Assembly: GCF_030013595.1 (NCBI RefSeq) | Contig: NZ_CP122768.1 | DNA from: Escherichia coli | GTDB lineage: Bacteria > Pseudomonadota > Gammaproteobacteria > Enterobacterales > Enterobacteriaceae | Direction: 5' to 3' (one strand) | DNA: 64,000 nucleotides | Shown: in pieces, positions 1 to 64,000 of the stretch | Position numbering within the stretch: the first letter of the stretch is position 1 | Layout of the letters: each line of letters opens with the position of its first letter | Notes under the pieces: generated by a model | Database searches by the model: none | The model's input: only the letters and a program-made list of their open reading frames with translations | What the model was told of the DNA's origin: nothing | Made by a program: the position numbers and the translations under genes

Positions 1-1
1 G

Positions 2-442
2 CTTGATGCTGAAGATCAGGAGGCTGTACGTCAGCATGCTATCGCCGCCCTTAACCTCACGCAGCAGGCCAAGCGTCTTGCCACCGACGATAACGATGGG
101 ACGCTCAATACTGCTCTTATTGACGGAGTGCGTCGCTTTGCGATGGATGTGCGCGATTTAGACATAGACCTTATCGACCGCATCAATCCCTTTGGTGAAG
201 CCTACGCTATCCTTGCTAAGACGATGAGTGAAGACAGTTTGAAGCAGGTCGCGGCGGCAATCTCGGCCAAGCGTACCTCGATCACACCTGAAGATGCCAA
301 GGTGATCGCCAAGCGTGCCGCTGAATTCAAACGTGAACGTGGCCGCCTCCCATCGTTAACTTCGCCGGATGCTTGGGAAAAACACCTTGCTGAAGGTGCA
401 GCTGCGTTTATGCGTTTTAGGGCGGAGGGACGTTATGAATAA
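2..442 (+). CDS. 3' portion of a gene that starts upstream of the window; hypothetical protein
   Basis: Frame of ORF 128..442 stays open back to the window start (LDAEDQEAVRQHAIAAL...); stop TAA 440-442 overlaps the ATG of the next gene (ATGAATAA), suggesting a co-translated pair. Confidence 0.5.
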   Translation, partial: LDAEDQEAVRQHAIAALNLTQQAKRLATDDNDGTLNTALIDGVRRFAMDVRDLDIDLIDRINPFGEAYAILAKTMSEDSLKQVAAAISAKRTSITPEDAKVIAKRAAEFKRERGRLPSLTSPDAWEKHLAEGAAAFMRFRAEGRYE

Positions 443-1613
443 TTCTGATTTAGACGATTTGGCAGCAGAACTTGCCGAGTTTGCACCACCTGAGAAGAAA
501 AAAGGACGTCCAGCCAGCGAGGAACGCATCATAGCCGGTTTTGAAGAGATCCAGCGCTTTACTGAGCAACATGGGCGTGTCCCGCAACATGGCGAAGAGC
601 GTGATATCTTCGAGCGTCTCTATGCAGTGCGGCTCGACCGCCTACGCAGTCTCCCAGACTGCCGTGCCTTGCTAGAGCCACTGGATCATCAGGGCTTATT
701 AGCTGGAGGGGGCGATGTAGCGGAGTCTGCGGACGAAATTATCGATATCGATAACTTGGCTGCCGAACTGGCGGATGTTTCCAGCGAGGACGATATCACG
801 GTCTTGCGTCATGTTCGTGCTAGCACCGAAAAGCGCGTTGTACAAGGAGTTGCGGATCGCAAGCCGTGCGAGGATTTTGATGCGTTCAAACCACTATTTG
901 AGCAGGTACGCAATGATCTAAGTTCAGGGTTAAGAGTGACCCGACCTTTTGGGCAGTATGCAACGATTGAAGTGGGTCATTGGTTTATCCTGGATGGTCA
1001 AACGGCTTATGTGTCTGAGGAAGGTGAAGAGTTCGATTCTCCACAGGGGAAGAAAGATGCTCGGCTGCGTGTCATTTATTCGAATGGTACAGAAAGCAAC
1101 CTACTTCGGCTGTCATTGGTTCGTGCTTTGTATAAAGACGAAACAGCGCGTCGAATTACCGATCCAGACATGGGGCCTTTATTCAGCGATGCTCTAGAAG
1201 AGAGCGATCTAGAAAGTGGCACTATTTATGTGTTGCGTTCGCTATCTGATAACCCTTATGTAGCTGAACATCGTGATGTCATTCACAAGATTGGAGTGAC
1301 TGGCGGCAAAGTAGAGGCGCGTATTGCCAATGCGGAACACGATTCCACCTATCTGTTAGCGAAAGTCGAGGTGGTAGCTTCATACAAGCTTGCAGGCATC
1401 AACAGCACCCGGATGGAAAACCTGTTTCACAGGTTGTTTGCACCCGCAAGGCTTAACATTACCATTAACGACCGTTTCGGCCATCCAGTGCAGCCCGAGG
1501 AATGGTTTCTCGTTCCGTTATTCGTTATCGATGAGGCTGTTGCACGTATTAAGGATGGTAGCATCATTGGGTATGTTTATGACCCCATGTCTGCGAAACT
1601 GGTGAAGGCATAG
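435..1613 (+). CDS. hypothetical protein with GIY-YIG/T5orf172-like motif region
   Basis: ATG 435 preceded by GGAGGGA; 392 aa; segment TIYVLRSLSDNPYVAEHRDVIHKIGVTGGKVEARI resembles the T5orf172 signature (G.VYVL...KIG.T); assignment by motif recall only. Confidence 0.5.
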   Translation: MNNSDLDDLAAELAEFAPPEKKKGRPASEERIIAGFEEIQRFTEQHGRVPQHGEERDIFERLYAVRLDRLRSLPDCRALLEPLDHQGLLAGGGDVAESADEIIDIDNLAAELADVSSEDDITVLRHVRASTEKRVVQGVADRKPCEDFDAFKPLFEQVRNDLSSGLRVTRPFGQYATIEVGHWFILDGQTAYVSEEGEEFDSPQGKKDARLRVIYSNGTESNLLRLSLVRALYKDETARRITDPDMGPLFSDALEESDLESGTIYVLRSLSDNPYVAEHRDVIHKIGVTGGKVEARIANAEHDSTYLLAKVEVVASYKLAGINSTRMENLFHRLFAPARLNITINDRFGHPVQPEEWFLVPLFVIDEAVARIKDGSIIGYVYDPMSAKLVKA

Positions 1614-1639
1614 TGAAGTGACACACTGAATTTGGCCAC

Positions 1640-1672
1640 CTGTTCTGAGGTGAGTATATCACCTCAGAACAG
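1640..1672. terminator. perfect 14-bp inverted repeat hairpin (5-nt loop) 27 bp after the stop of the preceding gene; no T-tract
   Basis: ctgttctgaggtga-gtata-tcacctcagaacag read directly; could be a terminator or a recombination/insertion target. Confidence 0.4.
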
Positions 1673-1841
1673 CACAGGAATAAAAGATACTGATTTGAAT
1701 GTGCCTATACTTTGTGATGTGAGGATCAATGAATAGTAACCTGATCAAGATATGTTACCGTGGTGAGACTGGTGAAAGTGGTGAAAGTGATCTAAGAACA
1801 TTGATACTTGGTGAGATTCTATATATCTCACTATGAAGTGG

Positions 1842-2261
<420 letters not shown>

Positions 2262-2448
2262 GTAAGCGTCGTCTGAGTACCGTCTGGTCCCGAATCCAGG
2301 ATCCTGTAACTTAAGCACCCACTTATTTTGCAGGTGGACACCTCATGCGCACCAAAGAACGACTCCCCCGGAAACGCTATTCTCCTGAATTTAAAATGGA
2401 ACTGGTCAGGCTGGCCCTTGAACAAGATATCACGAACGGTGCAATAGT

Positions 2449-4171
2449 GGTTCTTCCGCAACTTGGGTGGAAGAAAATGGATGAAACTTTCTGGTGAACA
2501 AGGATCTAAGCTGTTTTAAGTTATGGGCAACGCAATGCACTCTCTTAAGACACTTCTACAGTTACCTTGCGGATGGCGATGCAGTCGACAAATTATTAGC
2601 TCTGACGGTATCACCCTCCATCTCCACGGAAAACGCAAAACAGCACAATGTCCTGAATGCTCTAAGCGTAGCGACTCTGTTCATAGTTCTCGTCGGCGCC
2701 GGATACAGCATCTACCCTGCTCCGGGCAGACGCTATGGCTTGTATTTTCCGTCCGCCACTGGTACTGCCGTAACCCGGCTTGTTCACGTAAAATTTTTGC
2801 CGAGTCGCTTGCTCCCTTCGCCGGTTCACACCAGCAGTCTTCACAGGCGTTACAAAATTTACAACGTCAACTGGGATTAATAGCTGGAGGTGAGGCTGGA
2901 AAACGGGCTGCAACGGCAGCGGGTCTCCGTTGCAGTGCTGATACTCTTCTTCGCAGGGTTATCAATACCCCGGAGACGAAACAGTCAGGCGCGCCTCATG
3001 TCGGTATTGATGAGTGGGCGTGGCATCGGGGCCACTGCTGCGGTATGTTAATAGTCAATCTTGATACTCACCGTCCCCTCGTCCTGCTTCCCGGCCGTGA
3101 TCAGCGTACGCTGGCGACCTGGTTCAGAAAATATCCGGAAATACAGGTTGTCTCGCGTGATCGCAGTGGAGTCTATGCGACAGCAGCACGTGAAGGTGCA
3201 CCTCAGGCCAGACAGGTGGCCGATCGATGGCACCTGCTAAAAAATATTGGTGATGAGCCTGAACGAATGATGTACAGACATATACCTCTGATACGTCTTG
3301 TTGCCAGTGAGTTGTCACCAAAGAAATCACCTGAGCCAGAACTGTCTGTGCCTGCAGCATCGCTCCGTCGTCCGGAACGCCTTAAACAGCAAACCCGCAA
3401 AAAACGGCATCAGCGTTGGACAGAGGTTATGGCCCTGCATAACAAGGGATGTAGTTTCAGGGAAATATCCCGTATTACAGGCCTGTCGCGTGTGACAGTC
3501 AGTCGCTGAGTACGTTCAGGAACATTCCCTGAAATGTCAACCCGACCTCCAAAGCGAGGGCTTTTGGACCCATGGAGGGAGTGGTTAAAAGAGCAACGAG
3601 AAAGTGGGAATTATAACGCCAGCCGGATAATGGCGGGAAATGGTGGTCCGGGGGTTTACAGGCAGTGAAACCATTGTCAGGGATACTGTTGCCAAATGGC
3701 GTAAAGGCTGGATCCCACCGGTTACTACTGCCGTCAGACTTCCTTCAGTGTCCCGGGTAAGGCGCTGGTTGATGCCCTGGAGAATAATCAGGGATGAAGA
3801 AAATTATGCTTCCCGATTTATTAGTCTGATGTGTGAAAAAGAACCGGAGCTGAAAATAGCGCAGCAACTGGTACTCGAGTTCTACCGTATTCTGAAAACC
3901 CAAAATAAATCACAGCTTAGCAGCTGGTTCACTCGAGTCCACGAAAGCGGTTCAGCAGAACTTCGGCGCGTGGCTGCGGGGATGGAAGCTGATGCTGCGG
4001 CTATATGTGAGGCAATCAGCAGTCGCTGGAGTAATGGTGTTGTCGAAGGTCATGTAAATCGCCTGAAGATGTTGAAACGCCAGATGTATGGTCGAGCCGG
4101 ATTTGAACTGCTCAGGCAGAGGGTCATGAGTCCACTGGCATGAAAATCTCCACCCAAGTTGCGGAAGAACC
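2449..4171 (+). mobile_element. ISL3-family insertion sequence with ~24-bp terminal inverted repeats, nested inside the IS66 orfA
   Basis: Left end ggttcttccgcaacttgggtggaag (2449-2473) is the reverse complement of the right end ctccacccaagttgcggaagaacc (4148-4171); the transposase reading frames lie between. Confidence 0.7.
2523..4143 (+). pseudogene. ISL3-family transposase, disrupted (at least two frame changes between 3509 and 3640)
   Basis: N-terminal zinc-finger-like CPEC...C..PAC, central GIDEWAWHRGHCCGMLIVNLD...VSRDRSGVY...VADRWHLLKN, C-terminal SNGVVEGHVNRLKMLKRQMYGRAGFELLRQR split across ORFs 2523..3509 and 3640..4143. Confidence 0.65.
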
Positions 4172-4498
4172 ACTTTTCATCCGTCGTTGACACAAGAGGG
4201 CAGTATCGCTGCTCTGGCCCGTCAACATGACGTCAACGATAATCTGCTCTTTAAATGGATAAGGCTCTAGCAACGTGAAGGGCGGGCGGGTCTGTCGACC
4301 CCGAAAAAATGCATCGTCGCTTCCTGCCCTGATACCCGTGCAACTTCAGGCGGAGCCTTCTCTCCCGGCATTCGAACCACCATCCTGTTCACCTACCACT
4401 GCCTGCCACATAAAATGTCGGGGCGGAGAAATAACACTGACCTCTCCCTCAGTTGAGCTTATGAGCACTGTCCTGCGCGAACTGATGCGGGGGTCTGT

Positions 4499-4864
4499 AT
4501 GATAAATCTTCCCGCAGGCACAAAAATCTGGCTGGTTGCCGGTATCACCGATATGCGCAACGGCTTCAATGGTCTCGCCGCAAAGGTGCAGACAGCGTTG
4601 AAAGATGACCCGATGTCCGGCCACGTCTTCATCTTCCGGGGCCGCAGCGGCAGTCAGGTCAAACTGCTGTGGTCCACCGGCGACGGACTGTGCCTGCTGA
4701 CCAAAAGGCTGGAGCGTGGCCGCTTCGCCTGGCCGTCGACCCGCGATGGCAAAGTGTTCCTGACGCCGGCGCAGCTGGCGATGCTGATGGAAGGTATCGA
4801 CTGGCGACAGCCAAAGCGGTTACTGACGTCCCTGACATGTTGTAGCCCAGGTCTTCTTCGTTGA
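4499..4864 (+). CDS. IS66-family orfB (TnpB-like accessory protein)
   Basis: MINLPAGTKIWLVAGITDMRNGFNGLAAKVQ...FIFRGRSGSQVKLLW...DGLCLLTKRLERGRFAWP matches the conserved IS66 Orf2 family. Confidence 0.75.
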   Translation: MINLPAGTKIWLVAGITDMRNGFNGLAAKVQTALKDDPMSGHVFIFRGRSGSQVKLLWSTGDGLCLLTKRLERGRFAWPSTRDGKVFLTPAQLAMLMEGIDWRQPKRLLTSLTCCSPGLLR

Positions 4865-5684
4865 TAAAGTTCACATCCAGAGGATGGATACTTCCTGTAG
4901 CCCGTAATATCGTCGGTTCAATATCCTGCACATTCATCGGGATCACCGATGCAAGAAAAGCCCATTGATCAGAATAAGGCTGGAAATTAATATCAACAAA
5001 AACGCTTCCCCCCGATGCACGCGGTCTTTTTTGCAGAGGTAACGCGATAAGATTACCAAATCCTCCTTTTGGCATAGTATCCTGATTAGGAAATAATCGG
5101 TCATAAGAACTCAATTGCAGCTGTCGGGTCCGGCTGCACGTATAGCTAATAATAGCAGTCCCCAGACGGCGAGCTTCGCGGGCCGAAACTCGTGAAGCAA
5201 AAAATATCCAGACATGCGCTCCCTGACGTGAGCGGGATATTTCCAGCGCAGCAGGTACACTCAGCTCATCACAGGCTCGCATGAACGCGGATGCATCCTT
5301 CTGCCATTCAGCTTTATCAAAATCAACAGCCAGAAAATAACAGGAATCATCTTCCAGCAACGGATATAACCCGGCAGTATGCGTGCCTGCCAGATGCTGG
5401 TAGATGACAAGATCAGATACAGGGAGTAACTGACGGTGCGTACAGTCCCCGCATTTTATCCGGGGTTTACCGCATATTCTCGCCTGCCATTCGTTAGCGC
5501 AGGCAGGAGAGTACCCTGATTTGCCGCTGGTTTTACTTTCCCAACGAAGGGCCCATATATCATCACGCCCACGAAACAACCGACGAAATAATGCAACCTT
5601 CTCGTCGGTGGATAATACGGAAACGCGCTGCACAGGGCTCGGCGGTTTACGTCGCCATTCCAAGTAATGAGACCAGACGGGCAT
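4850..5684 (-). pseudogene. archaeo-eukaryotic-type primase-polymerase-like protein, N-terminal fragment; C-terminus replaced by the IS66 remnant (boundary approximate)
   Basis: ORF 4659..5684 contains DxD-like YFLAVDFDKAEW and sGxH-like SRQGAHVWIFF motifs plus Cys cluster CGKPRIKCGDC; its last ~60 codons are antisense to IS66 orfB, so the gene is truncated near 4850. Confidence 0.35.
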
Positions 5685-5887
5685 TTTCTGCCCTCAATGC
5701 AGCTAATTCATCGCTGTCAGATTTATGAACCATATTCGTTACCTGTATCCGATCCACTGAGGCACCACGGCAGAAATTCGGGTCCCCTACACTGATGACA
5801 AAGCGCCCCGCCCTCTTCTGCCTATTAACTCAAGCACCTCCCAACAACTTACAGAAACTTAATTCTAATACCTAATACAGCTGTAAT

Positions 5888-6451
5888 TCAGTTGTGTCGT
5901 GGTCGGCCCCGGTTACTTTTTTCGGGAAGCCTGCTACGGCCCAGAATAATACCGTGTTCTTTCTGATCCTGTTTAGCCAGGTAGCTGAGGGCGTAACGTA
6001 AGTCGTCTACCGCGGACTTATCACTATAGTGAATCACGTGATCGATACGCACCGGGTATTTATCTTTAGCCCGGCACAGATGAAAATAACCATCCCCTTC
6101 CGTGATCCGCCTCCAGATATCTCCCAGTTGCCTGGATATCTGATAAGAGTTCTTGTGACGTTGTCCATCCAGGTAGCCGATAAAATGAATATGAAGCCCT
6201 TTGTCTGGTGTATATTCCATAACCCAGTAATATCCTGCCAACATCGTTTGGTTTTCGCTAAGTAAACGGTATATTTCCATACACATACTGTGCTTACAGG
6301 AATGCCCGAAACTGGGCGTGTATTTCCTGTAGGCAAAATCAATTCTGAAAGGTAACAGTTTAGAAAAACGTTGAAACAGACCTTCCATGTGTTCATTCAC
6401 ATCTTTCAGAATCGCGAAATTCATTTCGTAATTGGGATTGGCATTATACAT
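5888..6451 (-). CDS. YagK/YfjJ-family (inovirus Gp2-like) prophage protein
   Basis: 187-aa ORF; resemblance to the YfjJ/YagK C-terminal domain family found in CP4-type cryptic prophages (by recall). Confidence 0.5.
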   Translation of the reverse strand: MYNANPNYEMNFAILKDVNEHMEGLFQRFSKLLPFRIDFAYRKYTPSFGHSCKHSMCMEIYRLLSENQTMLAGYYWVMEYTPDKGLHIHFIGYLDGQRHKNSYQISRQLGDIWRRITEGDGYFHLCRAKDKYPVRIDHVIHYSDKSAVDDLRYALSYLAKQDQKEHGIILGRSRLPEKSNRGRPRHN

Positions 6452-7423
6452 TTTATAGTCCTTACTTTATAAAATTCACAGGAAGAGGGAATTACGTAAA
6501 TACTGAGAGTACATAAACGCCGTACCACGGCATTAATAAACGAGGTAACCAGCAGTACAGACAACCTGATAAAACTGTTTGGTATTACCTCATTACAATG
6601 AGGTAATACTTCAGAATACAGTGAGGCTCTCTTAAACAGAGGACTAGTAAGAATTACAATGGCAAAAACACACCTCATAGAATTAAGTTTAAGGAAGTAC
6701 CATTCAATCACTTACAGGAAGTAATCTGATCTTCACAAAAGTCAGCTATCGAATAGCCACAGGCAACATCGCTATTAATATTGCCGTACCATTAAGTAAA
6801 AACAGGGACTCTGCAGAGAGAGCCTACAGATATTTAACCTCACAATAAGAAGATTATTTTATACAGAAAATATTATATTTACCCATACTTATAAACTGTA
6901 ATGGAGCTATAACATACGAACTAAAGACAATATACTCTAATAGTGTTCTGGTACGTAACTAGTGTTAAATACAAACCAGACATACATTCAGTGGATTAAC
7001 TATCTCAATATTACGCTATGAGCGTAGTAACATAATTTACACATAACTAAACCCCATACACCTCCACACTGTAGTATATGGGATAGACGCATTACGCACA
7101 TACAGAATACTCAGCATAACATAAAGAGGAGTGACATTACGATAAAAAGAGACAACATAACAGATAACATAACTCCCATTAATAATACTAATTAACCTAA
7201 ATTATTTATTGAATACGAAAACAATGAAGGCCCCACCTCACCTCAGACTAAAGCCGACAATATCCTGAGCAACAGGATATCCAATAGTAAATAGTGGTTA
7301 CACCAGTTATATTTACTGACTGACCTGTACCAGAGTTTTCTAATACAACGCTGACATGGTAAAGGCATTAGTCTCCTCCGCAAGTAGCAGAGGAGACTAT
7401 ATGTTAGTCAACGATTAAGTTGT

Positions 7424-8874
7424 TCAGAGGTCAAAGTTAGGTGCGACACACAACGTTTTTCCCTCAATAACCGGTACAACTCTGTTTTGTTCATACAGTA
7501 AATCCAGTAACCAGTTGATTTTATCCTTTTTCCGGAAACGGTTCGGACCACGCTGTAAAATGTCATTTTTTTTCATACAGAGGATCCCCTTCTCAATGCA
7601 ATAGCTTTTTATCCAGTTGAAAAGTTCAAGCTCCTCTGGAATGAGTCGCACAGGTACGGTCAGGGCAGGGTTGTCAAAAGTTAACGGATTAGACAACCGC
7701 ACATACTCATTACCGTACCATATTGCTAATTCTCTCGCCATTTCTGCAATGTAAGGGGAAATCTCCCCCTCCTCACCGCTCGAATGGTAAATAAGTCCTG
7801 CCAGTCTTGCCATATACTCTGCATTTTTAGCAGCATATTCCCGGCAATGTCTTAAAGGCCCCAATCCCCCCAGCTTCGATTCCACATCATTGTAATAATC
7901 CGTCCAGATTCTGGCAGCCTGAGGAGAAAAGTGAAGGCAACGTCGTTCACCACTCATCGCCAGACTTTCATCAATAAGCTCATTGATCCTCTGTTCAAAC
8001 AAATCCTGATACTGTGATGAATAATTATCTCCGGTTATTATCCTTGTCCCCTGCGTTGATGTTGGTTGACACATCAAAAACCTTGCATGATGTCCTGACG
8101 TTTTCACAAGTTCTTTTTTTCGCGTACAAAAACCTTTGTGGTAAACATCAGGCTGAATCATCGCCGACATCGTCAGTCTTGGCTCCTTCAAATTAATTCC
8201 GGGAGATGATTTCCTGTCGATGAAAAGAGAACCTCCATCCCACAAAGTGTTAATAATTCCCAGTTTACTCATGGCCCGGCTGTCAAAAATTCCCCCCCTT
8301 CACTGGATACAAGAGCAAAAGAACGATTGCTATCGGAGTAATATTTTAACATTCCCTCTATCGTTGTCTCATTAAAAATTGTTCGACGTATCTGCGGCGG
8401 AACAGGAGACTTATTCAGATGCGTTTCAAGCTCTGATTCTGTTGCCTTGTAATCTTTACCGGCACGAATCTCTTTATGAAATTTTGATTCCAGCGCTTTT
8501 TGTTTTTGCTCCCATATTTCCTTTTCTGTGCTGTAATTCTCAACCAGTTTCGCGTATTCTTCCGCCAGGGCTTCATCCCTGAGATAAAATGCTTTCATAA
8601 ACACTTTATCCACGGTCGTTTTCCTTTCACCAGAATCAGCCAGAATCAGAGAGTAAAGATTAACAGGCCCACGTAAATTTCCAGGTCTGCACACGTCAAT
8701 CTGATTCTGACAGGCAATTGAGATCGCTGTTAATGCGGATGTCGCCACCATAGCCAAAGGTGCCTGTGTATTTTTTTGAGTTTCAATTATTGCATTTCTC
8801 ACCAGCGGTGGTAGTGCATATATCGGATAAGGATTTTCTGGTGCAAGTAAGCACATAAAAGCCTCTCTTTTCAT
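7424..8874 (-). pseudogene. DUF3987 (YfjI-like) protein split into 201-aa and 282-aa reading frames at a G7 homopolymer/ATGA junction
   Basis: ORFs 8269..8874 and 7424..8272 lie in different frames; coding-strand G7 tract (plus-strand C7 at 8292-8298) sits 20 nt before the junction; adding one G would fuse them into ~483 aa. Confidence 0.55.
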
Positions 8875-9104
8875 TAATGGGTTAGTAAAGTAGCAGCAAC
8901 TCCCGCTATAATAGCGAAATAGCTGCTGTTCAGACCTAATGTTCTGAGAAATACAGAATATCTGTAGATCTGATGTTTAATAAACCGATAAGGTTAATTC
9001 AGTTCATACTGTGTTATTTACCACGAAATATCATTCATGTTTCTCATTCTTAACACCTCCTAAAATTATTTCACTAACACCTTCCCCCCGGTCTTTTTCC
9101 TTTC

Positions 9105-9332
9105 TCAGGAATCAGCCAGAACCATAGTGTAAATATTAACGGGCCCACGTAAATTTCCGGGGTTGCACACGTCAATCTGATTCTGACAGGCAATTGATAT
9201 CGCTGTTAATAATGATGTTGTAGTCATAGCCAGAGATGCTTTTTCATTGTGTTGAGTTTCAATTATTGCATTTCCAGTCATTGATGGTTGCGCATATACT
9301 GGATACGGAGTATCCGGTTTGATGTAAGACAT
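9105..9332 (-). pseudogene. truncated duplicate of the N-terminus of the DUF3987 gene
   Basis: 75-aa ORF ...GNAIIETQHNEKASLAMTTTSLLTAISIACQNQIDVCNPGNLRGPVNIYTMVLADS parallels ...RNAIIETQKNTQAPLAMVATSALTAISIACQNQIDVCRPGNLRGPVNLYSLILADS of ORF 8269..8874. Confidence 0.5.
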
Positions 9333-9437
9333 AAATATTTCCTTTTTTCGTAATAACTTTCGGTTATAGCAGCTATTTCCGCTACAATAGCAACAATAGC
9401 TGCTATACAGACTGGATATACTGAAAATACAGACAGT

Positions 9438-9686
9438 TCATCTGGTCTGTATCCAGCAGAGAAGGTCACTTAACAACCATCCGCAAGATTTCTTTCCGAT
9501 AGACTTACGTGGTGGAAATGTTCCCTCCCGTTCAAGTTTCCACGCTTGTGTACGAGAAATTGACGTGATCTCATATCGTTCCTTTTCACGTACCAGTCTG
9601 TCGCATTCAATCCCATAAGCTTTCAAAATGACCAGACGCTGTTCATCTGTTAATGGAAGCCACATACTACCCTCCTGATATATCAA
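9438..9686 (-). CDS. AlpA-family phage/island transcriptional regulator (HTH)
   Basis: C-terminal ...ITSISRTQAWKLEREGTFPPRKSIGKKSCGWLLSDLLCWI matches the AlpA pattern (helix-turn-helix followed by ...G...W...W); position next to the DUF3987 gene as in CP4-57-type islands. Confidence 0.6.
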   Translation of the reverse strand: MIYQEGSMWLPLTDEQRLVILKAYGIECDRLVREKERYEITSISRTQAWKLEREGTFPPRKSIGKKSCGWLLSDLLCWIQTR

Positions 9687-10355
9687 TACTTTTTATTTCC
9701 GGCATGAGCATGAAATGACTAAGTTTCCCGGATAAACAATGAGTGAAAGTCACTATCATTCATCCAGTCAACACCTTACAAATAAAATGTAATACTATGA
9801 TTTTTATAGGTCAAAATACTGAATTGAAATGTTAAAATGGCTTTTAATAGAAAAAATAAAGACATATAGAACCAAATAAAAACAAGCCGCGACCAATAAA
9901 AACAAAAATTAATATTAAAAATCCATTATGACGATTTTTGTTGACTAAAATTAGGTTGGGATATATAAATAAATCCATGTAAAATTCAAACAAAGCATGG
10001 AGGAGTCGCAGGAAGGTGAAATATTTCCATCTAATTTGTGATAATCATCACAAAAATAAGCTACAACAAGCGGAGGAAAAGACAATCTGTTGCTGAACAG
10101 ACAGAAGCAGGCTACGAATGATCGGAAAATGAAGCAAATACGCTTATACAGAAGACGCAGAGGTAACTGACGGAGACAATCACAATCAGGAGAAAATTAT
10201 CGTAAATAATGTATAAAATCTCAGGATATAAACAAATGTACACAAGCTATCCACGTAATCAGCGGCTGGCTCAGGATTAACGTTTCATTTCAGTGGACAA
10301 CATCGATTCTGTCTGACAGCGGACCAATATGTAGCAAGCAGAAACTTCTGACATC

Positions 10356-11954
10356 ATGGTAACTCGGACAATGCAACAAAAGTATCAGTATGATCGTGTT
10401 TTATCCGGCGAACTCCACCCATTCCCTGGCATATACGAGGCGGTTTCCGAACAAATCCTTTTGCTCATTTTTAAAGCACGTCAACTATATCAGGATCCAG
10501 AATATCGCCCCTGGTTTGAAGAACAGCACAGAGTACTCTCTGCATTACGTGCCAATACAGAGCTCCTGAGAATCTTTAGAGAACAAAGAAGCGCTGAAGA
10601 ACCAAAGCTTACTATTGAAGAGTCTACCTCCCCCCAACCCACTCCTTCTGCTCTTACAGATGCGCTTAATGTGATGTGCCATTTATACAATGGTTTTGAT
10701 GAAGGAAATATCAGTCTGAAAACTTGGGGGGCGATGCAAGAGGTACAGACAACATCAACCTTTATCAGCCCAGGACCGAGAACCTGGAAAACACCTGAAC
10801 TGGCAAAGTTTGTAGGAGATGATTTATTTAATATTCTGACTGAATGTAAGGCCTGGAGTTCACCAATTCCAGCAGAAACCCGACAGGGGTATTGCCATCA
10901 GGATCTGTCTGTTGCACACTCCTGCACCTCAGAGTTACTGGCACACCTGAATCAATATCATGAAATTGATGAATCAGCAATACTTGCCAGAGTTATTGGT
11001 ATAACAGTTAACGGATTCTACAAGAAAAATAATACAGACCTTCCAGAATGGCTATCCCCCTTTAAAGAGGAACATAAAATATTCAGAGATTGTCCGGAGC
11101 AAAATACCGGGGATGTAATCAGACGGAAAGAACAACTGTTGAAAACAGGACGTACAGAATTCGTGAATAATTTGTGTCGGGTCGCCAACTGGTATGAAAT
11201 TGAGTCAATATACGATGAATACGTCCGTCTTTATGCCAATGAAATCATTGACTGGTTCAACAAAACCATGAAGTATTTTAAACCAACAGATTTTATCCGA
11301 TATACATGGAAATTCGCAACAGTTACTCCGGATAAAGATACAGAAACCGGGCATACAACTGCATGGGAAAAGGATTATTGCCAGATAACCATACAACGTG
11401 ATGAACTTCTGAGGTTGATTCACACCAATACCCTTCAGGATGCAGTAATTTATCTTTGTCATTGTCTACAGAAGGAATACAAGAAATCATCCCAAAATGA
11501 GATAGAGTTCCCAGGAATAAAACCTCCGACATCAGAGAGTAAAATTAATATAACAAATAATATTAAATTTCATTCTCTCCTGGAGCTCAGTAAAGATAAT
11601 GAGAAGCGTCTGGAAACATTTCAAAAATGGTATGAAAAAAATAAAGTTTTGTTAGAAAGTCATAAACAAAAACGAACAGAGAAGATTGACGTTGCCGTAC
11701 GACTTGTAGGGCTGAAAGCCTATGATCTGCATGAAGGGATTCCGGATAGTCCAAAACGAAAAGTTAAAGATGGCATAAATGAAGACATCAAAGCCGATAC
11801 CAGTTTACGCCTGTCAAAGACAAATATAAGTGATACGTCGCTAAACCGTTATCGCCGCACTGTTAAGGAGATTATCAATAACGAAATTGACGCATTCCTG
11901 TTGGAACAGAAGAAAAAAATAAAAGATTTCCCTACAGTGAAGATAGAGATGTGA
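10356..11954 (+). CDS. hypothetical protein, 532 aa, AT-rich island cargo gene; no recognisable domain
   Basis: Long ATG-initiated ORF with no stops in a visibly AT-rich block, preceded by ~670 bp of AT-rich non-coding DNA; lysine-rich C-terminal third. Confidence 0.6.
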   Translation: MVTRTMQQKYQYDRVLSGELHPFPGIYEAVSEQILLLIFKARQLYQDPEYRPWFEEQHRVLSALRANTELLRIFREQRSAEEPKLTIEESTSPQPTPSALTDALNVMCHLYNGFDEGNISLKTWGAMQEVQTTSTFISPGPRTWKTPELAKFVGDDLFNILTECKAWSSPIPAETRQGYCHQDLSVAHSCTSELLAHLNQYHEIDESAILARVIGITVNGFYKKNNTDLPEWLSPFKEEHKIFRDCPEQNTGDVIRRKEQLLKTGRTEFVNNLCRVANWYEIESIYDEYVRLYANEIIDWFNKTMKYFKPTDFIRYTWKFATVTPDKDTETGHTTAWEKDYCQITIQRDELLRLIHTNTLQDAVIYLCHCLQKEYKKSSQNEIEFPGIKPPTSESKINITNNIKFHSLLELSKDNEKRLETFQKWYEKNKVLLESHKQKRTEKIDVAVRLVGLKAYDLHEGIPDSPKRKVKDGINEDIKADTSLRLSKTNISDTSLNRYRRTVKEIINNEIDAFLLEQKKKIKDFPTVKIEM

Positions 11955-12078
11955 TTCGACCTTTATGGGGAAAATGCCTGACCGGGCAGTAGATCACAGA
12001 TGGGATAACATCCCGGTTATCCCCTGTTTGTTCTGCTTCAGGTTGCCAGAGCTCCAGGAACACGAGGCAATCGGCAAA

Positions 12079-12675
12079 TTATGCGGCTTTTCCATTAACA
12101 GATTCGGCCACAAGAACAACACCGTGTTTGTTTCGATCAGGATGTTCACTCCAGATTTCTGATTCAGGAATACTTTCCCCATCATAGCAGATCCGATCAC
12201 CATCAAACGGATAATACCGTGCGGAATCTGTATCTAAGATAAACACCTTAAGATTCGTTGAACGACGCGCTATATGCTGCCAGAGGGCTTTACCTCCTTC
12301 ATATTGCTCGTTATCACTTAATAGTATAACGCCTGCTTTTGTGGCTATTGTTTCATAAACAAACGTAGCAAGGCTAACATCACGTACAGCACCATCGACA
12401 ACAATCCCTTCAATCTGAGCAACGTCCTGTTCTTCCCAGAATTTCCGGACAAACACCCCTTCAAGCTGTGAACGACGCTGAAGCTCCAGAGTGGCAACAA
12501 CCTTATGGCGAATATCACCATCAATAACAGAAGGTGCAGCTTCGATTACCGCAGCGAACGGAGTCTTTGGATCCCAGATGATCTGGTAAAGCACACCCTG
12601 AATAGTTACTCCATCCAGTATCGAAAAACGACGAGCTACAGTAGCAGGGGAGTAAGACATTGGAATGACAGCCAT
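12079..12675 (-). CDS. hypothetical protein, 198 aa, adjacent to the tRNA 3' end
   Basis: ATG-initiated ORF convergent with the 532-aa gene; no recognisable motif; no clear Shine-Dalgarno upstream. Confidence 0.5.
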   Translation of the reverse strand: MAVIPMSYSPATVARRFSILDGVTIQGVLYQIIWDPKTPFAAVIEAAPSVIDGDIRHKVVATLELQRRSQLEGVFVRKFWEEQDVAQIEGIVVDGAVRDVSLATFVYETIATKAGVILLSDNEQYEGGKALWQHIARRSTNLKVFILDTDSARYYPFDGDRICYDGESIPESEIWSEHPDRNKHGVVLVAESVNGKAA

Positions 12676-12985
12676 TTTATGGCCTAAAATTTGAAAACAT
12701 CAGTATCAATACTGACCTCATCAGTCTGAGCATATATTGATAAAGTTTTTATGTTTACACTCAATAAATACCTTACCAAACAACTAATAGCGATGTCTAC
12801 ATTGCCATTCGACATGCTTACAATTTTTGTCAACAAGAAAGTGAATTTATATCAACGGTAAGAAGTAAACACGAGGACACCAAAACCAAATGTACACACT
12901 TTTGTGCTTTGTGTCCCCTGTGTGTACCCAAATGACAAACTGCAAGAAAATCTAGGCACACACTTATCTAACTTATTGATTTAAA

Positions 12986-13061
12986 TGGTGCCGATAATAG
13001 GAGTCGAACCTACGACCTTCGCATTACGAATGCGCTGCTCTACCAACTGAGCTATATCGGC
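12986..13061 (-). tRNA. thrW: tRNA-Thr (anticodon CGU), thrW-like; island integration site at its 3' end
   Basis: Reverse complement reads GCCGATATAGCTCAGTTGGTAGAGCAGCGCATTCGTAATGCGAAGGTCGTAGGTTCGACTCCTATTATCGGCACCA: cloverleaf-compatible, anticodon loop ttCGTaa, CCA end. Confidence 0.93.
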
Positions 13062-13175
13062 CCTGAAAGGACATGTTCACGAACGTGAATCACGGTGGAC
13101 AAGGTTAAAACTAACCGGGCGATGCGTCAATGGCCTTGTGAATCAAATGGCTACTTTTGCATCACCCGGTTTTAT

Positions 13176-14429
13176 TTACGCACGAATGGTGTAATCACCA
13201 ATGCCGATCCACTTGTAAGTGGTCAGTGCTTCCAGCCCCATTGGGCCACGCGCGTGGAGTTTTTGTGTGCTTACCGCCACTTCCGCACCCAGACCAAACT
13301 GGCCGCCATCGGTAAAACGCGTAGAGGCGTTAACGTAAACAGCGGACGAATCCACTTCGTTAACAAAACGCTGGGCGTTGCGCATATCGCGGGTCAGGAT
13401 CGCATCGGAGTGTTGTGTGCCGTGTTCACGAATATGGGCGATGGCATCGTCAAGATCGCTGACGATTTTAACGTTCAAATCTAATGACAGAAACTCATCG
13501 TCATACTCTTCGGCTTTAACAGCCACCACCTTCGCGGGGCCTGCCTGCAACTGCGCCAGCGCAGCTACATCTGCGTGTAATGCCACGCTGCTTTCCGCCA
13601 TTTGCTTGCTTAATGCGGGCAGGAAGCTATCGGCGATGTTTTTATTTACCAGCAACGTTTCTACCGTATTACATGTGCTCGGACGCTGAGTTTTTGCGTT
13701 GACGATTACTTTCAGGGCTTCAGCGATCTCTGCACTTTCATCAACGTAAATATGGCATACGCCTATACCGCCTGTGATCACTGGGATTGTCGACTGTTCG
13801 CGGCACAGCTTATGCAGGCCAGCGCCTCCACGCGGGATCAGCATGTCGATGTATTTATCCATACGCAGCATTTCACTGACCAGCGCACGGTCAGGATTAT
13901 CAATCGCCTGCACGGCACCCGCCGGTAAGCCGCAGGATTTCAGGGCGTCCTGAATCACCGCTACCGTTGCAGCGTTAGTGCGACAGGTTTCTTTGCCACC
14001 ACGCAGGATCACCGCGTTACCGGTTTTCAGGCACAGCGAAGCGACATCAACCGTCACGTTCGGGCGCGCTTCATAAATCACGCCAATAACCCCCAGCGGT
14101 ACGCGACGACGCTCAAGACGCAGGCCGCTGTCCAGTACGCCGCCATCGATTACCTGCCCCACCGGATCGGCGAGATTACACACCTGACGCACATCGTCGG
14201 CGATGCCTTTCAGCCGTGCGGGCGTCAGTGCCAGACGGTCAAGCATCGCTTCGCTAAGGCCATTGGCACGCGCGTCAGCAACATCCTGGGCGTTAGCGTT
14301 GAGGATGATTTCGCTTTGTGCTTCCAGTTCATCGGCGATTTTTTCCAGCACGCGATTTTTTTCGCGGCTGGAGAGTTGCGCTAATTTATACGAGGCTTGC
14401 TTCGCGGCAATGCCCATTTGTTCCAGCAT
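13176..14429 (-). CDS. proA: gamma-glutamyl phosphate reductase
   Basis: 417-aa ORF, recognised as E. coli ProA; followed by proB in conserved operon order. Confidence 0.95.
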
Positions 14430-14440
14430 CGGCCAGCTCC

Positions 14441-15544
14441 TTAACGGGTAATCATGTCATCACGGTGAACGGCAACCGGGCCATATTCATATCCCAGTAT
14501 TGCATCAATTTCTTGCGAGTGGTGTCCGGCAATGCGGCGTAACGAATCGCTGTTGTAACGACTGACGCCGTGAGCGATATCGCGACCTTCGAGGTTGCAA
14601 ATGCGGATGACTTCACCACGCGAGAAATTGCCAGTCACGCTTTTAATGCCTTTCGGCAACAGGGAGCTGCCGCGTTCAAGAATGGCGGCAGTTGCGCCTT
14701 CATCTACCGTGATTTCACCCGCCGGCGGCGCACCGAAAATCCAGCGTTTGCGGTTTTCAAGCGGAGTCGCCTGGGCATGGAACAACGTACCGACGGAGAT
14801 GCCTTCCATCACATCACCAATAACGCCCGGCTTGCTGCCCGCGGCAATAATGGTGTCGATACCCGCACGGCAAGCCACGTCCGCGGCCTGCAATTTGGTA
14901 CTCATGCCGCCAGTTCCGAGGCCTGAAACGCTGTCGCCAGCAATCGCTCGCAGTGCGTCATCAATGCCGTAAACATCTTTAATCAGTTCTGCCTGCGGAT
15001 TGCTGCGCGGGTCAGCGGTATACAAACCTTTTTGATCGGTCAGCAGCAACAGTTTATCGGCACCCGCCAGAATCGCCGCCAGCGCAGAAAGGTTATCGTT
15101 ATCGCCGACCTTAATCTCTGCAGTCGCGACAGCATCGTTCTCATTGATTACCGGAACGATATTGTTATCGAGCAACGCACGCAGGGTGTCGCGGGCGTTC
15201 AGGAAGCGTTCACGGTCTTCCATATCAGCACGGGTCAGCAGCATTTGCCCGACGTGAATGCCATAAATCGAAAACAGCTGTTCCCACAGTTGAATCAGTC
15301 GACTCTGCCCTACCGCCGCCAGCAGTTGTTTCGAGGCGATAGTCGCTGGCAGTTCTGGGTAACCCAGGTGCTCACGTCCGGCGGCAATCGCGCCCGACGT
15401 CACAATAACAATCCGATGCCCGGCGGCATGTAACTGCGCGCACTGGCGAACGAGTTCAACAATATGGGCACGGTTCAGGCGGCGCGATCCGCCTGTTAGC
15501 ACACTGGTGCCGAGTTTTACCACCAGCGTCTGGCTGTCACTCAT
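14441..15544 (-). CDS. proB: glutamate 5-kinase
   Basis: ORF 14441..15631 trimmed to the ATG giving [16 protein letters not shown]... (367 aa). Confidence 0.93.
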
Positions 15545-15732
15545 GATTCTCTGCCATTCAATTTTAGGAAAAATGATATCAAACGAACGTTTTAGCAGGA
15601 CTGTCGTCGGTTGCCAACCATCTGCGAGCAAAGCATGGCGTTTTGTTGCGCGGGATCAGCAAGCGTAGCGGCAGTTGTTTACGCTTTTATTACAGATTTA
15701 ATAAATTACCACATTTTAAGAATATTATTAAT

Positions 15733-15750
15733 CTGTAATATATCTTTAAC
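15733..15750 (+). promoter_or_regulatory. Pho box (PhoB binding site) of the phoE promoter
   Basis: ctgtaatatatctttaac resembles the Pho box consensus CTGTCATA(A/T)A(T/A)CTGT(C/A)A(C/T), ~80 bp upstream of phoE. Confidence 0.55.
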
Positions 15751-15831
15751 AATCTCAGGTTAAAAACTTTCCTGTTTTCAACGGGACTCTCCCGCTGAAT
15801 ATTCGCGCGTTAATTAAAATCAGGAATGAAA

Positions 15832-16887
15832 ATGAAAAAGAGCACTCTGGCATTAGTGGTGATGGGCATTGTGGCATCTGCATCCGTACAGGCCGCAGAA
15901 ATATATAACAAAGACGGTAATAAACTGGATGTCTATGGCAAAGTTAAAGCCATGCATTATATGAGTGATAACGACAGTAAAGATGGCGACCAGAGTTATA
16001 TCCGTTTTGGTTTTAAAGGCGAAACACAAATTAACGATCAACTGACGGGTTATGGTCGTTGGGAAGCAGAGTTTGCCGGTAATAAAGCGGAGAGTGATAC
16101 TGCACAGCAAAAAACGCGTCTCGCTTTTGCCGGGTTGAAATATAAAGATTTGGGTTCTTTCGATTATGGTCGTAACCTGGGCGCGCTGTATGACGTGGAA
16201 GCCTGGACCGATATGTTCCCGGAATTTGGTGGCGACTCCTCGGCGCAGACCGACAACTTTATGACCAAACGCGCCAGCGGTCTGGCCACTTACCGTAACA
16301 CTGACTTCTTCGGCGTTATCGATGGCCTGAACTTAACCCTGCAATATCAAGGGAAAAACGAAAACCGCGACGTTAAAAAGCAAAACGGCGATGGCTTCGG
16401 TACGTCATTGACATATGACTTTGGTGGCAGCGATTTCGCCATCAGTGGGGCCTATACCAACTCCGATCGCACTAACGAGCAGAACCTGCAAAGCCGTGGC
16501 ACAGGCAAGCGTGCAGAAGCATGGGCAACAGGTCTGAAATACGATGCCAATAATATTTATCTGGCAACTTTCTATTCTGAAACACGCAAAATGACGCCAA
16601 TAACTGGCGGCTTTGCCAATAAGACACAGAACTTTGAAGCGGTCGCCCAATACCAGTTTGACTTTGGTCTGCGTCCGTCGCTGGGTTATGTCTTATCGAA
16701 AGGGAAAGATATTGAAGGCATCGGTGATGAAGATCTGGTCAACTATATCGATGTTGGTGCTACGTATTATTTCAACAAAAATATGTCGGCATTTGTTGAT
16801 TATAAAATAAACCAACTGGATAGCGATAATAAGCTGAACATCAATAATGATGATATTGTCGCGGTTGGCATGACCTATCAGTTTTAA
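15832..16887 (+). CDS. phoE: phosphate-starvation outer membrane porin PhoE
   Basis: [37 protein letters not shown]... with C-terminal ...VAVGMTYQF porin signature; second ATG of the ORF chosen. Confidence 0.93.
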
Positions 16888-16894
16888 TGGATAT

Positions 16895-16917
16895 TGCCGG
16901 ATGTGATGCATCCGGCA
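16895..16917. terminator. hairpin between convergent phoE and crl (probable bidirectional terminator)
   Basis: tgccggatgtgatgcatccggca palindrome immediately after the phoE stop. Confidence 0.55.
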
Positions 16918-16925
16918 CATTTCAC

Positions 16926-17384
<459 letters not shown>

Positions 17385-18629
17385 TTAACACAATCGTTTT
17401 TCGATCCAGTCGGTGATTTCCTGAAGACCTTTGTCAAAATTCCGATACACCGGGTTAAATGGGATCTCTAATAATTTACCGTCAGCAGATGATGAGGTGA
17501 TTAAGCGTGAGTCCTCTTCCGGGCTGAACGGATCGTTCTTCCAGTAGCCTGATAACATTGGCGTTGGGCAGCGACGTCCCAGCAATCCTTGCACTTTTAA
17601 TGAATAGCGATTCAGCTCCACGCGCAACGCTTCGTCGGAAGCATCATGCATCCCCAAACGGCTCGCCAGAACGTCAAGATACATTTCCGGCACCTGTTGC
17701 TGGCACTTAAAATCACTCAACAGGGTATGAACTACCGGACCAAGACAGGCAACCGCTTTCAGACGCGGCGATTCAAGGTATGCCAGACGTACGGCAACGT
17801 TAGCGCCGAAACGGAAACCAAAGGCCGCGACACGAGTGTGATCTACCCACGGAACGTTAGGCAGCGCCTTTAAAACGTGCTGATGCAACAGGCTGGAGTC
17901 CTGGGTGAGCTTCCATTTTGAAGAAAAGCCCACCGACGGCATATCAATAGTCAGCATCGCAATGCCGCGCGGCGCAAAATAACGTTCATACAGGCTGTAA
18001 TAGTCCGTCTGCATCGCATCCAGACCACCACACATTAATACTGTCGGGAACGGGCCATCACCTTTCGGCATATGCAAAAAGCCGGTGATGGGCGCACCGC
18101 CGGGTACGGTAAACTCCATCTGCCGCATCGTGCCCGGCAGACGCTGAGCGGCCTCTTCATAGGCGCGGTTTGACAAAGCTTGCGCTTGCTCGGCCAGGTC
18201 ATCTCCTTTCAGATGAGGATAGGCGGCAATGTTGTACAACGTAGCCGCATGCAGCCAGTGTCGACCACTGAGTTGCGGATCTTCTTCCGCACAGGCTTTT
18301 TGTTGCCACACCATCGCCTGGGTGGCCCACTCATAAATCCAGTTGCCGCCGCGGTAGCCAATCACCGTATCGTATAAATCATCGTCGGTACGTTCGGCAT
18401 CGCTCATCACAATACGCGCCTGGACGTCGAGGATTTCACGTGGGTCAATGCCGCGCCAGATCCACATCAAACGGTTAATCATGCGATACCAGTGAGGGAT
18501 GGTTTTACCATCAAGGGCCGACTGCACAGGCGGTTGTGCGCCGTGATTAAAGCGGCGAACTAGCGTCGAGGTTTCAGGATGTTTAAAGCGGGGTTTGAAC
18601 AGGGTTTCGCTCAGGTTTGCCTGTGTCAT
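17385..18629 (-). CDS. frsA: esterase FrsA (fermentation/respiration switch protein)
   Basis: 414-aa ORF recognised as FrsA; conserved position between crl and gpt. Confidence 0.92.
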
Positions 18630-18720
18630 GGATGCAGCCTCCAGAATACTTACTGGAAACTATTGTAACCTGCCTGAAGTTAAAAAGAACAACGCCCGGC
18701 AGTGCCAGGCGTTGAAAAGA

Positions 18721-19179
18721 TTAGCGACCGGAGATTGGCGGGACGAATACGACGCCCATATCCCACGGTTGTTCGATCCAGGTATCTTGCGGGATATCAA
18801 CAACATAATCATCAACCAGCGGACGACCGGCCGGTTTTGCGAAGATGGTGACAAAGTGCGCTTTTGGATACATTTCACGAATCGCAACCGCAGTACCACC
18901 GGTATCCACCAGGTCATCAATTACGATGAAGCCTTCGCCATCGCCTTCTGCGCGTTTCAGCACTTTAAGCTCGCGCTGGTTGTCGTGATCGTAGCTGGAA
19001 ATACAAACGGTATCGACATGACGAATACCCAGTTCACGCGCCAGTAACGCACCCGGTACCAGACCGCCACGGCTTACGGCAATAATGCCTTTCCATTGTT
19101 CAGAAGGCATCAGTCGGCTTGCGAGTTTACGTGCATGGATCTGCAACATGTCCCAGGTGACGATGTATTTTTCGCTCAT
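18721..19179 (-). CDS. gpt: xanthine-guanine phosphoribosyltransferase
   Basis: 152-aa [26 protein letters not shown]... with PRTase motif [14 protein letters not shown]. Confidence 0.93.
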
Positions 19180-19439
19180 GTGAAGTGTCCCAGCCTGTTT
19201 ATCTACGGCTTAAAAAGTGTTCGAGGGGAAAATAGGTTGCGCGAGATTATAGAGATCTGGCGCACTAAAAACCAGTATTTCACATGAGTCCGCGTCTTTT
19301 TACGCACTGCCTCTCCCTGACGCGGGATAAAGTGGTATTCTCAAACATATCTCGCAAGCCTGTCTTGTGTTGACAACATTTTCTGCTAACCCTGTGACCT
19401 GCAATACTGTTTTGCGGGTGATCGACAAGGAGACTTAAC

Positions 19440-20897
19440 GTGTCTGAACTGTCTCAATTATCTCCACAGCCGCTGTGGGATATTTTTGCCAAAATCTGTT
19501 CTATTCCTCACCCGTCCTATCATGAAGAGCAACTCGCTGAATACATTGTTGGTTGGGCAAAAGAGAAAGGTTTCCATGTCGAACGCGATCAGGTAGGTAA
19601 TATCCTGATTCGTAAACCTGCTACCGCAGGTATGGAAAATCGTAAACCGGTCGTCTTACAGGCCCACCTCGATATGGTGCCGCAGAAAAATAACGACACC
19701 GTGCATGACTTCACGAAAGATCCTATCCAGCCTTATATTGATGGTGAATGGGTTAAAGCGCGCGGCACCACGCTGGGTGCGGATAACGGCATTGGTATGG
19801 CCTCTGCACTGGCGGTTCTGGCTGACGAAAACGTGGTTCACGGCCCGCTGGAAGTGCTGCTGACCATGACCGAAGAAGCCGGTATGGACGGTGCGTTCGG
19901 CTTACAGAGCAACTGGTTGCAGGCTGATATTCTGATTAACACCGACTCCGAAGAAGAAGGTGAAATCTACATGGGTTGCGCGGGGGGTATCGACTTCACC
20001 TCCAACCTGCATTTAGATCGTGAAGCAGTTCCAGCTGGTTTTGAAACCTTCAAGTTAACCTTAAAAGGTCTGAAAGGCGGTCACTCCGGCGGTGAAATCC
20101 ACGTTGGCCTGGGTAATGCCAACAAACTGCTGGTGCGCTTCCTGGCGGGTCATGCAGAAGAACTGGACCTGCGCCTTATCGATTTCAACGGCGGCACACT
20201 GCGTAACGCCATCCCGCGTGAAGCCTTTGCGACCATTGCTGTCGCAGCTGATAAAGTCGACGCACTGAAATCTCTGGTGAATACCTATCAGGAGATCCTG
20301 AAAAACGAGCTGGCAGAGAAAGAGAAAAATCTGGCCTTGTTGCTGGACTCTGTTGCGAACGATAAAGCTGCCCTGATTGCGAAATCTCGCGATACCTTTA
20401 TTCGTCTGCTGAACGCCACCCCGAACGGTGTGATCCGCAACTCCGACGTGGCAAAAGGTGTGGTCGAAACCTCCCTGAACGTCGGTGTGGTGACCATGAC
20501 TGACAATAACGTAGAAATTCACTGCCTGATCCGTTCTCTGATCGACAGCGGTAAAGACTACGTGGTGAGCATGCTGGATTCGCTGGGTAAACTGGCTGGC
20601 GCGAAAACCGAAGCGAAAGGCGCATATCCTGGCTGGAAGCCGGACGCTAATTCTCCGGTGATGCATCTGGTACGTGAAACTTATCAGCGTCTGTTCAACA
20701 AGACGCCGAACATCCAGATTATCCACGCGGGCCTGGAATGTGGTCTGTTCAAAAAACCGTATCCGGAAATGGACATGGTTTCTATCGGGCCAACAATCAC
20801 CGGTCCACACTCTCCGGATGAGCAAGTTCATATCGAAAGCGTTGGTCATTACTGGACACTGCTGACTGAACTGCTGAAAGAAATTCCGACGAAGTAA
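19440..20897 (+). CDS. pepD: cytosol non-specific dipeptidase (aminoacyl-histidine dipeptidase)
   Basis: 485-aa ORF starting at GTG; VSELSQLSPQPLWDIFAKICSIPHPSYHEE... recognised as PepD. Confidence 0.92.
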   Translation: MSELSQLSPQPLWDIFAKICSIPHPSYHEEQLAEYIVGWAKEKGFHVERDQVGNILIRKPATAGMENRKPVVLQAHLDMVPQKNNDTVHDFTKDPIQPYIDGEWVKARGTTLGADNGIGMASALAVLADENVVHGPLEVLLTMTEEAGMDGAFGLQSNWLQADILINTDSEEEGEIYMGCAGGIDFTSNLHLDREAVPAGFETFKLTLKGLKGGHSGGEIHVGLGNANKLLVRFLAGHAEELDLRLIDFNGGTLRNAIPREAFATIAVAADKVDALKSLVNTYQEILKNELAEKEKNLALLLDSVANDKAALIAKSRDTFIRLLNATPNGVIRNSDVAKGVVETSLNVGVVTMTDNNVEIHCLIRSLIDSGKDYVVSMLDSLGKLAGAKTEAKGAYPGWKPDANSPVMHLVRETYQRLFNKTPNIQIIHAGLECGLFKKPYPEMDMVSIGPTITGPHSPDEQVHIESVGHYWTLLTELLKEIPTK

Positions 20898-20909
20898 TTA
20901 TTTGATTTG

Positions 20910-20941
20910 CTGCCGGATGGCGTTTAATCGTCTTCCGGCAG
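20910..20941. terminator. hairpin downstream of pepD
   Basis: ctgccggatggcg...cgtcttccggcag stem-loop right after the pepD stop. Confidence 0.45.
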
Positions 20942-20953
20942 TTTCATCCTTCA

Positions 20954-21508
20954 TTATCCTTCGATAAAAGCCATCCCTGTAAATGTCCGTCTCGGGTTGC
21001 CACGTTCAATCTGGTGATGGAACATTCGCCGCTGCGATTTCAGCACCGCGCTATTTTCCTGTTGCTGTTGTTCCAGCTTCCAGGCAATCAGCAATCGCGC
21101 CAGCAGCTTGTTAGCATGCCCAGAAACCAGTTTTTGCGCCCATGATGAGGCCGATACGGACTCGGACAAATCCACTGAATAGTGCCGCACCAACTTTCGC
21201 TTAATGCCCATGCGTTATCGCCATCCAGAGAAATCAGCGCCGAACGCAGCGTGTCAGAGTAGCGGCCCGTTTCTGTTTCCAGCACCGTTACCGCGACGTC
21301 TTGCCGGGTAAAAACGACCAACAGAGAATAACGCTGCGCCAATCGGGTAGCCGCGTCCGGGGTGTAAATCTGGCATCCCTACTACGCGCTGCATGTTGGG
21401 TAAATTTGCCGTGGTGTGTAATTGTTGAATCGCTAAACTCTCGATCCGCAGGTCATCAGATGCGATGGTAAATACCGCATCGGATAAGGGACGAATATAT
21501 TTGCCCAT
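20954..21508 (-). pseudogene. prfH: rtcB-like 5' fragment and prfH (release factor H) remnants, frameshifted
   Basis: 21254..21508 encodes an RtcB-like N-terminus (...[16 protein letters not shown]...); 20954..21342 encodes PrfH-like segments in two frames (...[51 protein letters not shown]). Confidence 0.65.
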
Positions 21509-21752
21509 GTATCATTCCATTTATACTCGTCATACTTCAAGTTGCATGTACTGCGACTCGAATTATTTAGAGTATATAAATATAAAAATCAGGAAATGGC
21601 AGACGAATCCAGGGCAAGAAAAAAGAATTAATCCTGGAAAGGTCTGCAAAGAGTCATTGATAAAGGATTTGTCATGATTTACCTCCTTGCAGTTTGTGGA
21701 ATAAGAAAACGCGCACATACCAGGCGGGTGTTATTTTCATTGCAAGCTGGAT

Positions 21753-22205
21753 TTAATGTTGCGGTTTATATCGCATAGAAAAATTAGTAAACCACGCTCC
21801 CCTGCATTCAACGCGCTGCTGCTTAACTGTCTGAAAACCATAACGTTCAAAAAAGGGTTTTGCGGTTATGCTGGCGTCCACCGTAAGTTCGGATTCAGAC
21901 TTAATCAAAGGTTTTAACAAAGCGCTGGCAACCCCACGGCGGGTGTATTCAGGGTCAACAAATAACATATCGATATAATGTTCAATGCGGGAAATAAAAC
22001 CAACCGGTTGTGCATTAATGATCGCAACCCACACTTGTGATTTCGCGAGTTTCTCCTTCCAGCGAGATTCGTCAATCTGCGCCCAGGCGGCAATTTGTTG
22101 TGGTGAATAATGCTGACTGGCGGTCATCGTAACCGCTCTAATGAAAATAGCGCATAGTTGCTGAAAATCGCCAGGCTGATAATCTCTTATTTGTATGTTA
22201 TTCAT
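21753..22205 (-). CDS. yafP: GNAT-family acetyltransferase YafP
   Basis: 150-aa ORF; last gene of the dinB-yafN-yafO-yafP arrangement. Confidence 0.85.
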   Translation of the reverse strand: MNNIQIRDYQPGDFQQLCAIFIRAVTMTASQHYSPQQIAAWAQIDESRWKEKLAKSQVWVAIINAQPVGFISRIEHYIDMLFVDPEYTRRGVASALLKPLIKSESELTVDASITAKPFFERYGFQTVKQQRVECRGAWFTNFSMRYKPQH

Positions 22206-22214
22206 AATATAAAT

Positions 22215-22613
22215 TCAAAAACGCATGCGAAACGCTTCTGCCATTTTTCCAATTTTATGCATTTGGTTGTTATCTCGAGCCAGTTTATGAGGTTCAGGCT
22301 TCAGAATGGCAATGAGCAACCATGCTTGCTCATCAAACGCACCCTGACAATATACCAAATGCGCTTCGTCATTCGTTCTGCTGAATTGGCGCAACTGTGG
22401 CGGAAATGGATTATTCACATTTGCCAGATGAATATGAGCAACTCGCTCAAATTTGATTAATGGCCAGGTAAACGAGTCGTCGTAGAGTGCATCGCGACCA
22501 AATATATCTGGCAAAATACCGTCACGCTTATAGGAAATAAAATCCGCCGTTAACGCATCAAGTTCCTCTGCTGTAAGTTGCAGGCGAATAAGTTTTGTTT
22601 TGAATACCCGCAT
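22215..22613 (-). CDS. yafO: mRNA interferase toxin YafO
   Basis: 132-aa ORF immediately downstream of the yafN antitoxin gene (3-bp spacing). Confidence 0.85.
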   Translation of the reverse strand: MRVFKTKLIRLQLTAEELDALTADFISYKRDGILPDIFGRDALYDDSFTWPLIKFERVAHIHLANVNNPFPPQLRQFSRTNDEAHLVYCQGAFDEQAWLLIAILKPEPHKLARDNNQMHKIGKMAEAFRMRF

Positions 22614-22615
22614 CC

Positions 22616-22909
22616 TTATTCCTTAAAGTCATTGAAATCATCATCCGTCATATCATTAAGATATTGTTCAGCGCGGCGTGTAATTTCCTCTAATCTTGCG
22701 GCACTCGGACGGAAGCGCGCCTTCACCAGTTTTTTCTCCTCTTGTTCTGCAAGCATGTCCATTAACGCTTCGAATGCGCTGGCACTTAAGAGATATCCTG
22801 CGGGGCGATTATTAGAAAGAACCGCAACCGGTTGATCAATAAAGTATTTTGCTGGATTTTTACGTAACTCAGTGATATTGACCGATTTTTCAGCGAGAAT
22901 TCGATGCAT
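22616..22909 (-). CDS. yafN: antitoxin YafN (Phd/YefM family)
   Basis: 97-aa ORF MHRILAEKSVNITELRKNPAKYF... typical Phd/YefM-type N-terminus. Confidence 0.85.
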   Translation of the reverse strand: MHRILAEKSVNITELRKNPAKYFIDQPVAVLSNNRPAGYLLSASAFEALMDMLAEQEEKKLVKARFRPSAARLEEITRRAEQYLNDMTDDDFNDFKE

Positions 22910-22960
22910 ACAGTGATACCCTCATAATAATGCACACCAGAATATACATAATAGTATACA

Positions 22961-24016
22961 TCATAATCCCAGCACCAGTTGTCTTTCCATTTGCGGGTCA
23001 AGCAACGTCACATGCAGCCCCACCAGCCGCACACCGCGCCCGCCGCGACGTTCATCCCAGGTTTTACGCGCGGTGGCAATTAAGTCAGCTTTATTCAGCC
23101 GCGGCCAGACGTGCTCCTGAGTGGTTTGCTGAAAATCGTCGAACTTTAATTTCACCCCCTGGCGAGCAATCAGTAAATCAGGTTTCACCTTTGCCAGACG
23201 GCGTTCAAGTTCCGGATACAGCCGCTCGATAATCGCTTCACATTCAGACCAGTGATGAATATCTTCCGCCATCGTGCGTTCCACGCCGACGGATTTTCGT
23301 AACCGTTCGCTGTTAACGTCGCGCTCGTCAATCCCCTGACTACGCTCCCACAAAATGCGGCCAAATTTGCCAAAACGTTTGAGCAGAGTCACCAGATCAC
23401 ACTTTTGCACATCACCGCAGGTCCGCAGCCCCATCGCTTCCAGTTTTGCCGCCGAGACTTTGCCGACGCCGGGAATTTTTGCCAGCGGTAAGGTTTGCAG
23501 AAATGCCGGAACTTCTGCCGGCGTAATCACAAACTGGCCGTTGGGTTTATTCATGTCGGAGGCGATTTTAGCGAGAAACTTTACTGGTGCCACGCCCGCA
23601 GACGCCGTCAGTTGCAGCTCGTTGAAGATTGTCTGGCGGATTTCCTGGGCGATGAGGGTCGCAGAACCGTGGCAATGGACGCTATCAGTAACATCGAGAT
23701 AGGCTTCATCCAGTGACAACGGTTCAATACGCGAGGTGTAGCGCGAGAAGATTTCACGGATATGATTTGAGGCTTCTTTGTAGGCGTCAAAGCGCCCCGG
23801 AAGCAAGGTGAGATGTGGGCATAATTTGAGCGCCATCCCAGTAGGCATAGCGCTACGTACGCCAAATTTACGCGCGGGATAATTGGCGGTGCTGATCACC
23901 CCCCGACGTTCGCGGCTGCCGCCAATAGCAATAGGGATATCGCGCAGGGCGGGATTGTCGCGCATCTCCACTGCGGCGAAAAAGCAGTCCATATCCACAT
24001 GAATGATTTTACGCAT
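22961..24016 (-). CDS. dinB: DNA polymerase IV (Y-family translesion polymerase)
   Basis: 351-aa [36 protein letters not shown]... classic Y-family motifs. Confidence 0.95.
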
Positions 24017-24030
24017 TGCTCACCTCTCAA

Positions 24031-24050
24031 CACTGGTAAAGTATACAGTG
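24031..24050. promoter_or_regulatory. LexA (SOS) box upstream of dinB
   Basis: cactggtaaagtatacagtg = CTG-N10-CAG palindrome 15 bp upstream of the dinB start. Confidence 0.8.
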
Positions 24051-24086
24051 ATTTCAGGGTTTGAGAAATGCGTAAAGATTCAGCAT

Positions 24087-25010
24087 CTAGCGCGTTCGCT
24101 GCGAAAGCACCTGCTGCTTATCCAGCTTTTGCACCAGCGGCTGCACCACTTTATCCCCATGCTGACCAAAGTATTGATACAGCGTATCGGACGCACTTTT
24201 GGTCAGCACCATAATCTCAATGCGTCGGTTGCCCGCGCTTTGCGGATTTTTCGCGTCCAGCAGCATCTGGTCCGCCATCGCGCTTACCTGCATCACTTTA
24301 TCTTCCGGCATTCCGGCCTCTTCCAGCACCCGACGGGCCGAAAGCGCGCGATCGCCCGAAAGGTTCCAGTTGTTGTAGATATTGTTTTTGTAGGCCATCG
24401 CATCGGTATGCCCGGTAATAATAATTTTGTTATCGAGCGAGTCGAACACTGGCGCGAGCTCCACCAGCAAAGTTTTAAAGAACGGCATAATCTGCGCGCT
24501 GCCGCGTTCAAACATATTGCGGTTCTGGTCATCTTTAATCAGCACGCGTAATCCCTGCGGGACAATCTCCATCTCCAGATTCGCTTCCATATGTGCATCA
24601 CGGGCAATGGTGTTGATACTGGTTGCCAACTCGCCAAGCTCGGTGGCGGATTTCTTCTTCAGCAGCGCCGGTTTCTCATTCACATCACGCGCTTTTTTCT
24701 CCGTCTCTTCCGGCACCGCTACGGTGGCAGGTTTTGGCGGATGAGACGGGCTGATTTTATTTAACGGCGACAGCCCACCACCGTTAAAAATCGACTGCCC
24801 GTGCAGCGCGGCGATAATGCTTTCACGCTCGGATTTACTGACGCTGTTGACAATCCACAGCGTCATAAACAGCGCCATCATTGCCAAAGTAAAGTCGGCG
24901 AACGTCACCTTCCGCGCCCCGCCGTGGTGCCCGGCATGATTCTTTTTGATCTGCCGCCGGACGATGGTGGTTTTTGCCCCACGCTCGCGGCGGTTGCCCG
25001 TCTTTCTCAT
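24087..25010 (-). CDS. lafU: lateral-flagellar stator protein MotB-like (OmpA-like C-terminus), intact
   Basis: ORF trimmed to MRKTGNRRERGAKTTIVRRQIKKNHAGHHGGARKVTFADFTLAMMALFMTLW... (MotB N-terminus with TM helix); C-terminal peptidoglycan-binding region; follows the MotA-like gene. Confidence 0.85.
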   Translation of the reverse strand: MRKTGNRRERGAKTTIVRRQIKKNHAGHHGGARKVTFADFTLAMMALFMTLWIVNSVSKSERESIIAALHGQSIFNGGGLSPLNKISPSHPPKPATVAVPEETEKKARDVNEKPALLKKKSATELGELATSINTIARDAHMEANLEMEIVPQGLRVLIKDDQNRNMFERGSAQIMPFFKTLLVELAPVFDSLDNKIIITGHTDAMAYKNNIYNNWNLSGDRALSARRVLEEAGMPEDKVMQVSAMADQMLLDAKNPQSAGNRRIEIMVLTKSASDTLYQYFGQHGDKVVQPLVQKLDKQQVLSQRTR

Positions 25011-25012
25011 GC

Positions 25013-25876
25013 TTATTCTTGCTCCAGCATCGCATTCACCCACGCGTCGAGGTTGGCGAAGGTCGGTTTAGATGCCAGATGCAGCAGCTTACGCCCGGCG
25101 TCCACCGCCAGCAGGGTCGGTTTGCCGCCTGCCTGCGCCACCAGCACGGTGCGCACGCATTCCAGCAAAGAATGTTCCGCCCGTGCCTGTTGTTCCATGG
25201 CGTTGGCAAGCGGGTCCATCAGGCAGTAGCAGATAAAGACGCCTAAAAACGTCCCCACCAGAGCCGCCGCCACTTTCAGGCCAATCAGGGCGATAGATCC
25301 ATCAATCGACTGCATGGTGATGATGATGCCCAGCACCGCCGCGCAAATACCAAATCCCGGCATCGCTTCGGCAGTACGTTGCAGCGAGCGCGACGGCGTT
25401 AACAGGGACTCTTCCGCGGTGTCCAGTTCCTGATCGAGAATGCCTTCCAGTTCGTGGGCGTCGATTTTGCCCATCGCCATCAGGCGAAAGTTATCGGCAA
25501 TAAAGGTCACCAGCCGCTTCTGGGTTAATACCAACGGGTATTTCTGGAAAACGGTGCTATCTTCCGGTTGCTCAATATGCTGATCCAGCATGCGCAGGCC
25601 GCCGTTTTGTACCATTTCAAGCAACTCATACAGGCACATTAATAGCTGACGCTGAAACTCCGGCCCGAGCTGTTTTTTACTGATCACGCCTTTAATTTGA
25701 TGGGCAATCTCTTTCAGCACATGTTTCGGGTTACCAATAATCATCGCCCCAAAACCGGCACCCAAAATAATGATCATCTCCGCCGGTTGCCAGATAGCCA
25801 CTAATTGCCCGCCCGCTTCAAAATAACCGCCAAATACGCAGCCGAGCACCACCAGTAAACCTAATATTTTTTGCAT
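25013..25876 (-). CDS. lafT: lateral-flagellar stator protein MotA-like
   Basis: 287-aa four-TM MotA-type protein ending ...AALVGTFLGVFICYCLMDPLANAM... Confidence 0.85.
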   Translation of the reverse strand: MQKILGLLVVLGCVFGGYFEAGGQLVAIWQPAEMIIILGAGFGAMIIGNPKHVLKEIAHQIKGVISKKQLGPEFQRQLLMCLYELLEMVQNGGLRMLDQHIEQPEDSTVFQKYPLVLTQKRLVTFIADNFRLMAMGKIDAHELEGILDQELDTAEESLLTPSRSLQRTAEAMPGFGICAAVLGIIITMQSIDGSIALIGLKVAAALVGTFLGVFICYCLMDPLANAMEQQARAEHSLLECVRTVLVAQAGGKPTLLAVDAGRKLLHLASKPTFANLDAWVNAMLEQE

Positions 25877-25888
25877 GATTTCTTCACT

Positions 25889-26605
25889 TTAATTCGGATA
25901 GACAAAATCACGAATTTTCTGCGCGATCTGTTTATTCAGTTGACAAATTCGGGCCTCGGTTAGCCCTAATACCAGCGCAATTTCTTTGAGATTCATCTCA
26001 TGCTGGTAATACATGGAGAGGATCAGTTGCTCTTTTTCGCTTAATTGTGAAAGCGCCTGTTGCAACATTTGCTGGGTGACAAACTGATCTTCCAGTTCCC
26101 GGCCAGCAAGCGGAATGCCAGGCCCTTCGCCGTTCAGCAGTTCGTCAAGGCTGGCGAGCGTTTCCGCCCCTTCCAGTTGCTGATATTCGAGATAATCTTC
26201 ATGCGAGATCCCTTCCACGGCCAGTTCTGGCCACTCCGGTTCGTGCCCCAGTTTTTTACGCGTTTCGCGAATCAGGTCTTTCATCTGATGATATTTCTGT
26301 CGCAGCTGGCGCGGTCGCCAGTCGAGAGCGCGCAGCTCATCAAGGATCGCGCCGCGAATACGGTGCACGGCATAGCCGGCAAAACCTTCGTCCGGCAGCC
26401 CGTAGCGGCGAATGGCGTTAAGCAGCCCCATTAACGCCGTTTGTTCCATATCCTGACGGTCAATAATGCAATTACACTGCGGGGCAAGTTGCCGCACCAC
26501 TTTACGCACCAGTGGTAAATAGGCCTGCAAGTAGTGGCTCTCCTGCTGCGGGGTTAATACCGGCGCGGCAGCAAATTCTTCTGACTCGAATACGTCCTGT
26601 AGCAT
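25889..26605 (-). CDS. lafS: sigma-28 (FliA-like) sigma factor of the lateral system
   Basis: 238-aa sigma-70-family protein with region 2 and region 4 HTH (...EIALVLGLTEARICQLNKQ...). Confidence 0.85.
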   Translation of the reverse strand: MLQDVFESEEFAAAPVLTPQQESHYLQAYLPLVRKVVRQLAPQCNCIIDRQDMEQTALMGLLNAIRRYGLPDEGFAGYAVHRIRGAILDELRALDWRPRQLRQKYHQMKDLIRETRKKLGHEPEWPELAVEGISHEDYLEYQQLEGAETLASLDELLNGEGPGIPLAGRELEDQFVTQQMLQQALSQLSEKEQLILSMYYQHEMNLKEIALVLGLTEARICQLNKQIAQKIRDFVYPN

Positions 26606-26624
26606 GTTTATATCCGCCTGGTGA

Positions 26625-27092
26625 TTACTGGAAGACCACTTTTTTCACCAGCAAATCCTTATACGGTGCGCTCATTTTGCGACGTTGAAGATCTTTCTTT
26701 AACGCATCCGAAATCAGTTTGCGGATGGCAGATATTTTCATGCCGCGCAAATCTTCAAATTTCATTTCCGTCAGGCATTCAACCGCAATACTTTGATACA
26801 GCGGCTCCTGATGTTTTATTTTTTCCGCTTCTTTGTCACTGGCAACCACCATCACTAATTCCGCCGACAAATAATGGTCCGCGCCGTTGTTGTCATGCAG
26901 CGTGACAATGGTTTCCGGCAACGTCACAAACACGCTTTTGCTTTCATCCAGGGTTTCCACCGTTTCCGTCTGCGCGGCGGCAGTCGGTTTTCCTTTTCCG
27001 GCATAATGATGCCAGACACCCCATCCAGCTCCGACCCCCACCACCAACGCCAGAACGGCGCTGACCACGCCCGCCACCACGATTTTCTTCAT
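26625..27092 (-). CDS. lafF: FliL-like flagellar basal body-associated protein
   Basis: 155-aa protein with a single N-terminal TM segment, FliL-like. Confidence 0.75.
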   Translation of the reverse strand: MKKIVVAGVVSAVLALVVGVGAGWGVWHHYAGKGKPTAAAQTETVETLDESKSVFVTLPETIVTLHDNNGADHYLSAELVMVVASDKEAEKIKHQEPLYQSIAVECLTEMKFEDLRGMKISAIRKLISDALKKDLQRRKMSAPYKDLLVKKVVFQ

Positions 27093-27099
27093 ATTGCCT

Positions 27100-28161
27100 T
27101 TACACTTTGATCAAAACGGATTCGTTCTGTTGAAATTGAGGCGCATCATCAAGCTGTAAGGCGGCACTCACCTCTTCCTGCTGATGGCCCGACTGTTGTT
27201 GTTGCTGCGACTGCCCTTCGGAGGAAACCTGTACGTTCACCTCCATAAAATTTTGCGCCGTCAGATGCTGGCGGAGATCGTCGCTAAACTGTTGTAACGC
27301 GCGGCAAACTTCACTTTGGTTCGCGCCGATATGCACCATCAGTTTGCCGTTATCGAGTTGTACGGCGATCTCAAGCTTGCCAAGCGACGGTGGATCGAGA
27401 CGGATGGTGGAGATCTGCTGTTGTTTGTTGAGCTGAAAGTGGATCTGATCTTTCAAAAGCGTCGTCAGTTTTTCGCCCAGTTCGTCCATCGAAAGCGTGG
27501 CTGGTTTGGCGACAATCTCCTGATGTTCGCTGACCAGATCCGGCGTCTTAACCTGCAACACCGCACGCGCAATAACCGGTTCGCTGTCCGGCACTTTTTC
27601 CGTTTTACGCTCGACCTGCGGGCGCGCGTTCACACGGGTTAGTTCAGGTTTCGGGCGAGCTGGCTGTGTTGAGACGCGCGGCTGCGTCGGCGCAATGGCA
27701 TGTAAATATTCACTGGCGTAAGTCGCCAGTCTGGCCTGCTGTTCGGGTTTCGCCTGCGGCAACTGACTGATCAGTTCCTGCAACTGCGGCGGCAACGGCG
27801 TGAGTTCCTGCTGCTGCGTCGGGCGTTGCGGCGCGTTTTGCACCACCGCTTTCGTCAATTGCTGGATAACCGGCGATGTTGCGACGTTTCGCGGCTGCGG
27901 CGTGTCCTGATGCGGCGCGGCAGGTTGCGGAAGTAACAGCGCCATTAGCGCCTGCATCGCCACCAGATCGTTCTCCTGCGGGCGCGTCGCCTGTTGCTGA
28001 CTGGTTTTAGCGCTATGAACGCGCTCCGCCACCGCCGCGACCGCCATTTTCGGCAGGGTAAACGCGGGCGCGTTTTCACCGCTCACCGGCGGTAAAATAT
28101 CCGCCTTCAACGAAGCGGTTTCCGCAAGCGTTCCGAGCGTGGCAAGCAATGCCGGATTCAT
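27100..28161 (-). CDS. lafE: FliK-like hook-length control protein
   Basis: 353 aa, Pro/Gln-rich central region and conserved C-terminal hook-length domain. Confidence 0.75.
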   Translation of the reverse strand: MNPALLATLGTLAETASLKADILPPVSGENAPAFTLPKMAVAAVAERVHSAKTSQQQATRPQENDLVAMQALMALLLPQPAAPHQDTPQPRNVATSPVIQQLTKAVVQNAPQRPTQQQELTPLPPQLQELISQLPQAKPEQQARLATYASEYLHAIAPTQPRVSTQPARPKPELTRVNARPQVERKTEKVPDSEPVIARAVLQVKTPDLVSEHQEIVAKPATLSMDELGEKLTTLLKDQIHFQLNKQQQISTIRLDPPSLGKLEIAVQLDNGKLMVHIGANQSEVCRALQQFSDDLRQHLTAQNFMEVNVQVSSEGQSQQQQQSGHQQEEVSAALQLDDAPQFQQNESVLIKV

Positions 28162-28469
28162 GACTTCTCCGAAAGTAAATTAACAATTGAGTAGGCCAGT
28201 ACGCCTTCCTGATGCCGCTGATGCTGTTCCATACGCGCTTTCAACACTTCTGCGCGCTGCTCGCGCCGTTTAATCAGGGCGTTAAACGCGTCATACAGTC
28301 GCGCTTTCACTGCATCCAACTGCGCCGCATCGGTTTCCGCCGCCGCGTAATCGTGAAACTGGCGTATCAACTGCTGATGCAGTGCCGGAAGGCGTCGCCA
28401 GCGTTGCTTGTCGAGGGCTTCATTCATCGCCTCGACCAGTGCGAAAAGTTGCCTGCGTTGTTTTTCCAT
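28158..28469 (-). CDS. lafD: FliT-like flagellar chaperone
   Basis: 103-aa helical protein between the FliS-like and FliK-like genes. Confidence 0.6.
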   Translation of the reverse strand: MEKQRRQLFALVEAMNEALDKQRWRRLPALHQQLIRQFHDYAAAETDAAQLDAVKARLYDAFNALIKRREQRAEVLKARMEQHQRHQEGVLAYSIVNLLSEKS

Positions 28470-28473
28470 CGTC

Positions 28474-28866
28474 TTAACCCAGCTTGCCCGAAAGCCCTTC
28501 CCAGCCTTCGCGCAGGTTGCTTAAGATCAGCATCACTTCATCGATTTTCTCTGCCGACAGTTCGCCGCTGGCCTCATACAATCGGTAAACGCAGTGGTCA
28601 TAGAGTCGCGAAAGGTTGACCACCAGCTCGCCGCCAGTTTCAAACTCCAGCGAACTGGTGAGCGCATTGAGAATGTCGATGCATTTATTGATGCTCTGGG
28701 CTTTCTTCTCGAAACGCCGCCCTTCAATATGGCTTTTGGCGCGTTCCAGCTCGTCCATCAGGCCAGAAAACAGCACCAGCACCAGTTCCAGAGGCGATGC
28801 CGCCGCAGTACGCGCCGCGAGATCGATCTCTTTATATTGCGAATAGCCGTCCTGTACTTGGTACAT
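28474..28866 (-). CDS. lafC: FliS-like flagellin chaperone
   Basis: 130-aa protein MYQVQDGYSQYKEIDLAARTAAASPLELVLVLFSGL... FliS family. Confidence 0.8.
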   Translation of the reverse strand: MYQVQDGYSQYKEIDLAARTAAASPLELVLVLFSGLMDELERAKSHIEGRRFEKKAQSINKCIDILNALTSSLEFETGGELVVNLSRLYDHCVYRLYEASGELSAEKIDEVMLILSNLREGWEGLSGKLG

Positions 28867-28888
28867 CTTTAGGGATATTCCTTCTGAG

Positions 28889-30205
28889 TTACGCGAATGC
28901 CGCCATGCTGGCTTTCATGGTGTACACCTCGACCAGCGTGTTGGTGTACTCCTCGAGATAACGGTCGTAGTTGGCGTTATAGGTATCAGTAAGCTGATCG
29001 CCTTCGTCCTGAATTTTGCTCATCTGATCGTCAATGTTCTGCTGGCGCAGGGTGATGATGCCGTTGCTGGAGTCCGTGTAGGTGTTAATCAGGTCGTCCA
29101 TCTGCGCTACCATGCTGTTGTCGCCAACGAAAATAGAGGTCAGACCGTCAGGATTTTTCGCCATTTCGTCGTTGAACTGGTCGGAGTCAATCTGTAAGTG
29201 GCCGTGAGAATCGAGGGTGATGCCATAGTCAACAATCGACACGCCGTTGTAGCTGGCATGGGCGATGTCATCGAGCTGGTTCGCCAGTGAACTGAGTCCG
29301 GCGTCGCCTGCAAATACCCCGGCGCTGGTACTGTCATCACCGTGAGTGGTTAGCGAATCAACCGTATCGATCAGGGTGTTATAGGCATCGACAAAGGTCT
29401 GCACTTTCTCCTGGCTGGCGCTGGAATCTTCGCTAATGTTAAAGGTAGTGAGGTCGCTGTCAGAATCGCTGACTTCGGTGAAAGTCATGGTGACGCCGGG
29501 GATCACATCATCAAACGTATTGCTGCTGTTGGTGATCTCAGGCCCCGTGGCGCTGCCAAGATGAATAATCGCGTCCTGAGCGGAGGAAACATCCGTGGCA
29601 ACGGGCGCGCTGGTGCTATCGTTGCTGCCGTCATGCCCCGTTACGCTCACCGAAAATGCGCTCTGCGCCCCGGTGCTATCGGAGGTGAGCATAATCGTGG
29701 TGGTGCCGTCGGTTTTTACCAGTGCCGCCGACACGCCCGGATTGTCATCAGAGTCGTTAATCGCATTCACCAGCTCGCTGGCGTCGATAAAACCGTCGCC
29801 GTCACCGTTCTGATCTGCCGCCGACAGATCAATATCCATGGTGCTGTCGCCCATCGTCAGTTCAAAAGTGCCGGTGGCGGAAAAGGTGTCGTCGCCCATA
29901 CTGAACGTGGTTTGCTGCCCCTGCGCCAGTTGCTCAACGAAAAACGAGTAGCTTCCCGCCTGTGCCTGCGAGTTAGCAGAAACGGTCGCCGAGTCATTAT
30001 TGCTGGTGGCGGCAAAAGTCACCGGGCCGTCGGTATCGCTGTTCAGCGCGTCAACGGCGCTCTGAAAATCGCTTAACGCCGAGCTGAGCGAGTCCAGGCC
30101 GCTGCTTTCAGCGTCCAGCTCGGTCTGCTTCTCCTGCAAATTTGCCGCCTGGGTGGCGACATCCGCATAAGCAATTTCTTGCGCAATGGTTCTTGGGTTA
30201 ATCAT
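28889..30205 (-). CDS. lafB: FliD-like filament cap protein
   Basis: 438-aa Ser/Thr/Asp-rich axial protein with cap-like terminal heptads. Confidence 0.8.
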   Translation of the reverse strand: MINPRTIAQEIAYADVATQAANLQEKQTELDAESSGLDSLSSALSDFQSAVDALNSDTDGPVTFAATSNNDSATVSANSQAQAGSYSFFVEQLAQGQQTTFSMGDDTFSATGTFELTMGDSTMDIDLSAADQNGDGDGFIDASELVNAINDSDDNPGVSAALVKTDGTTTIMLTSDSTGAQSAFSVSVTGHDGSNDSTSAPVATDVSSAQDAIIHLGSATGPEITNSSNTFDDVIPGVTMTFTEVSDSDSDLTTFNISEDSSASQEKVQTFVDAYNTLIDTVDSLTTHGDDSTSAGVFAGDAGLSSLANQLDDIAHASYNGVSIVDYGITLDSHGHLQIDSDQFNDEMAKNPDGLTSIFVGDNSMVAQMDDLINTYTDSSNGIITLRQQNIDDQMSKIQDEGDQLTDTYNANYDRYLEEYTNTLVEVYTMKASMAAFA

Positions 30206-30235
30206 TGATGACTCCGGGTAACGATGTCAGGTTAA

Positions 30236-30252
30236 TGGCAAAAGGCGTGCCA
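30236..30252 (-). promoter_or_regulatory. sigma-54 promoter core (-24/-12) for the lafB operon
   Basis: Minus strand reads TGGCACGCCTTTTGCCA = TGGCAC-N5-TTGC, placing the predicted start site ~15-20 nt before the lafB ATG (30205). Confidence 0.65.
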
Positions 30253-30387
30253 ATATTTTTTATGTGAATAATCAATAGATTGAAAAACAGGCGGAAATGG
30301 TGTTTCCGGTCTGGCGGAAAAAAGCCTGCCGCTGAAAGCACAACACCGCCTGCAGGCGGTGTTGAGACTGATGACAAACGCAACACT

Positions 30388-30488
<101 letters not shown>

Positions 30489-30495
30489 TCCGCCA

Positions 30496-31410
30496 TTACT
30501 GCAGCAGGCTGGAAACCATGCTGGACATGCTGTTGGACTGTTTCAGCATGGTGATGCCGGTCTGCATCAGCACCTGCTGTTTGGTCATGTTGGACGCTTC
30601 CGTCGCGTAGTCGGTATCCATGATGTTACCGATAGCAACTTCGGTGTTGTCCTGCATGCTGGTCAGGTTATTAGCCGTGTCGTTCAGACGGTTGATAGAC
30701 GCACCCAGTTTGGACTGGATCTGAGACACGTCATCCATCGCGGTAGAGATGCTGGTGATCATCTGGTTAGCCGAGCCAGACGCAGTCAGCTCAGTACCGC
30801 CAGAAACGCCTGCGGTGCCCGTGGTGTCAGCCTGATCCGCACTAAAGGAGTTGCTGATAGCAGAAAGATCAGTCACCAGGGTATTCAGCTGGCTTGAAAT
30901 ATTCACGGTCATGGTGTCGGAAGATTCCGCGCCCACCTGGAAAGTTACCGCGCTCTGGAACAGACCGTCAGTACCGGTGTTGCTGGTGCCGGAAACACCG
31001 AACAGGTTGGTGCCGCCGTAAGTGGTGTTTTGCAGCATGTCAGACATCTGCTGGCCCAGTTCGTCGTATTCGTCCTGCATCGCCTGCAGGTCGTCGTCGC
31101 TGTAGGTGCCGTTCGCTGCCTGAGTTGACAGGTCTTTCATACGACCCAGCACGTCAGACATTTCGTCGAACATGCTGTCAGCGGTTTGCAGCATCGCGGT
31201 GGCATCATTGATGTTGCTCAGCGCAACACCCATACCGCTGGACTGTGCTGTCAGACGGTTAGCAATTTGTTTGCCTGCGGCGTCATCGGCAGAAGAGTTA
31301 ATCCGGTTACCCGTTGCCAGGCGTTCCATAGATGTAGACAGAGAAGAGCTGCTTTTGCTGATTGCATTAACGGCGGCCATTGAGGCGTTATTGGTGTTAA
31401 TAGATAACAT
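30496..31410 (-). CDS. lafA: lateral flagellin
   Basis: ORF trimmed to MLSINTNNASMAAVNAISKSSSSLSTSMERLATGNRINSSADDAAGKQIANRL... (flagellin N-terminus) with C-terminal ...QTGITMLKQSNSMSSMVSSLLQ; AAGGA 8 nt upstream of ATG 31410. Confidence 0.9.
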   Translation of the reverse strand: MLSINTNNASMAAVNAISKSSSSLSTSMERLATGNRINSSADDAAGKQIANRLTAQSSGMGVALSNINDATAMLQTADSMFDEMSDVLGRMKDLSTQAANGTYSDDDLQAMQDEYDELGQQMSDMLQNTTYGGTNLFGVSGTSNTGTDGLFQSAVTFQVGAESSDTMTVNISSQLNTLVTDLSAISNSFSADQADTTGTAGVSGGTELTASGSANQMITSISTAMDDVSQIQSKLGASINRLNDTANNLTSMQDNTEVAIGNIMDTDYATEASNMTKQQVLMQTGITMLKQSNSMSSMVSSLLQ

Positions 31411-31455
31411 GATACTGCTCCTTGGGATTAATCGTTTTCGTTTCGATACCCTGTA

Positions 31456-31482
31456 AAAACGACACCTCGGGAGCAAACTTAA
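31456..31482 (-). promoter_or_regulatory. candidate sigma-28-type promoter for lafA (weak -10)
   Basis: Minus strand TTAAGTTT-N11-GTCGTTTT versus consensus TAAAGTTT-N11-GCCGATAA; -35 7/8, -10 only 4/8. Confidence 0.3.
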
Positions 31483-31843
31483 AACCGCTATGAAAAAAAT
31501 TCGCTACGTATTATCCGATGCCACTTTTAGCTAAAAAAAGCAGAGTTTAAATTCAGATAAAAAGATTATTAGCAATATCTGCCACATGGCCAGGTATCAA
31601 AATATGTCTTAATCAAACGCTTGATATAGTTAAGATTGTCATCAATTATCGCGTTTTGTTCTCAATGTACTGATGCCAAAATTTACATTGCGTTGCAAAT
31701 AGCACACATTTGGCTATTGTACCTGTCCTGTCATTTCGTTACATTTCCACGCCATATAGTGATTAAGAATAATCCTATTACCGTAAAATATTAATTATCA
31801 CGCAGAAAAATCATCTTCTCAGGGACGTATAAGACTGTGCTTT

Positions 31844-32737
31844 ATGCAAAGCACTATCAGGAAACATTTATCCCTTGCTAAGGTAAACTCAACTATGAGT
31901 ATTATTATCAACAACTGGCGGATGGACCCGTCGCTTAATGCCTTAATACATTGCGAAACGGGTGAAACACGTCGTCTCGGCGAATACCATTTTATTTTGC
32001 TGGAAACATTAGCAAAAAATGCCGATGTGGTTTTATCGCGATCTTATTTATGTGCCGAAGTATGGAAGAACCGTATTGTCGGCGGAAACAGCCTACCGAC
32101 GGCGATCCATGCATTGCGCGTTGCTATCGATGATGATGGCAAACAACAGAACATTATTAAAACCATCCCGAAAAAAGGTTACCTGTGCAATAAAGAGTAT
32201 GTGTCTTTGCCGGAGTCATCGCCTGCAGAAGCGCTGATTATTACCGACCAGATACAGGATACAGCCCCAGAAGAGATATCTTCGACAACACCGCCTGTGC
32301 CTGTCAGAAAAAAACATAAAGGACTGATGGGGTTAGCCTTGACCGCGGCTGTTATATTTATTGGCTCGACCGTGGGGTATTCACACTTGAAAAATACACC
32401 TGACGCCCCGCAGCTGGTAAAAGAGTCAATTAACAGTCCAAGAATAAAAATATTTCATCTTAGTTCTGGAAAAGAAAATAATTCTGTACCGTTACTGTCA
32501 CAAACCCTCGCACCAGGAAAAGACAAACTCGATAATTTATTGTCAGCGCATAATATGACAATGACAACCTATTATAAATATGTTCGTAACCGACTGGAGA
32601 GTGATATTGTTCTGCGCAACCAGTGCAACGGTAGCTGGCAATTAACTTTTAATGTGGATAGCTGGCAGAATAGCGATATTAATAGCGCGATGTATCAGAA
32701 TTTAGAGAAGTTGTTAAATACTGTGCAGAAGTGCTGA
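31844..32737 (+). CDS. lafZ: membrane-anchored ToxR/CadC-like transcriptional regulator (winged-helix N-terminus, one TM segment)
   Basis: N-terminal winged-helix-like region (...RLGEYHFILLETLAKNADVVLSRSYLCAEVWKNRIVGGNSLPTAIHALRVAIDDD...), then hydrophobic GLMGLALTAAVIFIGSTVGY segment; divergent from lafA. Confidence 0.7.
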   Translation: MQSTIRKHLSLAKVNSTMSIIINNWRMDPSLNALIHCETGETRRLGEYHFILLETLAKNADVVLSRSYLCAEVWKNRIVGGNSLPTAIHALRVAIDDDGKQQNIIKTIPKKGYLCNKEYVSLPESSPAEALIITDQIQDTAPEEISSTTPPVPVRKKHKGLMGLALTAAVIFIGSTVGYSHLKNTPDAPQLVKESINSPRIKIFHLSSGKENNSVPLLSQTLAPGKDKLDNLLSAHNMTMTTYYKYVRNRLESDIVLRNQCNGSWQLTFNVDSWQNSDINSAMYQNLEKLLNTVQKC

Positions 32738-32750
32738 TGAGTGCCAATAT

Positions 32751-32788
32751 ATGCCGGATACGACGCTAAAGGCGTCTTATCCGGCTGA
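32751..32788. repeat. REP-like palindrome between lafZ and lafW
   Basis: atgccggatacgacgctaaaggcgtcttatccggctga. Confidence 0.6.
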
Positions 32789-32791
32789 TAA

Positions 32792-33769
32792 TTACCCCAA
32801 TAAATTCCTCACCGTCTGGCTGGAAATTCGCGCCTGACCGTTCACCGCCTGCAATAAAACCTGATAGTTATGATTGGCGCTATCCAGCACGCCGCCGAGA
32901 TTTTCCGACGCCTGCACGGCGCTTTCCGTTTGCGGGAAGCGCGACATGCCGTCGATCAACTGCCGCGCCTTTTCCTGCTGTACCGCCATCTGCACACGCT
33001 GCTGATTAATGCTTTCTAACGTCTGAGAAATCCCCGCTCCGCCCTGTTGCAGGCTTTGCACTAAGCGGTCCGCCTGCGACGGTTCGGCAAAGGTTTTTAG
33101 TGGCATAAACGCTGATTTATCACCATCGGTGCGCACGCTTAGGGTGCTTTCAATGTTGGGCCACTGTTTTTCAGTGGTGGAGAAACTTATACCATCGGCG
33201 TTTTGATGCATCTGCACGCCCACGCGGCGCAGGGCGTTGGTCAGCCGCGTTTGATACTGCGCGGCGCTGTCATCCTCAGACAGCATCACCGCCGAAAGCT
33301 GAGTCTGCCGCCCGTCAGAGACGCTGAACATCCGCGTTCCCGGCGTGGGATTGTGTACCAGATTCGCCAGATCCGGCGAGTGAAAGCTCACCCGCGCTTC
33401 CCCCTGCAACACTGGCTGCAACTGGCGGTCCACCGCACCGCCGGAAAGCGCGGTGCGTTTGTCCAGCATCTGCATCAGCGCCGTACTCTGCGCCTGCCCG
33501 CCCTTACGCTGGCTGTGACGGTAATCGAGCAACTGCTGCTCCAGTTGCCCGAGATAATGATCCGCCTGCTGCAACGTGGTGAGCTGGTCGTTAAGCTGCA
33601 CGCTGTAACGCTGCGGGCGAGTGGTAATCAGCGGCGAGGCCGGATATTCACTCGCCGTCGCCGGGAGTTTTTGCCGCACCGCCTGAGTGGGCGCAACGGT
33701 TGACGACGATACCGCAGCGCTATGCGCGCCGCCGGTGGTGAGTGACGAAGAAGTAAGTCCGACCTGCAT
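32792..33769 (-). CDS. lafW: Flag-2-specific axial-protein-like protein (LafW)
   Basis: 325-aa Gln/Ser-rich protein with axial-protein-like C-terminus ...ISSQTVRNLLG; GGAG upstream; located after lfgL. Confidence 0.6.
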   Translation of the reverse strand: MQVGLTSSSLTTGGAHSAAVSSSTVAPTQAVRQKLPATASEYPASPLITTRPQRYSVQLNDQLTTLQQADHYLGQLEQQLLDYRHSQRKGGQAQSTALMQMLDKRTALSGGAVDRQLQPVLQGEARVSFHSPDLANLVHNPTPGTRMFSVSDGRQTQLSAVMLSEDDSAAQYQTRLTNALRRVGVQMHQNADGISFSTTEKQWPNIESTLSVRTDGDKSAFMPLKTFAEPSQADRLVQSLQQGGAGISQTLESINQQRVQMAVQQEKARQLIDGMSRFPQTESAVQASENLGGVLDSANHNYQVLLQAVNGQARISSQTVRNLLG

Positions 33770-33785
33770 ACTGCTCCTGAAAGAG

Positions 33786-34715
33786 TTAGAGAACGCTGAA
33801 TAAATTCAACTCACTCACTTTCGAGTAAGTCTTGAGGGTAGCTTCCATTGCTACTTCCAGTCCGGTAAAGGTGATCGACGCCGGGCCGTAATCGAGATCC
33901 TGTAATGAACCAATCAACTCATCATTAGAAGTAGAGATATCGGTCTGCGCATCGCTCAGCATCGACATGGTGTTCTGCGTCTCGCCGAGCGACGCAATCG
34001 AGGCGTTGAGGTCGTCCGAGGCGGTGTCCACCACGTTAACTGCGTTCTGAATATCGCTCTGCATCTGCGGATCGGCCGGGTCAACGTTTGGGTCTTGCAA
34101 CTCCTGCGACAGGGTATTCAGTGTGTTGAGCACATCTAAATTGCTGCCGAAGAAATCGCTCGCCGCCACGTTGGTATCCACTTCCACGCCGTTCGACACC
34201 GTGGTCTGGCGGTGGTCGCTGTTGCCCTGATAGCTGTAGCTGTCGGTCACGCCATCGCCGTCATCGTCCACCGCCACAATCGGCGGCTGATCGTTGATGG
34301 TACCGCCAAACACGTAATGCCCGTCTTCGTCCTGATAGTTCAGCGCCGCGACCATTGATTCGGTGAGCGACTCAATATCCTGCCCGAGACTTGCGAGCGA
34401 ATCGGCGGTATTGGTGCCATTCGCCGCTTCCAGCAGGTCGTCGCGCACCGCCAGCAGGCTGTTGTTGACGCCATCAAGGATTGATTCCTGCTGACTTAAC
34501 CCCGCCGACGCGGAGTCGATATTGCTCTGATACTGCTCAATCGCCGACTGTTGGCGGTTCAACTGGGTGATGCGCGTGGCGGCGATCGGGTCATCCGACG
34601 GCTGCAAAATTTCCTTGCCGGTTGCCATCTGCTCGACCACATGCGCCAGATCGCCGGAGAGATTATTAAAACTTTGCGTCATCGAGACGTAGGTTTGTTG
34701 GGTGGTTACTCGCAT
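33786..34715 (-). CDS. lfgL: FlgL-like hook-filament junction protein (HAP3)
   Basis: ORF trimmed to MRVTTQQTYVSMTQSFNNLSGDLAHVVEQMATGKEILQPSDDPIAATR..., FlgL-like N-terminus. Confidence 0.8.
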   Translation of the reverse strand: MRVTTQQTYVSMTQSFNNLSGDLAHVVEQMATGKEILQPSDDPIAATRITQLNRQQSAIEQYQSNIDSASAGLSQQESILDGVNNSLLAVRDDLLEAANGTNTADSLASLGQDIESLTESMVAALNYQDEDGHYVFGGTINDQPPIVAVDDDGDGVTDSYSYQGNSDHRQTTVSNGVEVDTNVAASDFFGSNLDVLNTLNTLSQELQDPNVDPADPQMQSDIQNAVNVVDTASDDLNASIASLGETQNTMSMLSDAQTDISTSNDELIGSLQDLDYGPASITFTGLEVAMEATLKTYSKVSELNLFSVL

Positions 34716-34729
34716 TTTCGCGCTCCCGC

Positions 34730-36106
34730 TTAGCTGCACATTTCCAGCACCGAATCGAAAATCTCGGCCCCGGCGGAAATGACTTTCAGATTGGCTTCAT
34801 AAATTTGTTGATAGGTGATCAGGTTAACCGCCTCTTCGTCCATGCTGACGCCGCTGACGCTGCTCTGCTGGTTTTGCGCTGCGGAATAGACATTGGACGC
34901 GGCATCGACTTCCGTCTGGTTTTGCTGGCTGTAAATGCCGATATTGCTGATGATTGACGAGCACGCCTGCCCGACCGTCACGCTGCCGAGGTTGGCTATC
35001 TCCAGCGGTTCGGTGGAGATATTGATCAGCGCCTGTAAGTTGTCGCTGTTACCGCTTTCGTCCGGTGAACTGGAAAACGCCAGCTCATCGGCGGTGATAT
35101 CCGGGTTGACGGTCAGCGGGCCATCGGCGTTGCTGGCGTCATAAATAAACAGCGGCTCGCCGGGGTTGCCGTTGAGATCGTAGCCCTGCGCCAGTTGATT
35201 GTTGACCGCATCGGCAAACTGCGACGCCATGCTGTTGATGGTGTCGGTCAGCGGCGTCAGCACGTCGTTTTGATAATCAAACAGTGCGCCTAATGAACCT
35301 CCAGTGTCGGTGGTCATCGTCGAGGTGGTTCCGGCGAAGGTCAGCGACATGGTCGGCGTGCCGTCGGCGTTGGTTTCCAGCGCGATGGTCGAGCTTTGCT
35401 GCCCGCTCACCAGCGGTTGACCGTTTTTCAGGGTAACGTTGTAGTTGCCCTGGTCGTCGATATTGACCTGCACATCCATCATCCCGCTGAGTTCTTCCAC
35501 CATCTGGTCGCGGGCGTCGTACAGCGCGGAGGCGTTATCGCCGTTGGCTTCGGCCTGAGCGATTTGCTGGTTATAGCTGGCGATGCCGCTGGTGAGCGTG
35601 TTGATTTGCGACACCATCGCCTGCTGCTGGCTGATGATTTCCGTGCTTTGCGAGTCGATGTAATCCAGCGTGTTGTCGATACGCAGCGACAGCGCCCCGG
35701 CTTCGCTGATCACCTGTTCGCGCAGGGCGGAATCGTCAGGGCTGGTGGTCGCTTCGTTAAGGGCGGCGAAGAAGTTATCGAACCCGCCGCTCAGGCTGCT
35801 GTTATCGTCGCTCAGTACCGCTTCCAGTTGCGTGAGATACCCCTGCTGGGTGCTGTAATAGCCGTAATCGCTGGCGGCATACCACACCTGATTCACCTGA
35901 TACTGGTTAGAGACGCGGCGAATGCTGTCGACCTGCACGCCGTTACCGGCGCTGTTCGGCGAACCACCGCTGGCACCGATGGTGCTGATTTCTGCCACCT
36001 GACGGGTGTAGCCCGTAGTCATGGCGTTGGCGGTGTTTTGCGCCGTGACGTTCAGCTCCACCTGCGCGGTTGATGCGCCGCTGTAGCCGATGTTAATCAT
36101 GTCCAT
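34730..36106 (-). CDS. lfgK: FlgK-like hook-associated protein (HAP1)
   Basis: 458 aa, ...NTANAMTTGYTRQ... N-terminus and ...YQQIYEANLKVISAGAEIFDSVLEM C-terminus. Confidence 0.85.
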   Translation of the reverse strand: MDMINIGYSGASTAQVELNVTAQNTANAMTTGYTRQVAEISTIGASGGSPNSAGNGVQVDSIRRVSNQYQVNQVWYAASDYGYYSTQQGYLTQLEAVLSDDNSSLSGGFDNFFAALNEATTSPDDSALREQVISEAGALSLRIDNTLDYIDSQSTEIISQQQAMVSQINTLTSGIASYNQQIAQAEANGDNASALYDARDQMVEELSGMMDVQVNIDDQGNYNVTLKNGQPLVSGQQSSTIALETNADGTPTMSLTFAGTTSTMTTDTGGSLGALFDYQNDVLTPLTDTINSMASQFADAVNNQLAQGYDLNGNPGEPLFIYDASNADGPLTVNPDITADELAFSSSPDESGNSDNLQALINISTEPLEIANLGSVTVGQACSSIISNIGIYSQQNQTEVDAASNVYSAAQNQQSSVSGVSMDEEAVNLITYQQIYEANLKVISAGAEIFDSVLEMCS

Positions 36107-36182
36107 GTTGGATCCTTACCGGTAAATCGTGCCGGTTAAAAGCGGCGTGAAGATGGGGATTCTTAAGTGGATAATGGTGCGC

Positions 36183-36298
36183 GCTGATGCCCTCACCCCG
36201 GCCCTCTCCCACAGGGAGAGGGAGAAAACCTGCGCCATATTCACCTCCGCGCTCAATCGGTCCCCTCGCCCCTTTGGGGAGAGGGTTAGGGTGAGGGG
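36183..36298. repeat. GC-rich composite palindromic intergenic repeat (Box C-like class; name uncertain), copy A
   Basis: ccctcaccccggccctctcccacagggagaggg ... cccctcgcccctttggggagagggttagggtgaggg; inverted relative to copies at 38461 and 48730. Confidence 0.7.
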
Positions 36299-36311
36299 CA
36301 AAGCGCGCCCC

Positions 36312-36611
36312 TCATTTCCCCTTCGGCGACAACTGCTTCACAATCATCGCCGCGATCCCAATCCCGTGCTGCTGCGCCAGGGTGTTACACAACTCATCGT
36401 CATAAAACCCCTGCATCATGCGCACCGAATCGCTGTTAAACGGGTTATCTTTCGAATCGAACAACTCGTTGGTTTTGCGCATCTCTTTGAGCATATTGCG
36501 TAAAAAAATCGCCTCAAACTGTTCGGCGGCCTGCCTGATATCATTGGCCTGAACCTTCGGCCCCATTAACGCATCGCTGCCGTCAATCCCGCCGCTGCCG
36601 TTAACTTTCAT
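36312..36611 (-). CDS. lfgJ: FlgJ-like rod-binding domain protein, no muramidase domain
   Basis: 99-aa protein ...QFEAIFLRNMLKEMRKT...DSVRMMQGFYDDELCNTLAQQHGIGIA matching only the FlgJ N-terminal rod-binding domain. Confidence 0.75.
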   Translation of the reverse strand: MKVNGSGGIDGSDALMGPKVQANDIRQAAEQFEAIFLRNMLKEMRKTNELFDSKDNPFNSDSVRMMQGFYDDELCNTLAQQHGIGIAAMIVKQLSPKGK

Positions 36612-37711
36612 CAGATCACCTCCAGGTCGGCATCCAGCGCGCCCGCTTCATGCAGCGCCTGCAAAATCGACATAATGTCGTCCGGCGTCGCACCTAAACT
36701 GTTCAACGCATTAACCAACGTTTTCAGGCTGCTCGACTCCGGCAAACTTACCACGCCCGGACGGGCATGATTCACCGCAATATTGCTCTGCGGCGTTACC
36801 GCCGTGCGCCCGCCCGCAAAGGCATTCGGCTGGCTGACGTTGCTGGTTTCGTTAATCGAAACGGTCAAACTACCGTGCGACACCGCCGCCGCGTGCAGCG
36901 CAACGCCATCGCCCATCACCACCGTGCCGGTGCGCGAGTTAAACACCACGCGGGCGCGGATTTTCTCCGCCTGAACCTGCACATCGTCCAGTTGCGACAT
37001 AAACGCCACCCGCGCGCCGGGGCTGGTAGGCGCACGCACGGTAACGTTGGTGGAACTCTGCGCGGTGGCAATGCCGCCAAACGAGGCATTAATCGCCGCC
37101 GCAATGTTGTTGGCATCTTTAAACGACGGGCGTTTCAGGTTGAGGGTGATGGTATCGCCCATCTGAAAATCGCTGGGGATCTCGCGCTCCACCGTTGCGC
37201 CGTTAGGAATTAACCCGGCGGTTGGTGTATTAACCGTTACGCTCGAGCCGCTGGCCCCGGTGGCATTCATCCCACCCACCACCACGCTGCCCTGCGCCAG
37301 GGCATACACTTCGCCATCCGCGCCGTGCAACTGCGTAAGCAATAAAGTGCCGCCGCGAATACTTTTGGCATCTCCAATCGACGAAACGGTGACATCAATA
37401 GTCTGCCCGCGCGAGTACATCGGCGGCAATGTGGCGCTCACCGCCACCGCGGCGACGTTTTTCACCTTCGGGTCGATTTTATTCGGCAGCTGCACACCGA
37501 ACTGGCGCAGCATATTGGTGATGGTCTGGTTGGTGAATTTGACCTGATTTTTATCGCCGGTGCCGTCGAGGCCGACCACCAGGCTGTAGCCGACCAGTTG
37601 GTTTTCGCGCACACCCTGTACGTTGACCAGCGACTCCAGCGATTGCGCCAGCGCCACACCGGGCAGCGCCAGGCTTACGGCTACGACCACCGTCTTTATC
37701 CAGTTTTGCAT
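36611..37711 (-). CDS. lfgI: FlgI-like P-ring protein
   Basis: ORF trimmed to [22 protein letters not shown] signal peptide (GGAG upstream); FlgI family. Confidence 0.85.
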
Positions 37712-37725
37712 TGCACTCTCCGGCA

Positions 37726-38391
37726 TTAGATCGGGAACAGAGGATGGTTAAACAGCCGCGTCAGCCAGCCTGCGGCGTTGGCGTCGCTTAACGCGCCGCG
37801 TCCGGCATAGGAAATGCGGGCGTCGGCGATCCGCTGGGAGGAAACAGAGTTGTCGTTCTGGATATCGTCGGCGCGTACCAGGCCGCTCAAGCGGATGTAC
37901 TCATCGCCCTGGTTGAGGGTCAGCCATTTTTCGCCGCGAATTTCCAGGATGCCGTTGGGCTGCACCGCATGGACGGAAACGGTGATCTCCCCGCGCAGGC
38001 TGTTCTGCTGCTGGGAAGTGGCGCTGCCGTCAAAGTCGCGGTTGGCATCGATGGAGCCGGAAAGCTTATCTTTGGTGTGACCAAAAATGGTCGGTGCGCC
38101 GATGTCGACGGTGTTGTTTTTACCGAAGTTGGTTTTCGCCTGTTTGCTCGACTGGGTGGATTCTTCGAGGATCACCGTCAGGATATCGCCCACGCGGTAA
38201 GCCCGCCTGTCGGCGGTGAGCGACCAGTTGTAGCCAGTTTCAAACACGCCCCCGGCACGCCCGTCTGCCGGAGGCGGCGCTTCGGTTTTCGGTGGCGCAA
38301 AGTATGCGTCGTCTTTTTTGACCAGAATGGCCTGCGATTCACACCCGCTAAGCAGGGGAAGCAGCGCCACCAGCCAGAAATAATTTTTCAC
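37726..38391 (-). CDS. lfgH: FlgH-like L-ring lipoprotein
   Basis: [17 protein letters not shown] lipoprotein signal with lipobox; FlgH family. Confidence 0.85.
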
Positions 38392-38460
38392 GTTCTGCCT
38401 GTTTAGTGTTGCAGGCCACGGGGTGGCCGTTTTTTTGGTGGGTGCGGAGCCGATTTGTTC

Positions 38461-38576
38461 CCCTCACCCTAACCCTCTCCCCAAAGGGGCGAGGGGACCG
38501 ATCGAGCACAATGTTGCATACAGCGCCGGTCTGCTCCCTCTCCCTGTGGGAGAGGGCCGGGGTGAGGGCATCAGAC
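38461..38576. repeat. GC-rich composite palindromic intergenic repeat, copy B
   Basis: ccctcaccctaaccctctccccaaaggggcgaggggacc ... ctccctctccctgtgggagagggccggggtgaggg; reverse complement of copy A. Confidence 0.7.
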
Positions 38577-38596
38577 CGCACGTTGCCCCCACGCCC

Positions 38597-39382
38597 TTAC
38601 AGCGTCTGGCTGATGTACTGCAACATATCGTCCGCTGCCGACACCATTTTGGCGTTCATCTCGTACGCGCGTTGCACCGTAATCATCGCCACCATTTCGT
38701 TGACGATATCCACGTTCGAGCCTTCCAGTGCGTTGTCCTGCAAAGTGCCAAGCCCATCTTCGCCCGGCACACCTTCTGTCGGCTGACCGCTGGCGGCGGT
38801 TTCCAGATAGAGGTTGTCACCCTCGGCGGAAAGCCCCGCCGGGTTAGCGAAGTTAACCAGCGTCAGTTGCCCTAACTCGGTCACGTCGCTGTCGCCAGGT
38901 AAGATCGCCGTCACCGTGCCGTCCTCACCAAAAGCAACATTAGTCGCCCCCGCCGGAACGTCGATTTCCGGTTGTAACGGCAAGCCCTGCGAGTTGGTCA
39001 GCACGCCGTCGGCGTTCACCTGCAAGTTGCCGTCGCGGGTATAGGCGATATCGCCGTTGGCCTTTTGCACCTGTAAAAATCCCTGCCCCATAATGGCGAC
39101 ATTCATCGCGTTGTCGGTGGTTTCAACGTTGCCTTCGGTGAAGGTTTTCTGGGTGCCGACAATGCGCACGCCGCTACCGAATTGCAGCCCGGTCGGCATG
39201 ATGTTGTTCTGGTCGAGCATCGCGCCCGGCGCTTCCTGGGTCTGGTAGAACAGATCCTGAAACATCACCCGGTCGCGCTTGAAGCCGGTGGTGTTAACGT
39301 TGGCGATGTTGTTGGCAATCGCGCTCATTTCAGCATCCTGCGCCGAGAGGCCGGTTTTGCTGATCCATAGTGCTGCGTTCAT
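38597..39382 (-). CDS. lfgG: FlgG-like distal rod protein
   Basis: 261 aa, MNAALWISKTGLSAQDAEMSAIANNIANVNTTGFKRDR... and ...ITVQRAYEMNAKMVSAADDMLQ. Confidence 0.88.
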   Translation of the reverse strand: MNAALWISKTGLSAQDAEMSAIANNIANVNTTGFKRDRVMFQDLFYQTQEAPGAMLDQNNIMPTGLQFGSGVRIVGTQKTFTEGNVETTDNAMNVAIMGQGFLQVQKANGDIAYTRDGNLQVNADGVLTNSQGLPLQPEIDVPAGATNVAFGEDGTVTAILPGDSDVTELGQLTLVNFANPAGLSAEGDNLYLETAASGQPTEGVPGEDGLGTLQDNALEGSNVDIVNEMVAMITVQRAYEMNAKMVSAADDMLQYISQTL

Positions 39383-39415
39383 GGTGGTAAATTCCGTATT
39401 GTTTTGGGCCGCGGT

Positions 39416-39447
39416 TGCCGGATGCGGCGTGAACTTATCCGGCCTAC
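39416..39447. repeat. REP element between lfgG and lfgF
   Basis: tgccggatgcggcgtgaacttatccggcctac. Confidence 0.75.
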
Positions 39448-39456
39448 GATGTGCGG

Positions 39457-40194
39457 TTACGAGCCGCGCAATAAGCGGTTGCCCGCGTCGCTGATATCTT
39501 CGGCGGTTTTCATCATCTTGATTTGCGCTTCAAACTGGCGGTTCATGGCGATGGACGACATCATCTCGCTCACCGCCGAGACGTTGCTGCCTTCGAGAAA
39601 ACCGCCACTGACTTTGATATTTTCATCGCGCTGGGCCGGAACGCCGTCGGCAGTTATCAGCATCCCTTCAGGATTTTTCGCTAGGTTAGCAACCGGAATA
39701 TCCACCAGCTTCAGGCGGTCGATATCCATCGTCGCGGTCACGTCGCCGTCATCGGGCGTCACCGACAGCGTGCCGTCGCTGCCAAACGAGGCGATGGCGT
39801 TCGGCGGCAGAATGATCGGCCCGTTATCCCCCTGCACCAGATTGCCGTCGATGACCAGTTGCCCCTGGTCGTCCTGCTGAATGTTGCCGTTGCGGGTATA
39901 CACTTCGTTGCCGTTTTTATCCTGCACCGCAATGTAACCCGCGCCCTGAATCGCCACGTCCAGCGGGCGTTCGGTTTTCTCCGCTACACCCGTGCTGTCG
40001 TTCACGCCGCTGGCCCCTTCCTGCGCCATATAGCGCGTGTCGAAGCCACCGCCTTTCACCTTGTCGTTGGTCGCCATCGCCATATCGGCACGAAAACCAT
40101 TGGTGTTGACGTTCGCCAGGTTGTTGGCGCTGATCTGCTGCTCGTACAGGGTCTGAGAAGCACCGCTCAGGGCGGTATAAATCAAACGGTCCAT
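39457..40194 (-). CDS. lfgF: FlgF-like proximal rod protein
   Basis: 245 aa, MDRLIYTALSGASQTLYEQQISANNLANVNTNGFRAD... Confidence 0.85.
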   Translation of the reverse strand: MDRLIYTALSGASQTLYEQQISANNLANVNTNGFRADMAMATNDKVKGGGFDTRYMAQEGASGVNDSTGVAEKTERPLDVAIQGAGYIAVQDKNGNEVYTRNGNIQQDDQGQLVIDGNLVQGDNGPIILPPNAIASFGSDGTLSVTPDDGDVTATMDIDRLKLVDIPVANLAKNPEGMLITADGVPAQRDENIKVSGGFLEGSNVSAVSEMMSSIAMNRQFEAQIKMMKTAEDISDAGNRLLRGS

Positions 40195-41396
40195 TACATT
40201 GCCTGGAACAGCGCGTCATCGAGCTGCGTGCTGGTAGCGATAACTTTGGTGTTGGCCTGATAGTTACGCTGGGCGGTCATCAAGTTGACCAGTTCGCTGG
40301 TGATATCGACGTTAGAGCTTTCGAGCACGCCGGACGACAGCGTGCCGCAGGTGCCGGAGCCGGGAACGCCAATCAGCGGGGTGCCGGACTCGCCCGTTTG
40401 TACCCACGCGGTGCCGCTCACTGCCTCCAGGCCGTTTTCATTCGGGAAAGTCGCCAGCACCACCTGCCCCTGCAACATGCGCTCGCCGTTGCTGTAGGTG
40501 GCGTAAACTTTGCCATCGTCATCAACCTGCACACCGTTTTGCGTTGCGGAGGCGTAGCCGTTGGCAGCGTTGGTGGTGACCGAGAAGTCCGAGCCGTATT
40601 GCGTACAAGTGGTGTAATCGACGGTTAAGTCGATGGGTGCGGCGGCGTCGGTCTGAAACTCAATGGTCTGCGGTGTGGTTGGCGAGGTCAGCTTCCCGGT
40701 ATTCGGGTCGAAAGTTAAGGTCGTCGCCGGAACGCCAGTCTGCTGCTGACCGTCGAAGGTGTACTGCACTTCCCAGGTGTTTTCGCTGGTTTTGGTGAAA
40801 TACTGGCATACCGAGTGTTCGTTACCTAATGAGTCATACACCGTGGTGGTGTAGCTGTCGGTGTACGAGCTGCTGTTGGTCGGGTCGAACGGTACGGTGG
40901 TGCGATCGATAGCTTCATCGCTGGCGTTGAAGTTAGCGGTAAAGGTCAGGCTGCTGCTGGCCTGCGCCGGGATATTGCCGGTTTTGATCTGGATATCGGT
41001 GACCGTACCGGTTTGCAGAGTGCCCGTGTCATCGACCGGATAACCCTGTAAATAAGCGCCCGAGGCGTTGACAATATAGCCGTTTTTGTCGGTTTCAAAC
41101 GATCCGGCGCGGGTATAAGAAATGTTGCCCGCGCTGTCGCAGGTCACAAAAAAGCCATCGTTGTTAATCGCCAGATCCAGCGCGTTACCGGTGGAGACCA
41201 GCGAACCGCCGCGCGAAATGCTTTGCGCGGTGCCTGCCACGCTGACGCCCATCGCCTGACTTCCGGCATACATGGCTGAAAACTGGGTGGTCATCGACTT
41301 ATAGCCTACCGTTCCGGCGTTGGCGATGTTGTTACTGATCCCGTCGAGCTGTTCGTTAACGGCATTCAGCCCCGTTGCGGCAATTTCATAACTCAT
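40194..41396 (-). CDS. lfgE: FlgE-like hook protein
   Basis: 400 aa, MSYEIAATGLNAVNEQLDGISNNIANAGTVGYK... and ...VNLMTAQRNYQANTKVIATSTQLDDALFQAM. Confidence 0.88.
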   Translation of the reverse strand: MSYEIAATGLNAVNEQLDGISNNIANAGTVGYKSMTTQFSAMYAGSQAMGVSVAGTAQSISRGGSLVSTGNALDLAINNDGFFVTCDSAGNISYTRAGSFETDKNGYIVNASGAYLQGYPVDDTGTLQTGTVTDIQIKTGNIPAQASSSLTFTANFNASDEAIDRTTVPFDPTNSSSYTDSYTTTVYDSLGNEHSVCQYFTKTSENTWEVQYTFDGQQQTGVPATTLTFDPNTGKLTSPTTPQTIEFQTDAAAPIDLTVDYTTCTQYGSDFSVTTNAANGYASATQNGVQVDDDGKVYATYSNGERMLQGQVVLATFPNENGLEAVSGTAWVQTGESGTPLIGVPGSGTCGTLSSGVLESSNVDITSELVNLMTAQRNYQANTKVIATSTQLDDALFQAM

Positions 41397-41441
41397 TGTT
41401 TCGTCCTGTTAATTCAAATTTTGACAGCGTGCCCGTTGTTT

Positions 41442-41524
41442 TGCCGGATGCGGCGAACGCCTTATCCGGCCTACAAAACCATGCAGTTTCATGTAGGCCT
41501 GATAAGCGAAGCGCATCAGGCAAT
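41442..41524. repeat. BIME (paired REP elements) between lfgE and lfgD
   Basis: ttgccggatgcggcgaacgccttatccggcctaca ... tgtaggcctgataagcgaagcgcatcaggca. Confidence 0.8.
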
Positions 41525-41537
41525 TTGGCACCGGACA

Positions 41538-42251
41538 TCACGCCACATCACTGTCGGCATCGGGTACGCCAAACTGGCTAATCATGGTGAACGGCACTTC
41601 GCCCACGCCTGCAACATTGAGCACCGGAGAGCCGCCGTCGAGCGGGATGCGTACATCTTCCACTTCGCCGGAAACTTCAATCGGCACCTCTTCTTCCCCG
41701 GTGTTGGTCACCACCGAGACGTCGTAATCACCCGGCGGGATACCGTAATCCGCCGGATTAATCGAGAAATCCACCTGGCCTGGCCCGACGGACGAACTGC
41801 CTTCCGGGATCAGCGACACCGTATAGTCATCGCCTGCGGCATCGGTAAAGTGGAGATCGGCGGTGGTACAGGCGTCGTCAAGCGTGGCGCGACCATTAAT
41901 GGTCTGGTCGCTCACCTGCAAGGCGGTGGTCTGCACCATAATGTCGTCACCCACCAGGTTGCCGAGCGCCATTACCTGAATGTTGCTCATCAGCACCGCG
42001 TTGGTGTTGGCCTGCACGCTCATCTCTTCCATCATCGCCACCTGCGCCATCGACGAAAGCTGGTCGATGTATTCGGTGGCGTCAGTCGGGTCGGTCGGGT
42101 CCTGGTTTTGGATCTCGGCGACAAACAGCGTCAGGAAGGTATCGACGGGCGAGCTATCGCTGCTGCTTGTCGTGTCGCTGGCCGCCACGTTGTTGCTTTC
42201 CGCCGTGGCGGTCGGCTGCGGCGATTGCGCATTCAGCACCAAGGTATTCAT
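41538..42251 (-). CDS. lfgD: FlgD-like hook capping/scaffold protein
   Basis: 237 aa with FlgD-like N-terminus ...VDTFLTLFVAEIQNQDPTDPTDATEYIDQL. Confidence 0.8.
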   Translation of the reverse strand: MNTLVLNAQSPQPTATAESNNVAASDTTSSSDSSPVDTFLTLFVAEIQNQDPTDPTDATEYIDQLSSMAQVAMMEEMSVQANTNAVLMSNIQVMALGNLVGDDIMVQTTALQVSDQTINGRATLDDACTTADLHFTDAAGDDYTVSLIPEGSSSVGPGQVDFSINPADYGIPPGDYDVSVVTNTGEEEVPIEVSGEVEDVRIPLDGGSPVLNVAGVGEVPFTMISQFGVPDADSDVA

Positions 42252-42682
42252 CAGGCTTCTCCCAGTTTCAGCAAACTTTGCTGCATACTTTTCACGTTGT
42301 TGAGCACATCGACATTGGTTTCGAAATCGCGCGAGGCCGACATCATGTCCGCCATCTGTTCCACCACGTTGACGTCGGGATACCAGACATCCCCGTTAGC
42401 ATCCGCCAGCGGCGAATGCGGTTCATAGCGTTTCACCGCCCCGCCGGTTTGCAGCACGTCCTGCACCTGCACGCTGGCACCATCGATCGCATGGCGATGC
42501 GTTCCCGCCAGCAAGCTGTGGTGATACACCGCCGCAAACACCGGGCTGCGCGCTTTATACGCCTGTGCCTCGCTGCCGGCAGGTGCATTGGCATTCGCCA
42601 GGTTACTGGCAACGGTATTCAGACGTAGCGTTTGCGCCGTCATCGCCGAACCGGAAATCTGATAGATATCAGTAAATGACAT
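42251..42682 (-). CDS. lfgC: FlgC-like rod protein
   Basis: 143 aa, MSFTDIYQISGSAMTAQTLRLNTVASNLANANA... Confidence 0.88.
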   Translation of the reverse strand: MSFTDIYQISGSAMTAQTLRLNTVASNLANANAPAGSEAQAYKARSPVFAAVYHHSLLAGTHRHAIDGASVQVQDVLQTGGAVKRYEPHSPLADANGDVWYPDVNVVEQMADMMSASRDFETNVDVLNNVKSMQQSLLKLGEA

Positions 42683-42684
42683 GC

Positions 42685-43020
42685 TTATTTCCCTTCAATG
42701 GCCTCTCTGATGCCGCTGATTTGCAGATTCAGAAAGGTCAGACTGCTTTGATAATCCATACTATTTTGTGAAAACCGCGCCTGTTCACTGTTCAGCTCCA
42801 CGGTGTTGCCATCTTCCGACGGCTGCATCGGCACGCGGTACTGGACATCCACCGCCGCGTTATTTGCCCGTTGCATCTCCCTGGCAAAATCAATATCTTT
42901 AGCCTTGAAATTTGGCGTATCGACGTTCGCCAGATTCGCAGTCAGTAGCTCGGTCCTCTCAAGACGTAACTTCACTGCCTGCGGATGCACTCCCAATGCT
43001 TGTTGAAAACTGATCCCCAT
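42685..43020 (-). CDS. lfgB: FlgB-like rod protein (start moved downstream of the sigma-54 promoter)
   Basis: MGISFQQALGVHPQAVKLRLERTELLTANLANVDTPNFKAKDIDF... FlgB-like; the upstream ATG at 43050 lies inside the predicted promoter-to-start-site interval, so ATG 43020 (GGAG upstream) is preferred. Confidence 0.75.
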   Translation of the reverse strand: MGISFQQALGVHPQAVKLRLERTELLTANLANVDTPNFKAKDIDFAREMQRANNAAVDVQYRVPMQPSEDGNTVELNSEQARFSQNSMDYQSSLTFLNLQISGIREAIEGK

Positions 43021-43056
43021 TCTCTGCGTCACTCCTGCTTCAATCCGCATACGCTA

Positions 43057-43072
43057 AGCAATCGCTGTGCCA
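43057..43072 (-). promoter_or_regulatory. sigma-54 promoter core (-24/-12) for the lfgB rod/hook operon
   Basis: Minus strand reads TGGCACAGCGATTGCT = TGGCAC-N5-TTGC, ~35 nt upstream of the lfgB start. Confidence 0.7.
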
Positions 43073-43101
43073 TTTTTTAAGTGACTGATGAGAAAGGGTT
43101 T

Positions 43102-43839
43102 ATGAGTTTTCAATTTTGCAGGCGGAAGTTTTATTTCCTCCTGGCGCTGACCTTACCGGGCTACGCCGCCGTCCACCCCGTGCAACACAGCGCGCGGGAA
43201 CAAGTCAACGCCCAGGTACTGAATGCCGCGAGCCAGGAAATTGAATCGCTGGCGCAACAGCGGCGCTGGCATGACTATCGCTACACCTTTAAGGTCTATA
43301 TTCCCTCGCAGATTGCGACCGCCGCCCCCTGTGCGACTACACCCGGCGTCACGCTCACTTCGCCTGCGGAAATCACCCTCAACCGGATGAACTTCACCGT
43401 CAGTTGCCCGCAAAGCTGGCAGATGAACGTGGCGGTGCGCCCGGATGTTCTGGTGCCGGTGGTAATGGCGAAGTCACTGGTTGCCCGCGACACGCCGCTC
43501 ACGGCAAATGATGTGGAGTTGAAGCCCTACAACGTCAGCGCCCAGCGCCGCAATGTGTTGATGGATCCCGATGACGCGATTGGTTTCAGCAGTAAACACG
43601 CGCTGCAACCGGGCAGGCCCATCACCAAAGAAGAGCTGGTTTCGCCAGTGCTGGTCGAACGCGATCAGCCGGTGATGATTGTTTACCAGAGCGCGGGGAT
43701 CACCGCCTCGATGCCCGGCGTGGCGCTGAAAAATGGTCGCAAAGGCGAGATGGTGAAAGTGCGTAACGCCAGCAGCCAGCGGGTCATCAGCGCGATGGTG
43801 GCGGAAAGCGGCGTGGTAACAACGGTAAGCGCGGAGTAA
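43102..43839 (+). CDS. lfgA: FlgA-like P-ring assembly chaperone
   Basis: ORF trimmed to MSFQFCRRKFYFLLALTLPGYAAV signal peptide; divergent from lfgB. Confidence 0.75.
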   Translation: MSFQFCRRKFYFLLALTLPGYAAVHPVQHSAREQVNAQVLNAASQEIESLAQQRRWHDYRYTFKVYIPSQIATAAPCATTPGVTLTSPAEITLNRMNFTVSCPQSWQMNVAVRPDVLVPVVMAKSLVARDTPLTANDVELKPYNVSAQRRNVLMDPDDAIGFSSKHALQPGRPITKEELVSPVLVERDQPVMIVYQSAGITASMPGVALKNGRKGEMVKVRNASSQRVISAMVAESGVVTTVSAE

Positions 43840-44026
43840 TTTGCTGTAATACCGCGTAGCATATGTATGACTAGCTCCCAATATTCTGACTTTCTGACAA
43901 ATTTCATTGTGTATTTTGGATAATTATTGAGCACTCAATCACTACTGTTTAAATATCCAGATGATAACTATTTCATCTGGGTCAAATGAGTGATATTGTA
44001 TCACCAATAAGACCTACGGGGGTGCT

Positions 44027-45451
44027 ATGTCTGAATTTGAATTGCTCGTGAAAGATCTTCTTTTAAAATCAGAAGAAGACGAGAAAAAGCGACAAGAAAA
44101 AGATCGAGAATTAATTTCAAAGGTTCTTGAAATCTATGATCAAAAATATGTTGCAGAACTCCTACGAAAAGTAGGAAAAAATGAATGGAGCAGAGAAACA
44201 CTTAACCGTTGGATAAATGGTAAGTGTAACCCTAAACAATTAACTTCTGCTGAGGAAACTTTACTTCGAAAGATGCTTCCAGAACCTCCCGAACATCATC
44301 CTAACTATACATTTCGTTTTATTGATTTATTCGCAGGGATTGGTGGTATTCGTAAAGGCTTCGAAAATATTGGTGGGCAGTGTGTTTTTACTAGCGAATG
44401 GAATAAAGAAGCGGTAAGAACCTACAAAGCTAATTGGTTTAATGATGAACTAAATCATAAATTTAATCTTGATATACGAGAAGTCACTTTAAGTGATAGA
44501 GATGATGTTTCCGAAATGGAAGCCTATAATCATATAGACAAAAATATTCCAGATCATGATGTCCTTCTGGCCGGTTTTCCATGTCAGCCCTTTAGTCTGG
44601 CTGGGGTAAGCAAGAAAAATTCTCTGGGGCGTGCACATGGTTTTGAATGTGAGGCACAAGGAACACTATTTTTTGATGTCGCTCGAATTATTAAATCAAA
44701 AAAACCAGCTATTTTTGTGCTTGAGAATGTGAAGAACCTTAAAAGTCATGATAAAGGTAAGACTTTTAAAGTCATCATGGAAACACTCAATGAATTAGGG
44801 TATGAAGTCGCCGATGCTGGTGTGACTGGCTCAGATGATCCTAAAATTATAGATGGAAAACATTTTTTACCCCAACATCGTGAGCGTATAGTGTTGGTAG
44901 GATTTCGTAGGGATCTAAATATTCACAAGGATTTCACGTTACGAAATATTAACCGCTTTTACCCTCAAAACAGGCCAACATTTGGTGAATTATTAGATCA
45001 TGATGTTGACGACAAATATATTTTGACTCCAAGGTTATGGGAATATCTTTACAATTATGCAAAAAAACATGCAGCAAAAGGAAATGGATTTGGTTTTGGT
45101 TTAGTGGATCCTAAAAATCCAGATAGTATCGCACGAACGCTGTCTGCTCGTTACCATAAAGATGGCTCTGAAATACTGATCGATCGTGGCTGGGATAAGG
45201 CTGTCGGTGAAATCGATTTTAGTAATCCAGCGAATCAAGAGAATCGACCAAGAAGACTGACACCTCATGAATGTGCCAGGTTAATGGGTTTTGAAAAACC
45301 AGGGGGAAGACCTTTTAGAATACCTGTATCAGATACTCAAGCTTATAGACAATTTGGGAACTCAGTTGTTGTGCCAGTATTTGAAGCTGTAGCAAGATTA
45401 CTAGAACCGTACATACAAAAGGCTGTCAGCATGCAAGTTATTAACGATTAA
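44027..45451 (+). CDS. DNA (cytosine-5)-methyltransferase, Dcm/M.EcoRII-like (predicted CCWGG specificity)
   Basis: 474 aa with motifs [15 protein letters not shown] (I), [10 protein letters not shown] (IV), ENVKNL (VI), [10 protein letters not shown] (X); collinear with E. coli Dcm as recalled; ACGGGGG RBS; AT-rich compared with flanking flagellar genes. Confidence 0.85.
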
Positions 45452-45474
45452 TAATAATTAACTTTCACTATTGT

Positions 45475-45498
45475 GAGGCCTTTTTTATTAAAGGCCTC
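45475..45498. terminator. bidirectional hairpin between the convergent methyltransferase and endonuclease genes
   Basis: gaggccttttttattaaaggcctc perfect stem-loop in the 87-bp convergent intergenic region. Confidence 0.6.
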
Positions 45499-45538
45499 TA
45501 AATATATAATCATAAGTTATTATAAGTATACTTTTATA

Positions 45539-46744
45539 TTATATAAAATCTTCATACAGCGTTATTAACTGTGTGATAAAACCCTCTAACGTTAATAATC
45601 CATCCCTGATTTCCTCCGGATATTTTTTATGAAGAGGGGAAGGTACAACCAAGGTGACACCTTCAGCTCTCATTTCGTTAAATTGAGCAACTGAGACACC
45701 CTCTTGTAAGGTAAACAAATATATTTTGTTGATTTTATTTGCTTCATTGAGTGCCTGACGCCACCGATCCTTACATGTTGTTTTTACAGCAAGCATACGG
45801 AGTTTTTCTCTTGGAAAGTGATCATCATGGTAAGCTGCCGCTGATGGAAAAAGAAAATCGGGTTTCTTTTTTCCTTCAGTAATACATTGAGTAGCAAAAT
45901 GATGCAGTCCATGCTCAATAAAAATTTGCTCAAGATGTAGCTCCAGTGATTTCCCGGCTCGAGATTTTCTTCGATTACTAACAGAGTTAGCCATAGCTAT
46001 AAAATCATCTACAGAACCAAACCCTTGACGGATGATGTCCAGTACGTGAATTTCTTCAACCATTAGAAAGAGATCATATTCAATACGGCGGCGTTCTAAA
46101 AGTTGGTCATCTGGACTGGTTACGCCTGTTGGGTAATAACCCGCAGCATATTGAATAATCTCTAAGCCAGAAGGAAAGCTATGTTTCCAGCTTTCCGGAA
46201 TAACATATTCCTTTTGAGAGATTTTTGGCCTTGATGCGAGTACACCAAGTATTTCACTGGCAGGCCCAAACATTAAAGTTCCAGGAATGATCTCCCCAAT
46301 AGCTGATTCCAGTACATCCTCTTCTTCTGGGCTAACACAAACCCATACATCAACACTTTTGCTGTCTCTCCCTGGCTCATGTTCAAACGCAAGCACAGAC
46401 AAAGCACCTGTATTTTCCGGATCCTGTAGGGGACTGCCAGCCCCCCACCGAGTGATGCGTTTTTCATTTCTTGTTTGCCCGAAATACTTATTATTGTAGT
46501 AAATAGCGCGAACCTCACTGTCTACACATTCATGAGAGGAATAAGTTGCGCGCAATAAAACCGAAGGATTTTTTTCTGACGTATGATCTATAGATGGGAA
46601 AAGTTCAGCGACGATACCAGAAGGGATATATACCCCCACTTGATGCCCTCCTGTTGCACCAGTGTCGTTTGCTGAAAGACGTTTAATATAGAGATAGTTG
46701 TTACCACCGACCTTATCAAGCAGCCAATCTTGTAATCCTGACAT
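45539..46744 (-). CDS. type II restriction endonuclease, EcoRII-like
   Basis: 401 aa; N-terminal ...YIKRLSANDTGATGGHQVGVYIPSGIV... and overall collinearity with R.EcoRII as recalled; convergent partner of a Dcm-like methylase. Confidence 0.65.
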   Translation of the reverse strand: MSGLQDWLLDKVGGNNYLYIKRLSANDTGATGGHQVGVYIPSGIVAELFPSIDHTSEKNPSVLLRATYSSHECVDSEVRAIYYNNKYFGQTRNEKRITRWGAGSPLQDPENTGALSVLAFEHEPGRDSKSVDVWVCVSPEEEDVLESAIGEIIPGTLMFGPASEILGVLASRPKISQKEYVIPESWKHSFPSGLEIIQYAAGYYPTGVTSPDDQLLERRRIEYDLFLMVEEIHVLDIIRQGFGSVDDFIAMANSVSNRRKSRAGKSLELHLEQIFIEHGLHHFATQCITEGKKKPDFLFPSAAAYHDDHFPREKLRMLAVKTTCKDRWRQALNEANKINKIYLFTLQEGVSVAQFNEMRAEGVTLVVPSPLHKKYPEEIRDGLLTLEGFITQLITLYEDFI

Positions 46745-46797
46745 AAGACATCCTTATTTTTGCATAGTATCCGATTCAGATTTTTCCACATATCCAT

Positions 46798-46831
46798 CAG
46801 AACGACCAGAACGACCAGAACGACCAGAACC
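46798..46831. repeat. tandem 9-bp repeat (CAGAACGAC, three full copies plus one partial) in the endonuclease/lfgM divergent region
   Basis: cag-aacgaccag-aacgaccag-aacgaccag-aacc read directly, 54-87 bp upstream of the endonuclease ATG. Confidence 0.9.
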
Positions 46832-46934
46832 AACATATCTGAACAAAAAGTAAATATGCGATAACGATTAAAGTTTTGCCGCCTGTTAACCGCTTTACCG
46901 GAGTAACCCACCTAAATACCGAGACGAGGTTGCG

Positions 46935-47210
46935 ATGAAAATCACCCCGACTATGCCAGGCAATCGCCCGACAGTCACAACGGCAGGCTCCAGCCAGCCG
47001 CGCAAAGGCACGGCGACCACCACGACGCTAAGCGCCGACGACATTACCCAGGCGGGATTGCAGTCTGCCCAGCAAACACTGAACGACCAGCAAGAGAGCG
47101 ATATCGACAGCGATAAAGTGGCGCAAATGCAGGCGATGCTGGCCTCCGGCAGCCTGCAAGTGGACACCGAACAGTTAGCCAGCGACATGCTGAGTTTTTT
47201 CCAGAACTAA
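46935..47210 (+). CDS. lfgM: FlgM-like anti-sigma-28 factor
   Basis: 91 aa; C-terminal ...VAQMQAMLASGSLQVDTEQLASDMLSFFQN matches the FlgM sigma-28-binding region; GAGG RBS. Confidence 0.8.
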   Translation: MKITPTMPGNRPTVTTAGSSQPRKGTATTTTLSADDITQAGLQSAQQTLNDQQESDIDSDKVAQMQAMLASGSLQVDTEQLASDMLSFFQN

Positions 47211-47222
47211 GAGGCCGATGAA

Positions 47223-47651
47223 GTGAGTATCAGGTTACAACAGGTGAAGGCGTTGTTGCAGGGAATTCGTGACGATGACGCGCTGTATGATTCCCTGCGC
47301 GAACTTCTCCAGCGCCAGCGGATCTGCATGATTCGCCGCGCCAGCGAAGAGCTGCTGGCGGTAAACGAGGAGATAACCCATCACTATGAGCAGTTGCATG
47401 GGCATAGCCATCAGCGACACAGCCTGCTGAAAATGCTCGGTGTTAGCGTAAATCGTGACGGTCTGGCGCAGGTATTTGCCTGGCTTCCGGCGGTACAAAA
47501 AGCGGCAGCACAACAGTTGTGGCAACGCCTTGAGCAAAAAGCGGAACGCTGCAAAGCCTACAACGACAAAAACGGCGAGCAGTTGATTCGCCAGTATGAA
47601 TTTATTCAGTCTTTTTTAGGCAGCGAAGCGGATTTTCTGTACCAGGAATAA
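47223..47651 (+). CDS. lfgN: FlgN-like chaperone
   Basis: 142-aa helical protein starting at GTG 47223 with AGAGG upstream; follows lfgM as in flgM-flgN pairs. Confidence 0.7.
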   Translation: MSIRLQQVKALLQGIRDDDALYDSLRELLQRQRICMIRRASEELLAVNEEITHHYEQLHGHSHQRHSLLKMLGVSVNRDGLAQVFAWLPAVQKAAAQQLWQRLEQKAERCKAYNDKNGEQLIRQYEFIQSFLGSEADFLYQE

Positions 47652-47778
47652 CGACCATTCCTTCCCCCATCGCGGAAACGGATTTTCCGCCTGATTCACA
47701 ATCCTTTGTTTTTGATTATAAAAAATCACGGCACGCTTATTGCACATTCCGCAAAGTAATAAAGACTGGAAGCCACCT

Positions 47779-48609
47779 ATGAGTTTTATTGAATGTTACG
47801 AACCGGAATACGTGCGCAATTTTATGACGCAATATCCCGATTCGCCTTTGTACATCCGCAAGGTGTGGAAAAACGAGATTCGCCTGAGCCTGATGCTGAC
47901 AGAGCCAGAAAGTTGCGAAGCGGTGCTCAACGATGCCAGGGCCTTTGATTTACAGCTCACCTACCGCCCGGCGGAAGAAAATGCCGCAGAGCTTTCCGCG
48001 CGCGATGCGATAGTAAACCAGGTCATTTTGAGTACCCTCACGCTCCCCGATTTAACCCCAGAGCTTTCACTATATGCCATCGGGATTTTACTCTCCCGCG
48101 CCAGCAAAATGCCGGGCAGAGACGGAGATATTCTTGCCCGTTTGACGACGCTGCCGCAGGCGCTGGCCGATCATGCGAAAAAAGGCACGCTACAGGCACA
48201 GTTCGCCCAACTTCCGCCCGTGCCACAGCTGGCGCGTCACCTGGCCACGCTACTCGGGAGTTTTACGTTTGACTGGTCGATTTTGCCGGAAAGCCCGCGC
48301 AAAACTTCGCTGCCGTTGCAGATGCCTTTGCTGGCGCTACATGACGCCAACAGCGAAGCCCTGGTGCAACAGCAGCTTCAGGCTCAGTGGCAAACCACCT
48401 GGCAACAGCATTTTGCCACCGCGCCCTGGATGATGCGTAACTGGCTGATTTACCGCGTTTACCATGAGGTGATTGGACAGGCAGACGGAGCAGATTATTG
48501 CCCGCTGGTGTGCGATTTTTATCTTATCCGCACGTTAATCAGTTTTATGGACGCTGGATGGTTCTCCGCTGCGACAGGAGGATATTTTCGCCCTTTTTGC
48601 GGTGTTTGA
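47779..48609 (+). CDS. hypothetical protein in the Flag-2 variable region
   Basis: ORF 47740..48609 begins at a TTG; first ATG with GGAAG RBS is 47779 (MSFIECYEPEYVRNF...); no recognisable domain. Confidence 0.55.
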   Translation: MSFIECYEPEYVRNFMTQYPDSPLYIRKVWKNEIRLSLMLTEPESCEAVLNDARAFDLQLTYRPAEENAAELSARDAIVNQVILSTLTLPDLTPELSLYAIGILLSRASKMPGRDGDILARLTTLPQALADHAKKGTLQAQFAQLPPVPQLARHLATLLGSFTFDWSILPESPRKTSLPLQMPLLALHDANSEALVQQQLQAQWQTTWQQHFATAPWMMRNWLIYRVYHEVIGQADGADYCPLVCDFYLIRTLISFMDAGWFSAATGGYFRPFCGV

Positions 48610-48729
48610 ACGCTGGCGAGAGAGTGAAAATGCGCTGTTTATTCGCCAGCAAATTCAGTCGTTATGTGCGGCAGAGCCGCTGCTTTCAGCATTTTCGCTG
48701 CTGACGTGAGTCGCTCTGTGCGCGCTTTT

Positions 48730-48845
48730 CCCCTCACCCTAACCCTCTCCCCAAAGGGGCGAGGGAACCGATCGAGCACGGTGTTAAAATCGGCGCTGGT
48801 TTTCTCCCCTCTCCCTGTGGGAGAGGGTCGGGGTGAGGGCATCAG
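48730..48845. repeat. GC-rich composite palindromic intergenic repeat, copy C
   Basis: ccctcaccctaaccctctccccaaaggggcgagggaacc ... cccctctccctgtgggagagggtcggggtgaggg, same orientation as copy B. Confidence 0.7.
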
Positions 48846-48888
48846 CACGCACATTCATCACATTCACCCCTTAACTCACCCAGACACC

Positions 48889-51360
48889 ATGCCAACACAA
48901 ACCATCATCAAAACACTCGCCACCCACCGCGAAAAACCGTTTGTCAGCGTCGTCACGCCAACCTGGAACCGTGGCGCATTCCTGCCGTACCTGCTTTATA
49001 TGTACCGCTATCAGGATTACCCGGCAGACCGCCGCGAACTCATCATCCTCGACGACTCGCCGCAAAGCCATCAACACATCATCGACCGCCTGACCAATGG
49101 CACACCGGAAGCCTTTAACATCCGCTATATTCATCACCCGGAAAAACTGCCACTGGGCAAAAAACGCAACATGCTCAACGAACTGGCGAGCGGCGAATAC
49201 ATCCTCTGCATGGACGATGACGACTACTACCCGGCAGATAAAATCTCCTGGACCATCGCCATGATGCAAAAACATAGGGCGCTCATCTCCGGCTCCGACC
49301 AGATCCCCATCTGGTACAGCCACATCAACCGCATTTTCAAAAGCCGCAGCTTTGGCCCGCATAACATCCTCAACGGCACCTTTTGCTATCACCGTAACTA
49401 CCTGAAAAAGCACCGTTACGACGACGATAGCAATTTAGGCGAAGAGAAAAGTTTCACCAACAATTTCAGCGTTAACCCGCTACAACTGCCCGGCGAGCGC
49501 ACGATTCTGTGTATCTCGCACAGCCACAACACCTTTGATAAAGACTTTATTCTCGGGGCCAGCACGCCTGTAAACGCGGCGCTTACGGATATCGTCCGCG
49601 ATCCGCTGCTCCGCAATGCTTATCTGAGTCTGCATAACGCCACTCATCACCAGGCGATCAACCATCAGGCGATCGATCAGATCGTTCTGCTGAATCTGGA
49701 TAAACGCCCGGATCGCTTACAACAGATCCGTGAAGAACTGGCATTGCTGCATATTCCACCTGAGAAGATCACCCGCCTTGCCGCCAGTGAAGATCAAAAC
49801 GGTCAACGGGGTCGCCGCCAGTCGCACTTGCAGGCGCTGCGCCTGGCGCAACAGCACGGCTGGCAAAACTATCTGCTGCTGGAAGATGACGCGGTTATTC
49901 TCAAGCAGGAGAAACATATTCAGGTGCTGAACACGCTGCTGGCGAGCCTGGCGAAAATTCCCTGGCAGGTGATGATCCTTGGCGGCGAAATTTCGCAAGG
50001 AACTATGCTAAAAAGTTTGCCGGGGCTGGTGCACGCGCGGGACTGCCGCAAAGTGTGCGCTTATCTGGTGAACAGCCGCTACTACCCGCAACTGGCGCAG
50101 CAGATGAGCAACGATGAGCACTCGCTGGAAGCCTGCTGGCAGCCGCTGCTACACGCCGACAAATGGCTGGCCTGTTACCCGAGCCTTTGTTACCAGCGAC
50201 CGGGCTTTAGCGATATCGAGAAAAAAGTCACCGACAACATTAGTCACTATTTCAATAAGTTACACGTAACCACCAAGCCATCCACGTTACCCATCGCCGA
50301 CACCATCGGCTTTTTTATGGAAACCTCATTCCACTACGCGCTGTATCGCCCAATCATCACCGCTCTACAGGCGCAGGGGGAGAGCTGCACGCTGGTGATC
50401 AACGACCGCGTGTTTAAACCGTTTCTGGATGAAATGCTGGAGACGCTAAAAAGCATCGACGACCCACAGCTTAAAGGTATGCGCTTGTCTGAGATGCAGG
50501 CACACGGCCAGCGGATGAAATGCCTGGTCAGCCCCTACCACACGCCCGCGCTCAATGGCCTGGCAGCGGTGAACGTTCGCGCCATGTATGGCTTAGCCAA
50601 AGAAACGTGGAACCACGCCGACTGGAACCGTTTTTATCAGCGCATTTTGTGTTACAGCCACTACAGCCAGCAGGCGCTGGCGCATTTCGGTAGCGCAAAA
50701 GTGGTCGGCAACCCACGCTTCGACGCCTGGCATAACGGCACGTTCGACCGCACTCTGCCGGAAAATATCCAACCCGATTCCTGTAAACCTACGGTGCTCT
50801 ACGCCCCTACGTTTGGCGCACTAAGCTCCCTGCCCCACTGGGCAGAAAAATTAGGCCGCTTAAGTGGCAATGTGAATCTGATTTGCAAACTGCACCACGG
50901 CACCTGCTCGCGCCCGGAAGAAACTGCATCGCTGGCACTGGCGCGCAGGCATTTAAAACGGCGCACCGACTCCGCCCGCCACACGCTGGCGCTGCTGGCA
51001 AAGGCCGATTACGTGCTGACCGATAACAGCGGCTTTATTTTCGATGCTATTCACGTTGATAAGCGGGTGATCCTGCTCGACTTTCCGGGCATGAGTGAAT
51101 TGCTCGACGGCGAGAAAAGCTACTCCACGCCGGAGAGCGCCGATCAGCAAATCCGCGAAATATTGCCGGTGGCTCATGATATGGCAGAGTTGCGTTACTT
51201 GTTGTCAGAGGCGTTTGACTGGGGGGCGGTGCAGACACGGCTTAAGGAGATTCGTCATCACTATTGCGATGCGTTTATGGATGGCAAGGCGGGAGAACGG
51301 GCGGCGATGGTGATTGTTGAGGCGCTGGCGGACAAGGAACCGTCAGGGATATGTCGATAA
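48889..51360 (+). CDS. three-domain glycosyltransferase: N-terminal GT2-like, central GT25-like, C-terminal CDP-glycerol glycerophosphotransferase (TagF)-like
   Basis: 823 aa from ATG 48889; VVTPTWNR...CMDDDD (GT-A/DXD); IVLLNLDKRPDRLQQI...LLLEDDAVIL (GT25-like); VLYAPTFG and YVLTDNSGFIFDAIHV (TagF-family signatures). Confidence 0.7.
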   Translation: MPTQTIIKTLATHREKPFVSVVTPTWNRGAFLPYLLYMYRYQDYPADRRELIILDDSPQSHQHIIDRLTNGTPEAFNIRYIHHPEKLPLGKKRNMLNELASGEYILCMDDDDYYPADKISWTIAMMQKHRALISGSDQIPIWYSHINRIFKSRSFGPHNILNGTFCYHRNYLKKHRYDDDSNLGEEKSFTNNFSVNPLQLPGERTILCISHSHNTFDKDFILGASTPVNAALTDIVRDPLLRNAYLSLHNATHHQAINHQAIDQIVLLNLDKRPDRLQQIREELALLHIPPEKITRLAASEDQNGQRGRRQSHLQALRLAQQHGWQNYLLLEDDAVILKQEKHIQVLNTLLASLAKIPWQVMILGGEISQGTMLKSLPGLVHARDCRKVCAYLVNSRYYPQLAQQMSNDEHSLEACWQPLLHADKWLACYPSLCYQRPGFSDIEKKVTDNISHYFNKLHVTTKPSTLPIADTIGFFMETSFHYALYRPIITALQAQGESCTLVINDRVFKPFLDEMLETLKSIDDPQLKGMRLSEMQAHGQRMKCLVSPYHTPALNGLAAVNVRAMYGLAKETWNHADWNRFYQRILCYSHYSQQALAHFGSAKVVGNPRFDAWHNGTFDRTLPENIQPDSCKPTVLYAPTFGALSSLPHWAEKLGRLSGNVNLICKLHHGTCSRPEETASLALARRHLKRRTDSARHTLALLAKADYVLTDNSGFIFDAIHVDKRVILLDFPGMSELLDGEKSYSTPESADQQIREILPVAHDMAELRYLLSEAFDWGAVQTRLKEIRHHYCDAFMDGKAGERAAMVIVEALADKEPSGICR

Positions 51361-51504
51361 AATTCGATTTTTTAAACATGTCGTTGGAATACGTTTATGC
51401 CATCGACATGTTTTGGCGATATGTCGAAAAAACACGATTTTTTAAACATATTTAACATAGCCAAACGGCAGACGGCATCATCTTCTCTCACAGCGGGAAT
51501 TAAA

Positions 51505-51909
51505 TCAGTAGGTGGCTGATTTACCCCTAATCACCTCAATGATCCCCGTCGTCGACACCGACGGCGTGCGGGGGAAATACACCACCTCACAAATATACGC
51601 AAAGCTGTCAAACTTCCCTGCCCAATCATCACCCATCACCAGAATATCCGCACCGTACCCCCGCAGATACTCCGCTTTCTGCTCCAGCGATTCTTCCAGA
51701 AATACGCCATCCACGCACGCCAGCCCGGCGATGATCGCCATGCGGTCATCCTGATGGTAAACCGGCGCTCTGCCCTTTTTGGCAATATTTAAGGCGTCGG
51801 ACGATACGCCGACCAGCAGCCGTTCGCCCAGCGTGCGGGCGCGTTGTAAAAGGCGCAGATGACCGACGTGAAACACATCGAAGGTGCCAAAGGTGATGAC
51901 CGTTTTCAT
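51505..51909 (-). CDS. glycerol-3-phosphate cytidylyltransferase (TagD-like; CDP-glycerol synthesis)
   Basis: 134 aa MKTVITFGTFDVFHVGHLRLLQRA...VMGDDWAGKFD...EVVYFPRTPSVSTTGII with HxGH and C-terminal motifs matching TagD; ATG directly follows the lfiJ stop with GGAG RBS. Confidence 0.85.
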   Translation of the reverse strand: MKTVITFGTFDVFHVGHLRLLQRARTLGERLLVGVSSDALNIAKKGRAPVYHQDDRMAIIAGLACVDGVFLEESLEQKAEYLRGYGADILVMGDDWAGKFDSFAYICEVVYFPRTPSVSTTGIIEVIRGKSATY

Positions 51910-51911
51910 GG

Positions 51912-52346
51912 CTACTCCGCTAATTTGTGCCGCAGCCAGCACTGAACGGCGATATCGTCCACCGCTTTTTGCGCTTTCGCGTTGGCGCTTTCCTGCTGCT
52001 CGCGGCGTTTGTCGTCCAGCGTCAGGGCCACCACTTTCTCTTCGCACGCCGCCGCCGTCAGGTTTTTCTGCATTCGCGTGGCTTTGATGTTAGCCAGCGT
52101 TTTTTCCTGCTCCTGCCATGCGATCACCTTGCGCAAAGTGCCTTTGTAGCCGCTGACGTTTTTCAGCGATTCCACCGACGCCGCCGCGCCCGCAGACGTT
52201 TTCTCCACAAGGTAGCCTAACGCCTTGATATTGTTGTCATAGCCCGCGCAGATCTGTTTTTGCTTTGCCAGTTCGACGGTTTTGTCTTTGACCGATTTAT
52301 CCCGCAGGCGCTGCAACTGCGCCAGGGTGTCGATGATTTGTCGCAT
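51912..52346 (-). CDS. lfiJ: FliJ-like export apparatus protein
   Basis: 144-aa coiled-coil protein following the FliI-like ATPase gene. Confidence 0.7.
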   Translation of the reverse strand: MRQIIDTLAQLQRLRDKSVKDKTVELAKQKQICAGYDNNIKALGYLVEKTSAGAAASVESLKNVSGYKGTLRKVIAWQEQEKTLANIKATRMQKNLTAAACEEKVVALTLDDKRREQQESANAKAQKAVDDIAVQCWLRHKLAE

Positions 52347-52348
52347 GG

Positions 52349-53686
52349 TTACTGTTCTGCCTTTTTGGCGGTGGGAAAGAGAATTTGCAGGCGGCTTTGC
52401 ACCAGTTCCAGGGAGGCGGGTTCGCGCATCTCCTGGCGCAAAAATCGCTCGATAGCCGGGAACATTTTCACCGCTTTGTCGACGCTGGCATCCGCGCCTG
52501 CCACGTAGCCGCCGAGTGGGATCAGCGGTTTGATCTCCATATAGGCGGCGTAGTTTTGCTTTAACGCGCGGGCGGATTGCTGATGTTCCAGGCTTGTGAC
52601 CTGGTTCATGCAGCGGCTGATCGACTGACCGATATCAATGGCCGGATAGTGCCCCGCTTCCGCCAGTTTGCGGGTTAATACGATATGCCCGTCCAGCACC
52701 GCGCGGGCGCAGTCAACGATGGGATCTTGCTGGTCGTCGCCTTCCGCCAGCACGGTGTAGATGGCGGTCATCGATCCCGCGCTTTCGCTGTTGCCTGCGC
52801 TCTCGACCAGTTTGGGGATCATGCCGAATGCCGATGGCGGATAGCCTTTGGTGGCGGGCGGTTCGCCGAGCGAGAGAGCAATTTCCCGCTGTGCCATCGC
52901 GTAGCGGGTCAGGGAATCCACCAGCAGTAAAACGTGATGCCCGCGGTCACGAAACCAGGCGGCGATGGAGTGGCACAGTTCGGTGGCTTTCAGGCGCATC
53001 AGCGGCGATTCATCGGCGGGCGCGACAACAACGATAGACTTTGCCAGCCCGTCCGCGCCCAACGAGTGGTCGATAAACTCTTTCACTTCGCGCCCGCGTT
53101 CGCCAATCAGCCCGACCACCACGATGTCTGCTTTGGTCTGGCGGGTGATCATCCCCAGCAGCACACTTTTCCCGACGCCGCTGCCCGCCATCAGACCGAC
53201 GCGCTGGCCTTTGCCGATGGTCAGCAGGCCGTTGATCGCTTTCACGCCCACGTCCAGCGGTTCGTCCACTGAACGGCGGGTTAAGGGATTAACCGAGGGC
53301 GGCAGCGGCGGCAGAAGGTCATTGCCGTTCAGGCGGCCTTTGCCATCCAGCGGTTCGCCGAGGCCATTCACCACGCGGCCTAACCAGCTTTCGCCAATCA
53401 GGATGTCGTGGGCTTTTTCTTCCGGGAAGACGCGTGCGCCCGCCATCAGGCCGACCGGCAGTTTAAACGGCATCAGGTAGGTGATGTCGCGATTAAAGCC
53501 TACGGCCTGCGCGTCGATAAGCGTGTGGTTGGCGCTTTCGATGCGGCACAGCTGCCCGGTCATTAGCGGGCAGCCGACGCTCTCCAGCAGGATGCCGTTT
53601 AGGCGCACCAGCCGCCCGGCGACGCGGGCCAGCGGGATCGACTCCAGCGAGCGCAGGGCGTTATCGAAAGCGGAAAAATCACTCAC
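52349..53686 (-). CDS. lfiI: FliI-like flagellum-specific export ATPase
   Basis: 445 aa with Walker A GSGVGKS and FliI/F1-ATPase-like architecture. Confidence 0.9.
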   Translation of the reverse strand: MSDFSAFDNALRSLESIPLARVAGRLVRLNGILLESVGCPLMTGQLCRIESANHTLIDAQAVGFNRDITYLMPFKLPVGLMAGARVFPEEKAHDILIGESWLGRVVNGLGEPLDGKGRLNGNDLLPPLPPSVNPLTRRSVDEPLDVGVKAINGLLTIGKGQRVGLMAGSGVGKSVLLGMITRQTKADIVVVGLIGERGREVKEFIDHSLGADGLAKSIVVVAPADESPLMRLKATELCHSIAAWFRDRGHHVLLLVDSLTRYAMAQREIALSLGEPPATKGYPPSAFGMIPKLVESAGNSESAGSMTAIYTVLAEGDDQQDPIVDCARAVLDGHIVLTRKLAEAGHYPAIDIGQSISRCMNQVTSLEHQQSARALKQNYAAYMEIKPLIPLGGYVAGADASVDKAVKMFPAIERFLRQEMREPASLELVQSRLQILFPTAKKAEQ

Positions 53687-54389
53687 CCTGCGACTCCGGC
53701 GTTAGGGTTTCTTTCAGTGCGGTCATGCACTGTTCCAGGCGGTGCTCGCAGCCGATATCCAGTTCTGATTTATCAGTGATCACCCGGCATTCCCCCGGCG
53801 GCAAATCCGGCGAAGGCGTCAGCCCCCATTCGCTGACCTTTTCCGGCACCGCGTCGCGCAGGCGGTTAAACTCTTCCGTGCTCAGCATTACTTGCAGGGT
53901 CTCCGGCATCGCCGGGAAGGCCGCCAGCGCCTCTTCCACCAGCGCCAGCAACTGCGTCGGTTGCAGCGCAAGCTCGCAGCGGATCACCTGGCGGGTGACT
54001 TTTTCCACCAGTTGCAGCAAATCTTCCCGCTGTTTACGTTCGATATGGGCGAGGAAGTCGTTCACTTTTTCGGTGATGGCTTCCAGCGGTTGCGCCGCCT
54101 CAACAAACTGTTTGCGCCCTTCCTGCTGCCCGGCGAGGCTACCTTCGGTGTAGCCCTGGCGTCGCCCCTCGGCAAAACCTTGCTGATGACCTTCGCTAAA
54201 GCCCTGCTCCTGACCTTCGGTCATTCCCTGAGCAAACCCTTTTTGCAGCCCTTCCTGAAAACCGTCCATCAGCTGGCGCTGGTAATCGGCGGCGCTGATG
54301 CTGGCGGTGAGCGGTTCTCCGGTCACCGCACGCTGGCGCGGCGGAAAACGATGCAGGCGATAGCGCCCGCGCAGTGTTTCAATGGTCAT
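53679..54389 (-). CDS. lfiH: FliH-like export ATPase regulator
   Basis: 236 aa with repeated QG(F/Y)AEG-type segments, between FliG-like and FliI-like genes. Confidence 0.7.
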   Translation of the reverse strand: MTIETLRGRYRLHRFPPRQRAVTGEPLTASISAADYQRQLMDGFQEGLQKGFAQGMTEGQEQGFSEGHQQGFAEGRRQGYTEGSLAGQQEGRKQFVEAAQPLEAITEKVNDFLAHIERKQREDLLQLVEKVTRQVIRCELALQPTQLLALVEEALAAFPAMPETLQVMLSTEEFNRLRDAVPEKVSEWGLTPSPDLPPGECRVITDKSELDIGCEHRLEQCMTALKETLTPESQGE

Positions 54390-54392
54390 GGG

Positions 54393-55403
54393 TTACTCCG
54401 CCGTCTGTTCCGCAAAGAGCTGTAGCTGAATTTCGCCCGCCTCTTCCAGTTCACGGGCGATGCCCATGATTTCGCGGCGGATCTGTTCGATACGGCTGAC
54501 CGGCACCGGCCCCAGACGCGCGGTAATGGCTTCCAGTTGCTGCGCCTGACGTTTTGGCATTACCGCGTAAATCGAGCGGCGCAACAGGGCTTCGGTGCCT
54601 TTCAGCGCCACCGCCCAGTCTTCCATCGGCACTTCGTCGAGCAGACGTCGACGCACCTCTTCGTTCTGGCGGCTGAGGATAAAGAAGTCGTACATCTCAT
54701 CCTGGAGCTGCTCCAGCACCTCTTCGTCGCGCTCGCGCATCTGGTCGAGGATCACCTGCTGGTTACCCTGGAAGCGGTTGACGATATCCGCCGCCTGTTT
54801 GATGCCTTTTACCTTCGAGCCGTGTTCCGAAAGTACCGACAGACCGCGCTCGATCAGGCGGTCCAGTTCATCCACCACGTCGCGGTTAACATCGTTGAGT
54901 TTCGCCACCCGATAGAGAATTTCGTTTTGCACCGATTCGTTGAGATACGAGAGCACCGCCGCCGAGATTTCCGGCGTCAGAAACGCGAGGAACACCGCCT
55001 GCAATTGCAGATGTTCTTCGGAGATCAGCATCGCCAGCTGGCGTGGTTCCACCCATTGCAGGCGCGCCATCCGCGAGCGGATCTCATCGCCATAAATGCC
55101 GTTGATCACGCTGCTGGCGATCTCGGTGCCGAGGGCTTTGTTGAGAATGCCCTGCAACATGGATCGCGACGCACCGTTGATCCCGCTCTGCTCCCTGAAT
55201 TCATCAAAGAAGTTGTTGATCACTTTGCGCGCCATGCTGGTTTTAACGCCGGAAAGCCGCGCCATGTTTTCGCTCAGGCGCACCACTTCTTCGCGGCTGA
55301 GTTTTTGCATCACCGTCGCCGCCGCTTCTTCGCCAAGGCACAGCAGCAGGATCGCCGCCTGTTCCAGGTAGCTGTTGCTCTTATTTGTTGTCAATTCGCT
55401 CAT
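54393..55403 (-). CDS. lfiG: FliG-like rotor/switch protein
   Basis: 336 aa, FliG-like C-terminal charged helix region. Confidence 0.85.
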   Translation of the reverse strand: MSELTTNKSNSYLEQAAILLLCLGEEAAATVMQKLSREEVVRLSENMARLSGVKTSMARKVINNFFDEFREQSGINGASRSMLQGILNKALGTEIASSVINGIYGDEIRSRMARLQWVEPRQLAMLISEEHLQLQAVFLAFLTPEISAAVLSYLNESVQNEILYRVAKLNDVNRDVVDELDRLIERGLSVLSEHGSKVKGIKQAADIVNRFQGNQQVILDQMRERDEEVLEQLQDEMYDFFILSRQNEEVRRRLLDEVPMEDWAVALKGTEALLRRSIYAVMPKRQAQQLEAITARLGPVPVSRIEQIRREIMGIARELEEAGEIQLQLFAEQTAE

Positions 55404-57027
55404 TGCTGGTGATCCATTGTCTGAGAACTTCGGCTACGCGATCGGTGTCGCTCATGGCCAGTTTTTGCAGGAACTCGAGTTTTACTTCGAGGCCGGAACT
55501 CTGGGACGGCAGGCTGTCATCACCAGGCAGCGACGGCAGGTCGACGTTTTTGCGCTCCTCTTCCGGCATGGCAATCCACGGTTCGCTGACAGCTTCCGGT
55601 TCTGGTGTGATAACTGGCGCACGTACCGCCGTCAGCCGTTTCATCAGTGGGCGCACCACGAACAACAGCAACAACAGCGCCAGCAGGCCACAGCCAATCA
55701 GCCGCACCCAGGCCAGCACGCTGTCATCTTTCCACAGCGGAATAATTGGTTCGACCGGCATCGCCTGCGGGACAAAGTTAAGCAGCGATAAGGTGAGATT
55801 GTCACCGCGCTGGACGTCAATCCCGGCGGCATTGTTCAGCAACGCGGTCAGTTGCGCAGTCTGCTCCGGCTTCCAGTTTTTCAGCGCCGGGGCGTTTTGA
55901 TTGAGCACCACCGCCACGTTAAGGCGTTTCACCGCAAATCCGGGATGCTGAATATGCTGGACGCTGCGGTCGTAAGAGTAATCGCGCTTGCTTTCGCTGT
56001 GTTTCGAAAGCGCTTCCGGCGAGCGGTTTTCTTCCGTGCCGTTGGTCATTTGATTCGCCGCAACCGGCGGGCGGTTGCTGAGCGAACCGGGCACGCCCAT
56101 CGCCACCTGGTTAGTGTCGCTGTCCAGCACGCTCTCTTCGCGGTTGATTTTCGGCGCGTCGCCGTAGTGTTCCTGGGTTTCGTCGATGGTACTGAGGTCG
56201 AGATCCGGCATCACGCTGACGCGGTAATTCCCCGTACCAACCAGCGAATCCAGCACGTTCGCCACGCTGGCGCGGGTTTTGTCCTGGATATCTTTGAGGA
56301 TCTGATCGCGTTTACGGGTGGCGGCAGAAACCGCCTCGCCTGCGCCAATGCCGTCGGTCAGCAGATTTCCCGCCTGATCGACGACGCTAACTTTGCTGGC
56401 GTGCAGCCCCGGAATGCTGTCGGACACCAGATGCACAATGGCGTTCACCTGGTCCATATTCAGCTTCGCGCCGTAGTGCAGGCGCACCACCACCGAGGCG
56501 CTGTTTTGCGGCTCATCGCTGACCACAAACGAGCTTTCTTCGTTAAGCGCCAGATGCACCCGTGCGCTCTCCACCGCGTCCAGCGACATAATGCTCTGCG
56601 CCAGCTCCCCTTCGAGGCTGCGTTTGTAGCGCACGTTCTGCACGAACTGGCTGCTGCCGAGCACTTCGTCTTTGTCCATCAGCTCGTAGCCGCTGGGCAA
56701 TATCGCCTGCACGCCTTTGGCGGCAAGGGTCATGCGCGTTTTCGACAGTTCATCTTCCGGCACCAGAATTTGCCCGCTCTGCGGGTCAATGCGGTAGCTG
56801 AGCTTTTCACCGTCCAGCACGGTGACAATCTGCGACACAGGCAGATTTTCCTGGCGTCCGTAGAGCGAGACGTAGCCGCGATTACCGGTCCACAGCACAC
56901 TAACGATAATCGCCGTCGCCGCAACGGCAAGCCCCACTCCCGCCATCAATGCCCAGCGTTTGTTATCTGCAAGACGCAGTCGAAACGCCGGAAACGCCTG
57001 GGTTAACTTATTTATTTGTGCATTCAT
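55381..57027 (-). CDS. lfiF: FliF-like MS-ring protein
   Basis: 548 aa with N- and C-terminal TM segments, FliF family. Confidence 0.88.
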   Translation of the reverse strand: MNAQINKLTQAFPAFRLRLADNKRWALMAGVGLAVAATAIIVSVLWTGNRGYVSLYGRQENLPVSQIVTVLDGEKLSYRIDPQSGQILVPEDELSKTRMTLAAKGVQAILPSGYELMDKDEVLGSSQFVQNVRYKRSLEGELAQSIMSLDAVESARVHLALNEESSFVVSDEPQNSASVVVRLHYGAKLNMDQVNAIVHLVSDSIPGLHASKVSVVDQAGNLLTDGIGAGEAVSAATRKRDQILKDIQDKTRASVANVLDSLVGTGNYRVSVMPDLDLSTIDETQEHYGDAPKINREESVLDSDTNQVAMGVPGSLSNRPPVAANQMTNGTEENRSPEALSKHSESKRDYSYDRSVQHIQHPGFAVKRLNVAVVLNQNAPALKNWKPEQTAQLTALLNNAAGIDVQRGDNLTLSLLNFVPQAMPVEPIIPLWKDDSVLAWVRLIGCGLLALLLLLFVVRPLMKRLTAVRAPVITPEPEAVSEPWIAMPEEERKNVDLPSLPGDDSLPSQSSGLEVKLEFLQKLAMSDTDRVAEVLRQWITSNERIDNK

Positions 57028-57031
57028 AGGG

Positions 57032-57373
57032 TTAGATCGACATACTCATCAGATCGTTAAATCCGGTGGCGATTTTGTTGCGCACCTGCACCAGCGCGGA
57101 GAACGAGAGCGATGCCTGCTGGCTGGCGATCATCGCGCCGGCCAGGTCATCGCTTTTACCCAGGTCGATTGCCGTTTGCTGCTGCTCCGCCACCTGCTGG
57201 AACTGGTCAACGTGACCGAGCGCACCGCTCATAATGCGGTTAAACGACACGTCCGGGTCGGTGGAACTGAAGGTCATGGCGGGCAGCACCGGTGCCTGGG
57301 CGTTGGCCTGCATCCGCTGCACGTCCTGCATGATTTGCGCCTGCATGGTGCTGTTGATTGTGGTAATGCTCAT
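57032..57373 (-). CDS. lfiE: FliE-like basal body protein
   Basis: 113 aa, ...FNDLMSMSI C-terminus, FliE family. Confidence 0.8.
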   Translation of the reverse strand: MSITTINSTMQAQIMQDVQRMQANAQAPVLPAMTFSSTDPDVSFNRIMSGALGHVDQFQQVAEQQQTAIDLGKSDDLAGAMIASQQASLSFSALVQVRNKIATGFNDLMSMSI

Positions 57374-57387
57374 TTTTAACTTCCGGG

Positions 57388-58374
57388 TCAGGAGAAAACT
57401 TCAATACCGTGCTTGCGCATGGAGGCCAGTCGATAGCGCAGTGCGCGCGGGGTAATGCCTAACAGGTCGGCAATTTTGCTGCGGTTGCCCTGATATTTAC
57501 GCATCAGGTCGGCGATATATTGATACTGGGCGCTACGTCCGGCCTGGCCTAAATCGCTGGTTTCCGCAACAGATACGGAGGGCTGAATGGGCCATTGCAG
57601 TTCGCTGTGGTCGGCAATGTCATTTTCCGGCAGGCCTAACGCGTCCGGGTAAATCACGCCGTCGCGATTTAAAATCATTCCCCGCTGAATGGCGTTTTCC
57701 AGCTGGCGCACATTACCCGGCCAGCGGTAATTCAGCAGCGCACGGCGGGTAGATTCCGAAAGGGTGATATTTTTCACCAGCACCGTGGAGTATTTTTTAA
57801 TAAATGACTCTGCCAGCGGAATAATATCGTTCAGACGTTCACGCAGCGGCGGCATGGTAATAGGAATAACCACCAGACGATAATAGAGATCTTCACGAAA
57901 ACGCCCTTCGGCGACTTCCTGCTCAAGGTTTTTATTGGTGCAGGCAATCAGGCGAAAATTGAGTTTAATTTGTCGGTTGCTGCCTAATCGCTCAACCTGT
58001 TGTTCCTGCAATACGCGTAATATTTTGGCCTGTAATGCCAGCGGCATATCGCCAATTTCATCGAGCAATAAGGTGCCGTTATTTGCCAGTTCCATTTTGC
58101 CTGGCACGCTGGCAATTGCGCCGGTAAATGCGCCTTTGTCGTAGCCAAATAATGTAGCTTCCAGCATGTTTTCCGGGATCGCCGCGCAGTTCACGCCGAC
58201 ATAGGGTGCGCTTTCATTTTCACCAAAGGCTACGGTGTGAATATATTTTGCCACGCACTCTTTGCCCGCGCCGGTTTCGCCCTGAATGAGCACCGGCACG
58301 TTAAATGCGGCGACACGCTTTGCCAGAGTAAAAGCGTTAATGCTGGAAGCGGCAGTTGCAATAAGTTCAGACAT
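57388..58374 (-). CDS. lafK: sigma-54-dependent transcriptional activator without an N-terminal receiver domain (AAA+ plus C-terminal HTH only)
   Basis: 328 aa; Walker A GETGAGKE ~30 residues from the N-terminus, GAFTGA loop, C-terminal HTH ...SKIADLLGITPRALRYRL. Confidence 0.85.
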   Translation of the reverse strand: MSELIATAASSINAFTLAKRVAAFNVPVLIQGETGAGKECVAKYIHTVAFGENESAPYVGVNCAAIPENMLEATLFGYDKGAFTGAIASVPGKMELANNGTLLLDEIGDMPLALQAKILRVLQEQQVERLGSNRQIKLNFRLIACTNKNLEQEVAEGRFREDLYYRLVVIPITMPPLRERLNDIIPLAESFIKKYSTVLVKNITLSESTRRALLNYRWPGNVRQLENAIQRGMILNRDGVIYPDALGLPENDIADHSELQWPIQPSVSVAETSDLGQAGRSAQYQYIADLMRKYQGNRSKIADLLGITPRALRYRLASMRKHGIEVFS

Positions 58375-58526
58375 AGGGTGAACGATATAAGTAGCGACAA
58401 TAATCAGGATGTTCTGAAGCGTATCACCGGCGGGATTAACAAGTTCGAATTAAACGATAATAAAAATATTATTTGATGGTAAACAATGAGTTAGATATTA
58501 ATACTGTTAATTTGGACATCTGTGAT

Positions 58527-58567
58527 GCCCCCTCACCCTAACCCTCTCCCCGGATGGGGCGAGGGGA
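58527..58567. repeat. partial copy (one arm) of the GC-rich palindromic repeat, copy D
   Basis: ccctcaccctaaccctctccccggatggggcgaggggaca in the lafK-lfiM divergent intergenic region. Confidence 0.65.
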
Positions 58568-58746
58568 CAGACCGCAGACTGATTGGCGAAAATCACTCCC
58601 ATTAAGCAATTAATCGATTAATTATTTTTTCATCCTATTAATAATTTGCCCCTTTCACTCCCCCTCTATTTAATACCTCACCTTGTGTCACTGCCGGATT
58701 TGCGTGCACAAAATCGCCCATACCATTACAGCAGAGAAAGTAAGCC

Positions 58747-59598
58747 ATGCTGAAGTACAGTAAAACGCCAGGCATCTTTAAATTAGAAGGTAATCGGCTC
58801 GGACGCCCCTACCATCGCCTGCCGACCCTGTTTACGGGGAATTTTGACGTGATTGATTCGCATCTTGGCAGCTACTTTCTCAAAAAGCATCGCAGCAATA
58901 TCACCTTAAAAAAGATTGGCTGCGAAATGGATATTATTAATAAAAACGCCGAGCTGATGGTTTCCCAGGTCGGGCATCTGGCGTTTGATATTGATCGCTC
59001 CTTGCTGTTAATGCTGCTGGGCAATTTTTATGGTCTGGAGTCGTCTCTTGAAGAGGCGAAAGACCATAATGGCCTGCCGACCAAAACCGAAACGCGGTTA
59101 AAGAACCGCCTCGCGCTGGATATCTGCACGCTGATTTTTAATCTGCAAACCTCCGGTATTGCGCTGAAATTAAAGCTGGATAGCAGCACGGTGATTACCC
59201 ACTGGGCGTATCAATTAACCTTTACCCTCGCGGGTGATGAAGAGAGCAGTTTTCGTATTTTGCTCGACGACGCCCATACCGATTTTATTTTAAATCTGAT
59301 CCGCCACAGCGAGCACAGTAAACCGCAGCAGGTGGCAAAATCGGTTAATAAACCGGCCCTGATTAAAGAAATCATCCGCTCCCTGCCGCTGACCCTGAAC
59401 GTCAAAATCGCCGAGCTGTCGATGAATGTCGCCGATCTGGCGCAGATAAAAGCCGGGGATATTTTACCCATCTCGCTGGGAGAAACGTTCCCGGTGGCGA
59501 TTGGGCAATCTGAATTATTTAGCGCCCTGATTGTGGAAGACAAAGACAAACTGTTTTTGTCGGAGCTGGCGGGCAAAAATGAGAATAGCCATGAGTAA
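58747..59598 (+). CDS. lfiM: FliM-like switch protein
   Basis: 283 aa; precedes the FliN-like gene with overlapping stop/start. Confidence 0.65.
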   Translation: MLKYSKTPGIFKLEGNRLGRPYHRLPTLFTGNFDVIDSHLGSYFLKKHRSNITLKKIGCEMDIINKNAELMVSQVGHLAFDIDRSLLLMLLGNFYGLESSLEEAKDHNGLPTKTETRLKNRLALDICTLIFNLQTSGIALKLKLDSSTVITHWAYQLTFTLAGDEESSFRILLDDAHTDFILNLIRHSEHSKPQQVAKSVNKPALIKEIIRSLPLTLNVKIAELSMNVADLAQIKAGDILPISLGETFPVAIGQSELFSALIVEDKDKLFLSELAGKNENSHE

Positions 59599-59962
59599 GC
59601 AAGAAGATATTTTAGCCGGGGATTTTGGCCTCACCGATGAAGTTGCGCCTGTCGCGAAATCCGCCGACGCTGAAACGCTGGTCACCCGCCTGGAAGACCG
59701 CTTTTCCGACTCGATGACGCTGCTGAAACGCATTCCGGTGACCTTAACGCTGGAAGTGTCGTCGGTGGAAATTATGTTAGCCGACCTGCTTAACATCGAC
59801 GACGACACGGTGATTGAGCTGGATAAGCTCGCCGGGGAGCCGCTGGATATCAAAGTGAACAATATCCTGCTGGGCAAAGCGGAAGTGGTGGTGGTCAACG
59901 AGAAGTACGGCCTGCGCGTGCTGGAGTTTAACACCCGCGATATCAACGACCTGGCACCATGA
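59591..59962 (+). CDS. lfiN: FliN-like switch protein
   Basis: MSKQEDILAGDF... C-terminal SpoA-like ...GEPLDIKVNNILLGKAEVVVVNEKYGLRVLEF; ATG overlaps the lfiM stop (alternative ATG at 59579). Confidence 0.8.
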   Translation: MSKQEDILAGDFGLTDEVAPVAKSADAETLVTRLEDRFSDSMTLLKRIPVTLTLEVSSVEIMLADLLNIDDDTVIELDKLAGEPLDIKVNNILLGKAEVVVVNEKYGLRVLEFNTRDINDLAP

Positions 59963-60711
59963 AACGCCGCACTCAACTGACGCTGGGCCTTGGGCTGCTG
60001 GCGCTTGCGCCGCTGGCGTTAGCCCAGGGTGGCGATATTGCGCTGCTTAACGTGGTCACCCACGGCAACACTCAGGAGTACAGCGTCAAAATCCAGGTGC
60101 TGATTCTGATGACCCTCGTCGGTTTGCTGCCGACGATGGTGCTGATGATGACCTGCTTTACGCGCTTTATTATCGTGCTGTCGCTGCTGCGCCAGGCGCT
60201 GGGGCTGCAACAAACGCCGCCAAACCGTATTCTGATTGGTATTGCGCTCTCACTCACCATGCTGGTGATGCGCCCTATCTGGCTCAATATTTACGACCAT
60301 GCGGTGGTGCCGTTCGAAAACGATCGGATTACGCTGACCGATGCGTTAAGCATCGCCGCGACGCCGCTGAAACGCTTTATGCTGGCGCAGACCGACAAAA
60401 AAGCGATGGCGCAAATCATGACCATCGGCGGCGCAAAGGGCAATGCCGCCGACCAGGATCTCTCGATTGTGGTGCCCGCCTATGTGTTGAGCGAGCTGAA
60501 AACGGCCTTCCAGATTGGCTTTATGATTTACATCCCGTTTCTGGTTATCGACCTGATTGTCGCCAGCGTATTGATGGCGATGGGGATGATGATGCTGTCG
60601 CCGCTGATTGTTTCGCTGCCCTTTAAACTGATGCTGTTTGTGCTGATCGACGGCTGGTCGCTGACAATCGGTACGCTCACCACCAGCATTCGCGGGCTGG
60701 GGCTGGGCTGA
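59959..60711 (+). CDS. lfiP: FliP-like export gate protein
   Basis: 250 aa with signal peptide and FliP TM pattern; ATG overlaps the lfiN stop. Confidence 0.88.
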   Translation: MKRRTQLTLGLGLLALAPLALAQGGDIALLNVVTHGNTQEYSVKIQVLILMTLVGLLPTMVLMMTCFTRFIIVLSLLRQALGLQQTPPNRILIGIALSLTMLVMRPIWLNIYDHAVVPFENDRITLTDALSIAATPLKRFMLAQTDKKAMAQIMTIGGAKGNAADQDLSIVVPAYVLSELKTAFQIGFMIYIPFLVIDLIVASVLMAMGMMMLSPLIVSLPFKLMLFVLIDGWSLTIGTLTTSIRGLGLG

Positions 60712-60713
60712 TT

Positions 60714-60986
60714 ATGTTGACCGTAGACGTAGCCGCCGACATTGTCGCGAGCGGCATTAAAGTGGTGATTTTACTGGTTTCGGTACTGGTAGTGCCAAGC
60801 CTGCTGGTTGGCCTGCTGGTGAGCGTGTTCCAGGCGGTGACGCAGATTAACGAACAGACCCTGAGTTTTTTGCCGAGGCTGATTGTCACGCTGGTGGTGC
60901 TGGGCGTGTGCGGCAAATGGATGATTATCCAATTGCATGATCTGTGTATTCATCTGTTTACCCAGGCCGCGTTGCTGGTGCATTAA
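60714..60986 (+). CDS. lfiQ: FliQ-like export gate protein
   Basis: 90-aa two-TM protein. Confidence 0.85.
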   Translation: MLTVDVAADIVASGIKVVILLVSVLVVPSLLVGLLVSVFQAVTQINEQTLSFLPRLIVTLVVLGVCGKWMIIQLHDLCIHLFTQAALLVH

Positions 60987-60987
60987 G

Positions 60988-61770
60988 ATGCGCACAAGCG
61001 ACGTTACGCAACTGATGGATCTGGCGATGGGGCTGTGGTTTCCCTTCGTGCGCATTATGGCGTTTCTGCGCTATGTGCCGGTGCTGGATAACAGCGCCCT
61101 GACCGTGCGCGTGCGGATCATTTTGTCGCTGGCGCTGGCAATCATCATCACGTCGTTGATCCCCCATCCCATTCCCCATGATTTGCTATCGCTCAACAGC
61201 CTGATCCTGACGGTGGAGCAAATTTTATGGGGCATGTTGTTCGGGCTGATGTTTCAGTTTCTGTTTCTCGCGCTACAACTCGCCGGGCAAATTCTCTCGT
61301 TCAATATGGGGATGAGCATGGCGGTGATGAACGACCCGAGCAGCGGCGCATCGACCACCGTGCTGGCGGAGCTTATCAACGTCTACGCGATCCTGCTGTT
61401 TTTTGCCATGGATGGGCATCTGCTGCTGGTGAGCGTGCTGTATAAGGGTTTCACCTACTGGCCGATCGGCAACGCGCTGCATCCGCAAACCCTGCGCACC
61501 ATCGCGCTAGCCTTTAGCTGGGTGCTGGCGTCCGCATCGCTGCTGGCGCTGCCGACCACCTTCATTATGCTGATTGTGCAGGGCTGCTTTGGCCTGCTTA
61601 ACCGTATTGCACCGCCGCTGAACCTCTTTTCACTGGGCTTTCCCATCAACATGCTGGCGGGGCTGGTCTGCTTCGCCACCCTGCTCTACAACCTGCCGGA
61701 TCACTATCTGCATCTGGCGAATTTTGTCCTGCAACAACTCGACGCGCTGAAAGGTCACTATGGCGGATAG
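60988..61770 (+). CDS. lfiR: FliR-like export gate protein
   Basis: ORF trimmed to ATG 60988 (MRTSDVTQLMDLAMGLWFPFVR...), polytopic membrane protein. Confidence 0.85.
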   Translation: MRTSDVTQLMDLAMGLWFPFVRIMAFLRYVPVLDNSALTVRVRIILSLALAIIITSLIPHPIPHDLLSLNSLILTVEQILWGMLFGLMFQFLFLALQLAGQILSFNMGMSMAVMNDPSSGASTTVLAELINVYAILLFFAMDGHLLLVSVLYKGFTYWPIGNALHPQTLRTIALAFSWVLASASLLALPTTFIMLIVQGCFGLLNRIAPPLNLFSLGFPINMLAGLVCFATLLYNLPDHYLHLANFVLQQLDALKGHYGG

Positions 61771-62899
61771 CAGCAGCGAAGAAAAAACAGAGAAACCCTC
61801 GGCGCAAAAGCTGCGTAAAGCGCGTGAAGAGGGGCAACTGCCACGCTCGAAGGATATGGGGCTGGCGGCGAGCCTGTTTGCGGCGTTTGTGGTGATCTCC
61901 AGTAGCTTCCCGTGGTATGCCGATTTTGTGCGCGAGAGTTTTATCAGCGTGCATCAGTACGCGCAGGAGATTAATAACCCGGATGTGATCGGCCAGTTTC
62001 TGCGCCATCACCTGTTAATTCTCGGCAAGTTTATTCTCACCTTGCTGCCGATGCCCGCCGCCGCGCTGCTCTCCTCGCTGGTGCCCGGCGGCTGGCTGTT
62101 CTTGCCGAAAAAAATCCTCCCGGATTTCAGCAAAATCAGCCCGTTAAAAGGCATTGGGCGACTGTTTTCCAGCGAACATCTGGCGGAAACGGGAAAGATG
62201 ACGGTGAAGTCGGTGGTGGTGCTGGTGATGCTGTGGGTAAGCCTGCGCAATAACTTTGTCGCCTTTCTCGGCCTGCAGGCACTGCCGTTCAAAGTAGCGA
62301 TGAATGACGGTTTATCGCTCTACGCCAGCGTGATGCGCAACTTTGTCATCCTGTTTATCTTCTTTGCGTTAATCGACGTGCCGCTGGCGAAAGCCCTGTT
62401 CACCAAAGGGCTGAAGATGACCAAACAGGAGCTGAAAGAAGAGTATAAAAATCAGGAAGGCAAGCCGGAAGTGAAGGCGCGCGTGCGGCGGCTGCAACGG
62501 CAGCTGGCGATGGGGCAAATCCGCAAAGTGGTGCCGAAAGCCAACGTGGTGATCACCAACCCGACCCACTACGCCGTTGCGTTGCAGTACGACCAGTCGC
62601 GCGCCGCCGCGCCGTTTGTGGTGGCGAAAGGCACCGATGAAATCGCCCTCTATATTCGCCAGGTCGCCACGGAGAATCAGGTAGAAGTGGTCGAGTTCCC
62701 GCGGCTGGCGCGCTCGGTTTACTACACCACCCAGGTGAACCAACAAATTCCGTTTCAGCTTTACCGGGCCATTGCCCACGTTCTGACCTACGTCCTACAA
62801 ATGAAACACTGGCGCGAGGGCGCACAGCCGCGCCCGGCCCTGAACAGACATATTTCCATTCCCAAAGAGGTGCTTAAACTGGATGGCGAAAACAACTAA
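61760..62899 (+). CDS. lfhB: FlhB-like export switch protein
   Basis: 379 aa, MADSSSEEKTEKPSAQKLRKAREEGQLPRSKD... with NPTH autocleavage motif (...VVITNPTHYAVAL...). Confidence 0.9.
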   Translation: MADSSSEEKTEKPSAQKLRKAREEGQLPRSKDMGLAASLFAAFVVISSSFPWYADFVRESFISVHQYAQEINNPDVIGQFLRHHLLILGKFILTLLPMPAAALLSSLVPGGWLFLPKKILPDFSKISPLKGIGRLFSSEHLAETGKMTVKSVVVLVMLWVSLRNNFVAFLGLQALPFKVAMNDGLSLYASVMRNFVILFIFFALIDVPLAKALFTKGLKMTKQELKEEYKNQEGKPEVKARVRRLQRQLAMGQIRKVVPKANVVITNPTHYAVALQYDQSRAAAPFVVAKGTDEIALYIRQVATENQVEVVEFPRLARSVYYTTQVNQQIPFQLYRAIAHVLTYVLQMKHWREGAQPRPALNRHISIPKEVLKLDGENN

Positions 62900-64000
62900 A
62901 TCGTTCCTCGCGCTGCTGCGCGGCGGCAATCTCGGCGTGCCGCTGGTGATACTTTGTATTCTGGCGATGGTTATTCTGCCGCTGCCGCCTGCGCTGCTGG
63001 ATATTCTGTTCACCTTCAACATTGTGCTGGCGGTGATGGTGCTGCTGGTGGCGGTGTCGGCGAAACGACCGCTGGAATTCAGCCTGTTCCCGACCATTTT
63101 GCTGATCACTACCTTAATGCGCCTGACGCTCAACGTTGCTTCTACGCGCGTGGTGCTGCTGCACGGGCATCTCGGCGCGGGCGCGGCGGGTAAGGTGATT
63201 GAGTCGTTTGGTCAGGTGGTGATTGGCGGCAACTTTGTCGTCGGTTTCGTGGTGTTTATCATCCTGATGATCATCAACTTTATTGTCGTCACCAAAGGGG
63301 CCGAGCGTATTTCCGAGGTTTCTGCCCGCTTTACCCTGGACGCGATGCCCGGCAAACAGATGGCGATTGACGCCGATCTTAACGCCGGGTTGATCAACCA
63401 GGCGCAGGCGCAAACCCGGCGTAAAGATGTTGCCAGCGAGGCCGATTTCTACGGCGCAATGGACGGGGCATCGAAGTTTGTGCGCGGGGACGCCATCGCC
63501 GGGATGATGATTCTGGCGATCAACCTGATCGGCGGCGTCTGTATCGGGATCTTCAAATACAACCTGAGCGCCGATGCCGCCTTCCAGCAATATGTGCTGA
63601 TGACCATCGGCGACGGCCTGGTGGCGCAGATCCCGTCCCTGCTGCTCTCCACCGCGGCGGCAATTATCGTCACCCGCGTCAGCGACAACGGCGATATCGC
63701 CCATGACGTGCGCCACCAGCTGCTGGCAAGCCCGTCGGTGCTCTACACCGCCACCGGGATCATGTTTGTGCTGGCGGTGGTGCCGGGGATGCCGCATCTG
63801 CCGTTTTTGCTGTTCAGCGCCCTGTTGGGTTTTACCGGCTGGCGGATGAGCAAACGCCCGCAGGCGGCGGAGGCAGAAGAGAAAAGCCTCGAAACGCTGA
63901 CCCGGACTATCACCGAAACCAGCGAGCAACAGGTCAGTTGGGAAACCATTCCGCTGATCGAGCCTATCAGTTTAAGTCTCGGCTACAAGCTGGTGGCGTT
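62883..64000 (+). CDS. lfhA: FlhA-like export gate protein, 5' portion (continues beyond the window)
   Basis: ATG 62883 (MAKTTKSFLALLRGGNLGVPLVILCILAM...) open to the window end; FlhA TM domain motifs (...FTLDAMPGKQMAIDADL...). Confidence 0.88.
   Translation, partial: MAKTTKSFLALLRGGNLGVPLVILCILAMVILPLPPALLDILFTFNIVLAVMVLLVAVSAKRPLEFSLFPTILLITTLMRLTLNVASTRVVLLHGHLGAGAAGKVIESFGQVVIGGNFVVGFVVFIILMIINFIVVTKGAERISEVSARFTLDAMPGKQMAIDADLNAGLINQAQAQTRRKDVASEADFYGAMDGASKFVRGDAIAGMMILAINLIGGVCIGIFKYNLSADAAFQQYVLMTIGDGLVAQIPSLLLSTAAAIIVTRVSDNGDIAHDVRHQLLASPSVLYTATGIMFVLAVVPGMPHLPFLLFSALLGFTGWRMSKRPQAAEAEEKSLETLTRTITETSEQQVSWETIPLIEPISLSLGYKLVA

Follow-up and report, generated by a model that had tools for sequence, protein, structure and literature searches.

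The DNA analysed is a 64-kb stretch of an E. coli chromosome (the window), in which the interval 20954-21508 occupies most of the 855-bp spacer separating pepD from yafP. This interval is filled by three overlapping open reading frames (ORFs) of the minus strand. Read on that strand, the rtcB2 ATG has its A at position 21508, and the stop codon of prfH lies at 20954-20956; the coordinates proposed in the first-pass annotation were thus exact, running from the stop codon of one gene to the start codon of the other. The features of the region are listed below.

19440-20897, plus strand: pepD
20910-20941, no strand assigned: hairpin CTGCCGGA...TCCGGCAG in the spacer between the pepD and prfH stop codons
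20954-21119, minus strand: PrfH C-terminal fragment, residues 151-204 and the stop codon at 20954-20956 (NCBIfam, tblastn)
21116-21119, no strand assigned: junction of deletion 2 (blastn offsets, alignment, 80-bp junction query)
21120-21301, minus strand: PrfH middle fragment, residues ~32/33-94 (NCBIfam, tblastn, alignment)
21302-21308, no strand assigned: junction of deletion 1 (blastn offsets, junction sequences)
21302-21508, minus strand: RtcB2 N-terminal fragment, codons 1-69 (NCBIfam, tblastn)
21522-21576, no strand assigned: 55-bp imperfect palindrome TATACTC...GAGTATA, putative short ERIC/IRU form (inverted-repeat search)
21753-22205, minus strand: yafP
22961-24016, minus strand: dinB

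The dinB, yafN, yafO and yafP genes are carried by the minus strand of the window. The stop codons of pepD and prfH are convergent and separated by 56 bp; the hairpin in this spacer, read directly from the sequence, was unflagged by the terminator scan because it is devoid of a T run. The same scan returned just two terminator-like matches, both unconvincing. No sigma-70-like promoter was detected in a scan of 20850-21800 and no RNA family was found by Rfam in or near 20954-21508. At the Rfam gathering score, the window contains a tRNA (12989-13061, minus strand, 71.8 bits) and the ES036 (CssrF) sRNA (30409-30451, minus strand, 43.1 bits). The latter lies inside an apparently complete Flag-2 (lateral flagella) cluster, which begins beside dinB, covers 24087-64000 and gave NCBIfam matches to MotA, FliD, FlgK, FlgE, FliI, FliF and FlhB; K-12 has kept only remnants of this cluster. 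The yafNO genes are carried by the window, K-12 and BL21 and are missing from strains C236-04A and 789. In strains 503829 and C236-04A, yafP comes directly after dinB and the yafN-yafO toxin-antitoxin pair is missing. Approximately 78 bp downstream of the yafP stop codon, ahead of the ERIC element and rtcB2, a 15-codon ORF (MTNPLSMTLCRPFQD; 21628-21675, minus strand) stands behind a perfect Shine-Dalgarno sequence (AAGGAGGT). This putative ORF is unvarying across six aligned alleles, intact and deleted, and could code for a small protein or a leader peptide.

The palindrome at 21522-21576 is located 14 bp upstream of the rtcB2 start codon. Members of the ERIC family are 127 bp long, have a conserved core and are bounded by inverted repeats of 7 bp with TA ends (PMC2229807). 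The terminal repeats TATACTC/GAGTATA are present in the window and the core is missing, which is compatible with a short form of the ERIC/IRU repeat. K-12, O157:H7, C236-04A and 789 have a 127-bp element at this place, with 72 bp extra, and the short form is found in the window, in BL21 and in those intact strains examined whose pair is chromosomal. The 72-bp core of the K-12 element presumably matches the ERIC1R and ERIC2 primer sequences. Whether the element is long or short shows no link to deletion 2.

Fragments of RtcB2 and PrfH

The first-pass annotation had recognized an RtcB-like N-terminus and pieces of PrfH in several frames, and the NCBIfam models and tblastn both agree with this reading. 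The ORF 21508..21254(-) matches the RtcB family model NF007153 over positions 1-69 of 379 (E 3.2e-28) and the model of PrfH-associated RtcB, TIGR03073 (release_rtcB), with an E-value of 2.1e-26. The ORFs 21342..21088(-) and 21211..20954(-) match the PrfH model TIGR03072 over, respectively, positions 31-95 of 200 (E 1.3e-26) and 143-200 (E 2.4e-15). When the RtcB2 and PrfH proteins of one intact strain were used as tblastn queries against the whole 64-kb window, these three fragments were the sole matches, and no second copy of rtcB or prfH was found elsewhere in the window. RtcB2 residues 1-69 were aligned to 21508-21302 with 95.7% identity (E 6.7e-39), and the middle and C-terminal fragments of PrfH gave E-values of 2.1e-41 and 1.6e-31. 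The similarity of the three fragments to RtcB2 and PrfH is therefore far beyond chance. The several frames are in fact two: the RtcB2 fragment and the C-terminal fragment of PrfH share one and the PrfH middle fragment is in the other. The RtcB fragment stands directly upstream of the PrfH fragments on the same (minus) strand.

By Pfam, which is insensitive to such short fragments, RtcB was given 23.4 bits, short of the gathering score (27), and both PrfH ORFs were unmatched; all three fragments were resolved by NCBIfam. The curated cut-offs are nevertheless far above the scores of the pieces: the RtcB ORF reached 98.8 bits against 407 for NF007153 and 92.8 against 271.8 for TIGR03073, and the two PrfH pieces, in different frames, reached 93.4 and 56.6 bits against 166.65 for TIGR03072. 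The RtcB piece is thus a homologous fragment and no member protein of the RtcB family. It stops just short of the GNDIGCG metal-binding motif, after which its ORF runs on in a frame foreign to RtcB2 and ends with the stop at 21254, for a total of 84 aa. We take the fragment at 21302..21508 to be the counterpart of the K-12 pseudogene ykfJ.

Only 18% of RtcB2 and 57% of PrfH, and no catalytic residue, are retained in the window. In the intact RtcB2, GNDIGCG begins at residue 72 and His294 lies within AHGAGR, and in the intact PrfH the GGQ motif corresponds to residues 120-122 (Gln122); the metal-binding motif, His294 and Gln122 were all encoded by the deleted DNA.

The role of these residues has been described in published work. 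Colicin E3 and CdiA-CT cleave the 16S rRNA between A1493 and G1494; PrfH, a homologue of release factors, moves into the A site of ribosomes cut in this way and frees the nascent peptide via its GGQ motif (Gln122). Baranov et al. (2006) recognized a conserved operon made up of prfH and the partner gene upstream of it, carrying a deletion of ~1000 nt in K-12 MG1655, W3110 and O157:H7 and intact in CFT073, 042 and UTI89 (PMC1586002). Tian et al. (2022), who made use of Q122 mutants of PrfH and of the H294N mutant of the catalytic His294 of RtcB2, showed that, on ribosomes with a damaged decoding centre, PrfH first frees the peptide and RtcB2 then re-ligates the 16S rRNA; the rtcB2-prfH genes of K-12 were presumed to be inactive owing to their deletion (PMC9304027). 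According to Maviza et al. (2022), the intact operon of ATCC25922 protects against colicin E3, and knockouts of the truncated BW25113 genes have no colicin E3 phenotype (PMC9223846). The experimental loss of function concerns the K-12 allele and the colicins E3, E5 and D only.

Deletion junctions and haplotypes

The loci of HCP5S3_I2, K-12 JM83, the intact strain 503829, BL21 and C236-04A were compared, and breakpoints were deduced from pairwise blastn offsets (with 503829 as intact and K-12 as truncated locus) together with the junction sequences. In the intact reference 503829, RtcB2 and PrfH are, respectively, 379 and 204 aa long and their stop and start codons overlap by 4 bp. Strain 503829 is not alone in having an intact pair between pepD and yafP. 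When compared with such strains, the window aligns with 94-98% identity apart from two clean deletions. The presence of the pair at the same place in these strains supports the earlier proposal that rtcB-prfH was once intact here.

Deletion 1 has removed 1027 bp, from rtcB2 codon 70 to prfH codon 32, at an imperfect microhomology of 7 bp (CCCGGCA in rtcB, CCCGACA in prfH). Its breakpoints are identical in K-12, BL21, O157:H7 and 12 of the 12 deletion-bearing alleles examined, and the junction sequence TACCCGGCAAGACG and the 1027-bp offset are common to the window and K-12 JM83. Three sequence variants of this junction were observed (TATCCGGCA, TACCCGGCA and TACCCGACA); independent deletion origins were considered beside point mutation or recombination, and these are indistinguishable with the tools used. 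Deletion 2, of 169 bp, lies inside prfH at a 4-bp GCAT microhomology. It takes out PrfH residues 95-150, including GGQ, shifts the frame and is missing from K-12, BL21 and O157:H7. The claim that the module has decayed as in K-12 was therefore right for the 1027-bp deletion and its breakpoints; it did not extend to the additional 169-bp deletion or to the missing 72-bp ERIC core.

At least two flanking haplotypes carry junction 2. In C236-04A and 789, the segment 3' of this junction is identical to that of BL21, differs from the window at 6 of 156 sites, and is accompanied by the long ERIC form and by a junction-1 variant unlike that of the window. For this analysis, segments of 18 alleles were anchored by BLAST, a global MAFFT alignment having misplaced the 5' RtcB fragment relative to the intact genes. 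Since the SNP patterns of the anchored segments are mosaic, recombination would be the simplest account, the alternative being a recurrent deletion at the same microhomologies. Taken over both junctions, either recombination spread single deletions or the microhomologies were reused. The junction sequences suggest that slippage or illegitimate recombination between the microhomologies probably produced the deletions themselves.

Locus states and constraint in E. coli genomes

A megablast search of 5426 complete E. coli genomes with the pepD-yafP spacer revealed several length classes. The central 1020 bp lost in deletion 1 are present in 2715 genomes (~50%) and missing from 2711, and a compact, deletion-type locus was found in 2672 (~49% with deletion 1). 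The 165-bp GGQ segment lost in deletion 2 is present in 4756 of the 5426 genomes, whereas junction 2, as a full match to an 80-bp spanning query, was detected in 659 (12%). The genomes with the central segment (2715), those with the GGQ segment only (4756 - 2715, ~2041) and those with junction 2 (659) add up to 5415, against 5417 genomes with any match. As the three states account for nearly all matched genomes, deletion 2 is nested in the genomes with deletion 1, and it therefore came second. A strict 80-bp query for junction 1 found 1931 genomes, which is an undercount because SNPs near this junction push alleles past the E-value limit; 2672 (whole region) and 2711 (central segment missing) are the better estimates for deletion 1. 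The intact, once-deleted and twice-deleted states thus make up ~50/37/12% of complete E. coli genomes.

Strain MS 198-1 carries an intact rtcB-prfH pair at another chromosomal site (NZ_CP146687.1, 4138643-4140961), between an IS1 transposase and a metal-dependent hydrolase, and the central operon segment was also found in six plasmid-borne places. The module would thus be mobile at times, and a working rtcB-prfH copy may exist in some genomes at a place other than pepD-yafP. On NZ_CP104632.1 (100,861 bp, labelled as a plasmid of strain AHM21C2872I), a pepD-prfH-rtcB-yafP spacer of K-12 type was found with 96% identity; this sequence may represent a piece of a chromosome or a wrongly assigned contig.

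The constraint on the 177 retained codons was evaluated with 12 deletion-bearing and 6 intact alleles, a few alleles picked non-randomly and phylogenetically non-independent. Nonsynonymous and synonymous private variants were in a ratio of 12:9 in the deleted alleles and 2:12 in the intact ones (Fisher p=0.016). When all polymorphisms were pooled, the ratios were 15:24 and 8:28 (p=0.14), which is not significant, so that significance is reached by the private variants alone. Among the private changes of the deleted alleles are radical ones, namely Y4S, D19G, L20Q, W21R and F60L in RtcB2 and Y47C, P79L, W91L, R155L and R180W in PrfH; the window itself contributes W21R, F60L and R155L. The retained codons look freed from selection, and this counts as supporting evidence rather than proof because the sample is small and non-random and the pooled count is not significant.

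Reading of the locus and comparison with known alleles

Taken together, these results argue very strongly that the region is the remnant of a dead rtcB2-prfH ribosome-repair operon, left by two successive microhomology-flanked deletions. Deletion 1 came first and cost RtcB2 its residues 70-379 and PrfH its residues 1-31, together with the stop and start codons at which the two genes overlap. Later, deletion 2 removed PrfH 95-150 with its GGQ motif and shifted the frame, so that RtcB2 1-69, PrfH 32-94 and PrfH 151-204 are what is left. An RtcB2 without its metal-binding motif and His294, and a PrfH without Gln122, cannot work as a module. Moreover, the allele of the window has lost everything that K-12 lost and GGQ in addition, so that it is no less dead than its K-12 counterpart. 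Repair of colicin E3 damage would be impossible in the host strain, as in K-12.

No evidence contrary to the pseudogene status was found, yet the 84-codon ORF of RtcB2 keeps its ATG and its upstream region. Alternatively, this peptide (RtcB2 1-69 and an out-of-frame tail of 15 aa) or a shortened PrfH product could be expressed and have gained a new function. The ORF 21508..21254 is indeed open with its start codon in 12 of the 12 deletion-bearing alleles examined, and the deletion-type locus is kept in about half of E. coli genomes instead of being fully purged. However, the five radical private substitutions listed above for RtcB2 fall in the very codons of this fragment, the PrfH pieces are in two frames and without GGQ, the scanned region has no sigma-70-like promoter, and BW25113 remnant knockouts are indistinguishable under colicin stress (PMC9223846). 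Such a co-option is consequently judged highly improbable.

About as improbable is the idea that deletion 2 was not neutral, being selected or recurrent since it removes a K-12-type truncated PrfH (residues 32-204, GGQ intact) that would be harmful if expressed. Such an advantage, if true, would explain the frequency of 12% on at least two flanking haplotypes, and both the 659 genomes with junction 2 and the distinct flanks of C236-04A and 789 relative to the window are compatible with it. On the other hand, recombination, of which the mosaic SNPs are a sign, can carry one deletion across backgrounds, the K-12-type allele persists, apparently harmlessly, in ~2000 genomes, and the translation of the truncated PrfH is a supposition only.

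This pseudogene pair is ordinary and already annotated, and the K-12 truncation is already published as non-functional; the sole addition made here is a decay one step beyond K-12. No new system is revealed and the practical consequence is small. Toxins that cleave 16S rRNA, such as colicin E3 and CdiA-CT(ECL), are predicted to meet no RtcB2-PrfH defence in this strain, as in K-12, and the three-state locus is a clean marker from which the capacity to repair colicin E3 damage could be predicted in sequenced genomes.

Compared with named loci, the intact module (ATCC25922, CFT073, 042, and 503829 used here) has the same position and orientation as the window and is orthologous to it, with 94-98% nucleotide identity over the retained parts; it encodes an RtcB2 of 379 aa and a PrfH of 204 aa, whereas the window has fragments split across frames. 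The K-12 ykfJ/prfH pair (MG1655, BW25113, W3110, and also O157:H7) occupies the same pepD-yafP site as the window, with the same 1027-bp deletion and the same RtcB2 1-69 kept. In K-12, however, prfH is contiguous over residues ~32-204 and a full 127-bp ERIC element lies upstream, whereas the window has the extra frameshifting deletion of 169 bp (residues 95-150, GGQ) and the 55-bp short form. The double-deletion alleles of HCP5S3_I2, Nord1 and O166:H15 JNE21-003 are identical to the window in architecture. That of HCP5S3_I2 (99.9% identical) differs from it by 1 base in 855 bp, and its locus is annotated in RefSeq as 'prfH frameshifted; incomplete' and 'RNA ligase RtcB family protein', both partial pseudogenes. 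Relative to the other double-deletion alleles, R155L (CGG to CTG) in the PrfH remnant is private to the window. The allele of the window is thus a further-decayed derivative of the K-12-type allele, common to 659 of the 5426 genomes.

Follow-up and report, generated by a model that had tools for sequence, protein, structure and literature searches.

A predicted hairpin encloses the LexA operator of dinB at the end of an intact Flag-2 locus in Escherichia coli

Upon DNA damage, RecA-stimulated self-cleavage of LexA frees the promoter of the dinB-yafN-yafO-yafP operon of Escherichia coli and the operon is transcribed. The Flag-2 lateral-flagella locus, whose end adjoins this operon, was reportedly described in E. 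coli 042 by Ren et al. 2005. A third relevant system is found in the transposases of IS10 and IS50, for which Davis, Simons and Kleckner 1985 and Krebs and Reznikoff 1986 are said to have described fold-back inhibition directed against outside promoters. In E. coli K-12, the dinB (dinP) LexA site is listed upstream of a UV-induced dinB transcript, and the transcript start determined with tiling arrays lies downstream of the LexA motif (PMC3009722). The SOS induction of yafNO is driven by the dinB promoter, on which induction by mitomycin C also depends (PMC2814082). For Flag-2, De Maayer et al. 2020 give a presence in 24 of 100 strains (PMC6993521).

The DNA analyzed here (the window, a stretch of 64,000 nucleotides taken as a whole) is E. 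coli chromosome that matches strain HCP5S3_I2 at 99.9% identity across the 10 kb compared, and all genes relevant to this work are on its minus strand (Table 1). The earlier note had the end of the Flag-2 locus abutting the dinB-yafN-yafO-yafP operon, and this is the arrangement found, with lafU as the last Flag-2 gene on the same strand as dinB. The genes upstream of lafU, lafB to lafT, are co-directional and tightly packed with intergenic gaps of 0–22 nt, and lafU ends in a TAG stop codon at 24089–24087. As in Flag-2 of E. coli 042 and of the Enterobacterales, cluster 3 ends in lafS-lafT-lafU, EcoRII/Dcm cargo genes are located inside the locus and the locus is present in about one quarter of E. 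coli (PMC6993521). The dinB side is that of K-12: the 20-bp LexA box, the −10 and −35 hexamers, the Shine–Dalgarno (SD) region and the start codon are identical, and the same dinB-yafN-yafO-yafP operon follows. Compared to a K-12-like strain, the 88-bp junction differs at two bases, both at the lafU stop (TAG here versus TAA). The two loci part upstream, where K-12 has lafU' as a promoter-less remnant fused to lfhA', whereas Flag-2 is intact here, so that lafU ends a potentially transcribed eight-gene operon.

Table 1 Features of the lafU–dinB junction and its surroundings in the window.
Feature	Coordinates	Strand	Basis or remark
lafB(fliD)-lafC(fliS)-lafD-lafE(fliK)-lafF(fliL)-lafS(sigma factor)-lafT(motA)	25013..30205	-	RefSeq annotation of the 99.9% identical strain
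lafU, MotB-like stator protein, last gene of Flag-2 cluster 3	24087..25010	-	Pfam MotB_plug and OmpA
lafU–dinB intergenic gap	24017..24086	-	Exactly 70 bp, without an intrinsic terminator
Inverted-repeat 5' arm, TTTACGCATTTCTCA	24062..24076	-	Repeat search and folds; overlaps the -35 hexamer
Predicted -35 hexamer TTCTCA	24062..24067	-	Promoter scan; 16-nt spacer to the -10 hexamer
LexA (SOS) operator of dinB, CACTGTATACTTTACCAGTG	24031..24050	-	Identical to the K-12 dinB box
Predicted -10 hexamer TATACT of the dinB promoter	24040..24045	-	Promoter scan (consensus scan); within the operator
Shine–Dalgarno region GAGAGG of dinB	24023..24028	-	Read from the sequence; 6 nt from the ATG
Inverted-repeat 3' arm, TGAGCAATGCGTAAA	24008..24022	-	Spans 6 nt before the ATG, the start codon and codons 2–3
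dinB (DNA polymerase IV)	22961..24016	-	ATG at 24016
yafN-yafO-yafP, distal genes of the dinB operon	21753..22909	-	

Of 5426 complete E. coli genomes, 5386 have the lafU/dinB junction, and its 88-bp core is 95–100% identical in 5409 E. coli genomes, the gap being nearly invariant. Plasmids account for fifteen of the junction matches and are presumably F-prime-type episomes that include the proAB-dinB region. The Flag-2 end is intact in 1265 of the 5426 genomes (23%), a fraction that agrees with the one given by De Maayer et al. 2020 (PMC6993521). Deletion has removed the laf operon upstream of lafU' in ~77% of E. coli genomes; most strains, K-12 among them, have the known lfhA'-lafU' deletion remnant. 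Farther on in the window, at 20954–21508 (minus strand) and 15832–16887 (plus strand), prfH and rtcB pseudogene remnants lie beyond yafP, and phoE is annotated with an internal stop in the near-identical strain.

Outside E. coli, lafU directly adjoins dinB in Phytobacter massiliensis, with a gap of 74 nt, and in E. albertii, with a gap of 129 nt containing a REP-like insertion. This palindrome (…GACCGGATAAGCGCTGCGCATCCGGCG…, positions 3262–3330 of E. albertii locus L130) follows the lafU' stop, ahead of the dinB promoter, and lengthens the gap with the hairpin arms described below unmoved. In Citrobacter and Kluyvera, one additional gene separates lafU from dinB. The Kluyvera gene (3550–4194 of locus L131) is co-directional, encodes 214 aa as called and has no Pfam match; a similarly placed co-directional gene in three Citrobacter loci (L012, L030 and L058), of ~230–250 aa by crude open reading frame (ORF) calls, likewise has none. 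In both genera this extra gene stops ~65 nt ahead of the dinB ATG, and in Kluyvera yafP directly follows dinB, without yafNO. In Enterobacter, Pseudescherichia and Atlantibacter, lafU has neighbors other than dinB, so these genera are uninformative on the junction. In Enterobacter kobei (L132) and Pseudescherichia (L133), an NlpC/P60 (yafL-like) gene comes next after lafU and a convergent lfhA after that, which makes neighbors of the two 'ends' of the E. coli locus there; dinB lies elsewhere.

The LexA operator had been read at 24031–24050 within a gap of 70 bp, and both the sequence and the gap length are borne out: the plus strand is cactggtaaagtatacagtg, the minus strand is CACTGTATACTTTACCAGTG and the gap is exactly 70 bp. 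Assignment of the 20-mer to dinB also holds, as it is identical to the K-12 dinB LexA site (PMC3009722). The distances given in the earlier note need adjustment. Placing the box immediately downstream of the lafU stop was loose, since it starts 36 nt past it, and there are 14 nt, not 15 bp, from the end of the box to the ATG. For comparison with known sites, we took the LexA consensus as a 16-bp core, CTG-N10-CAG, in a 20-bp imperfect palindrome resembling TACTGTATATATATACAGTA. The dinB box has both CTG/CAG triplets and the flanking CA/TG, and matches 13 of the 20 consensus positions.

The window was searched for CTG-N10-CAG and scored with a position weight matrix, which replaced a search with the full consensus and up to three mismatches that was too strict. 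The matrix was made from 22 further LexA boxes of E. coli, most of which were confirmed in the tables of PMC3009722. With 14.5 bits, the dinB box is at the low end for real LexA boxes (range 13.2–27.6) and takes fourth place among the sites of the window; the top score of shuffled windows averaged 12.7 ± 2.4 bits. On motif score alone, the dinB box is not above chance; its context, however, exceeds chance. The score lies within the range of the best chance matches for a 64-kb window that holds 24 CTG-N10-CAG occurrences, and the 20-mer might on these grounds be taken as a chance match without operator function. We give this reading practically no credence: it is contradicted by published data, the same 20-mer being the experimentally established site of K-12 (PMC3009722), and it is at odds with the conservation of position and sequence across genera and with the overlap of the 20-mer with the −10 hexamer.

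Among LexA-like sites in the window, the highest score (21.0 bits, above all 200 shuffles) belongs to TACTGTTTAAATATCCAGAT (43943–43962, plus strand). This site is located 65 bp upstream of an EcoRII-family cytosine methyltransferase cargo gene inside Flag-2 (ORF 44027–45451). Homology to about 2450 plasmid methylase loci begins exactly at this box, and its CTG-N10-CAG is kept in IncN and Yokenella plasmids with an unrelated upstream flank; a conserved inverted repeat, CCAGAT-N12-ATCTGG, follows it. The site could be an SOS operator of the restriction-modification methylase promoter, or merely the promoter or autoregulation site of that gene. The second-best site, TACTGAAAATACAGACAGTT (9419–9438, plus strand; 19.1 bits), is in the immunity/early region of a prophage, where two small genes (9230–9436, plus strand; 9408–9842, minus strand) overlap at their 3' ends, and in no obvious promoter position. 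This lambdoid prophage occupies positions 1–12971 of the window and is integrated beside tRNA-Thr (thrW, 12986–13061). By the annotation of the near-identical strain, its genes include those for an integrase, an XRE-family repressor, antiterminator Q, a holin and, at 4544–4870 on the minus strand, a small 108-aa 'LexA family protein'.

The promoter scan gave a sole well-placed sigma-70-like promoter in the lafU–dinB gap, TTCTCA and TATACT with a 16-nt spacer, and the predicted −10 therefore falls within the LexA box. The operator would include both this hexamer and the transcription start that we infer near 24033, and a LexA dimer bound over the two would on that account exclude RNA polymerase. 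LexA would thus occlude the −10 and the start until RecA-stimulated cleavage relieved the block and dinB-yafN-yafO-yafP could be transcribed.

Conservation of this promoter was assessed over 123 Enterobacterales dinB upstream regions, comprising 120 from a scan with one genome per species and 3 from E. coli genome records. In 111 of the 123, CTG-N10-CAG lies no more than 70 nt ahead of the ATG, and in nearly all of these at 29–40 nt. The conserved box is commonly CTGTATACTTATCCAG, with CTTCTCA before it at the −35 position regardless of the upstream gene, and the −10 hexamer TATACT shows little or no variation. In many genera of the Enterobacteriaceae, including Escherichia, Citrobacter, Enterobacter, Kosakonia, Pluralibacter, Mangrovibacter and others (loci L004–L123), the non-consensus −35 CTTCTCA is kept 16 nt upstream of TATACT. 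This conservation suggests a constraint beyond sigma-70 recognition. The promoter core, consisting of CTTCTCA, 16 nt and TATACT inside CTG-N10-CAG, is ancient and independent of the upstream neighbor. We consider it highly probable that the 20-bp element is the LexA operator of the dinB promoter, within the account of laf read-through and a silencing hairpin given below. The operator finding is a correctly read landmark that adds nothing new and is no discovery, as publications already cover the SOS box of dinB, the dinB-yafNOP operon and the location of Flag-2 beside dinB.

Read-through from the laf operon into dinB, raised as a possibility in the earlier note, would be countered by a strong terminator after lafU. 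The terminator scan found no canonical intrinsic terminator on the minus strand between 23700 and 24500, and read-through therefore still stands as far as terminators of the intrinsic, as opposed to the Rho-dependent, type are concerned. A hairpin across the lafU stop was considered as a terminator and rejected, as it is no more stable than shuffled sequences (z = −0.58) and is followed by AAUCUUUACGC, with no U-run. The untranslated stretch between lafU and dinB is only 70 nt. Transcriptional read-through from lafU to dinB is plausible from the sequence and, given the lack of a recognizable intrinsic terminator in the gap, laf transcripts probably run from the intact Flag-2 operon into the dinB promoter region. 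A crude search with the sigma-28 consensus for laf promoters gave no match at a sensible intergenic position.

If it occurred, read-through of lafBCDEFSTU could raise Pol IV independently of SOS and so couple lateral-flagella expression to a mutagenic polymerase, as might be expected from the shared strand, the 70-bp gap without an intrinsic terminator and the tight packing of the upstream operon. We regard this outcome as unlikely. LexA bound to the operator would stand in the path of the polymerase, and Flag-2 is deleted in ~77% of E. coli. The literature search found no report of lafU-dinB co-transcription or read-through, and no discussion of the junction, its terminators or read-through was found in the accessible part of De Maayer et al. 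2020 (PMC6993521). In MG1655, a cat cassette inserted between lafU' and dinB was phenotypically neutral, leaving dinB phenotypes unchanged (PMC4564189). A predicted hairpin of −24.9 kcal/mol, which would hide the dinB start and the adjacent ribosome-binding bases in the read-through RNA, also argues against increased Pol IV.

This hairpin is the one new point of the analysis. It is formed by a 15-nt inverted repeat (14/15 positions complementary, 93%) that encloses the operator, the 3' arm comprising the bases just downstream of the SD core and the dinB start codon. Folding of the 76-nt sense RNA from 24080 to 24005 gave −24.9 kcal/mol with z = −5.19, and none of 200 dinucleotide-preserving shuffles was as stable. 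The AUG is paired in this fold; in the minimum free energy (MFE) structure, an alternative register also pairs UUGAGA (24030–24025) with UCUCAA, and GAGAGG of the SD region is paired in the predicted fold of the long RNA. When the 49 gene starts of the window were treated in the same way (mean z −0.19, s.d. 1.25), dinB was the lone outlier at z = −4.94, the next being −2.26. An Rfam search of 23800–24400 returned no matching family, only sub-threshold microRNA-like matches that reflect the hairpin shape, and no paper tying dinB to a leader hairpin was found in the literature search.

The position of the arms would confine the hairpin to RNA that enters from upstream. The overlap of the 5' arm with the −35 hexamer means that mRNA initiated at this promoter would be without the arm, which is upstream of the predicted dinB start and hence would be present only in RNA from lafU. 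The predicted cost to open positions −14 to +3, covering the SD and AUG, is 16.9 kcal/mol in RNA entering from lafU, compared to 7.2 kcal/mol in the predicted native mRNA with its inferred start and 9.5 ± 2.1 kcal/mol when the upstream segment is shuffled. Read-through RNA would carry a hairpin of about −25 kcal/mol over the ribosome-binding region and start codon of dinB, while its own mRNA would start in the hairpin loop and not include the 5' arm. With the ribosome-binding site and start covered in read-through RNA only, little added Pol IV would be expected from it, whatever its effect on the downstream yaf genes.

The closest parallel to this arrangement is that of IS10 and IS50, where an inverted repeat likewise has its 5' arm upstream of the gene's own start (inferred in the case of dinB) and pairs with the ribosome-binding site and start codon. 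The logic there is that silencing is restricted to transcripts entering from outside, which for dinB is a prediction. The two differ in that dinB is a chromosomal DNA-repair gene and not a transposase, and in that a repressor operator occupies the hairpin loop. The modeled folds suggest that read-through RNA is translationally silent for dinB, similar to IS10 fold-back inhibition. Read-through into dinB, which the scan for terminators leaves standing, would on this evidence not raise Pol IV, as the sequence suggests.

Hairpins of the E. coli architecture with other arm sequences are predicted at the dinB start in Phytobacter and Kluyvera. The Phytobacter helix is 17 bp long and pairs GGCCAUCGCCUCCUUUU with AAGAGGAGGGGGCGAUGC (−31.5 kcal/mol, z = −5.1), and that of Kluyvera pairs CGUGUCGGCUUUCCUCA with UGAGGGGAGCCUGAUGCG (−31.1 kcal/mol, z = −6.6). 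In E. albertii, the 5' arm differs from that of E. coli by C to U and A to G substitutions, both of which pair as G.U in the sense RNA only, and the fold has −19.9 kcal/mol and z = −3.8. When 109 loci were ranked by how strongly the SD is occluded compared to shuffles, the E. coli-type loci came first, third and fifth and Phytobacter ninth; the z values over the 109 loci are skewed upward, with a mean of 0.76, 21% above 2 and none below −2.

These comparisons bear on a reading of the inverted repeat as a by-product: a −35 rich in pyrimidines happens to complement an SD rich in purines, TTTACGCAT matches the ATGCGTAAA start by chance and the RNA structure has no selected function. We see this as a real possibility, falling a little below even odds. 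It accords with the coincidence of the arms with independently constrained elements, and with the nature of most pair changes in the alignment, in which U faces either A or G. The RNAalifold covariation term is small (−0.51), as CUUCUCA pairs with nearly any purine-rich SD. By our estimate, 64 kb of sequence would hold about a dozen 9-bp inverted repeats by chance. SD occlusion was not significantly associated with a nearby co-directional upstream ORF over 101 loci (one-sided p = 0.079, crude ORF calls), as would suit a by-product. Harder to reconcile with a by-product are the z of −5.2 and the standing of dinB as sole outlier of the 49 gene starts, the recurrence in three lineages of one architecture with a paired start codon from different sequences, the compatibility of the E. 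albertii substitutions with G.U pairing on the sense strand only and the positive skew over the 109 loci (21% above 2, none below −2). Within E. coli the arms are invariant and the few variants affect the loop or the one mismatched position. Covariation within the species could therefore not serve as a test of the hairpin, and the invariance itself is uninformative on RNA structure because the arms overlap the constrained −35, SD-proximal bases and start codon. The L035 row of this alignment and the fold of L058, both of the wrong strand, are disregarded.

Regulation of dinB beyond LexA is known, and RpoS dependence was reportedly found by Layton and Foster 2003. The hairpin might accordingly belong to a longer dinB mRNA made from an extra promoter in lafU, for example under stress or RpoS, and provide translational control of dinB. 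A sigma-70-like site inside lafU (24445–24418, minus strand) could supply such a promoter; it is a 9/12 consensus match of a kind expected by chance. As no documentation of such a transcript was found in the literature search and the tiling-array start of dinB is downstream of the LexA motif (PMC3009722), we judge the longer mRNA to be very improbable.

The reading that we put forward tentatively, at somewhat less than an even chance and on modeled RNA folds, is that dinB has a built-in translational insulator, its −35 hexamer and the bases just before it being complementary to its own ribosome-binding region and start codon and the loop between them holding the LexA operator. Pol IV dosage controls stress-induced mutagenesis, and raised Pol IV is toxic. 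Given this dosage sensitivity, translation tied to LexA-gated initiation would be a new layer of dinB regulation, if true. Confirmation of the hairpin would be of modest importance and would be a practical caution in the use of constructs with dinB driven or tagged from upstream. If dinB is insulated in this way, transcripts from the laf operon or any upstream promoter would be silent for Pol IV and only those from the LexA-controlled promoter would be translated, keeping the mutagenic polymerase strictly under SOS control; such an insulator might also be part of the reason for the conservation of the non-consensus −35 CTTCTCA across the Enterobacteriaceae.

Follow-up and report, generated by a model that had tools for sequence, protein, structure and literature searches.

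Layout of the Flag-2 locus

The window, by which we mean the whole 64,000-nucleotide stretch of Escherichia coli DNA that was analysed, carries dinB at 22961-24016 on the minus strand and, directly beside it, lafU (24087-25010). From there to its end the window is, judged by its sequence, the Flag-2 locus of E. coli, a lateral-type secondary flagellar locus whose coordinates (24087-64000) were given beforehand. Cluster 3 (lafU to lafW) spans 24087-33769, Cluster 2 (lfgL to lfgN) 33786-47651, variable region 1 47779-51909 and Cluster 1 (lfiJ to lfhA) 51912-64000. The dinB side of the expected chromosomal position is thereby seen in the window itself; the yafL side, beyond the window, is seen in E. 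coli HCP5S3_I2 (NZ_CM149870), whose genome is 99.9% identical across the Flag-2 interval by nucleotide comparison.

The canonical order of three clusters and 39 genes was recovered as 38 complete genes plus the 5' 53% of lfhA, collinear with the Flag-2 locus of E. coli 042 at 95-98% nucleotide identity. The genes lafK, lafW and lafZ are specific to Flag-2 and missing from Flag-1, and served De Maayer et al. 2020 (PMC6993521) as markers. In the window all three are full length and open, with 96.6-98.5% identity to 042. Between lfiJ and lfgN, at 47779-51909, variable region 1 contains the flagellin-modification genes expected there, namely a glycosyltransferase, a TagD-like enzyme and lafV.

Flag-2 is carried by approximately 1240-1270 of 5426 complete E. 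coli genomes (~23%), leaving ~77% without the locus. A published survey found flag-2 in 24 of 100 E. coli strains and lfhA/lafU remnants in the other 76 (PMC6993521). In MG1655, only lfhA' and lafU' are annotated beside dinB, both as pseudogenes. The K-12 deletion corresponds to window positions ~24856-63263, and its left breakpoint (24844-24855) lies inside lafU, at an imperfect short direct repeat whose other copy, 63264-63275, is in lfhA.

Core flagellar genes

Every gene was translated, and each of the 38 complete core genes begins with a start codon, ends with a stop codon and has no stop in between. In tblastn searches with the 042 proteins, each of the 38 was matched over its full length, at 92-100% protein identity.

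Cluster 3 begins with the stator genes on the minus strand. The MotB-like lafU (24087-25010) is open over its full length of 307 aa, is 98.4% identical to 042 LafU over 307/307 aa and scores 569 bits with the NCBIfam LafU equivalog, with Pfam MotB_plug and OmpA domains. The MotA-like lafT (25013-25876, minus strand, 287 aa; Pfam MotA_N and MotA_ExbB) and lafS (25889-26605, minus strand, 238 aa), a sigma-28/FliA-type sigma factor with Pfam Sigma70 regions 2 and 4, are likewise open with full-length 042 matches. At 26625-30205 (minus strand) follow lafF (FliL-like), lafE (FliK-like hook-length control), lafD, lafC (FliS-like) and lafB (FliD-like cap; Pfam FliD_N and FliD_C), all intact with full-length 042 matches and named as PGAP annotates them in HCP5S3_I2. 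The lateral flagellin gene lafA (30496-31410, minus strand, 304 aa; Pfam Flagellin_N and Flagellin_C) encodes a protein 100% identical to 042 LafA. The cluster closes with lafZ (31895-32737, plus strand, 280 aa), an open gene for a membrane-type winged-helix regulator (98.2% to 042; Pfam Trans_reg_C), and lafW (32792-33769, minus strand, 325 aa), an open gene for a Flag-2-specific putative hook-associated protein that is 98.5% identical to its 042 counterpart and gave no match in Pfam and NCBIfam profile searches.

In Cluster 2, the hook, rod, L/P-ring and hook-associated genes lfgL, lfgK, lfgJ, lfgI, lfgH, lfgG, lfgF, lfgE, lfgD, lfgC and lfgB (33786-43020, minus strand) are all intact, with open frames and full-length 042 matches, and with Pfam matches for lfgE and lfgC. 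On the plus strand lie lfgA (43102-43839, 245 aa), for the P-ring assembly chaperone, and lfgM and lfgN (46935-47651), for an anti-sigma-28 factor of 91 aa and an export chaperone of 142 aa; all three are open with full-length 042 matches. The frame of lfgC (42251-42682) is intact in the window, whereas flgC of 042 is flagged 'frameshifted'. Decay of this kind in sister loci also includes a flgE frameshift in JNEC-KY177.

Cluster 1 opens with lfiJ, lfiI (export ATPase), lfiH, lfiG, lfiF (MS ring) and lfiE (51912-57373, minus strand), all intact with 042 and Pfam matches. The next gene, lafK (57388-58374, minus strand, 328 aa), is open and encodes a sigma-54-dependent activator without a receiver domain and with a GAFTGA motif at residue 81. 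The switch-complex and export-gate genes lfiM, lfiN, lfiP, lfiQ, lfiR and lfhB (58747-62899, plus strand) are all intact, and LfhB carries the NPTH motif at residue 267. Of lfhA (62883-64000, plus strand), which encodes the FlhA-type export gate, the first 372 of 697 codons are in the window and open, and the other 325 lie beyond it. LfhA residues 1-372 are 100% identical to 042 and cover Pfam FHIPEP profile positions 1-342 of 657.

Several claims of an earlier, sequence-only reading of this DNA can be compared with these results. Its full-length lafU is borne out by the open 307-aa frame and full-length 042 match, lfhA does run off the window (372 of its 697 codons are inside), and K-12 does keep only fragments next to dinB, the lfhA'/lafU' pseudogenes of MG1655. 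The alignment to 042 Flag-2 that it proposed returned a collinear and not fundamentally different locus.

Variable regions and the lafV frameshift

Variable region 2 (32738-32791) is empty, lacking the 782-bp RelE/ParE-HTH cargo that 042 has there. Variable region 1 holds a glycosyltransferase gene (48889-51360, plus strand, 823 aa) that is open, has an N-terminal GT2 domain and has an 042 counterpart. It is followed by a gene for a TagD-like glycerol-3-phosphate cytidylyltransferase-family protein (51505-51909, minus strand, 134 aa) with 042 and profile matches; with NCBIfam TIGR01518 it scores 114 bits, below the cutoff of 165, which allows a family-level assignment only. Together with LafV, these proteins would constitute a set of flagellin-modification enzymes.

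The remaining gene of the region, lafV (47779-48706, plus strand; FliB-like, PGAP name lysine-N-methylase), is a pseudogene. A +1 T frameshift at ~48543 turns TTT into TTTT (48540-48543), such that the frame is lost at approximately codon 255 of 309 and the product is 276 aa rather than 309 aa. The window LafV fragment spans positions 105-338 of the 373-position profile for the FliB lysine-N-methylase (NCBIfam NF038110) and scores 37.1 bits, short of the 85-bit equivalog cutoff. This makes LafV no more than a distant FliB-like protein, and its frame is not intact.

PGAP marks the same gene as 'frameshifted' in HCP5S3_I2. Among 5426 complete E. coli genomes, the lafV allele is frameshifted in 2 and in-frame in 1269, and the gene was inactivated recently in the window strain by the 1-bp insertion. 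We considered it highly unlikely that the lesion is a homopolymer sequencing or assembly error and that the locus is really fully intact: it is a single extra base in a T run, and the other carriers are just two assemblies from one pig study, but a run of 3 to 4 bases is shorter than those in which homopolymer errors typically arise, the two further assemblies with the same allele are independent, and the window differs from them by no further indel in coding sequence.

An EcoRII-type restriction-modification pair

Between lfgA and lfgM, a low-GC (~37%) cargo insert of 3.0 kb (43845-46864) takes the place of ~5 bp of the 042 lfgA-lfgM spacer. At its right side, the 70 bp upstream of lfgM, with the TAAAGTTT element, are kept. 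The insert contains neither a transposase nor an integrase, and a repeat search found no terminal repeats in it.

The first of its two genes (44027-45451, plus strand, 474 aa) encodes a Dcm/M.EcoRII-type C5-cytosine DNA methyltransferase with Pfam DNA_methylase and DNA_meth_N domains. The protein scores 911.9 bits with NCBIfam PRK10458 (cutoff 710), contains the FxGxG (FAGIG), PC (GFPCQP) and ENV motifs, and its gene adjoins that of an EcoRII-type restriction endonuclease (45539-46744, minus strand, 401 aa). In the endonuclease, both an N-terminal effector domain (Pfam EcoRII-N, 203 bits) and a C-terminal catalytic domain (EcoRII-C, 235.8 bits) are present, and residues 1-399 match PDB 1NA6 (E = 3.8e-188). 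By homology, the cargo is predicted to be an EcoRII-type type IIE restriction-modification pair. Upstream of the endonuclease gene, the 9-bp tandem repeat CAGAACGAC (46798-46830) has two copies more than in HCP5S3_I2.

This pair is the extra content that the sequence-only reading had noticed, and it is an already-known Flag-2 cargo: EcoRII/Dcm cargo was described in 21 Escherichia strains (De Maayer et al. 2020, PMC6993521), and we find EcoRII-type cargo in Flag-2 in 28 of 5426 complete E. coli genomes. Self-contained and inserted between lfgA and lfgM, it is passenger DNA rather than a component of the flagellum.

Regulatory motifs and intergenic elements

Two perfect sigma-54 promoter motifs (TGGCAC-N5-TTGC), against 0.30 expected by chance, were found in the window, one upstream of lafB (30238-30252, minus strand) and one upstream of lfgB (43058-43072, minus strand). 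Both are conserved in the same place in four loci, those of 042, strain 1190, JNEC-KY177 and HCP5S3_I2. A scan of the window revealed no sigma-54 motif upstream of lafK or lfiM. By analogy with the lateral flagella of Vibrio and Aeromonas, the sigma-54 activator LafK would turn on the operons of the hook and basal body. Late genes such as lafA would be turned on by LafS, a sigma-28 factor restrained by the anti-sigma factor LfgM.

The lafA-lafB gap contains a REP/BIME repeat insert (30365-30454) that is absent from 042 and includes an Rfam ES036 match (30409-30451). Compared with its nearest genome the window has five indels, and all five are intergenic.

Selection and potential function

Taken together, the genes of the locus encode a complete flagellar apparatus. 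Export is represented by the type III gate (LfhAB, LfiPQR) and an ATPase complex (LfiHIJ); LfiFGMN account for the MS and C rings, LfgB-L for the rod, hook and L/P rings, LafA and LafB for the filament and cap, and LafTU for a MotAB-type stator. Across 41 Flag-2 genes compared between the window and 042, dN/dS is 0.07 at a dS of 0.13; this points to a core kept under purifying selection, which together with the conserved sigma-54 motifs fits a maintained system.

The sequence-only reading had described a complete Flag-2 locus, intact gene by gene and potentially functional. The word complete is right for the 39 conserved genes, although only about half of lfhA is visible. The description of the frames holds for the 38 complete core genes and for the 372 visible codons of lfhA and fails at the accessory gene lafV, the one frameshift found in a search for frameshifts and premature stops; by the reading's own standard of refutation, this counts against it in a minor way. 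As to potential function, the open core frames, the dN/dS value, the sigma-54 motifs and the GAFTGA and NPTH motifs are compatible with it, with the broken lafV and the published behaviour of EC958 on the other side. This strain has an intact Flag-2 with an intact lfgC, yet shows no LafA on western blot, and its fliC mutant shows no Flag-2 motility at 28 or 37 C (PMC4637896). Because EC958 is intact yet without LafA or motility, intact frames are no predictor of function in E. coli. Moreover, E. coli Flag-2 has never been shown to work or make flagella, a test in 042 was negative, and E. coli Flag-2 loci are without motY and maf-5, genes that are required in Vibrio and Aeromonas (PMC3032704). 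[quoted passage not shown] Most likely, E. coli Flag-2 is silent under ordinary laboratory conditions and is either conditionally expressed or cryptic.

Also counted against a maintained system are the broken lafV, the 3' 47% of lfhA lying beyond the window, the lack of a sigma-54 motif upstream of lafK or lfiM and the decay of sister loci (lfgC in 042, flgE in JNEC-KY177).

A silent relic heading for loss, of which the lafV frameshift would be the first visible decay step in the window lineage, is a serious possibility, although we give it less than an even chance. It would account for the frameshift itself (compare the 042 lfgC frameshift and the K-12 en-bloc deletion), the independent frameshifts in 042 lfgC and JNEC-KY177 flgE, the absence of the locus from most complete E. 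coli genomes (~77%), the lack of expression in EC958 (PMC4637896) and the tolerance of foreign restriction-modification cargo and REP elements within the locus. A dN/dS of 0.07 over 41 genes at a dS of 0.13 indicates, however, long-term purifying selection, 38/38 complete core genes are open, and the strain 1190 locus is free of pseudogenes. Furthermore, the sole lesion affects an accessory gene with no structural role and is a very recent one (2 of ~1271 carriers), and the five indels relative to the nearest genome all avoid coding sequence.

Purifying selection could also reflect a non-motility role, in which the apparatus would export secreted or adhesive cargo by its type III pathway or would serve at the cell surface or in adhesion, as De Maayer et al. 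proposed for flag-2 (PMC6993521). In keeping with it, E. coli shows such selection but no demonstrable motility (PMC4637896), a flag-2 knockout of Yersinia enterocolitica had no effect on motility (as cited in PMC6993521), and variable-region cargo in some taxa resembles secretion substrates (PMC6993521). We nevertheless regard this role as unlikely here: the genes that serve rotation only, namely the stator pair lafT and lafU together with those of the switch, have dN/dS values of 0.035-0.06 (versus 042) and are constrained as strongly as the export genes, and Pfam/NCBIfam matches in the window variable regions include no candidate secreted effector, variable region 2 being empty and variable region 1 holding modification enzymes only.

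We are highly confident in a joint reading in which the locus is a known Flag-2 member, its core is under purifying selection, lafV was recently broken, the restriction-modification pair is a passenger and the system is most likely silent in the laboratory. This is an ordinary finding, a well-described and nearly fully intact Flag-2 in which one accessory gene is broken and the restriction-modification insert is already known. The Flag-2 locus, the K-12 remnants and the EcoRII/Dcm cargo have all been published before (PMC6993521), and nothing here is new.

Comparison with known systems

The closest described system is the Flag-2 locus of enteroaggregative E. coli 042 (Ren et al. 2005, J Bacteriol 187:1430; NC_017626 284682-323159), which occupies the same dinB-yafL site and has the same 39 conserved genes in identical order and orientation, as well as LafV, the 823-aa glycosyltransferase and the TagD-like enzyme in variable region 1. 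The two loci differ in that lfgC is intact in the window and frameshifted in 042, while lafV is frameshifted in the window and intact in 042. The RelE/ParE-HTH cargo of variable region 2 is present in 042 only and the EcoRII cargo in the window only, and REP inserts are unlike in three intergenic gaps.

Strain 1190 (NZ_CP023386), HCP5S3_I2 and JNEC-KY177 have the same 401-aa endonuclease and 474-aa methylase in the same lfgA-lfgM spot as the window. HCP5S3_I2 also shares the lafV frameshift. In contrast, strain 1190 has an intact lafV, a toxin-antitoxin pair in variable region 2 and no pseudogene in the locus, and JNEC-KY177 differs by its flgE frameshift.

The gene set, LafK, LafS, LafA and LafTU resemble the laf systems of Vibrio parahaemolyticus and Aeromonas hydrophila (PMC6993521, PMC3032704); this likeness is one of mode of working, drawn from the literature and the window domain matches. 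Finally, the cargo resembles EcoRII (PDB 1NA6; recognises CCWGG) in both endonuclease domains, in full-length alignment and in its Dcm-family C5 methylase partner with canonical motifs. The window endonuclease has diverged from the crystallised EcoRII, with many substitutions in the alignment, and its gene is chromosomal, inside a flagellar locus.

Identification and layout of the Flag-2 locus

The interval 24087-64000 is identified as the Flag-2 secondary flagellar locus by the RefSeq annotation of two genomes: the pig isolate HCP5S3_I2, which is the top match to the window Flag-2 (megablast, 99.9% identity), and enteroaggregative E. coli 042. Both the identity and the interval proposed in the sequence-only reading are exact. 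The locus lies next to dinB (22961-24016, minus strand) and begins with cluster 3, lafU to lafW (24087-33769, lafZ on the plus strand), followed by cluster 2, lfgL to lfgB (33786-43020, minus strand), lfgA (43102-43839, plus strand), lfgMN (46935-47651, plus strand) and variable region 1 (47779-51909). Cluster 1 comprises lfiJ to lafK (51912-58374, minus strand) and lfiM to lfhB (58747-62899, plus strand), and lfhA starts at 62883 and runs out of the window.

At a coverage of at least 80%, the region was found by megablast in 1239 (24087-49000) and 1257 (43000-64000) of 5426 complete E. coli genomes. Flag-2, reportedly first described in E. coli 042, has been known since 2005 and is present in about 23% of these genomes; its occurrence here therefore carries little weight as a discovery.

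The complete core genes are intact

Using tblastn with every 042 Flag-2 protein, each core gene gave one full-length match at 92-100% identity. Translated directly, all 38 complete core genes begin with a start codon and run without interruption to a stop codon, and the 372 codons of lfhA inside the window are open and identical to 042; HCP5S3_I2 has lfhA in full, with 697 codons. Pfam and NCBIfam confirmed the identities of LafA, LafS, LafT, LafU, LafK, LafB, LfiI, LfiF, LfgE, LfgC, LfhB and LfhA, and the GAFTGA motif of LafK and the NPTH autocleavage motif of LfhB are present. The Flag-2 parts list is directly observed. It includes an intact lfgC (143 aa), the gene whose frameshift in 042 is the supposed cause of Flag-2 inactivation in that strain (PMC2808357, PMC3032704). 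The earlier claim of intact reading frames holds for the 38 complete core genes and, as far as its 372 codons are visible, for lfhA; alignment to the published 042 locus reveals a single frameshift, in the accessory gene lafV.

Also as proposed, K-12 keeps only lfhA and lafU fragments: the MG1655 annotation lists these two pseudogenes beside dinB, in agreement with the published account of the K-12 remnants (PMC6993521). More specifically, the K-12 deletion corresponds by blastn to approximately 24856-63263 of the window (about 38.4 kb), and the two K-12 alignments have 12 nt in common, where a short, imperfect direct repeat lies.

A recent frameshift in lafV

The FliB-like accessory gene lafV, in variable region 1, matches the 042 protein as two pieces in differing frames (tblastn). 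Nucleotide alignment shows one added T at about 48543 (CAG-TTT to CAG-TTTT), and the product is shortened from 309 to 276 aa, with an out-of-frame tail at its end. HCP5S3_I2 has the same added T, and PGAP labels its gene frameshifted. Alleles were counted with 37-nt queries and a word size set so that every 28-mer crosses the T run. Because the TTTT allele was present in 2 of 5426 genomes, both closely related pig isolates, compared with 1269 carrying TTT, the lesion is judged recent and lineage-specific. A frameshift within a phase-variable tract was ruled out, since the run consists of just three or four T, the longer form occurring in 2 of about 1271 carriers.

PGAP names the gene 'lysine-N-methylase'; with the FliB equivalog model LafV reaches only 37 bits (cutoff 85) and is therefore at best a distant relative of FliB. 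In Salmonella, loss of FliB-dependent flagellin methylation is not known to prevent assembly of flagella or motility, so that, by analogy, the lafV lesion is unlikely to disable Flag-2.

An 898-aa open reading frame at 48664-51360 was considered as a LafV-glycosyltransferase fusion and rejected: the post-frameshift lafV frame ends at a stop at 48709 and differs from that of the 898-aa frame, and the glycosyltransferase of variable region 1 aligns with 042 starting at 48889. This conserved 823-aa glycosyltransferase (48889-51360) has a GT2 domain recognisable only at residues 20-133; neither Pfam nor NCBIfam gave a match for the other approximately 690 residues. The window has nothing in variable region 2, whereas 042 has a RelE/ParE-HTH pair there.

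An EcoRII/Dcm insert between lfgA and lfgM

The extra content reported from the sequence proves to be an EcoRII/Dcm restriction-modification pair. Where 042 has roughly 5 bp of spacer between lfgA and lfgM, the window has a 3020-bp insert instead (43845-46864, GC about 37%), which encodes two proteins. The first is a Dcm/M.EcoRII-type C5 methylase of 474 aa (NCBIfam PRK10458, 912 bits) with FxGxG, PC and ENV motifs; the second is an EcoRII-type endonuclease of 401 aa with both EcoRII domains, aligning over its full length (E = 3.8e-188) to 1NA6, the sequence of the crystallised EcoRII. Terminal inverted or direct repeats, a transposase and an integrase were sought at the insert borders and none was found. 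The 70 bp 5' of lfgM are retained. The insert was found in 28 of 5426 complete genomes, and De Maayer et al. 2020 (PMC6993521) report the same cargo (EcoRII of 401 aa, Dcm of 474 aa) from 21 Escherichia strains, again within flag-2. We interpret the pair as an independent selfish or defence module carried within the Flag-2 locus.

Directly upstream of the endonuclease gene, a 9-bp tandem repeat of CAGAACGAC (46798-46830) has two more copies (18 bp) in the window than in the 99.9% identical HCP5S3_I2; its copy number thus varies among close relatives.

The locus, the K-12 remnants, the genes of variable region 1 and the EcoRII/Dcm cargo are all in the literature already, the distribution of Flag-2 and its cargo genes, including this pair, having been catalogued in 2020 (PMC6993521).

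Promoter motifs and intergenic repeats

Perfect TGGCAC-N5-TTGC sigma-54 motifs occur only twice in the 64-kb window, where chance would give 0.30. The two sites are correctly oriented, upstream of lfgB and lafB, and are kept in 042, in HCP5S3_I2 and in strain 1190 and JNEC-KY177, two further E. coli with EcoRII/Dcm cargo in Flag-2. A site with one mismatch lies upstream of lafV, and none with two or fewer mismatches was found upstream of lafK or lfiM. The sigma-28 scan (TAAAG-N13-16-GCCGATAA, at most three mismatches) was non-specific, as its dozens of matches were mostly intragenic; the only sigma-28-type candidate, noted by eye, is the TAAAGTTT element in the retained sequence upstream of lfgM.

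An Rfam scan of the Flag-2 locus returned nothing but one REP-derived ES036 match, which falls in one of the intergenic repeats. REP/BIME elements lie in the intergenic gaps at 30365-30454 and 41415-41539, and a GC-rich palindromic repeat (CCCTCACCCTAACCCTCTCCCC...GGGGCGAGGGGA) has copies at about 36200-36300, 48715-48765 and 58525-58570. The presence of intergenic repeats differs between the window and 042, with unlike REP/BIME inserts in three gaps.

The region left of Flag-2

Left of tRNA-Thr(CGT) (12986-13061), at the thrW site, positions 1-12985 form a genomic island, differing from the lambdoid prophage that HCP5S3_I2 has there. The island (GC 38-40% over 6-12 kb) encodes a T5orf172/MUG113-domain protein (369-1613), a split ISL3 transposase (2523-4143), the AEP-TOTE primase of a 'TOTE conflict system' (4659-5684, minus strand) and a DUF3987 protein split into two reading frames (7424-8874, minus strand); island reading frames of 532 and 198 aa had no match in a Pfam search. 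Further on, phoE (15826-16887) is an open frame of 353 aa; the HCP5S3_I2 copy is an annotated pseudogene with an internal stop. Between pepD and yafP (20954-21508) only rtcB-family and prfH remnants are left, likewise K-12 with its ykfJ and prfH pseudogenes, whereas 042 has both genes intact.

Synonymous divergence (dS) from 042 is high for a within-species comparison in E. coli (dinB 0.19, Flag-2 mean 0.13) and differs about 10-fold among adjacent genes (0.03-0.31). This uneven, high dS suggests that the region around dinB and Flag-2 is a recombination mosaic.

Prospects for function

Comparing the window with 042 over all Flag-2 genes gives a dN/dS of 0.07 at a dS of 0.13 (Nei-Gojobori), with values of 0.01-0.09 for stator, switch and export genes, and each of the five indels that distinguish the window from its closest relative is intergenic. 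Taken together with the conserved sigma-54 motifs, these results are sequence evidence for maintenance. Several considerations count against assuming function. At both 28 and 37 C, a fliC mutant of EC958 (ST131, lfgC intact) showed neither motility nor detectable LafA (PMC4637896). E. coli Flag-2 is without motY and maf-5 and its activity had never been demonstrated (PMC3032704); no later demonstration was found in literature from 2018 onward. Finally, sister loci have been frameshifted independently (042 in lfgC, JNEC-KY177 in flgE). The Flag-2 of strain 1190 has no pseudogenes.

A potentially functional system, as the sequence-only reading had it, is compatible with the sequence, which alone cannot decide the matter; whether E. 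coli uses Flag-2 at all is a question beyond such analysis. We consider it rather unlikely that this Flag-2 builds lateral flagella that function, or else a flagellar export apparatus, in some yet-untried natural condition. If it does, it would be the first functional second flagellar system demonstrated in E. coli. A strain with 39 open core genes is a reasonable candidate for such a test, and hundreds of others are at least as good, for example strain 1190.

In the regulatory model for Flag-2, LafK, which is a sigma-54 activator lacking a receiver domain, would turn on the hook-basal-body operons, late genes such as lafA would be gated by LafS (sigma-28) and its anti-sigma factor LfgM, LafTU would act as the stator, and the enzymes of variable region 1 may modify LafA. 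If Flag-2 assembles, the EcoRII insert, which parts lfgMN from lfgA, would shift the timing of anti-sigma-factor expression. By analogy, we infer that the LafK/LafS/LfgM cascade would be arranged as in the lateral flagella of Vibrio and Aeromonas.

Follow-up and report, generated by a model that had tools for sequence, protein, structure and literature searches.

BoxC-family repeats in intergenic gaps of the Escherichia coli Flag-2 locus, including a rare inverted pair around lfgJ-lfgI-lfgH

We analyzed a GC-rich repeat that occurs at four sites, here called copies A to D, in a 64-kb stretch of Escherichia coli DNA (the window), which we identified as the Flag-2 (lateral flagella) locus. We consider it probable, at roughly 85%, that these copies are BoxC hairpins sitting in permissive gaps between cistrons, with an effect on RNA that is at most modest, and that they do not constitute an inversion switch. 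Judged as a discovery this is minor: the repeat family was already in the E. coli catalogues, and the inversion proposed for it is unsupported. The element itself was already known; what is added here are its conserved tails, its behavior as a unit of ∼126 to 130 bp, and the presence of REP/BIME repeats in the same two gaps.

All four sites are intergenic relative to the annotated genes; copies A to C are composites and copy D is a single half-element. Copy A (36177 to 36308) lies in the lfgJ/lfgK gap, with a type-B motif on the minus strand (36190 to 36222) and a type-A motif on the plus strand (36263 to 36297), and in the mRNA sense it starts 4 nt past the lfgJ stop codon. Copy B (38460 to 38581) lies in the lfgG/lfgH gap and is inverted relative to copy A, with its type-A motif on the minus strand (38461 to 38495) and its type-B motif on the plus strand (38536 to 38568); it starts 15 nt past the lfgG stop codon in the mRNA sense. 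The genes bracketed by the two copies, lfgJ-lfgI-lfgH (36312 to 38391, minus strand), were assigned from their open reading frames, Pfam and the RefSeq annotation of a 99.9% identical strain as those for the rod-binding protein LfgJ (36312 to 36611; Pfam Rod-binding), the P-ring protein LfgI (36611 to 37726; Pfam FlgI), and the L-ring protein LfgH (37726 to 38391; Pfam FlgH), each encoded on the minus strand. Copy C (48718 to 48852) has the orientation of copy B (motifs at 48731 to 48765 on the minus strand and 48807 to 48839 on the plus strand) and is flanked by a glycosyltransferase gene and a lysine-N-methylase-like gene with a frameshift; this site is likewise occupied in E. coli 042. Copy D (58530 to 58565, minus strand) is a lone type-A motif, matched by the TM_ECO pattern given below, in the divergent gap between a sigma-54 activator gene (lafK-like) and a FliM/FliN-family gene. 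The original prediction of a two-palindrome composite, with an inverted pair around lfgJ-lfgI-lfgH, was right in outline: the four sites lie essentially where it had placed them, and the genes between copies A and B are homologues of FlgJ, FlgI, and FlgH. We note that REP-like inverted repeats are also found elsewhere in the window, at 30369 to 30470 and 41456 to 41540.

By their sequence, copies A to D belong to the BoxC family, which has also been published as PIT elements and as TM_ECO. BoxC repeats are GC-rich and intergenic and are scattered through the genomes of E. coli and related bacteria. The TM_ECO/BoxC pattern, CCCTCNCCC-N3-6-GGGNGAGGG-N3-GGGNGAGGG (Holder et al. 2015, PMC4666352), had exactly 7 matches in the window and 0 in 100 dinucleotide-preserving shuffles. 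A mismatch to the BoxC consensus would have refuted this identity, and the repeats matched when checked. The original prediction had also called for a comparison with catalogued E. coli repeats, in which BoxC is listed as a known family; the comparison identifies the element as BoxC, PIT, or TM_ECO (PMC4666352; PMC2267715), and the finding is therefore resolved as a known element. The BoxC motifs here are 33 to 36 nt long, and an inverted pair of motifs flanking a linker of ∼40 nt makes up the composite, a unit of ∼125 to 130 bp (∼126 bp) with a type-A motif (TTA loop) and a type-B motif (CCG loop) on opposite strands. Copies A and B have the TTA and CCG loops, copy C combines TTA with a TCG variant in its type-B motif, and copy D has type A alone. 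Such inverted type-A/type-B pairing has been described at five loci of E. coli K-12, a genome with 23 BoxC motifs in 4.64 Mb (Holder et al. 2015, PMC4666352). That density predicts ∼0.3 motifs per 64 kb, versus the seven present in this one flagellar locus. BoxC was found in 5,425 of 5,426 complete E. coli genomes, at a median of 16 places per genome and at 18 places in K-12. According to Holder et al. (2015, PMC4666352), BoxC is linked neither to gene class, gene distance, or operon position nor to transposons, phages, or plasmids. The G-rich strand of a consensus oligonucleotide formed an intrastrand triplex in vitro by CD and NMR, a structure that was undetected in double-stranded DNA and in vivo (PMC4666352). 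Searched against Rfam at the gathering score, the repeats matched no family; the only matches were a tRNA and ES036, the latter on a REP.

Copies A and B had been described as exact reverse complements of one another, which is not borne out. The arms at 36177 to 36298 and 38460 to 38581 are 89% complementary over 122 nt; they match perfectly in two blocks, one of 41 nt and one of 43 nt, which are separated by a diverged linker. The coordinates first given for them were one base off register, so that 36183 to 36298 matched the reverse complement of 38461 to 38576 at 40 of 116 positions. With the short inverted tails GTGCGCGC...GCGCGCAC included, the three composites span ∼36177 to 36308, 38460 to 38581, and 48718 to 48852, and the tails outside the motifs are conserved (GTGCGCGCTGATG / CAAAGCGCGCAC). 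The closest relatives of copy A are found at other loci (92% identity, versus 89% to copy B); because copy A is nearer to these than to copy B, we rejected the possibility that it is a recent copy of B. The alignments suggest instead that copy A arrived independently of copy B and is a rare allele.

Each of the two gaps has several alleles, and the strain variability of BoxC loci holds here. At the lfgJ/lfgK gap (site A), BoxC was present in only 30 of 5,426 genomes, in forward orientation in the window, Rb-50, and Z1323 and in reverse in 06-00048. The sampled strains without BoxC at this site all carried REP/BIME repeats (1 to 4 BIME units in 10 strains), with the exception of PCN033, in which the site is empty; therefore, no element is required there. 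At the lfgG/lfgH gap (site B), BoxC-type alleles were found in 192 of 1,274 Flag-2 genomes, counted at a coverage of at least 80% of the site-B query. The other sampled alleles held a single REP, a truncated REP, or a REP with extra sequence, and E. coli W carries a 66-bp internal expansion. REPs were identified by pattern search in the alleles that other strains carry at both gaps, and a palindromic repeat of either family was present in 22 of the 23 alleles read (13 strains for site A, 10 for site B). The BoxC-type lfgG/lfgH allele also contains a GC hairpin followed by a run of seven T (38414 to 38435, plus strand, antisense to the operon), which the REP-type allele lacks. With ∼30 genomes carrying it, the inverted A/B pair is a rare allele. 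Taken together, these data suggest that the gaps are permissive slots in which palindromic repeats are gained, replaced, expanded, and lost, but the allele differences could also have arisen if lineages swapped entire gap alleles by homologous recombination, instead of by insertions. Both gaps form a natural allelic series (empty, REP, one to four BIME units, BoxC in either orientation) that can be used for asking whether hairpins alter the fate of polycistronic mRNA.

As RNA, each composite was predicted by minimum free energy to form a single long hairpin in either orientation, the type-A arm pairing with the type-B arm over ∼45 to 50 bp. The folds of copies A, B, and C had energies of −86.5, −79.4, and −84.9 kcal/mol and z scores of −5.5, −4.3, and −8.4, respectively, and composite hairpins overall ranged from −73 to −86 kcal/mol (z, −4.3 to −8.4); that of copy D was weak (−25.2 kcal/mol; z, −2.5). 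Despite the high stability of the hairpins, the suggestion that the repeats act as mRNA stabilizers or attenuators is unsupported, as published tests of single PIT elements detected neither promoter nor terminator activity and no effect on RNA polymerase (summarized in PMC4666352). Because single elements were inactive in these published tests, the copies may do nothing at all. Between 35900 and 38900 we found no sigma-70-like site and no terminator-like site on the operon strand, and intrinsic termination by the elements is therefore unsupported by the sequence. A strict sigma-28 pattern had two matches in the 64-kb window, of which the lone one upstream of a flagellar gene, the putative promoter motif TAAGAATCCCCATCTTCACGCCGCTTT (TAAG-N15-GCCGCTTT; 36165 to 36139, minus strand), precedes the lfgK start codon by 33 nt and is 12 nt away from the copy A edge. 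The block holding this motif is almost invariant across five aligned strains. Since the motif is located between copy A and lfgK, copy A may mark a transcription-unit boundary, and the placement of both copies within a single operon is only partly safe, with the doubt falling on the stretch between copy A and lfgK.

Any effect of copies A and B would probably be placed at the RNA level and be at most modest. Where the upstream cistron ends in a stable hairpin, that mRNA segment could be shielded from exonucleases, and the copy A hairpin, being so near the lfgJ stop codon, could also hinder termination at lfgJ, as reported for REP elements. Newbury and colleagues reportedly observed in 1987 that REP elements stabilize upstream mRNA, and Liang, Rudd, and Deutscher are said to have found in 2015 that REPs no more than ∼15 nt from a stop codon reduce expression of the upstream gene. 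It is conceivable, if doubtful, that the composites are selected intercistronic RNA hairpins, interchangeable with REP/BIME, that tune how strongly rod, ring, and hook-associated genes are expressed relative to one another; equally tentative is the proposed means, either protection of upstream mRNA or stalled termination at lfgJ and lfgG. The occupancy of nearly all gap alleles read, the start of both copies so close behind stop codons, and the very stable hairpins in the mRNA sense are consistent with such a role, and the position of copy A next to the sigma-28-like motif is where a hairpin at the 3′ end of an lfgB-J transcript would be expected. Against it stand the empty site in PCN033, the inactivity of single PIT elements, and the reported absence of any link between BoxC and gene class, gene distance, or operon position (Holder et al. 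2015, PMC4666352), and intergenic gaps may simply tolerate such repeats.

A second alternative, which we regard as unlikely, is that the BoxC composite is a REPIN-like nonautonomous mobile element copied by a trans-acting enzyme; we think no better of the accompanying proposal that it enters hairpin-prone intergenic targets without target-site duplication and competes with BIMEs for slots. The composite does have two inverted short palindromes that fold with their spacer into one hairpin, and its tails are conserved beyond the motifs. Site A has been seen empty, filled in either orientation, or filled by BIMEs, and no target-site duplication was visible at the boundaries when filled and empty alleles of site A were compared. 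(A classical MITE was rejected on this ground: the inverted termini GTGCGCGC...GCGCGCAC are present, but copy A shows no direct duplication relative to the empty PCN033 site.) Head-to-tail arrays of the 126-bp unit, with up to ∼9 copies, occur in Pseudocitrobacter faecalis, a high-copy host as is Enterobacter asburiae LF7a, and paired arms were found in many Enterobacteriaceae genera, in Pseudomonas and Devosia, and in metagenome-assembled genomes of Planctomycetota, Verrucomicrobiia, and Deltaproteobacteria. However, tblastn with K-12 RayT detected no RAYT homologue in the window or in the 1.03 Mb surrounding 120 loci that carry the composite, although a search of these regions, rather than of whole genomes, is a weak test. 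No transposase-like gene lay between motifs, the four motif-flanked genes being ordinary housekeeping genes or a spurious ORF, and Holder et al. (2015, PMC4666352) saw BoxC associated with neither transposons nor phages nor plasmids. Moreover, replication slippage can yield tandem arrays and expansions, recombination between lineages may underlie the allele differences, and our literature search found no paper linking BoxC to REPIN or RAYT. We are more skeptical still that what replicates, in a REPIN-like element with a putative mobilizing enzyme, is the ∼126-bp composite and not the single 37-nt motif. If true, this would account for the alternative occupancy of the gaps, the presence of both orientations at one site, the Pseudocitrobacter tandem arrays, and the near identity of arms from distant phyla. 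As the composite behaves as a discrete unit, found in tandem arrays and in several phyla, a REPIN-like origin is testable; to our knowledge, three decades have brought no accepted account of where BoxC comes from or what it does.

The original prediction also saw in the A/B pair a substrate for inversion of the intervening 2.2 kb, but that the pair inverts lfgJ-lfgI-lfgH, whether as a recurrent rearrangement or to turn lateral flagella on and off in the manner of phase variation, is highly improbable: the perfect blocks are long enough for rare RecA-dependent exchange and TM_ECO-carrying loci are reported to be unusually variable, yet the copies are not exact, only ∼30 genomes have the pair, and the ∼43 kb of the locus examined contains no annotated invertase or recombinase gene. 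Inversion would also place lfgHIJ antisense to their promoter and leave three essential basal-body genes silent, and nothing guarantees a return to the original orientation. The synthetic left junction expected after A x B exchange was found at 80% or more query coverage in 0 of 5,426 complete E. coli genomes, which show the majority orientation only, so that rare inverted subpopulations would be invisible in them. In one strain, 61% coverage was reached only through a 19-nt chance extension. Deletion of lfgHIJ between the repeats was rejected as well, the synthetic lfgK-repeat-lfgG junction being present in 0 of the 5,426 genomes. We infer that the A/B pair does not serve as a programmed inversion switch; RecA could in principle invert the 2.2-kb segment through the 41- and 43-nt identical blocks, at the cost of inactivating lfgHIJ, but no such inversion was seen.

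Like the site-specific invertible segments fimS and Hin/hix, the A/B pair consists of inverted repeats around a DNA segment of a surface-appendage system, but unlike them it has no recombinase annotated in the ∼43 kb of the locus examined, its repeats are ∼120-nt members of a dispersed family rather than short specific sites, it brackets whole structural genes and not a promoter, and a single orientation was seen in the 5,426 genomes. REPINs (Bertels and Rainey 2011, PMC3116915) share with the composite an inverted palindrome pair and spacer that form one long hairpin, lone motifs resembling decayed remnants (as copy D does), and presence that varies by strain. Unlike in REPINs, no associated RAYT was found around the composites, and BoxC arms are spread over several phyla, in contrast to the vertical, within-lineage inheritance described for REPINs. 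REP/BIME repeats resemble BoxC in being intergenic and palindromic, in having inverted motifs of two alternating types, in forming tandem clusters, and in sitting just past stop codons inside operons, here in the same two gaps. Their sequence is unrelated to BoxC, as the REP (PU) consensus GCCGGATG...CCGGCCTAC, given also as GCC(G/T)GATG...(C/A)GGCCTAC, is absent, by eye, from copies A to D, and REPs come with a cognate transposase, RayT, and with binding proteins that have been identified, neither of which BoxC has. From BoxC/PIT/TM_ECO (Bachellier et al. 1990s; Hoyne et al. 2000; Holder et al. 2015, PMC4666352) nothing essential differs: like the elements in the window, these repeats are strictly intergenic, number ∼16 to 23 motifs per E. 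coli genome, and occupy strain-variable loci.

The repeats belong to the lateral flagella locus (Flag-2) of E. coli. The 3 kb surrounding them match E. coli strain HCP5S3_I2 at 99.9% identity, and most of this sequence is present in 1,273 of the 5,426 complete E. coli genomes searched. The genes concerned are on the minus strand: lfgK (34730-36106), lfgJ for the rod-binding protein (36312-36611), lfgI for the P-ring (36611-37726), lfgH for the L-ring (37726-38391) and lfgG (38597-39382), with lfgF and lfgE next in the listed order; the lfgK-lfgJ gap (site A) and the lfgH-lfgG gap (site B) each measure 205 nt. Elsewhere in the locus, between the flgA-like lfgA and the flgM-like lfgM as annotated in a 99.9% identical strain, genes for a DNA cytosine methyltransferase and a type II restriction endonuclease (44033-46750; 28133-30850 in L001, the near-identical strain's locus) look like a restriction-modification cassette inserted in the flagellar cluster. 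In the near-identical strain, the lysine-N-methylase-like gene immediately upstream of repeat copy C (47766-48696; L001 31867-32797) is annotated as frameshifted, phoE is interrupted by an internal stop, and only remnants of prfH and rtcB are present. We also noted a direct repeat of 294 nt with 77% identity (8585-8878 and 9061-9354) among phage- or island-like ORFs upstream of a tRNA gene (12989-13061), which probably belongs to an integrated element that has degraded.

As the original prediction held, the element is found at four sites, copies A (36177-36308, site A), B (38460-38581, site B), C (48718-48852) and D (58530-58565), with A inverted relative to B, C oriented like B, and D a half-element. 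Copies A and B are not the exact reverse complements first proposed, and their initial pairing was off register by one base; their complementarity is 89% across 122 nt (36177-36298 versus 38460-38581), and it is perfect in terminal blocks of 41 and 43 nt that enclose a diverged linker. A multi-strain alignment revealed short conserved tails, GTGCGCGCTGATG... and ...CAAAGCGCGC(AC), and since these reach past the palindromes, the full unit is ∼125 to 135 bp.

Comparison with catalogued E. coli repeats identified the element as BoxC. Each half matches exactly the TM_ECO motif CCCTCNCCC-N3-6-GGGNGAGGG-N3-GGGNGAGGG, a pattern with seven matches in the window and none in 100 shuffles. TM_ECO corresponds to the repeat named BoxC in the 1990s and to the PIT element that Hoyne, Maher and colleagues described; K-12 has 23 occurrences, all between genes, as type A with a TTA loop or type B with a CCG loop (Holder et al. 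2015, PMC4666352). PMC2267715 also includes BoxC in its list of known stem-loop families of E. coli. With a 131-nt copy-B query, the family was detected in 5,425 of 5,426 genomes, which have a median of 16 such places each (18 in K-12). The element is catalogued, species-wide and already known. Its density is higher here, as the 64-kb window holds seven BoxC motifs versus ∼0.3 expected from K-12's 23 per 4.64 Mb, and the four Flag-2 sites make up a sizeable share of the 11 to 13 places per genome matched by copy-B queries in the closest strains.

We examined allele classes at site A in 13 strains. The gap was empty (23 nt) in PCN033, carried one to four BIME units (two to eight REPs) in ten strains, including W, O26:H11 11368, A22, 118UI, XDL and D8, and held a BoxC composite (one type-A and one type-B motif, inverted around a linker) in the window orientation in Rb-50 and Z1323HEC0462 and in the opposite orientation in 06-00048. 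Site A is a hot spot of repeat turnover. A short-flank query found BoxC there in only 30 of 5,426 genomes (27 window-like, 2 with internal expansion and 1 reversed), and at site B a BoxC-type query reached at least 80% coverage in only 192 of 1,274 Flag-2 genomes. The inverted A/B pair is therefore a minority configuration of at most ∼30 genomes. The non-BoxC alleles examined at site B comprised an 82-nt gap with one REP (two strains), a truncated REP (one strain) and a REP with extra sequence (one strain); E. coli W (L018) has a composite expanded by 66 bp. In this composite and in the site-A composites of VCSW5 and VCSW7 we observed internal partial duplications of ∼63 to 66 bp, equivalent to an extra half-unit, which suggests slippage-type expansion inside the element. 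Copy A is no local duplicate of B, since it is closer to BoxC copies elsewhere (92%) than to B (89%). The operon has a palindromic repeat in a third gap as well, between lfgD and lfgE, where REP/BIME-type inverted repeats lie at 41456-41540; others are located near lafA (30369-30470), with an Rfam match to ES036 (CssrF) at 30409-30451.

Possibly, as originally proposed, the composites act on RNA as mRNA stabilisers or attenuators. As single strands in either orientation they are predicted to fold into one long imperfect hairpin, with the type-A arm paired with the type-B arm (-73 to -86 kcal/mol; z of -4.3 to -8.4 versus shuffles). These very stable hairpins directly follow stop codons in the mRNA sense, copy A starting 4 nt past that of lfgJ and copy B 15 nt past that of lfgG, and 22 of the 23 alleles examined at the two gaps carry a REP/BIME or BoxC palindromic repeat. 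However, site A can be empty, as in PCN033, single PIT elements lacked promoter and terminator activity in published experiments, and no link was found between BoxC and either the class of neighboring genes or their operon position (Holder et al. 2015, PMC4666352). Neither a terminator-like site on the operon strand nor a sigma-70-like promoter was found in the repeat region. Also in favor of an RNA-level role, a sigma-28-like motif, TAAG-N15-GCCGCTTT (36165-36139, minus strand), lies 12 nt from the end of copy A and 33 nt upstream of lfgK; the window contains only one other strict match, and the motif belongs to a block almost invariant across five strains. In the primary flagellar system, flgKL has a class-3 promoter. 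The predicted motif suggests that lfgKL is under its own late promoter, and by analogy an lfgB-J transcript may have its 3′ end at copy A, which would then not lie, as first described, in the interior of a single operon. The strand antisense to the operon has a GC hairpin, GGCCACGGGGTGGCC, with a run of seven T behind it, immediately upstream of lfgH (38414-38435, plus strand); this feature is in the BoxC-type gap allele and missing from the REP-type allele.

It is unlikely that the composite is a REPIN-like element. Two inverted palindromes and a spacer forming one hairpin recall REPIN architecture, single motifs look like remnants, and site A is empty or filled in either orientation with no target duplication visible, differences that homologous recombination between lineages may also explain. 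Against this, no cognate transposase was found, the genes flanked by motifs are ordinary, and no association of TM_ECO with mobile elements was seen (Holder et al. 2015, PMC4666352). A search of 1.03 Mb surrounding 120 loci with composites detected no homologue of the K-12 RayT, and our literature search found no paper connecting BoxC to REPINs or RAYTs.

The suggested inversion of the intervening 2.2 kb, and with it any role of the A/B pair as a switch, is unsupported, as the predicted left junction (lfgK flank, repeat and reverse complement of the lfgH-side flank) reached 80% coverage in 0 of 5,426 genomes, in assemblies that are blind to rare subpopulations, and no recombinase gene is annotated across ∼43 kb of the locus. 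The junction predicted for an lfgHIJ deletion was likewise absent from the 5,426 genomes. Identical blocks of 41 and 43 nt would permit rare RecA-dependent exchange, and inversion by this route would turn three basal-body genes antisense to their promoter.

Beyond E. coli, scanning a single genome from each species for paired arms at 60- to 90-nt spacing returned at least 120 stretches. The matches listed include many genera of Enterobacteriaceae (Enterobacter, Pseudocitrobacter, Kluyvera, Pantoea, Phytobacter, Pluralibacter and Leclercia), Pseudomonas and Devosia, and metagenome-assembled genomes of Planctomycetota, Verrucomicrobiia and Deltaproteobacteria. Among them the arms are near-identical, a conservation partly selected by the query because the scan pattern fixed the arm sequences, and outside enterobacteria the linkers are unrelated. 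Pseudocitrobacter faecalis carries head-to-tail composite arrays (L046 3897-4292; L055 4675-5803) of 3 to ∼9 copies with a period of 126 bp and 88 to 93% matches, whose unit has the E. coli-type tail CATCAGCGCGCAC and the linker start GACCGAT. These arrays argue that the composite behaves as a discrete amplifiable unit. Both this unit behavior and the series of alleles found in the lfg gaps A and B offer modest but usable leads.

The composite in the window is exactly like the inverted pairs described at five K-12 loci, where one type A lies near one type B, and the variability at sites A and B is the same as that reported as a general trait of TM_ECO loci (Holder et al. 2015, PMC4666352). In their amplification as units, BIMEs behave much like the BoxC composite arrays.

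Follow-up and report, generated by a model that had tools for sequence, protein, structure and literature searches.

A chromosomal EcoRII-family restriction-modification pair between lfgA and lfgM in the Flag-2 locus of Escherichia

The Flag-2 flagellar genes lfgA and lfgM of Escherichia coli (contig NZ_CP122768.1, NCBI RefSeq assembly GCF_030013595.1) are separated by a region that is, with high probability, a chromosomal Type IIE restriction-modification pair of the EcoRII family, having the mechanism and history proposed below. The analysis covered a stretch of 64,000 nucleotides, referred to here as the window. An earlier sequence-only reading of this DNA had described a methylase gene and an endonuclease gene lying convergently around a perfect hairpin, in an AT-rich insert that parts lfgA from lfgM-lfgN. 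Comparison with databases and related loci bears out this arrangement, with the two genes at 44027-45451 (+ strand) and 45539-46744 (- strand) and both proteins matching the EcoRII family (1na6, 3me5, Pfam, NCBIfam).

The pair is the same feature as, and already known from, the cargo genes reported by De Maayer, Pillay & Coutinho 2020 (BMC Genomics 21:100; PMC6993521), who list EcoRII (401 aa) and Dcm (474 aa) in the Flag-2 loci of 21 Escherichia strains, with average amino-acid identities of 97.1% and 98.6%, respectively. It lies outside the variable regions VR1 and VR2 defined there, inside cluster 2 between lfgA and lfgM. In that account the pair serves as one example of cargo, to which the present analysis adds boundaries, age, selection and the relation to the host Dcm.

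Genes and regulatory sequences of the pair

The methylase gene (M; 44027-45451, + strand) encodes a C5-cytosine methyltransferase of 474 residues, assigned by structure, NCBIfam and Pfam matches. The protein aligns with the Shigella Dcm structure 3me5 (E=4e-211), scores 911.9 bits against NCBIfam PRK10458 (cutoff 710) and contains both the DNA_methylase domain (PF00145) and, at residues 28-84, the DNA_meth_N (repressor) domain PF18284. The C5-methyltransferase motifs are present as FAGIGG (102), PCQPFS (185), ENV (233) and GNSV (444). The sequence-only reading had called this protein Dcm-like, which holds for the family but not for a paralogue of Dcm: M shares 82% protein identity with plasmid M.EcoRII and 66% with the host Dcm, and is best regarded from these identities as an orthologue of the former. 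The contrast is strongest in the N-terminal 90 residues (78% versus 32%), whereas the catalytic lobe is 77% identical to that of Dcm. Like the methylase of the chromosomal dcm-vsr locus (an orphan methylase with a very-short-patch repair endonuclease), M belongs to family PRK10458 and has the same predicted target. Unlike dcm, M is paired with a restriction gene and has no vsr overlapping its 3' end, where an 87-bp non-coding spacer is followed by the convergent endonuclease gene. The cassette was rejected as a dcm-vsr locus because it lacks vsr; the host vsr-dcm pair is located elsewhere in the carrier.

The endonuclease gene (R; 45539-46744, - strand) was assigned to the Type IIE enzymes of the EcoRII family by structure, Pfam and PADLOC matches. 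Its product of 401 residues is a full-length EcoRII homologue, which aligns over the whole length of the EcoRII structure 1na6 (E=4e-188) and combines an N-terminal B3-like effector domain (EcoRII-N, residues 16-164, E=4e-60) with a C-terminal PD-(D/E)XK catalytic domain (EcoRII-C, residues 226-390, E=5e-70). We compared the protein with the catalytic, recognition and DNA-contact residues published for EcoRII (PMC2770665). The active site E271, D299, K324 and E337 is kept as E268, D296, K321 and E334. In EcoRII numbering, the CC:GG readers (N260, K328, D329, R330), the flipped-base pocket (R222, E225, Y226, F229, R265, A266) and the base contacts of the effector domain (N28, H36, Q37, Y85, R94, E96, R98) are all conserved, and 12 of the 13 DNA contacts of the N-terminal domain are retained, the exception being the phosphate contact K92, which is replaced by Q. 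Because these published catalytic, CC:GG-reading, base-flipping and effector contacts are conserved, the CCWGG specificity predicted in the sequence-only reading, which would overlap that of the host Dcm, is strongly indicated. By homology, M would transfer a C5 methyl group onto the inner cytosine of CCWGG, and R would be an autoinhibited dimer cutting unmethylated CCWGG only once further sites occupy its N-terminal effector domains.

The sequence preceding M (43945-44026, + strand) is a putative promoter/operator region distinguished by its near-invariance across EcoRII systems. Approximately 85 bp upstream of M are almost identical in the window, an IncN EcoRII plasmid and a Yokenella plasmid, whereas the genes themselves are only about 71-74% identical. 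This region contains two palindromes, CCAGATGA-N8-TCATCTGG (43957-43980) and GTGATA-N3-TATCAC (43990-44004), both shared with plasmid EcoRII and neither found again within the window. M has the regulatory N-terminal domain typical of M.EcoRII, and its gene is preceded by a putative cognate operator. Since autorepression of ecoRIIM has been published (Som & Friedman 1994, as cited in PMC12707154), the palindromic region may act as an operator at which the N-terminal DNA-binding domain of M probably represses its own promoter. The region upstream of R (46745-46864, - strand), on the other hand, is poorly conserved relative to plasmid EcoRII and contains a tandem repeat with a 9-bp unit (CAGAACGAC, 46798-46830), present in 3.7 copies in the window and in 1.7 units in all other copies examined.

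Between the ends of the two genes lies a perfect hairpin with a 9-bp stem (45475-45498, no strand assigned), the arms of which, GAGGCCTTT and AAAGGCCTC (45475-45483 and 45490-45498), enclose a 6-nt loop. Its fold has a z-score of -3.8, and none of 200 shuffled sequences folds as well. The IncN and Yokenella systems have a hairpin of different sequence at the equivalent position, and an intergenic hairpin is retained in E. marmotae-type loci. A canonical intrinsic terminator was rejected at this position, as the hairpin is not followed by a T-tail and the terminator scan gave no call; the structure probably marks a transcript end or serves as a buffer between convergent transcripts. The EcoRII system found on IncN and other enterobacterial plasmids (R.EcoRII, PDB 1NA6/3HQF/3HQG; M.EcoRII) resembles the cassette in having the same two genes with the same convergent order and domain architecture.

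Boundaries of the insert and the flanking flagellar genes

Alignment with empty-site loci and with ten other occupied E. coli loci placed the inserted cassette at 43845-46864 (no strand). At 3,020 bp, the copy in the window is slightly longer than those of other E. coli (2,999-3,002 bp) and of E. marmotae-type loci (about 2,976 bp). The insert takes the place of 5 bp (GCWGG) in the 80-bp spacer that joins lfgA to lfgM in empty alleles. All 11 E. coli loci and the E. marmotae-type loci share the same junctions, and so, at least on the left side, does Escherichia sp. MOD1-EC7003. The cassette has a GC content of 0.38 against 0.57-0.58 in the flanks, and a GC3 of 0.24-0.31 against 0.73.

The only two ORFs in the insert are the convergent genes of the pair, with no transposase, integrase or other mobility gene among them. 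Terminal repeats were searched for at the insert ends and not found, and comparison of empty and occupied alleles revealed no target-site duplication, 5 bp being replaced instead. The cassette does not qualify as a transposon, IS or integrative element, and an Rfam scan of 43500-47300 gave no match. The replaced GCWGG matches CCWGG at four of five positions, but insertion at the enzyme's own site is unsupported: no empty allele with CCWGG at the insertion point was found in JGI metagenomes, where the single match was unrelated, or in 5,426 E. coli genomes, where every full-length match carried this one mismatch. At their right inner end the E. coli copies read AAGTAAATATGCGATAA, similar to the target (GAGTAATTTGCGCAGG); the E. 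marmotae copies lack this likeness, which was taken as chance. The left-end segment (43845-43944, no strand) is specific to this cassette lineage and has no counterpart in plasmid EcoRII systems, plasmid matches to the cassette starting only at query position 93-101. A 23-mer from this end was present in one of 100,044 GTDB species representatives, an Escherichia sp. The cassette would have entered once, by illegitimate recombination into the 80-bp spacer, in an early Escherichia lineage.

The flanking genes, identified from the RefSeq annotation of near-identical genomes, are lfgA, the Flag-2 flgA homologue (43081-43839, + strand), on the left and lfgM and lfgN (46935-47651, + strand) on the right. 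The insert begins 5 bp after the lfgA stop codon and leaves intact the 70 bp upstream of lfgM (46865-46934, + strand), which are identical in empty and occupied alleles. This retained segment starts with CGAT-TAAAGTTT, so that TAAAGTTT (46869-46876) lies 4 bp from the insert. The octamer is a perfect match to a sigma-28-type -35 element, but the -10 match is weak and no supporting pattern was found elsewhere within the window; a sigma-28 promoter driving lfgM from beside the right junction is a conjecture. In Salmonella, flgM is expressed from the flgA promoter as well as from its own class-3 promoter. By this analogy, the insertion might matter mainly through flagellar regulation, with the convergent genes and the hairpin uncoupling lfgMN from lfgA read-through, as its placement between the lfgA stop codon and the complete lfgM upstream segment would allow. 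Such an effect is compatible with a retained restriction-modification pair, but as the chief significance of the insertion it appears unlikely, given the weak match at the -10 position and the frameshift in lafV in the Flag-2 locus of this strain.

Distribution, age and selection

Of 5,426 complete E. coli genomes, 28 carry the cassette, in every case at the lfgA-lfgM junction. The great majority of those with Flag-2 (1,250 of 1,278, or 98%) keep lfgA and lfgM contiguous across the empty 80-bp spacer, as the sequence-only reading had stated for enterobacterial flg clusters. The cassette is also present in E. marmotae-type contigs and in one other Escherichia species, at least at the lfgA-side junction. 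Between species it has diverged to the same extent as the left flank (6.0-7.3% versus 6.4-7.3%). Both ORFs are free of stop codons and frameshifts in all copies examined (11 from E. coli and 3 of E. marmotae type), and dN/dS for the two genes is 0.04-0.10 at dS up to 0.17, with R at 0.06-0.09. The cassette most likely goes back to one ancient insertion, and both of its genes are under purifying selection.

On the flank trees, loci with and without the cassette are intermingled, indicating that recombination readily adds or removes it. Within E. coli, copies of the cassette often differ by far less than the sequences directly beside them (0.03% versus 3.8-5.5%), which needs either heterology-bounded recombination or repeated transfer of the cassette. 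Since its entry, the cassette would have persisted as a rare presence/absence allele at the same site, moving among lineages by homologous recombination in the flanks, with both genes retained by purifying selection. M is redundant with the host Dcm, yet it is under strong purifying selection.

Coexistence with Dcm and maintenance of the pair

In nearly all E. coli, CCWGG is methylated by Dcm, so the system would add restriction only against DNA from non-Dcm backgrounds. EcoRII in a recipient has been shown to restrict plasmids from dcm- donors only (PMC11602122). Defence may be the function selected, but where Dcm already methylates the DNA of the species, little should be gained by restriction, in keeping with the observed frequency of 2%.

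The sequence-only reading had suggested that the pair is an addiction module, which would stabilise Flag-2 through residual endonuclease killing cells that lose the cassette. The intactness of both genes would suit this proposal, and plasmid EcoRII causes post-segregational killing in dcm- hosts (PMC3874152). However, killing after loss of EcoRII is attenuated by Dcm (PMC3874152, PMC3424554, PMC11602122); dcm and vsr are intact in the carrier strain JNE070796, whose cassette is identical to that of the window, and a second dcm-like locus is present on 27 of the 28 chromosomes that carry the cassette. With an isospecific host Dcm that attenuates killing, loss of the cassette would probably not leave sites unprotected, as addiction would need. 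The prevalence of Flag-2 loci without the cassette and the ready gain or loss seen on the flank trees also argue against stabilisation, and we regard the proposal as unsupported and highly unlikely.

Equally improbable is a functionally decayed remnant, in which R has lost its activity or been silenced and M only duplicates Dcm. The redundancy of M given the host Dcm and the poorly conserved R upstream region with its variable tandem repeat could be taken in this sense, but the uninterrupted ORFs in all 14 copies, the low dN/dS of R and the intact catalytic and recognition residues indicate otherwise. A recent origin from a plasmid that carries EcoRII, for example IncN, is scarcely credible: conjugative plasmids of Enterobacterales commonly bear such systems (3,890 matching plasmid records), but the best plasmid match is just 71-74% identical in DNA, R is only 69% identical to the IncN protein and M, as noted, 82%, the cassette has 38% GC against 48-49% in the IncN genes, cassette and flanks have diverged together among Escherichia species, and the nearest non-Escherichia homologue of R is 82% identical and sits on a contig of 49% GC. 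This homologue, on a contig of 1.5 kb, was also rejected as the donor because its DNA differs by 26%. In contrast to plasmid EcoRII, the cassette occupies a fixed position on the chromosome, within Flag-2, differs in hairpin sequence and in the region upstream of R, and has no resolvase or IS adjoining it; its DNA is about 71% identical to that of the plasmid system.

The preferred reading, a long-established EcoRII-family pair under purifying selection, can be extended to a bolder proposal, to which we give a minority chance. An EcoRII pair would have been preserved intact at a single chromosomal position from before the split of E. coli and E. marmotae despite an isospecific Dcm, with selection rather than addiction maintaining both genes. 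Possibly, Dcm under-methylates CCWGG in fast growth, which would make the cognate, self-regulated methylase indispensable if the cell is to tolerate the endonuclease. The cassette would then be a long-lived balanced presence/absence polymorphism gating DNA from non-Dcm species, perhaps with the uncoupling of lfgMN from lfgA transcription as a side effect.

EcoRII is among the best-studied restriction enzymes, and the discovery value of one more member of this textbook type, as a cargo pair already in the literature, is small. The cassette is a handy marker for recombination within the Flag-2 locus. It also provides a clean natural case of a restriction-modification system that has long coexisted with an isospecific orphan methylase and is expected to be harmless and nearly useless, yet is selected. 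The case is relevant to the idea of 'Dcm as vaccine' and to the debated question of whether restriction-modification systems are maintained for defence or as selfish elements.

The EcoRII-type gene pair

The window belongs to an E. coli chromosome bearing a Flag-2 (lateral-type flagellar) locus, and its closest complete genome is HCP5S3_I2, from which it differs at 7 aligned positions over 39000-51000. ORF calling placed a methylase gene, M (44027-45451, + strand, 474 aa), and an endonuclease gene, R (45539-46744, - strand, 401 aa), between lfgA (+, ending at 43839) and lfgM (+, starting at 46935), which is followed by lfgN (+, starting at 47223). The GC content drops from 0.55-0.60 to 0.34-0.44 exactly over the cassette carrying both genes (mean GC 0.38; GC3 0.24-0.31, versus 0.73 in lfgA and lfgM). 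The convergent pair, the perfect hairpin and the AT-rich DNA of the sequence-only reading are therefore all seen in the window sequence. CCWGG sites are not avoided, with 4 observed and 2.5 expected in the cassette, and 145 and 137 in the whole window.

On NCBIfam PRK10458 the M protein reaches 912 bits (cutoff 710), and it contains PF00145, an N-terminal DNA_meth_N domain and the full set of C5-methylase motifs. It shares 82% identity with plasmid M.EcoRII (78% over the N-terminal 90 residues), but 66% with the Dcm of a carrier strain (32% over the same stretch). Since the gap is widest at the N-terminus, M is, on protein identity, an orthologue of M.EcoRII rather than a paralogue of Dcm. No vsr gene was found in the cassette among the ORFs and sequence 3' of M.

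The R protein aligns over its whole length to 1na6, a solved structure of EcoRII (E=4e-188), and also to both separately crystallised EcoRII domains. It contains the Pfam domains EcoRII-N and EcoRII-C and has a PADLOC Type II REase match. Functional residues were taken from the EcoRII-DNA co-crystal paper (PMC2770665) and mapped onto R through alignment to an IncN plasmid EcoRII (69% overall protein identity). All residues of the active site (E271, D299, K324, E337 in EcoRII numbering; 4/4), the CC:GG readers (N260, K328, D329, R330; 4/4), the flipped-base pocket (R222, E225, Y226, F229, R265, A266; 6/6) and the effector-domain base contacts (N28, H36, Q37, Y85, R94, E96, R98; 7/7) are conserved; of the 27 residues listed, only K92, a phosphate contact, differs (Q in R). 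The structural alignment, domains and residue conservation bear out the proposed EcoRII-like endonuclease.

Sequences upstream of and between the two genes

The ~85 bp 5' of the M start codon are near-invariant between the window and two plasmids, an IncN plasmid with EcoRII and one from Yokenella, while the coding DNA of the three systems is only about 71-74% identical. The region upstream of M includes the palindromes CCAGATGA-N8-TCATCTGG (43957-43980) and GTGATA-N3-TATCAC (43990-44004), neither of which has further copies elsewhere in the 64-kb window. According to the review PMC12707154 (citing Som & Friedman 1994), M.EcoRII has a fused repressor domain and acts as a repressor of its own gene and not of R, and we therefore read the conserved stretch as a putative M promoter and operator. 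An upstream ATG inside this region (43986-44027) shares the reading frame of the M start (14 codons) in the systems of IncN and Yokenella but, owing to a 1-nt difference, not in the window; the conservation thus looks to act at the DNA rather than the peptide level.

Between the convergent stop codons lies a hairpin with a perfect 9-bp stem, GAGGCCTTT/AAAGGCCTC (45475-45498), which folds better than 200/200 shuffles (z = -3.8). A T-tail is absent, and the terminator scan reported no intrinsic terminator here. All three systems have a hairpin at this position with differing sequences, and E. marmotae-type copies retain it with a shorter loop. This positional conservation points to a structural function where the convergent transcripts end.

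The R upstream region showed no conservation with the plasmid EcoRII systems compared. There, 54-86 bp ahead of the start codon of R, lies a 9-bp tandem repeat (CAGAACGAC; 46798-46830) with 3.7 perfect units in the window versus 1.7 in 10/10 other E. coli cassette copies compared, including a genome otherwise 99.97% identical; the difference is a strain-specific 18-bp expansion.

Boundaries, age and probable recombination of the cassette

Alignment of 6 empty and 11 occupied E. coli loci revealed constant junctions. The empty site reads lfgA-TAA-TTTGC-GC(A/T/G)GG-CGATTAAAGTTTT...lfgM with an 80-bp spacer, bearing out the proposal that the insertion separates otherwise contiguous genes, and the occupied site reads TTTGC-[insert]-CGATTAAAG in all cases. 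The insert corresponds to 43845-46864 and replaces 5 bp of the empty spacer. Locus comparison and a repeat search found neither a target duplication nor a terminal inverted repeat at its ends, and no recombinase or transposase is present among its ORFs, so a single illegitimate recombination event is the likeliest mechanism. Homology to plasmid EcoRII is limited to about 43941-46791, leaving lineage-private ends of ~96 bp (left) and ~73 bp (right). The replaced 5 bp, GCWGG (junctions 43840-43849 and 46860-46869), match the predicted target CCWGG at 4/5 positions and equal the EcoRII overhang in length; the metagenomes and E. coli genomes searched yielded no empty allele carrying CCWGG here. 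On the right, 70/70 bp upstream of lfgM are preserved in occupied loci, and their first bases, TAAAGTTT, form a perfect sigma-28 -35 hexamer-plus. Because the accompanying -10 is weak, a sigma-28-type lfgM promoter here is a conjecture.

Rather than belonging to every Flag-2 locus, the pair occurs in 28 of 5,426 complete E. coli genomes, where it is single-copy and on the chromosome in all cases (96.5-100% identity). In 1,250 genomes lfgA and lfgM are contiguous, and about 2% of the Flag-2-bearing genomes are occupied. The R protein cluster includes E. marmotae entries on contigs with the same lfgA-M-R-lfgM order, and the junctions of L022, an E. marmotae-type locus read in detail, are the same as in E. 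coli. A 23-mer from the private left end was present in 1 of 100,044 GTDB species representatives (Escherichia sp. MOD1-EC7003), adjoining lfgA. The loci of E. coli and those of the E. marmotae type have diverged by 6.0-7.3% in the cassette and 6.4-7.3% in the left flank, and within E. coli the cassette and flank distances are correlated (r = 0.76-0.85). Both ORFs are intact in all copies examined, with dN/dS of 0.04-0.10 at dS up to 0.17. The shared junctions, co-divergence, intact ORFs and low dN/dS indicate one old insertion, which would have co-diverged with the locus under purifying selection.

As to the source, sampled plasmids are ruled out by best DNA matches only 71-74% identical. The IncN genes have 48-49% GC versus 0.38 in the cassette, and the nearest non-Escherichia homologue (82% protein identity) lies on a contig of 49% GC. 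No low-GC donor was found among the plasmids and homologues searched.

Occupied and empty alleles are interspersed in trees of either flank, and several E. coli pairs have near-identical cassettes with flanks 3-5% different. Between the window and E700025, SNPs occur as close as 24 bp to the left junction and 35 bp to the right one. In comparisons with loci L001 and L013 (window 43000-47800), SNP density between some E. coli pairs falls from ~5% to ~0 exactly at the junctions and rises again beyond, which points to recombination tracts that end at the 3-kb heterology. The simplest reading of the interspersed alleles and near-identical cassettes is ordinary homologous recombination: flanks would recombine freely with abundant empty alleles in tracts ending at the heterology, and the cassette only with rare occupied alleles, so that it would coalesce more recently. 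Repeated site-specific transfer is unattractive, as no recombinase is present.

Elsewhere in the window, lafV (flagellin lysine-N-methylase, 47779-48709) has an extra T in a T-run at 48543, causing a frameshift near its 3' end; RefSeq also flags lafV of HCP5S3_I2 as frameshifted. A repeated intergenic REP/BIME-like element (~48700-48900; translating as ...LSPKGRGNRS...) lies between lafV and a glycosyltransferase gene, is missing from E. marmotae-type loci, and probably accounts for the median of 8 places matched by a 7-kb query in >5,000 E. coli genomes. Between the same genes, the carrier locus of E. coli A25 (L009, 7466-8838) has a frameshifted ISEc13 (IS4-like) copy, a further sign of insertion tolerance in this part of Flag-2. 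A tRNA-Thr(CGT) gene (12986-13061) borders an AT-rich island (~6,000-13,000; GC 0.36-0.43). This island, together with the adjoining sequence (region 1-13061), contains transposase fragments (2523-4143), a primase/PrimPol-like ORF (4659-5684), two ORFs that make up a split helicase gene (7424-8874) and several further ORFs without family match. The island resembles a decayed integrative element at thrW.

Host Dcm and the role of the cassette

De Maayer et al. 2020 (PMC6993521) cite EcoRII and Dcm genes in the Flag-2 loci of 21 Escherichia strains as an example of cargo genes, and this pair is the same feature as the cassette; calling it unusual in a flagellar cluster overlooked that report. 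Added here are its exact boundaries, single-event origin and age, the purifying selection on both genes, the conserved putative operator and inter-gene hairpin, the affinity of the methylase to M.EcoRII rather than to Dcm, and the co-residence with dcm-vsr. The category is unchanged by these additions: the cassette is a textbook-family member at an already reported location. Thus, the observation is confirmed for an already known feature, and its initial interpretation is partly supported, being right on identity and insertion.

When the M gene was used as query for distant DNA matches, at least one matching place was found in 5,366 of 5,426 E. coli genomes, and a second place in all carrier chromosomes but one (27/28). 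In JNE070796, whose cassette is 100% identical to that of the window, the second place corresponds to the canonical yedA-vsr-dcm-yedJ locus, where dcm (472 aa) and vsr are both intact. The sole carrier chromosome lacking a second match, NZ_CP090611.1 (4.4 Mb genome, pig), may be a natural dcm-negative carrier with M as its only CCWGG methylase.

The sequence-only reading also suggested an addiction module stabilising Flag-2. Host killing after EcoRII loss is attenuated by Dcm (PMC3874152, PMC3424554), so in natural hosts with Dcm the precondition of unprotected sites after loss is probably absent. Given this and the co-resident Dcm of carriers, addiction is not supported, and 98% of the Flag-2 loci have been retained with no cassette present. 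Previously, recipient EcoRII has been shown to restrict plasmids from dcm- donors only, not from Dcm+ donors, and Dcm is widespread among natural isolates of E. coli (PMC11602122). The cassette likely serves to restrict DNA that lacks CCWGG methylation and originates outside the Dcm-methylating community. The strong constraint on M despite Dcm raises the testable idea that Dcm alone may be insufficient against the endonuclease.
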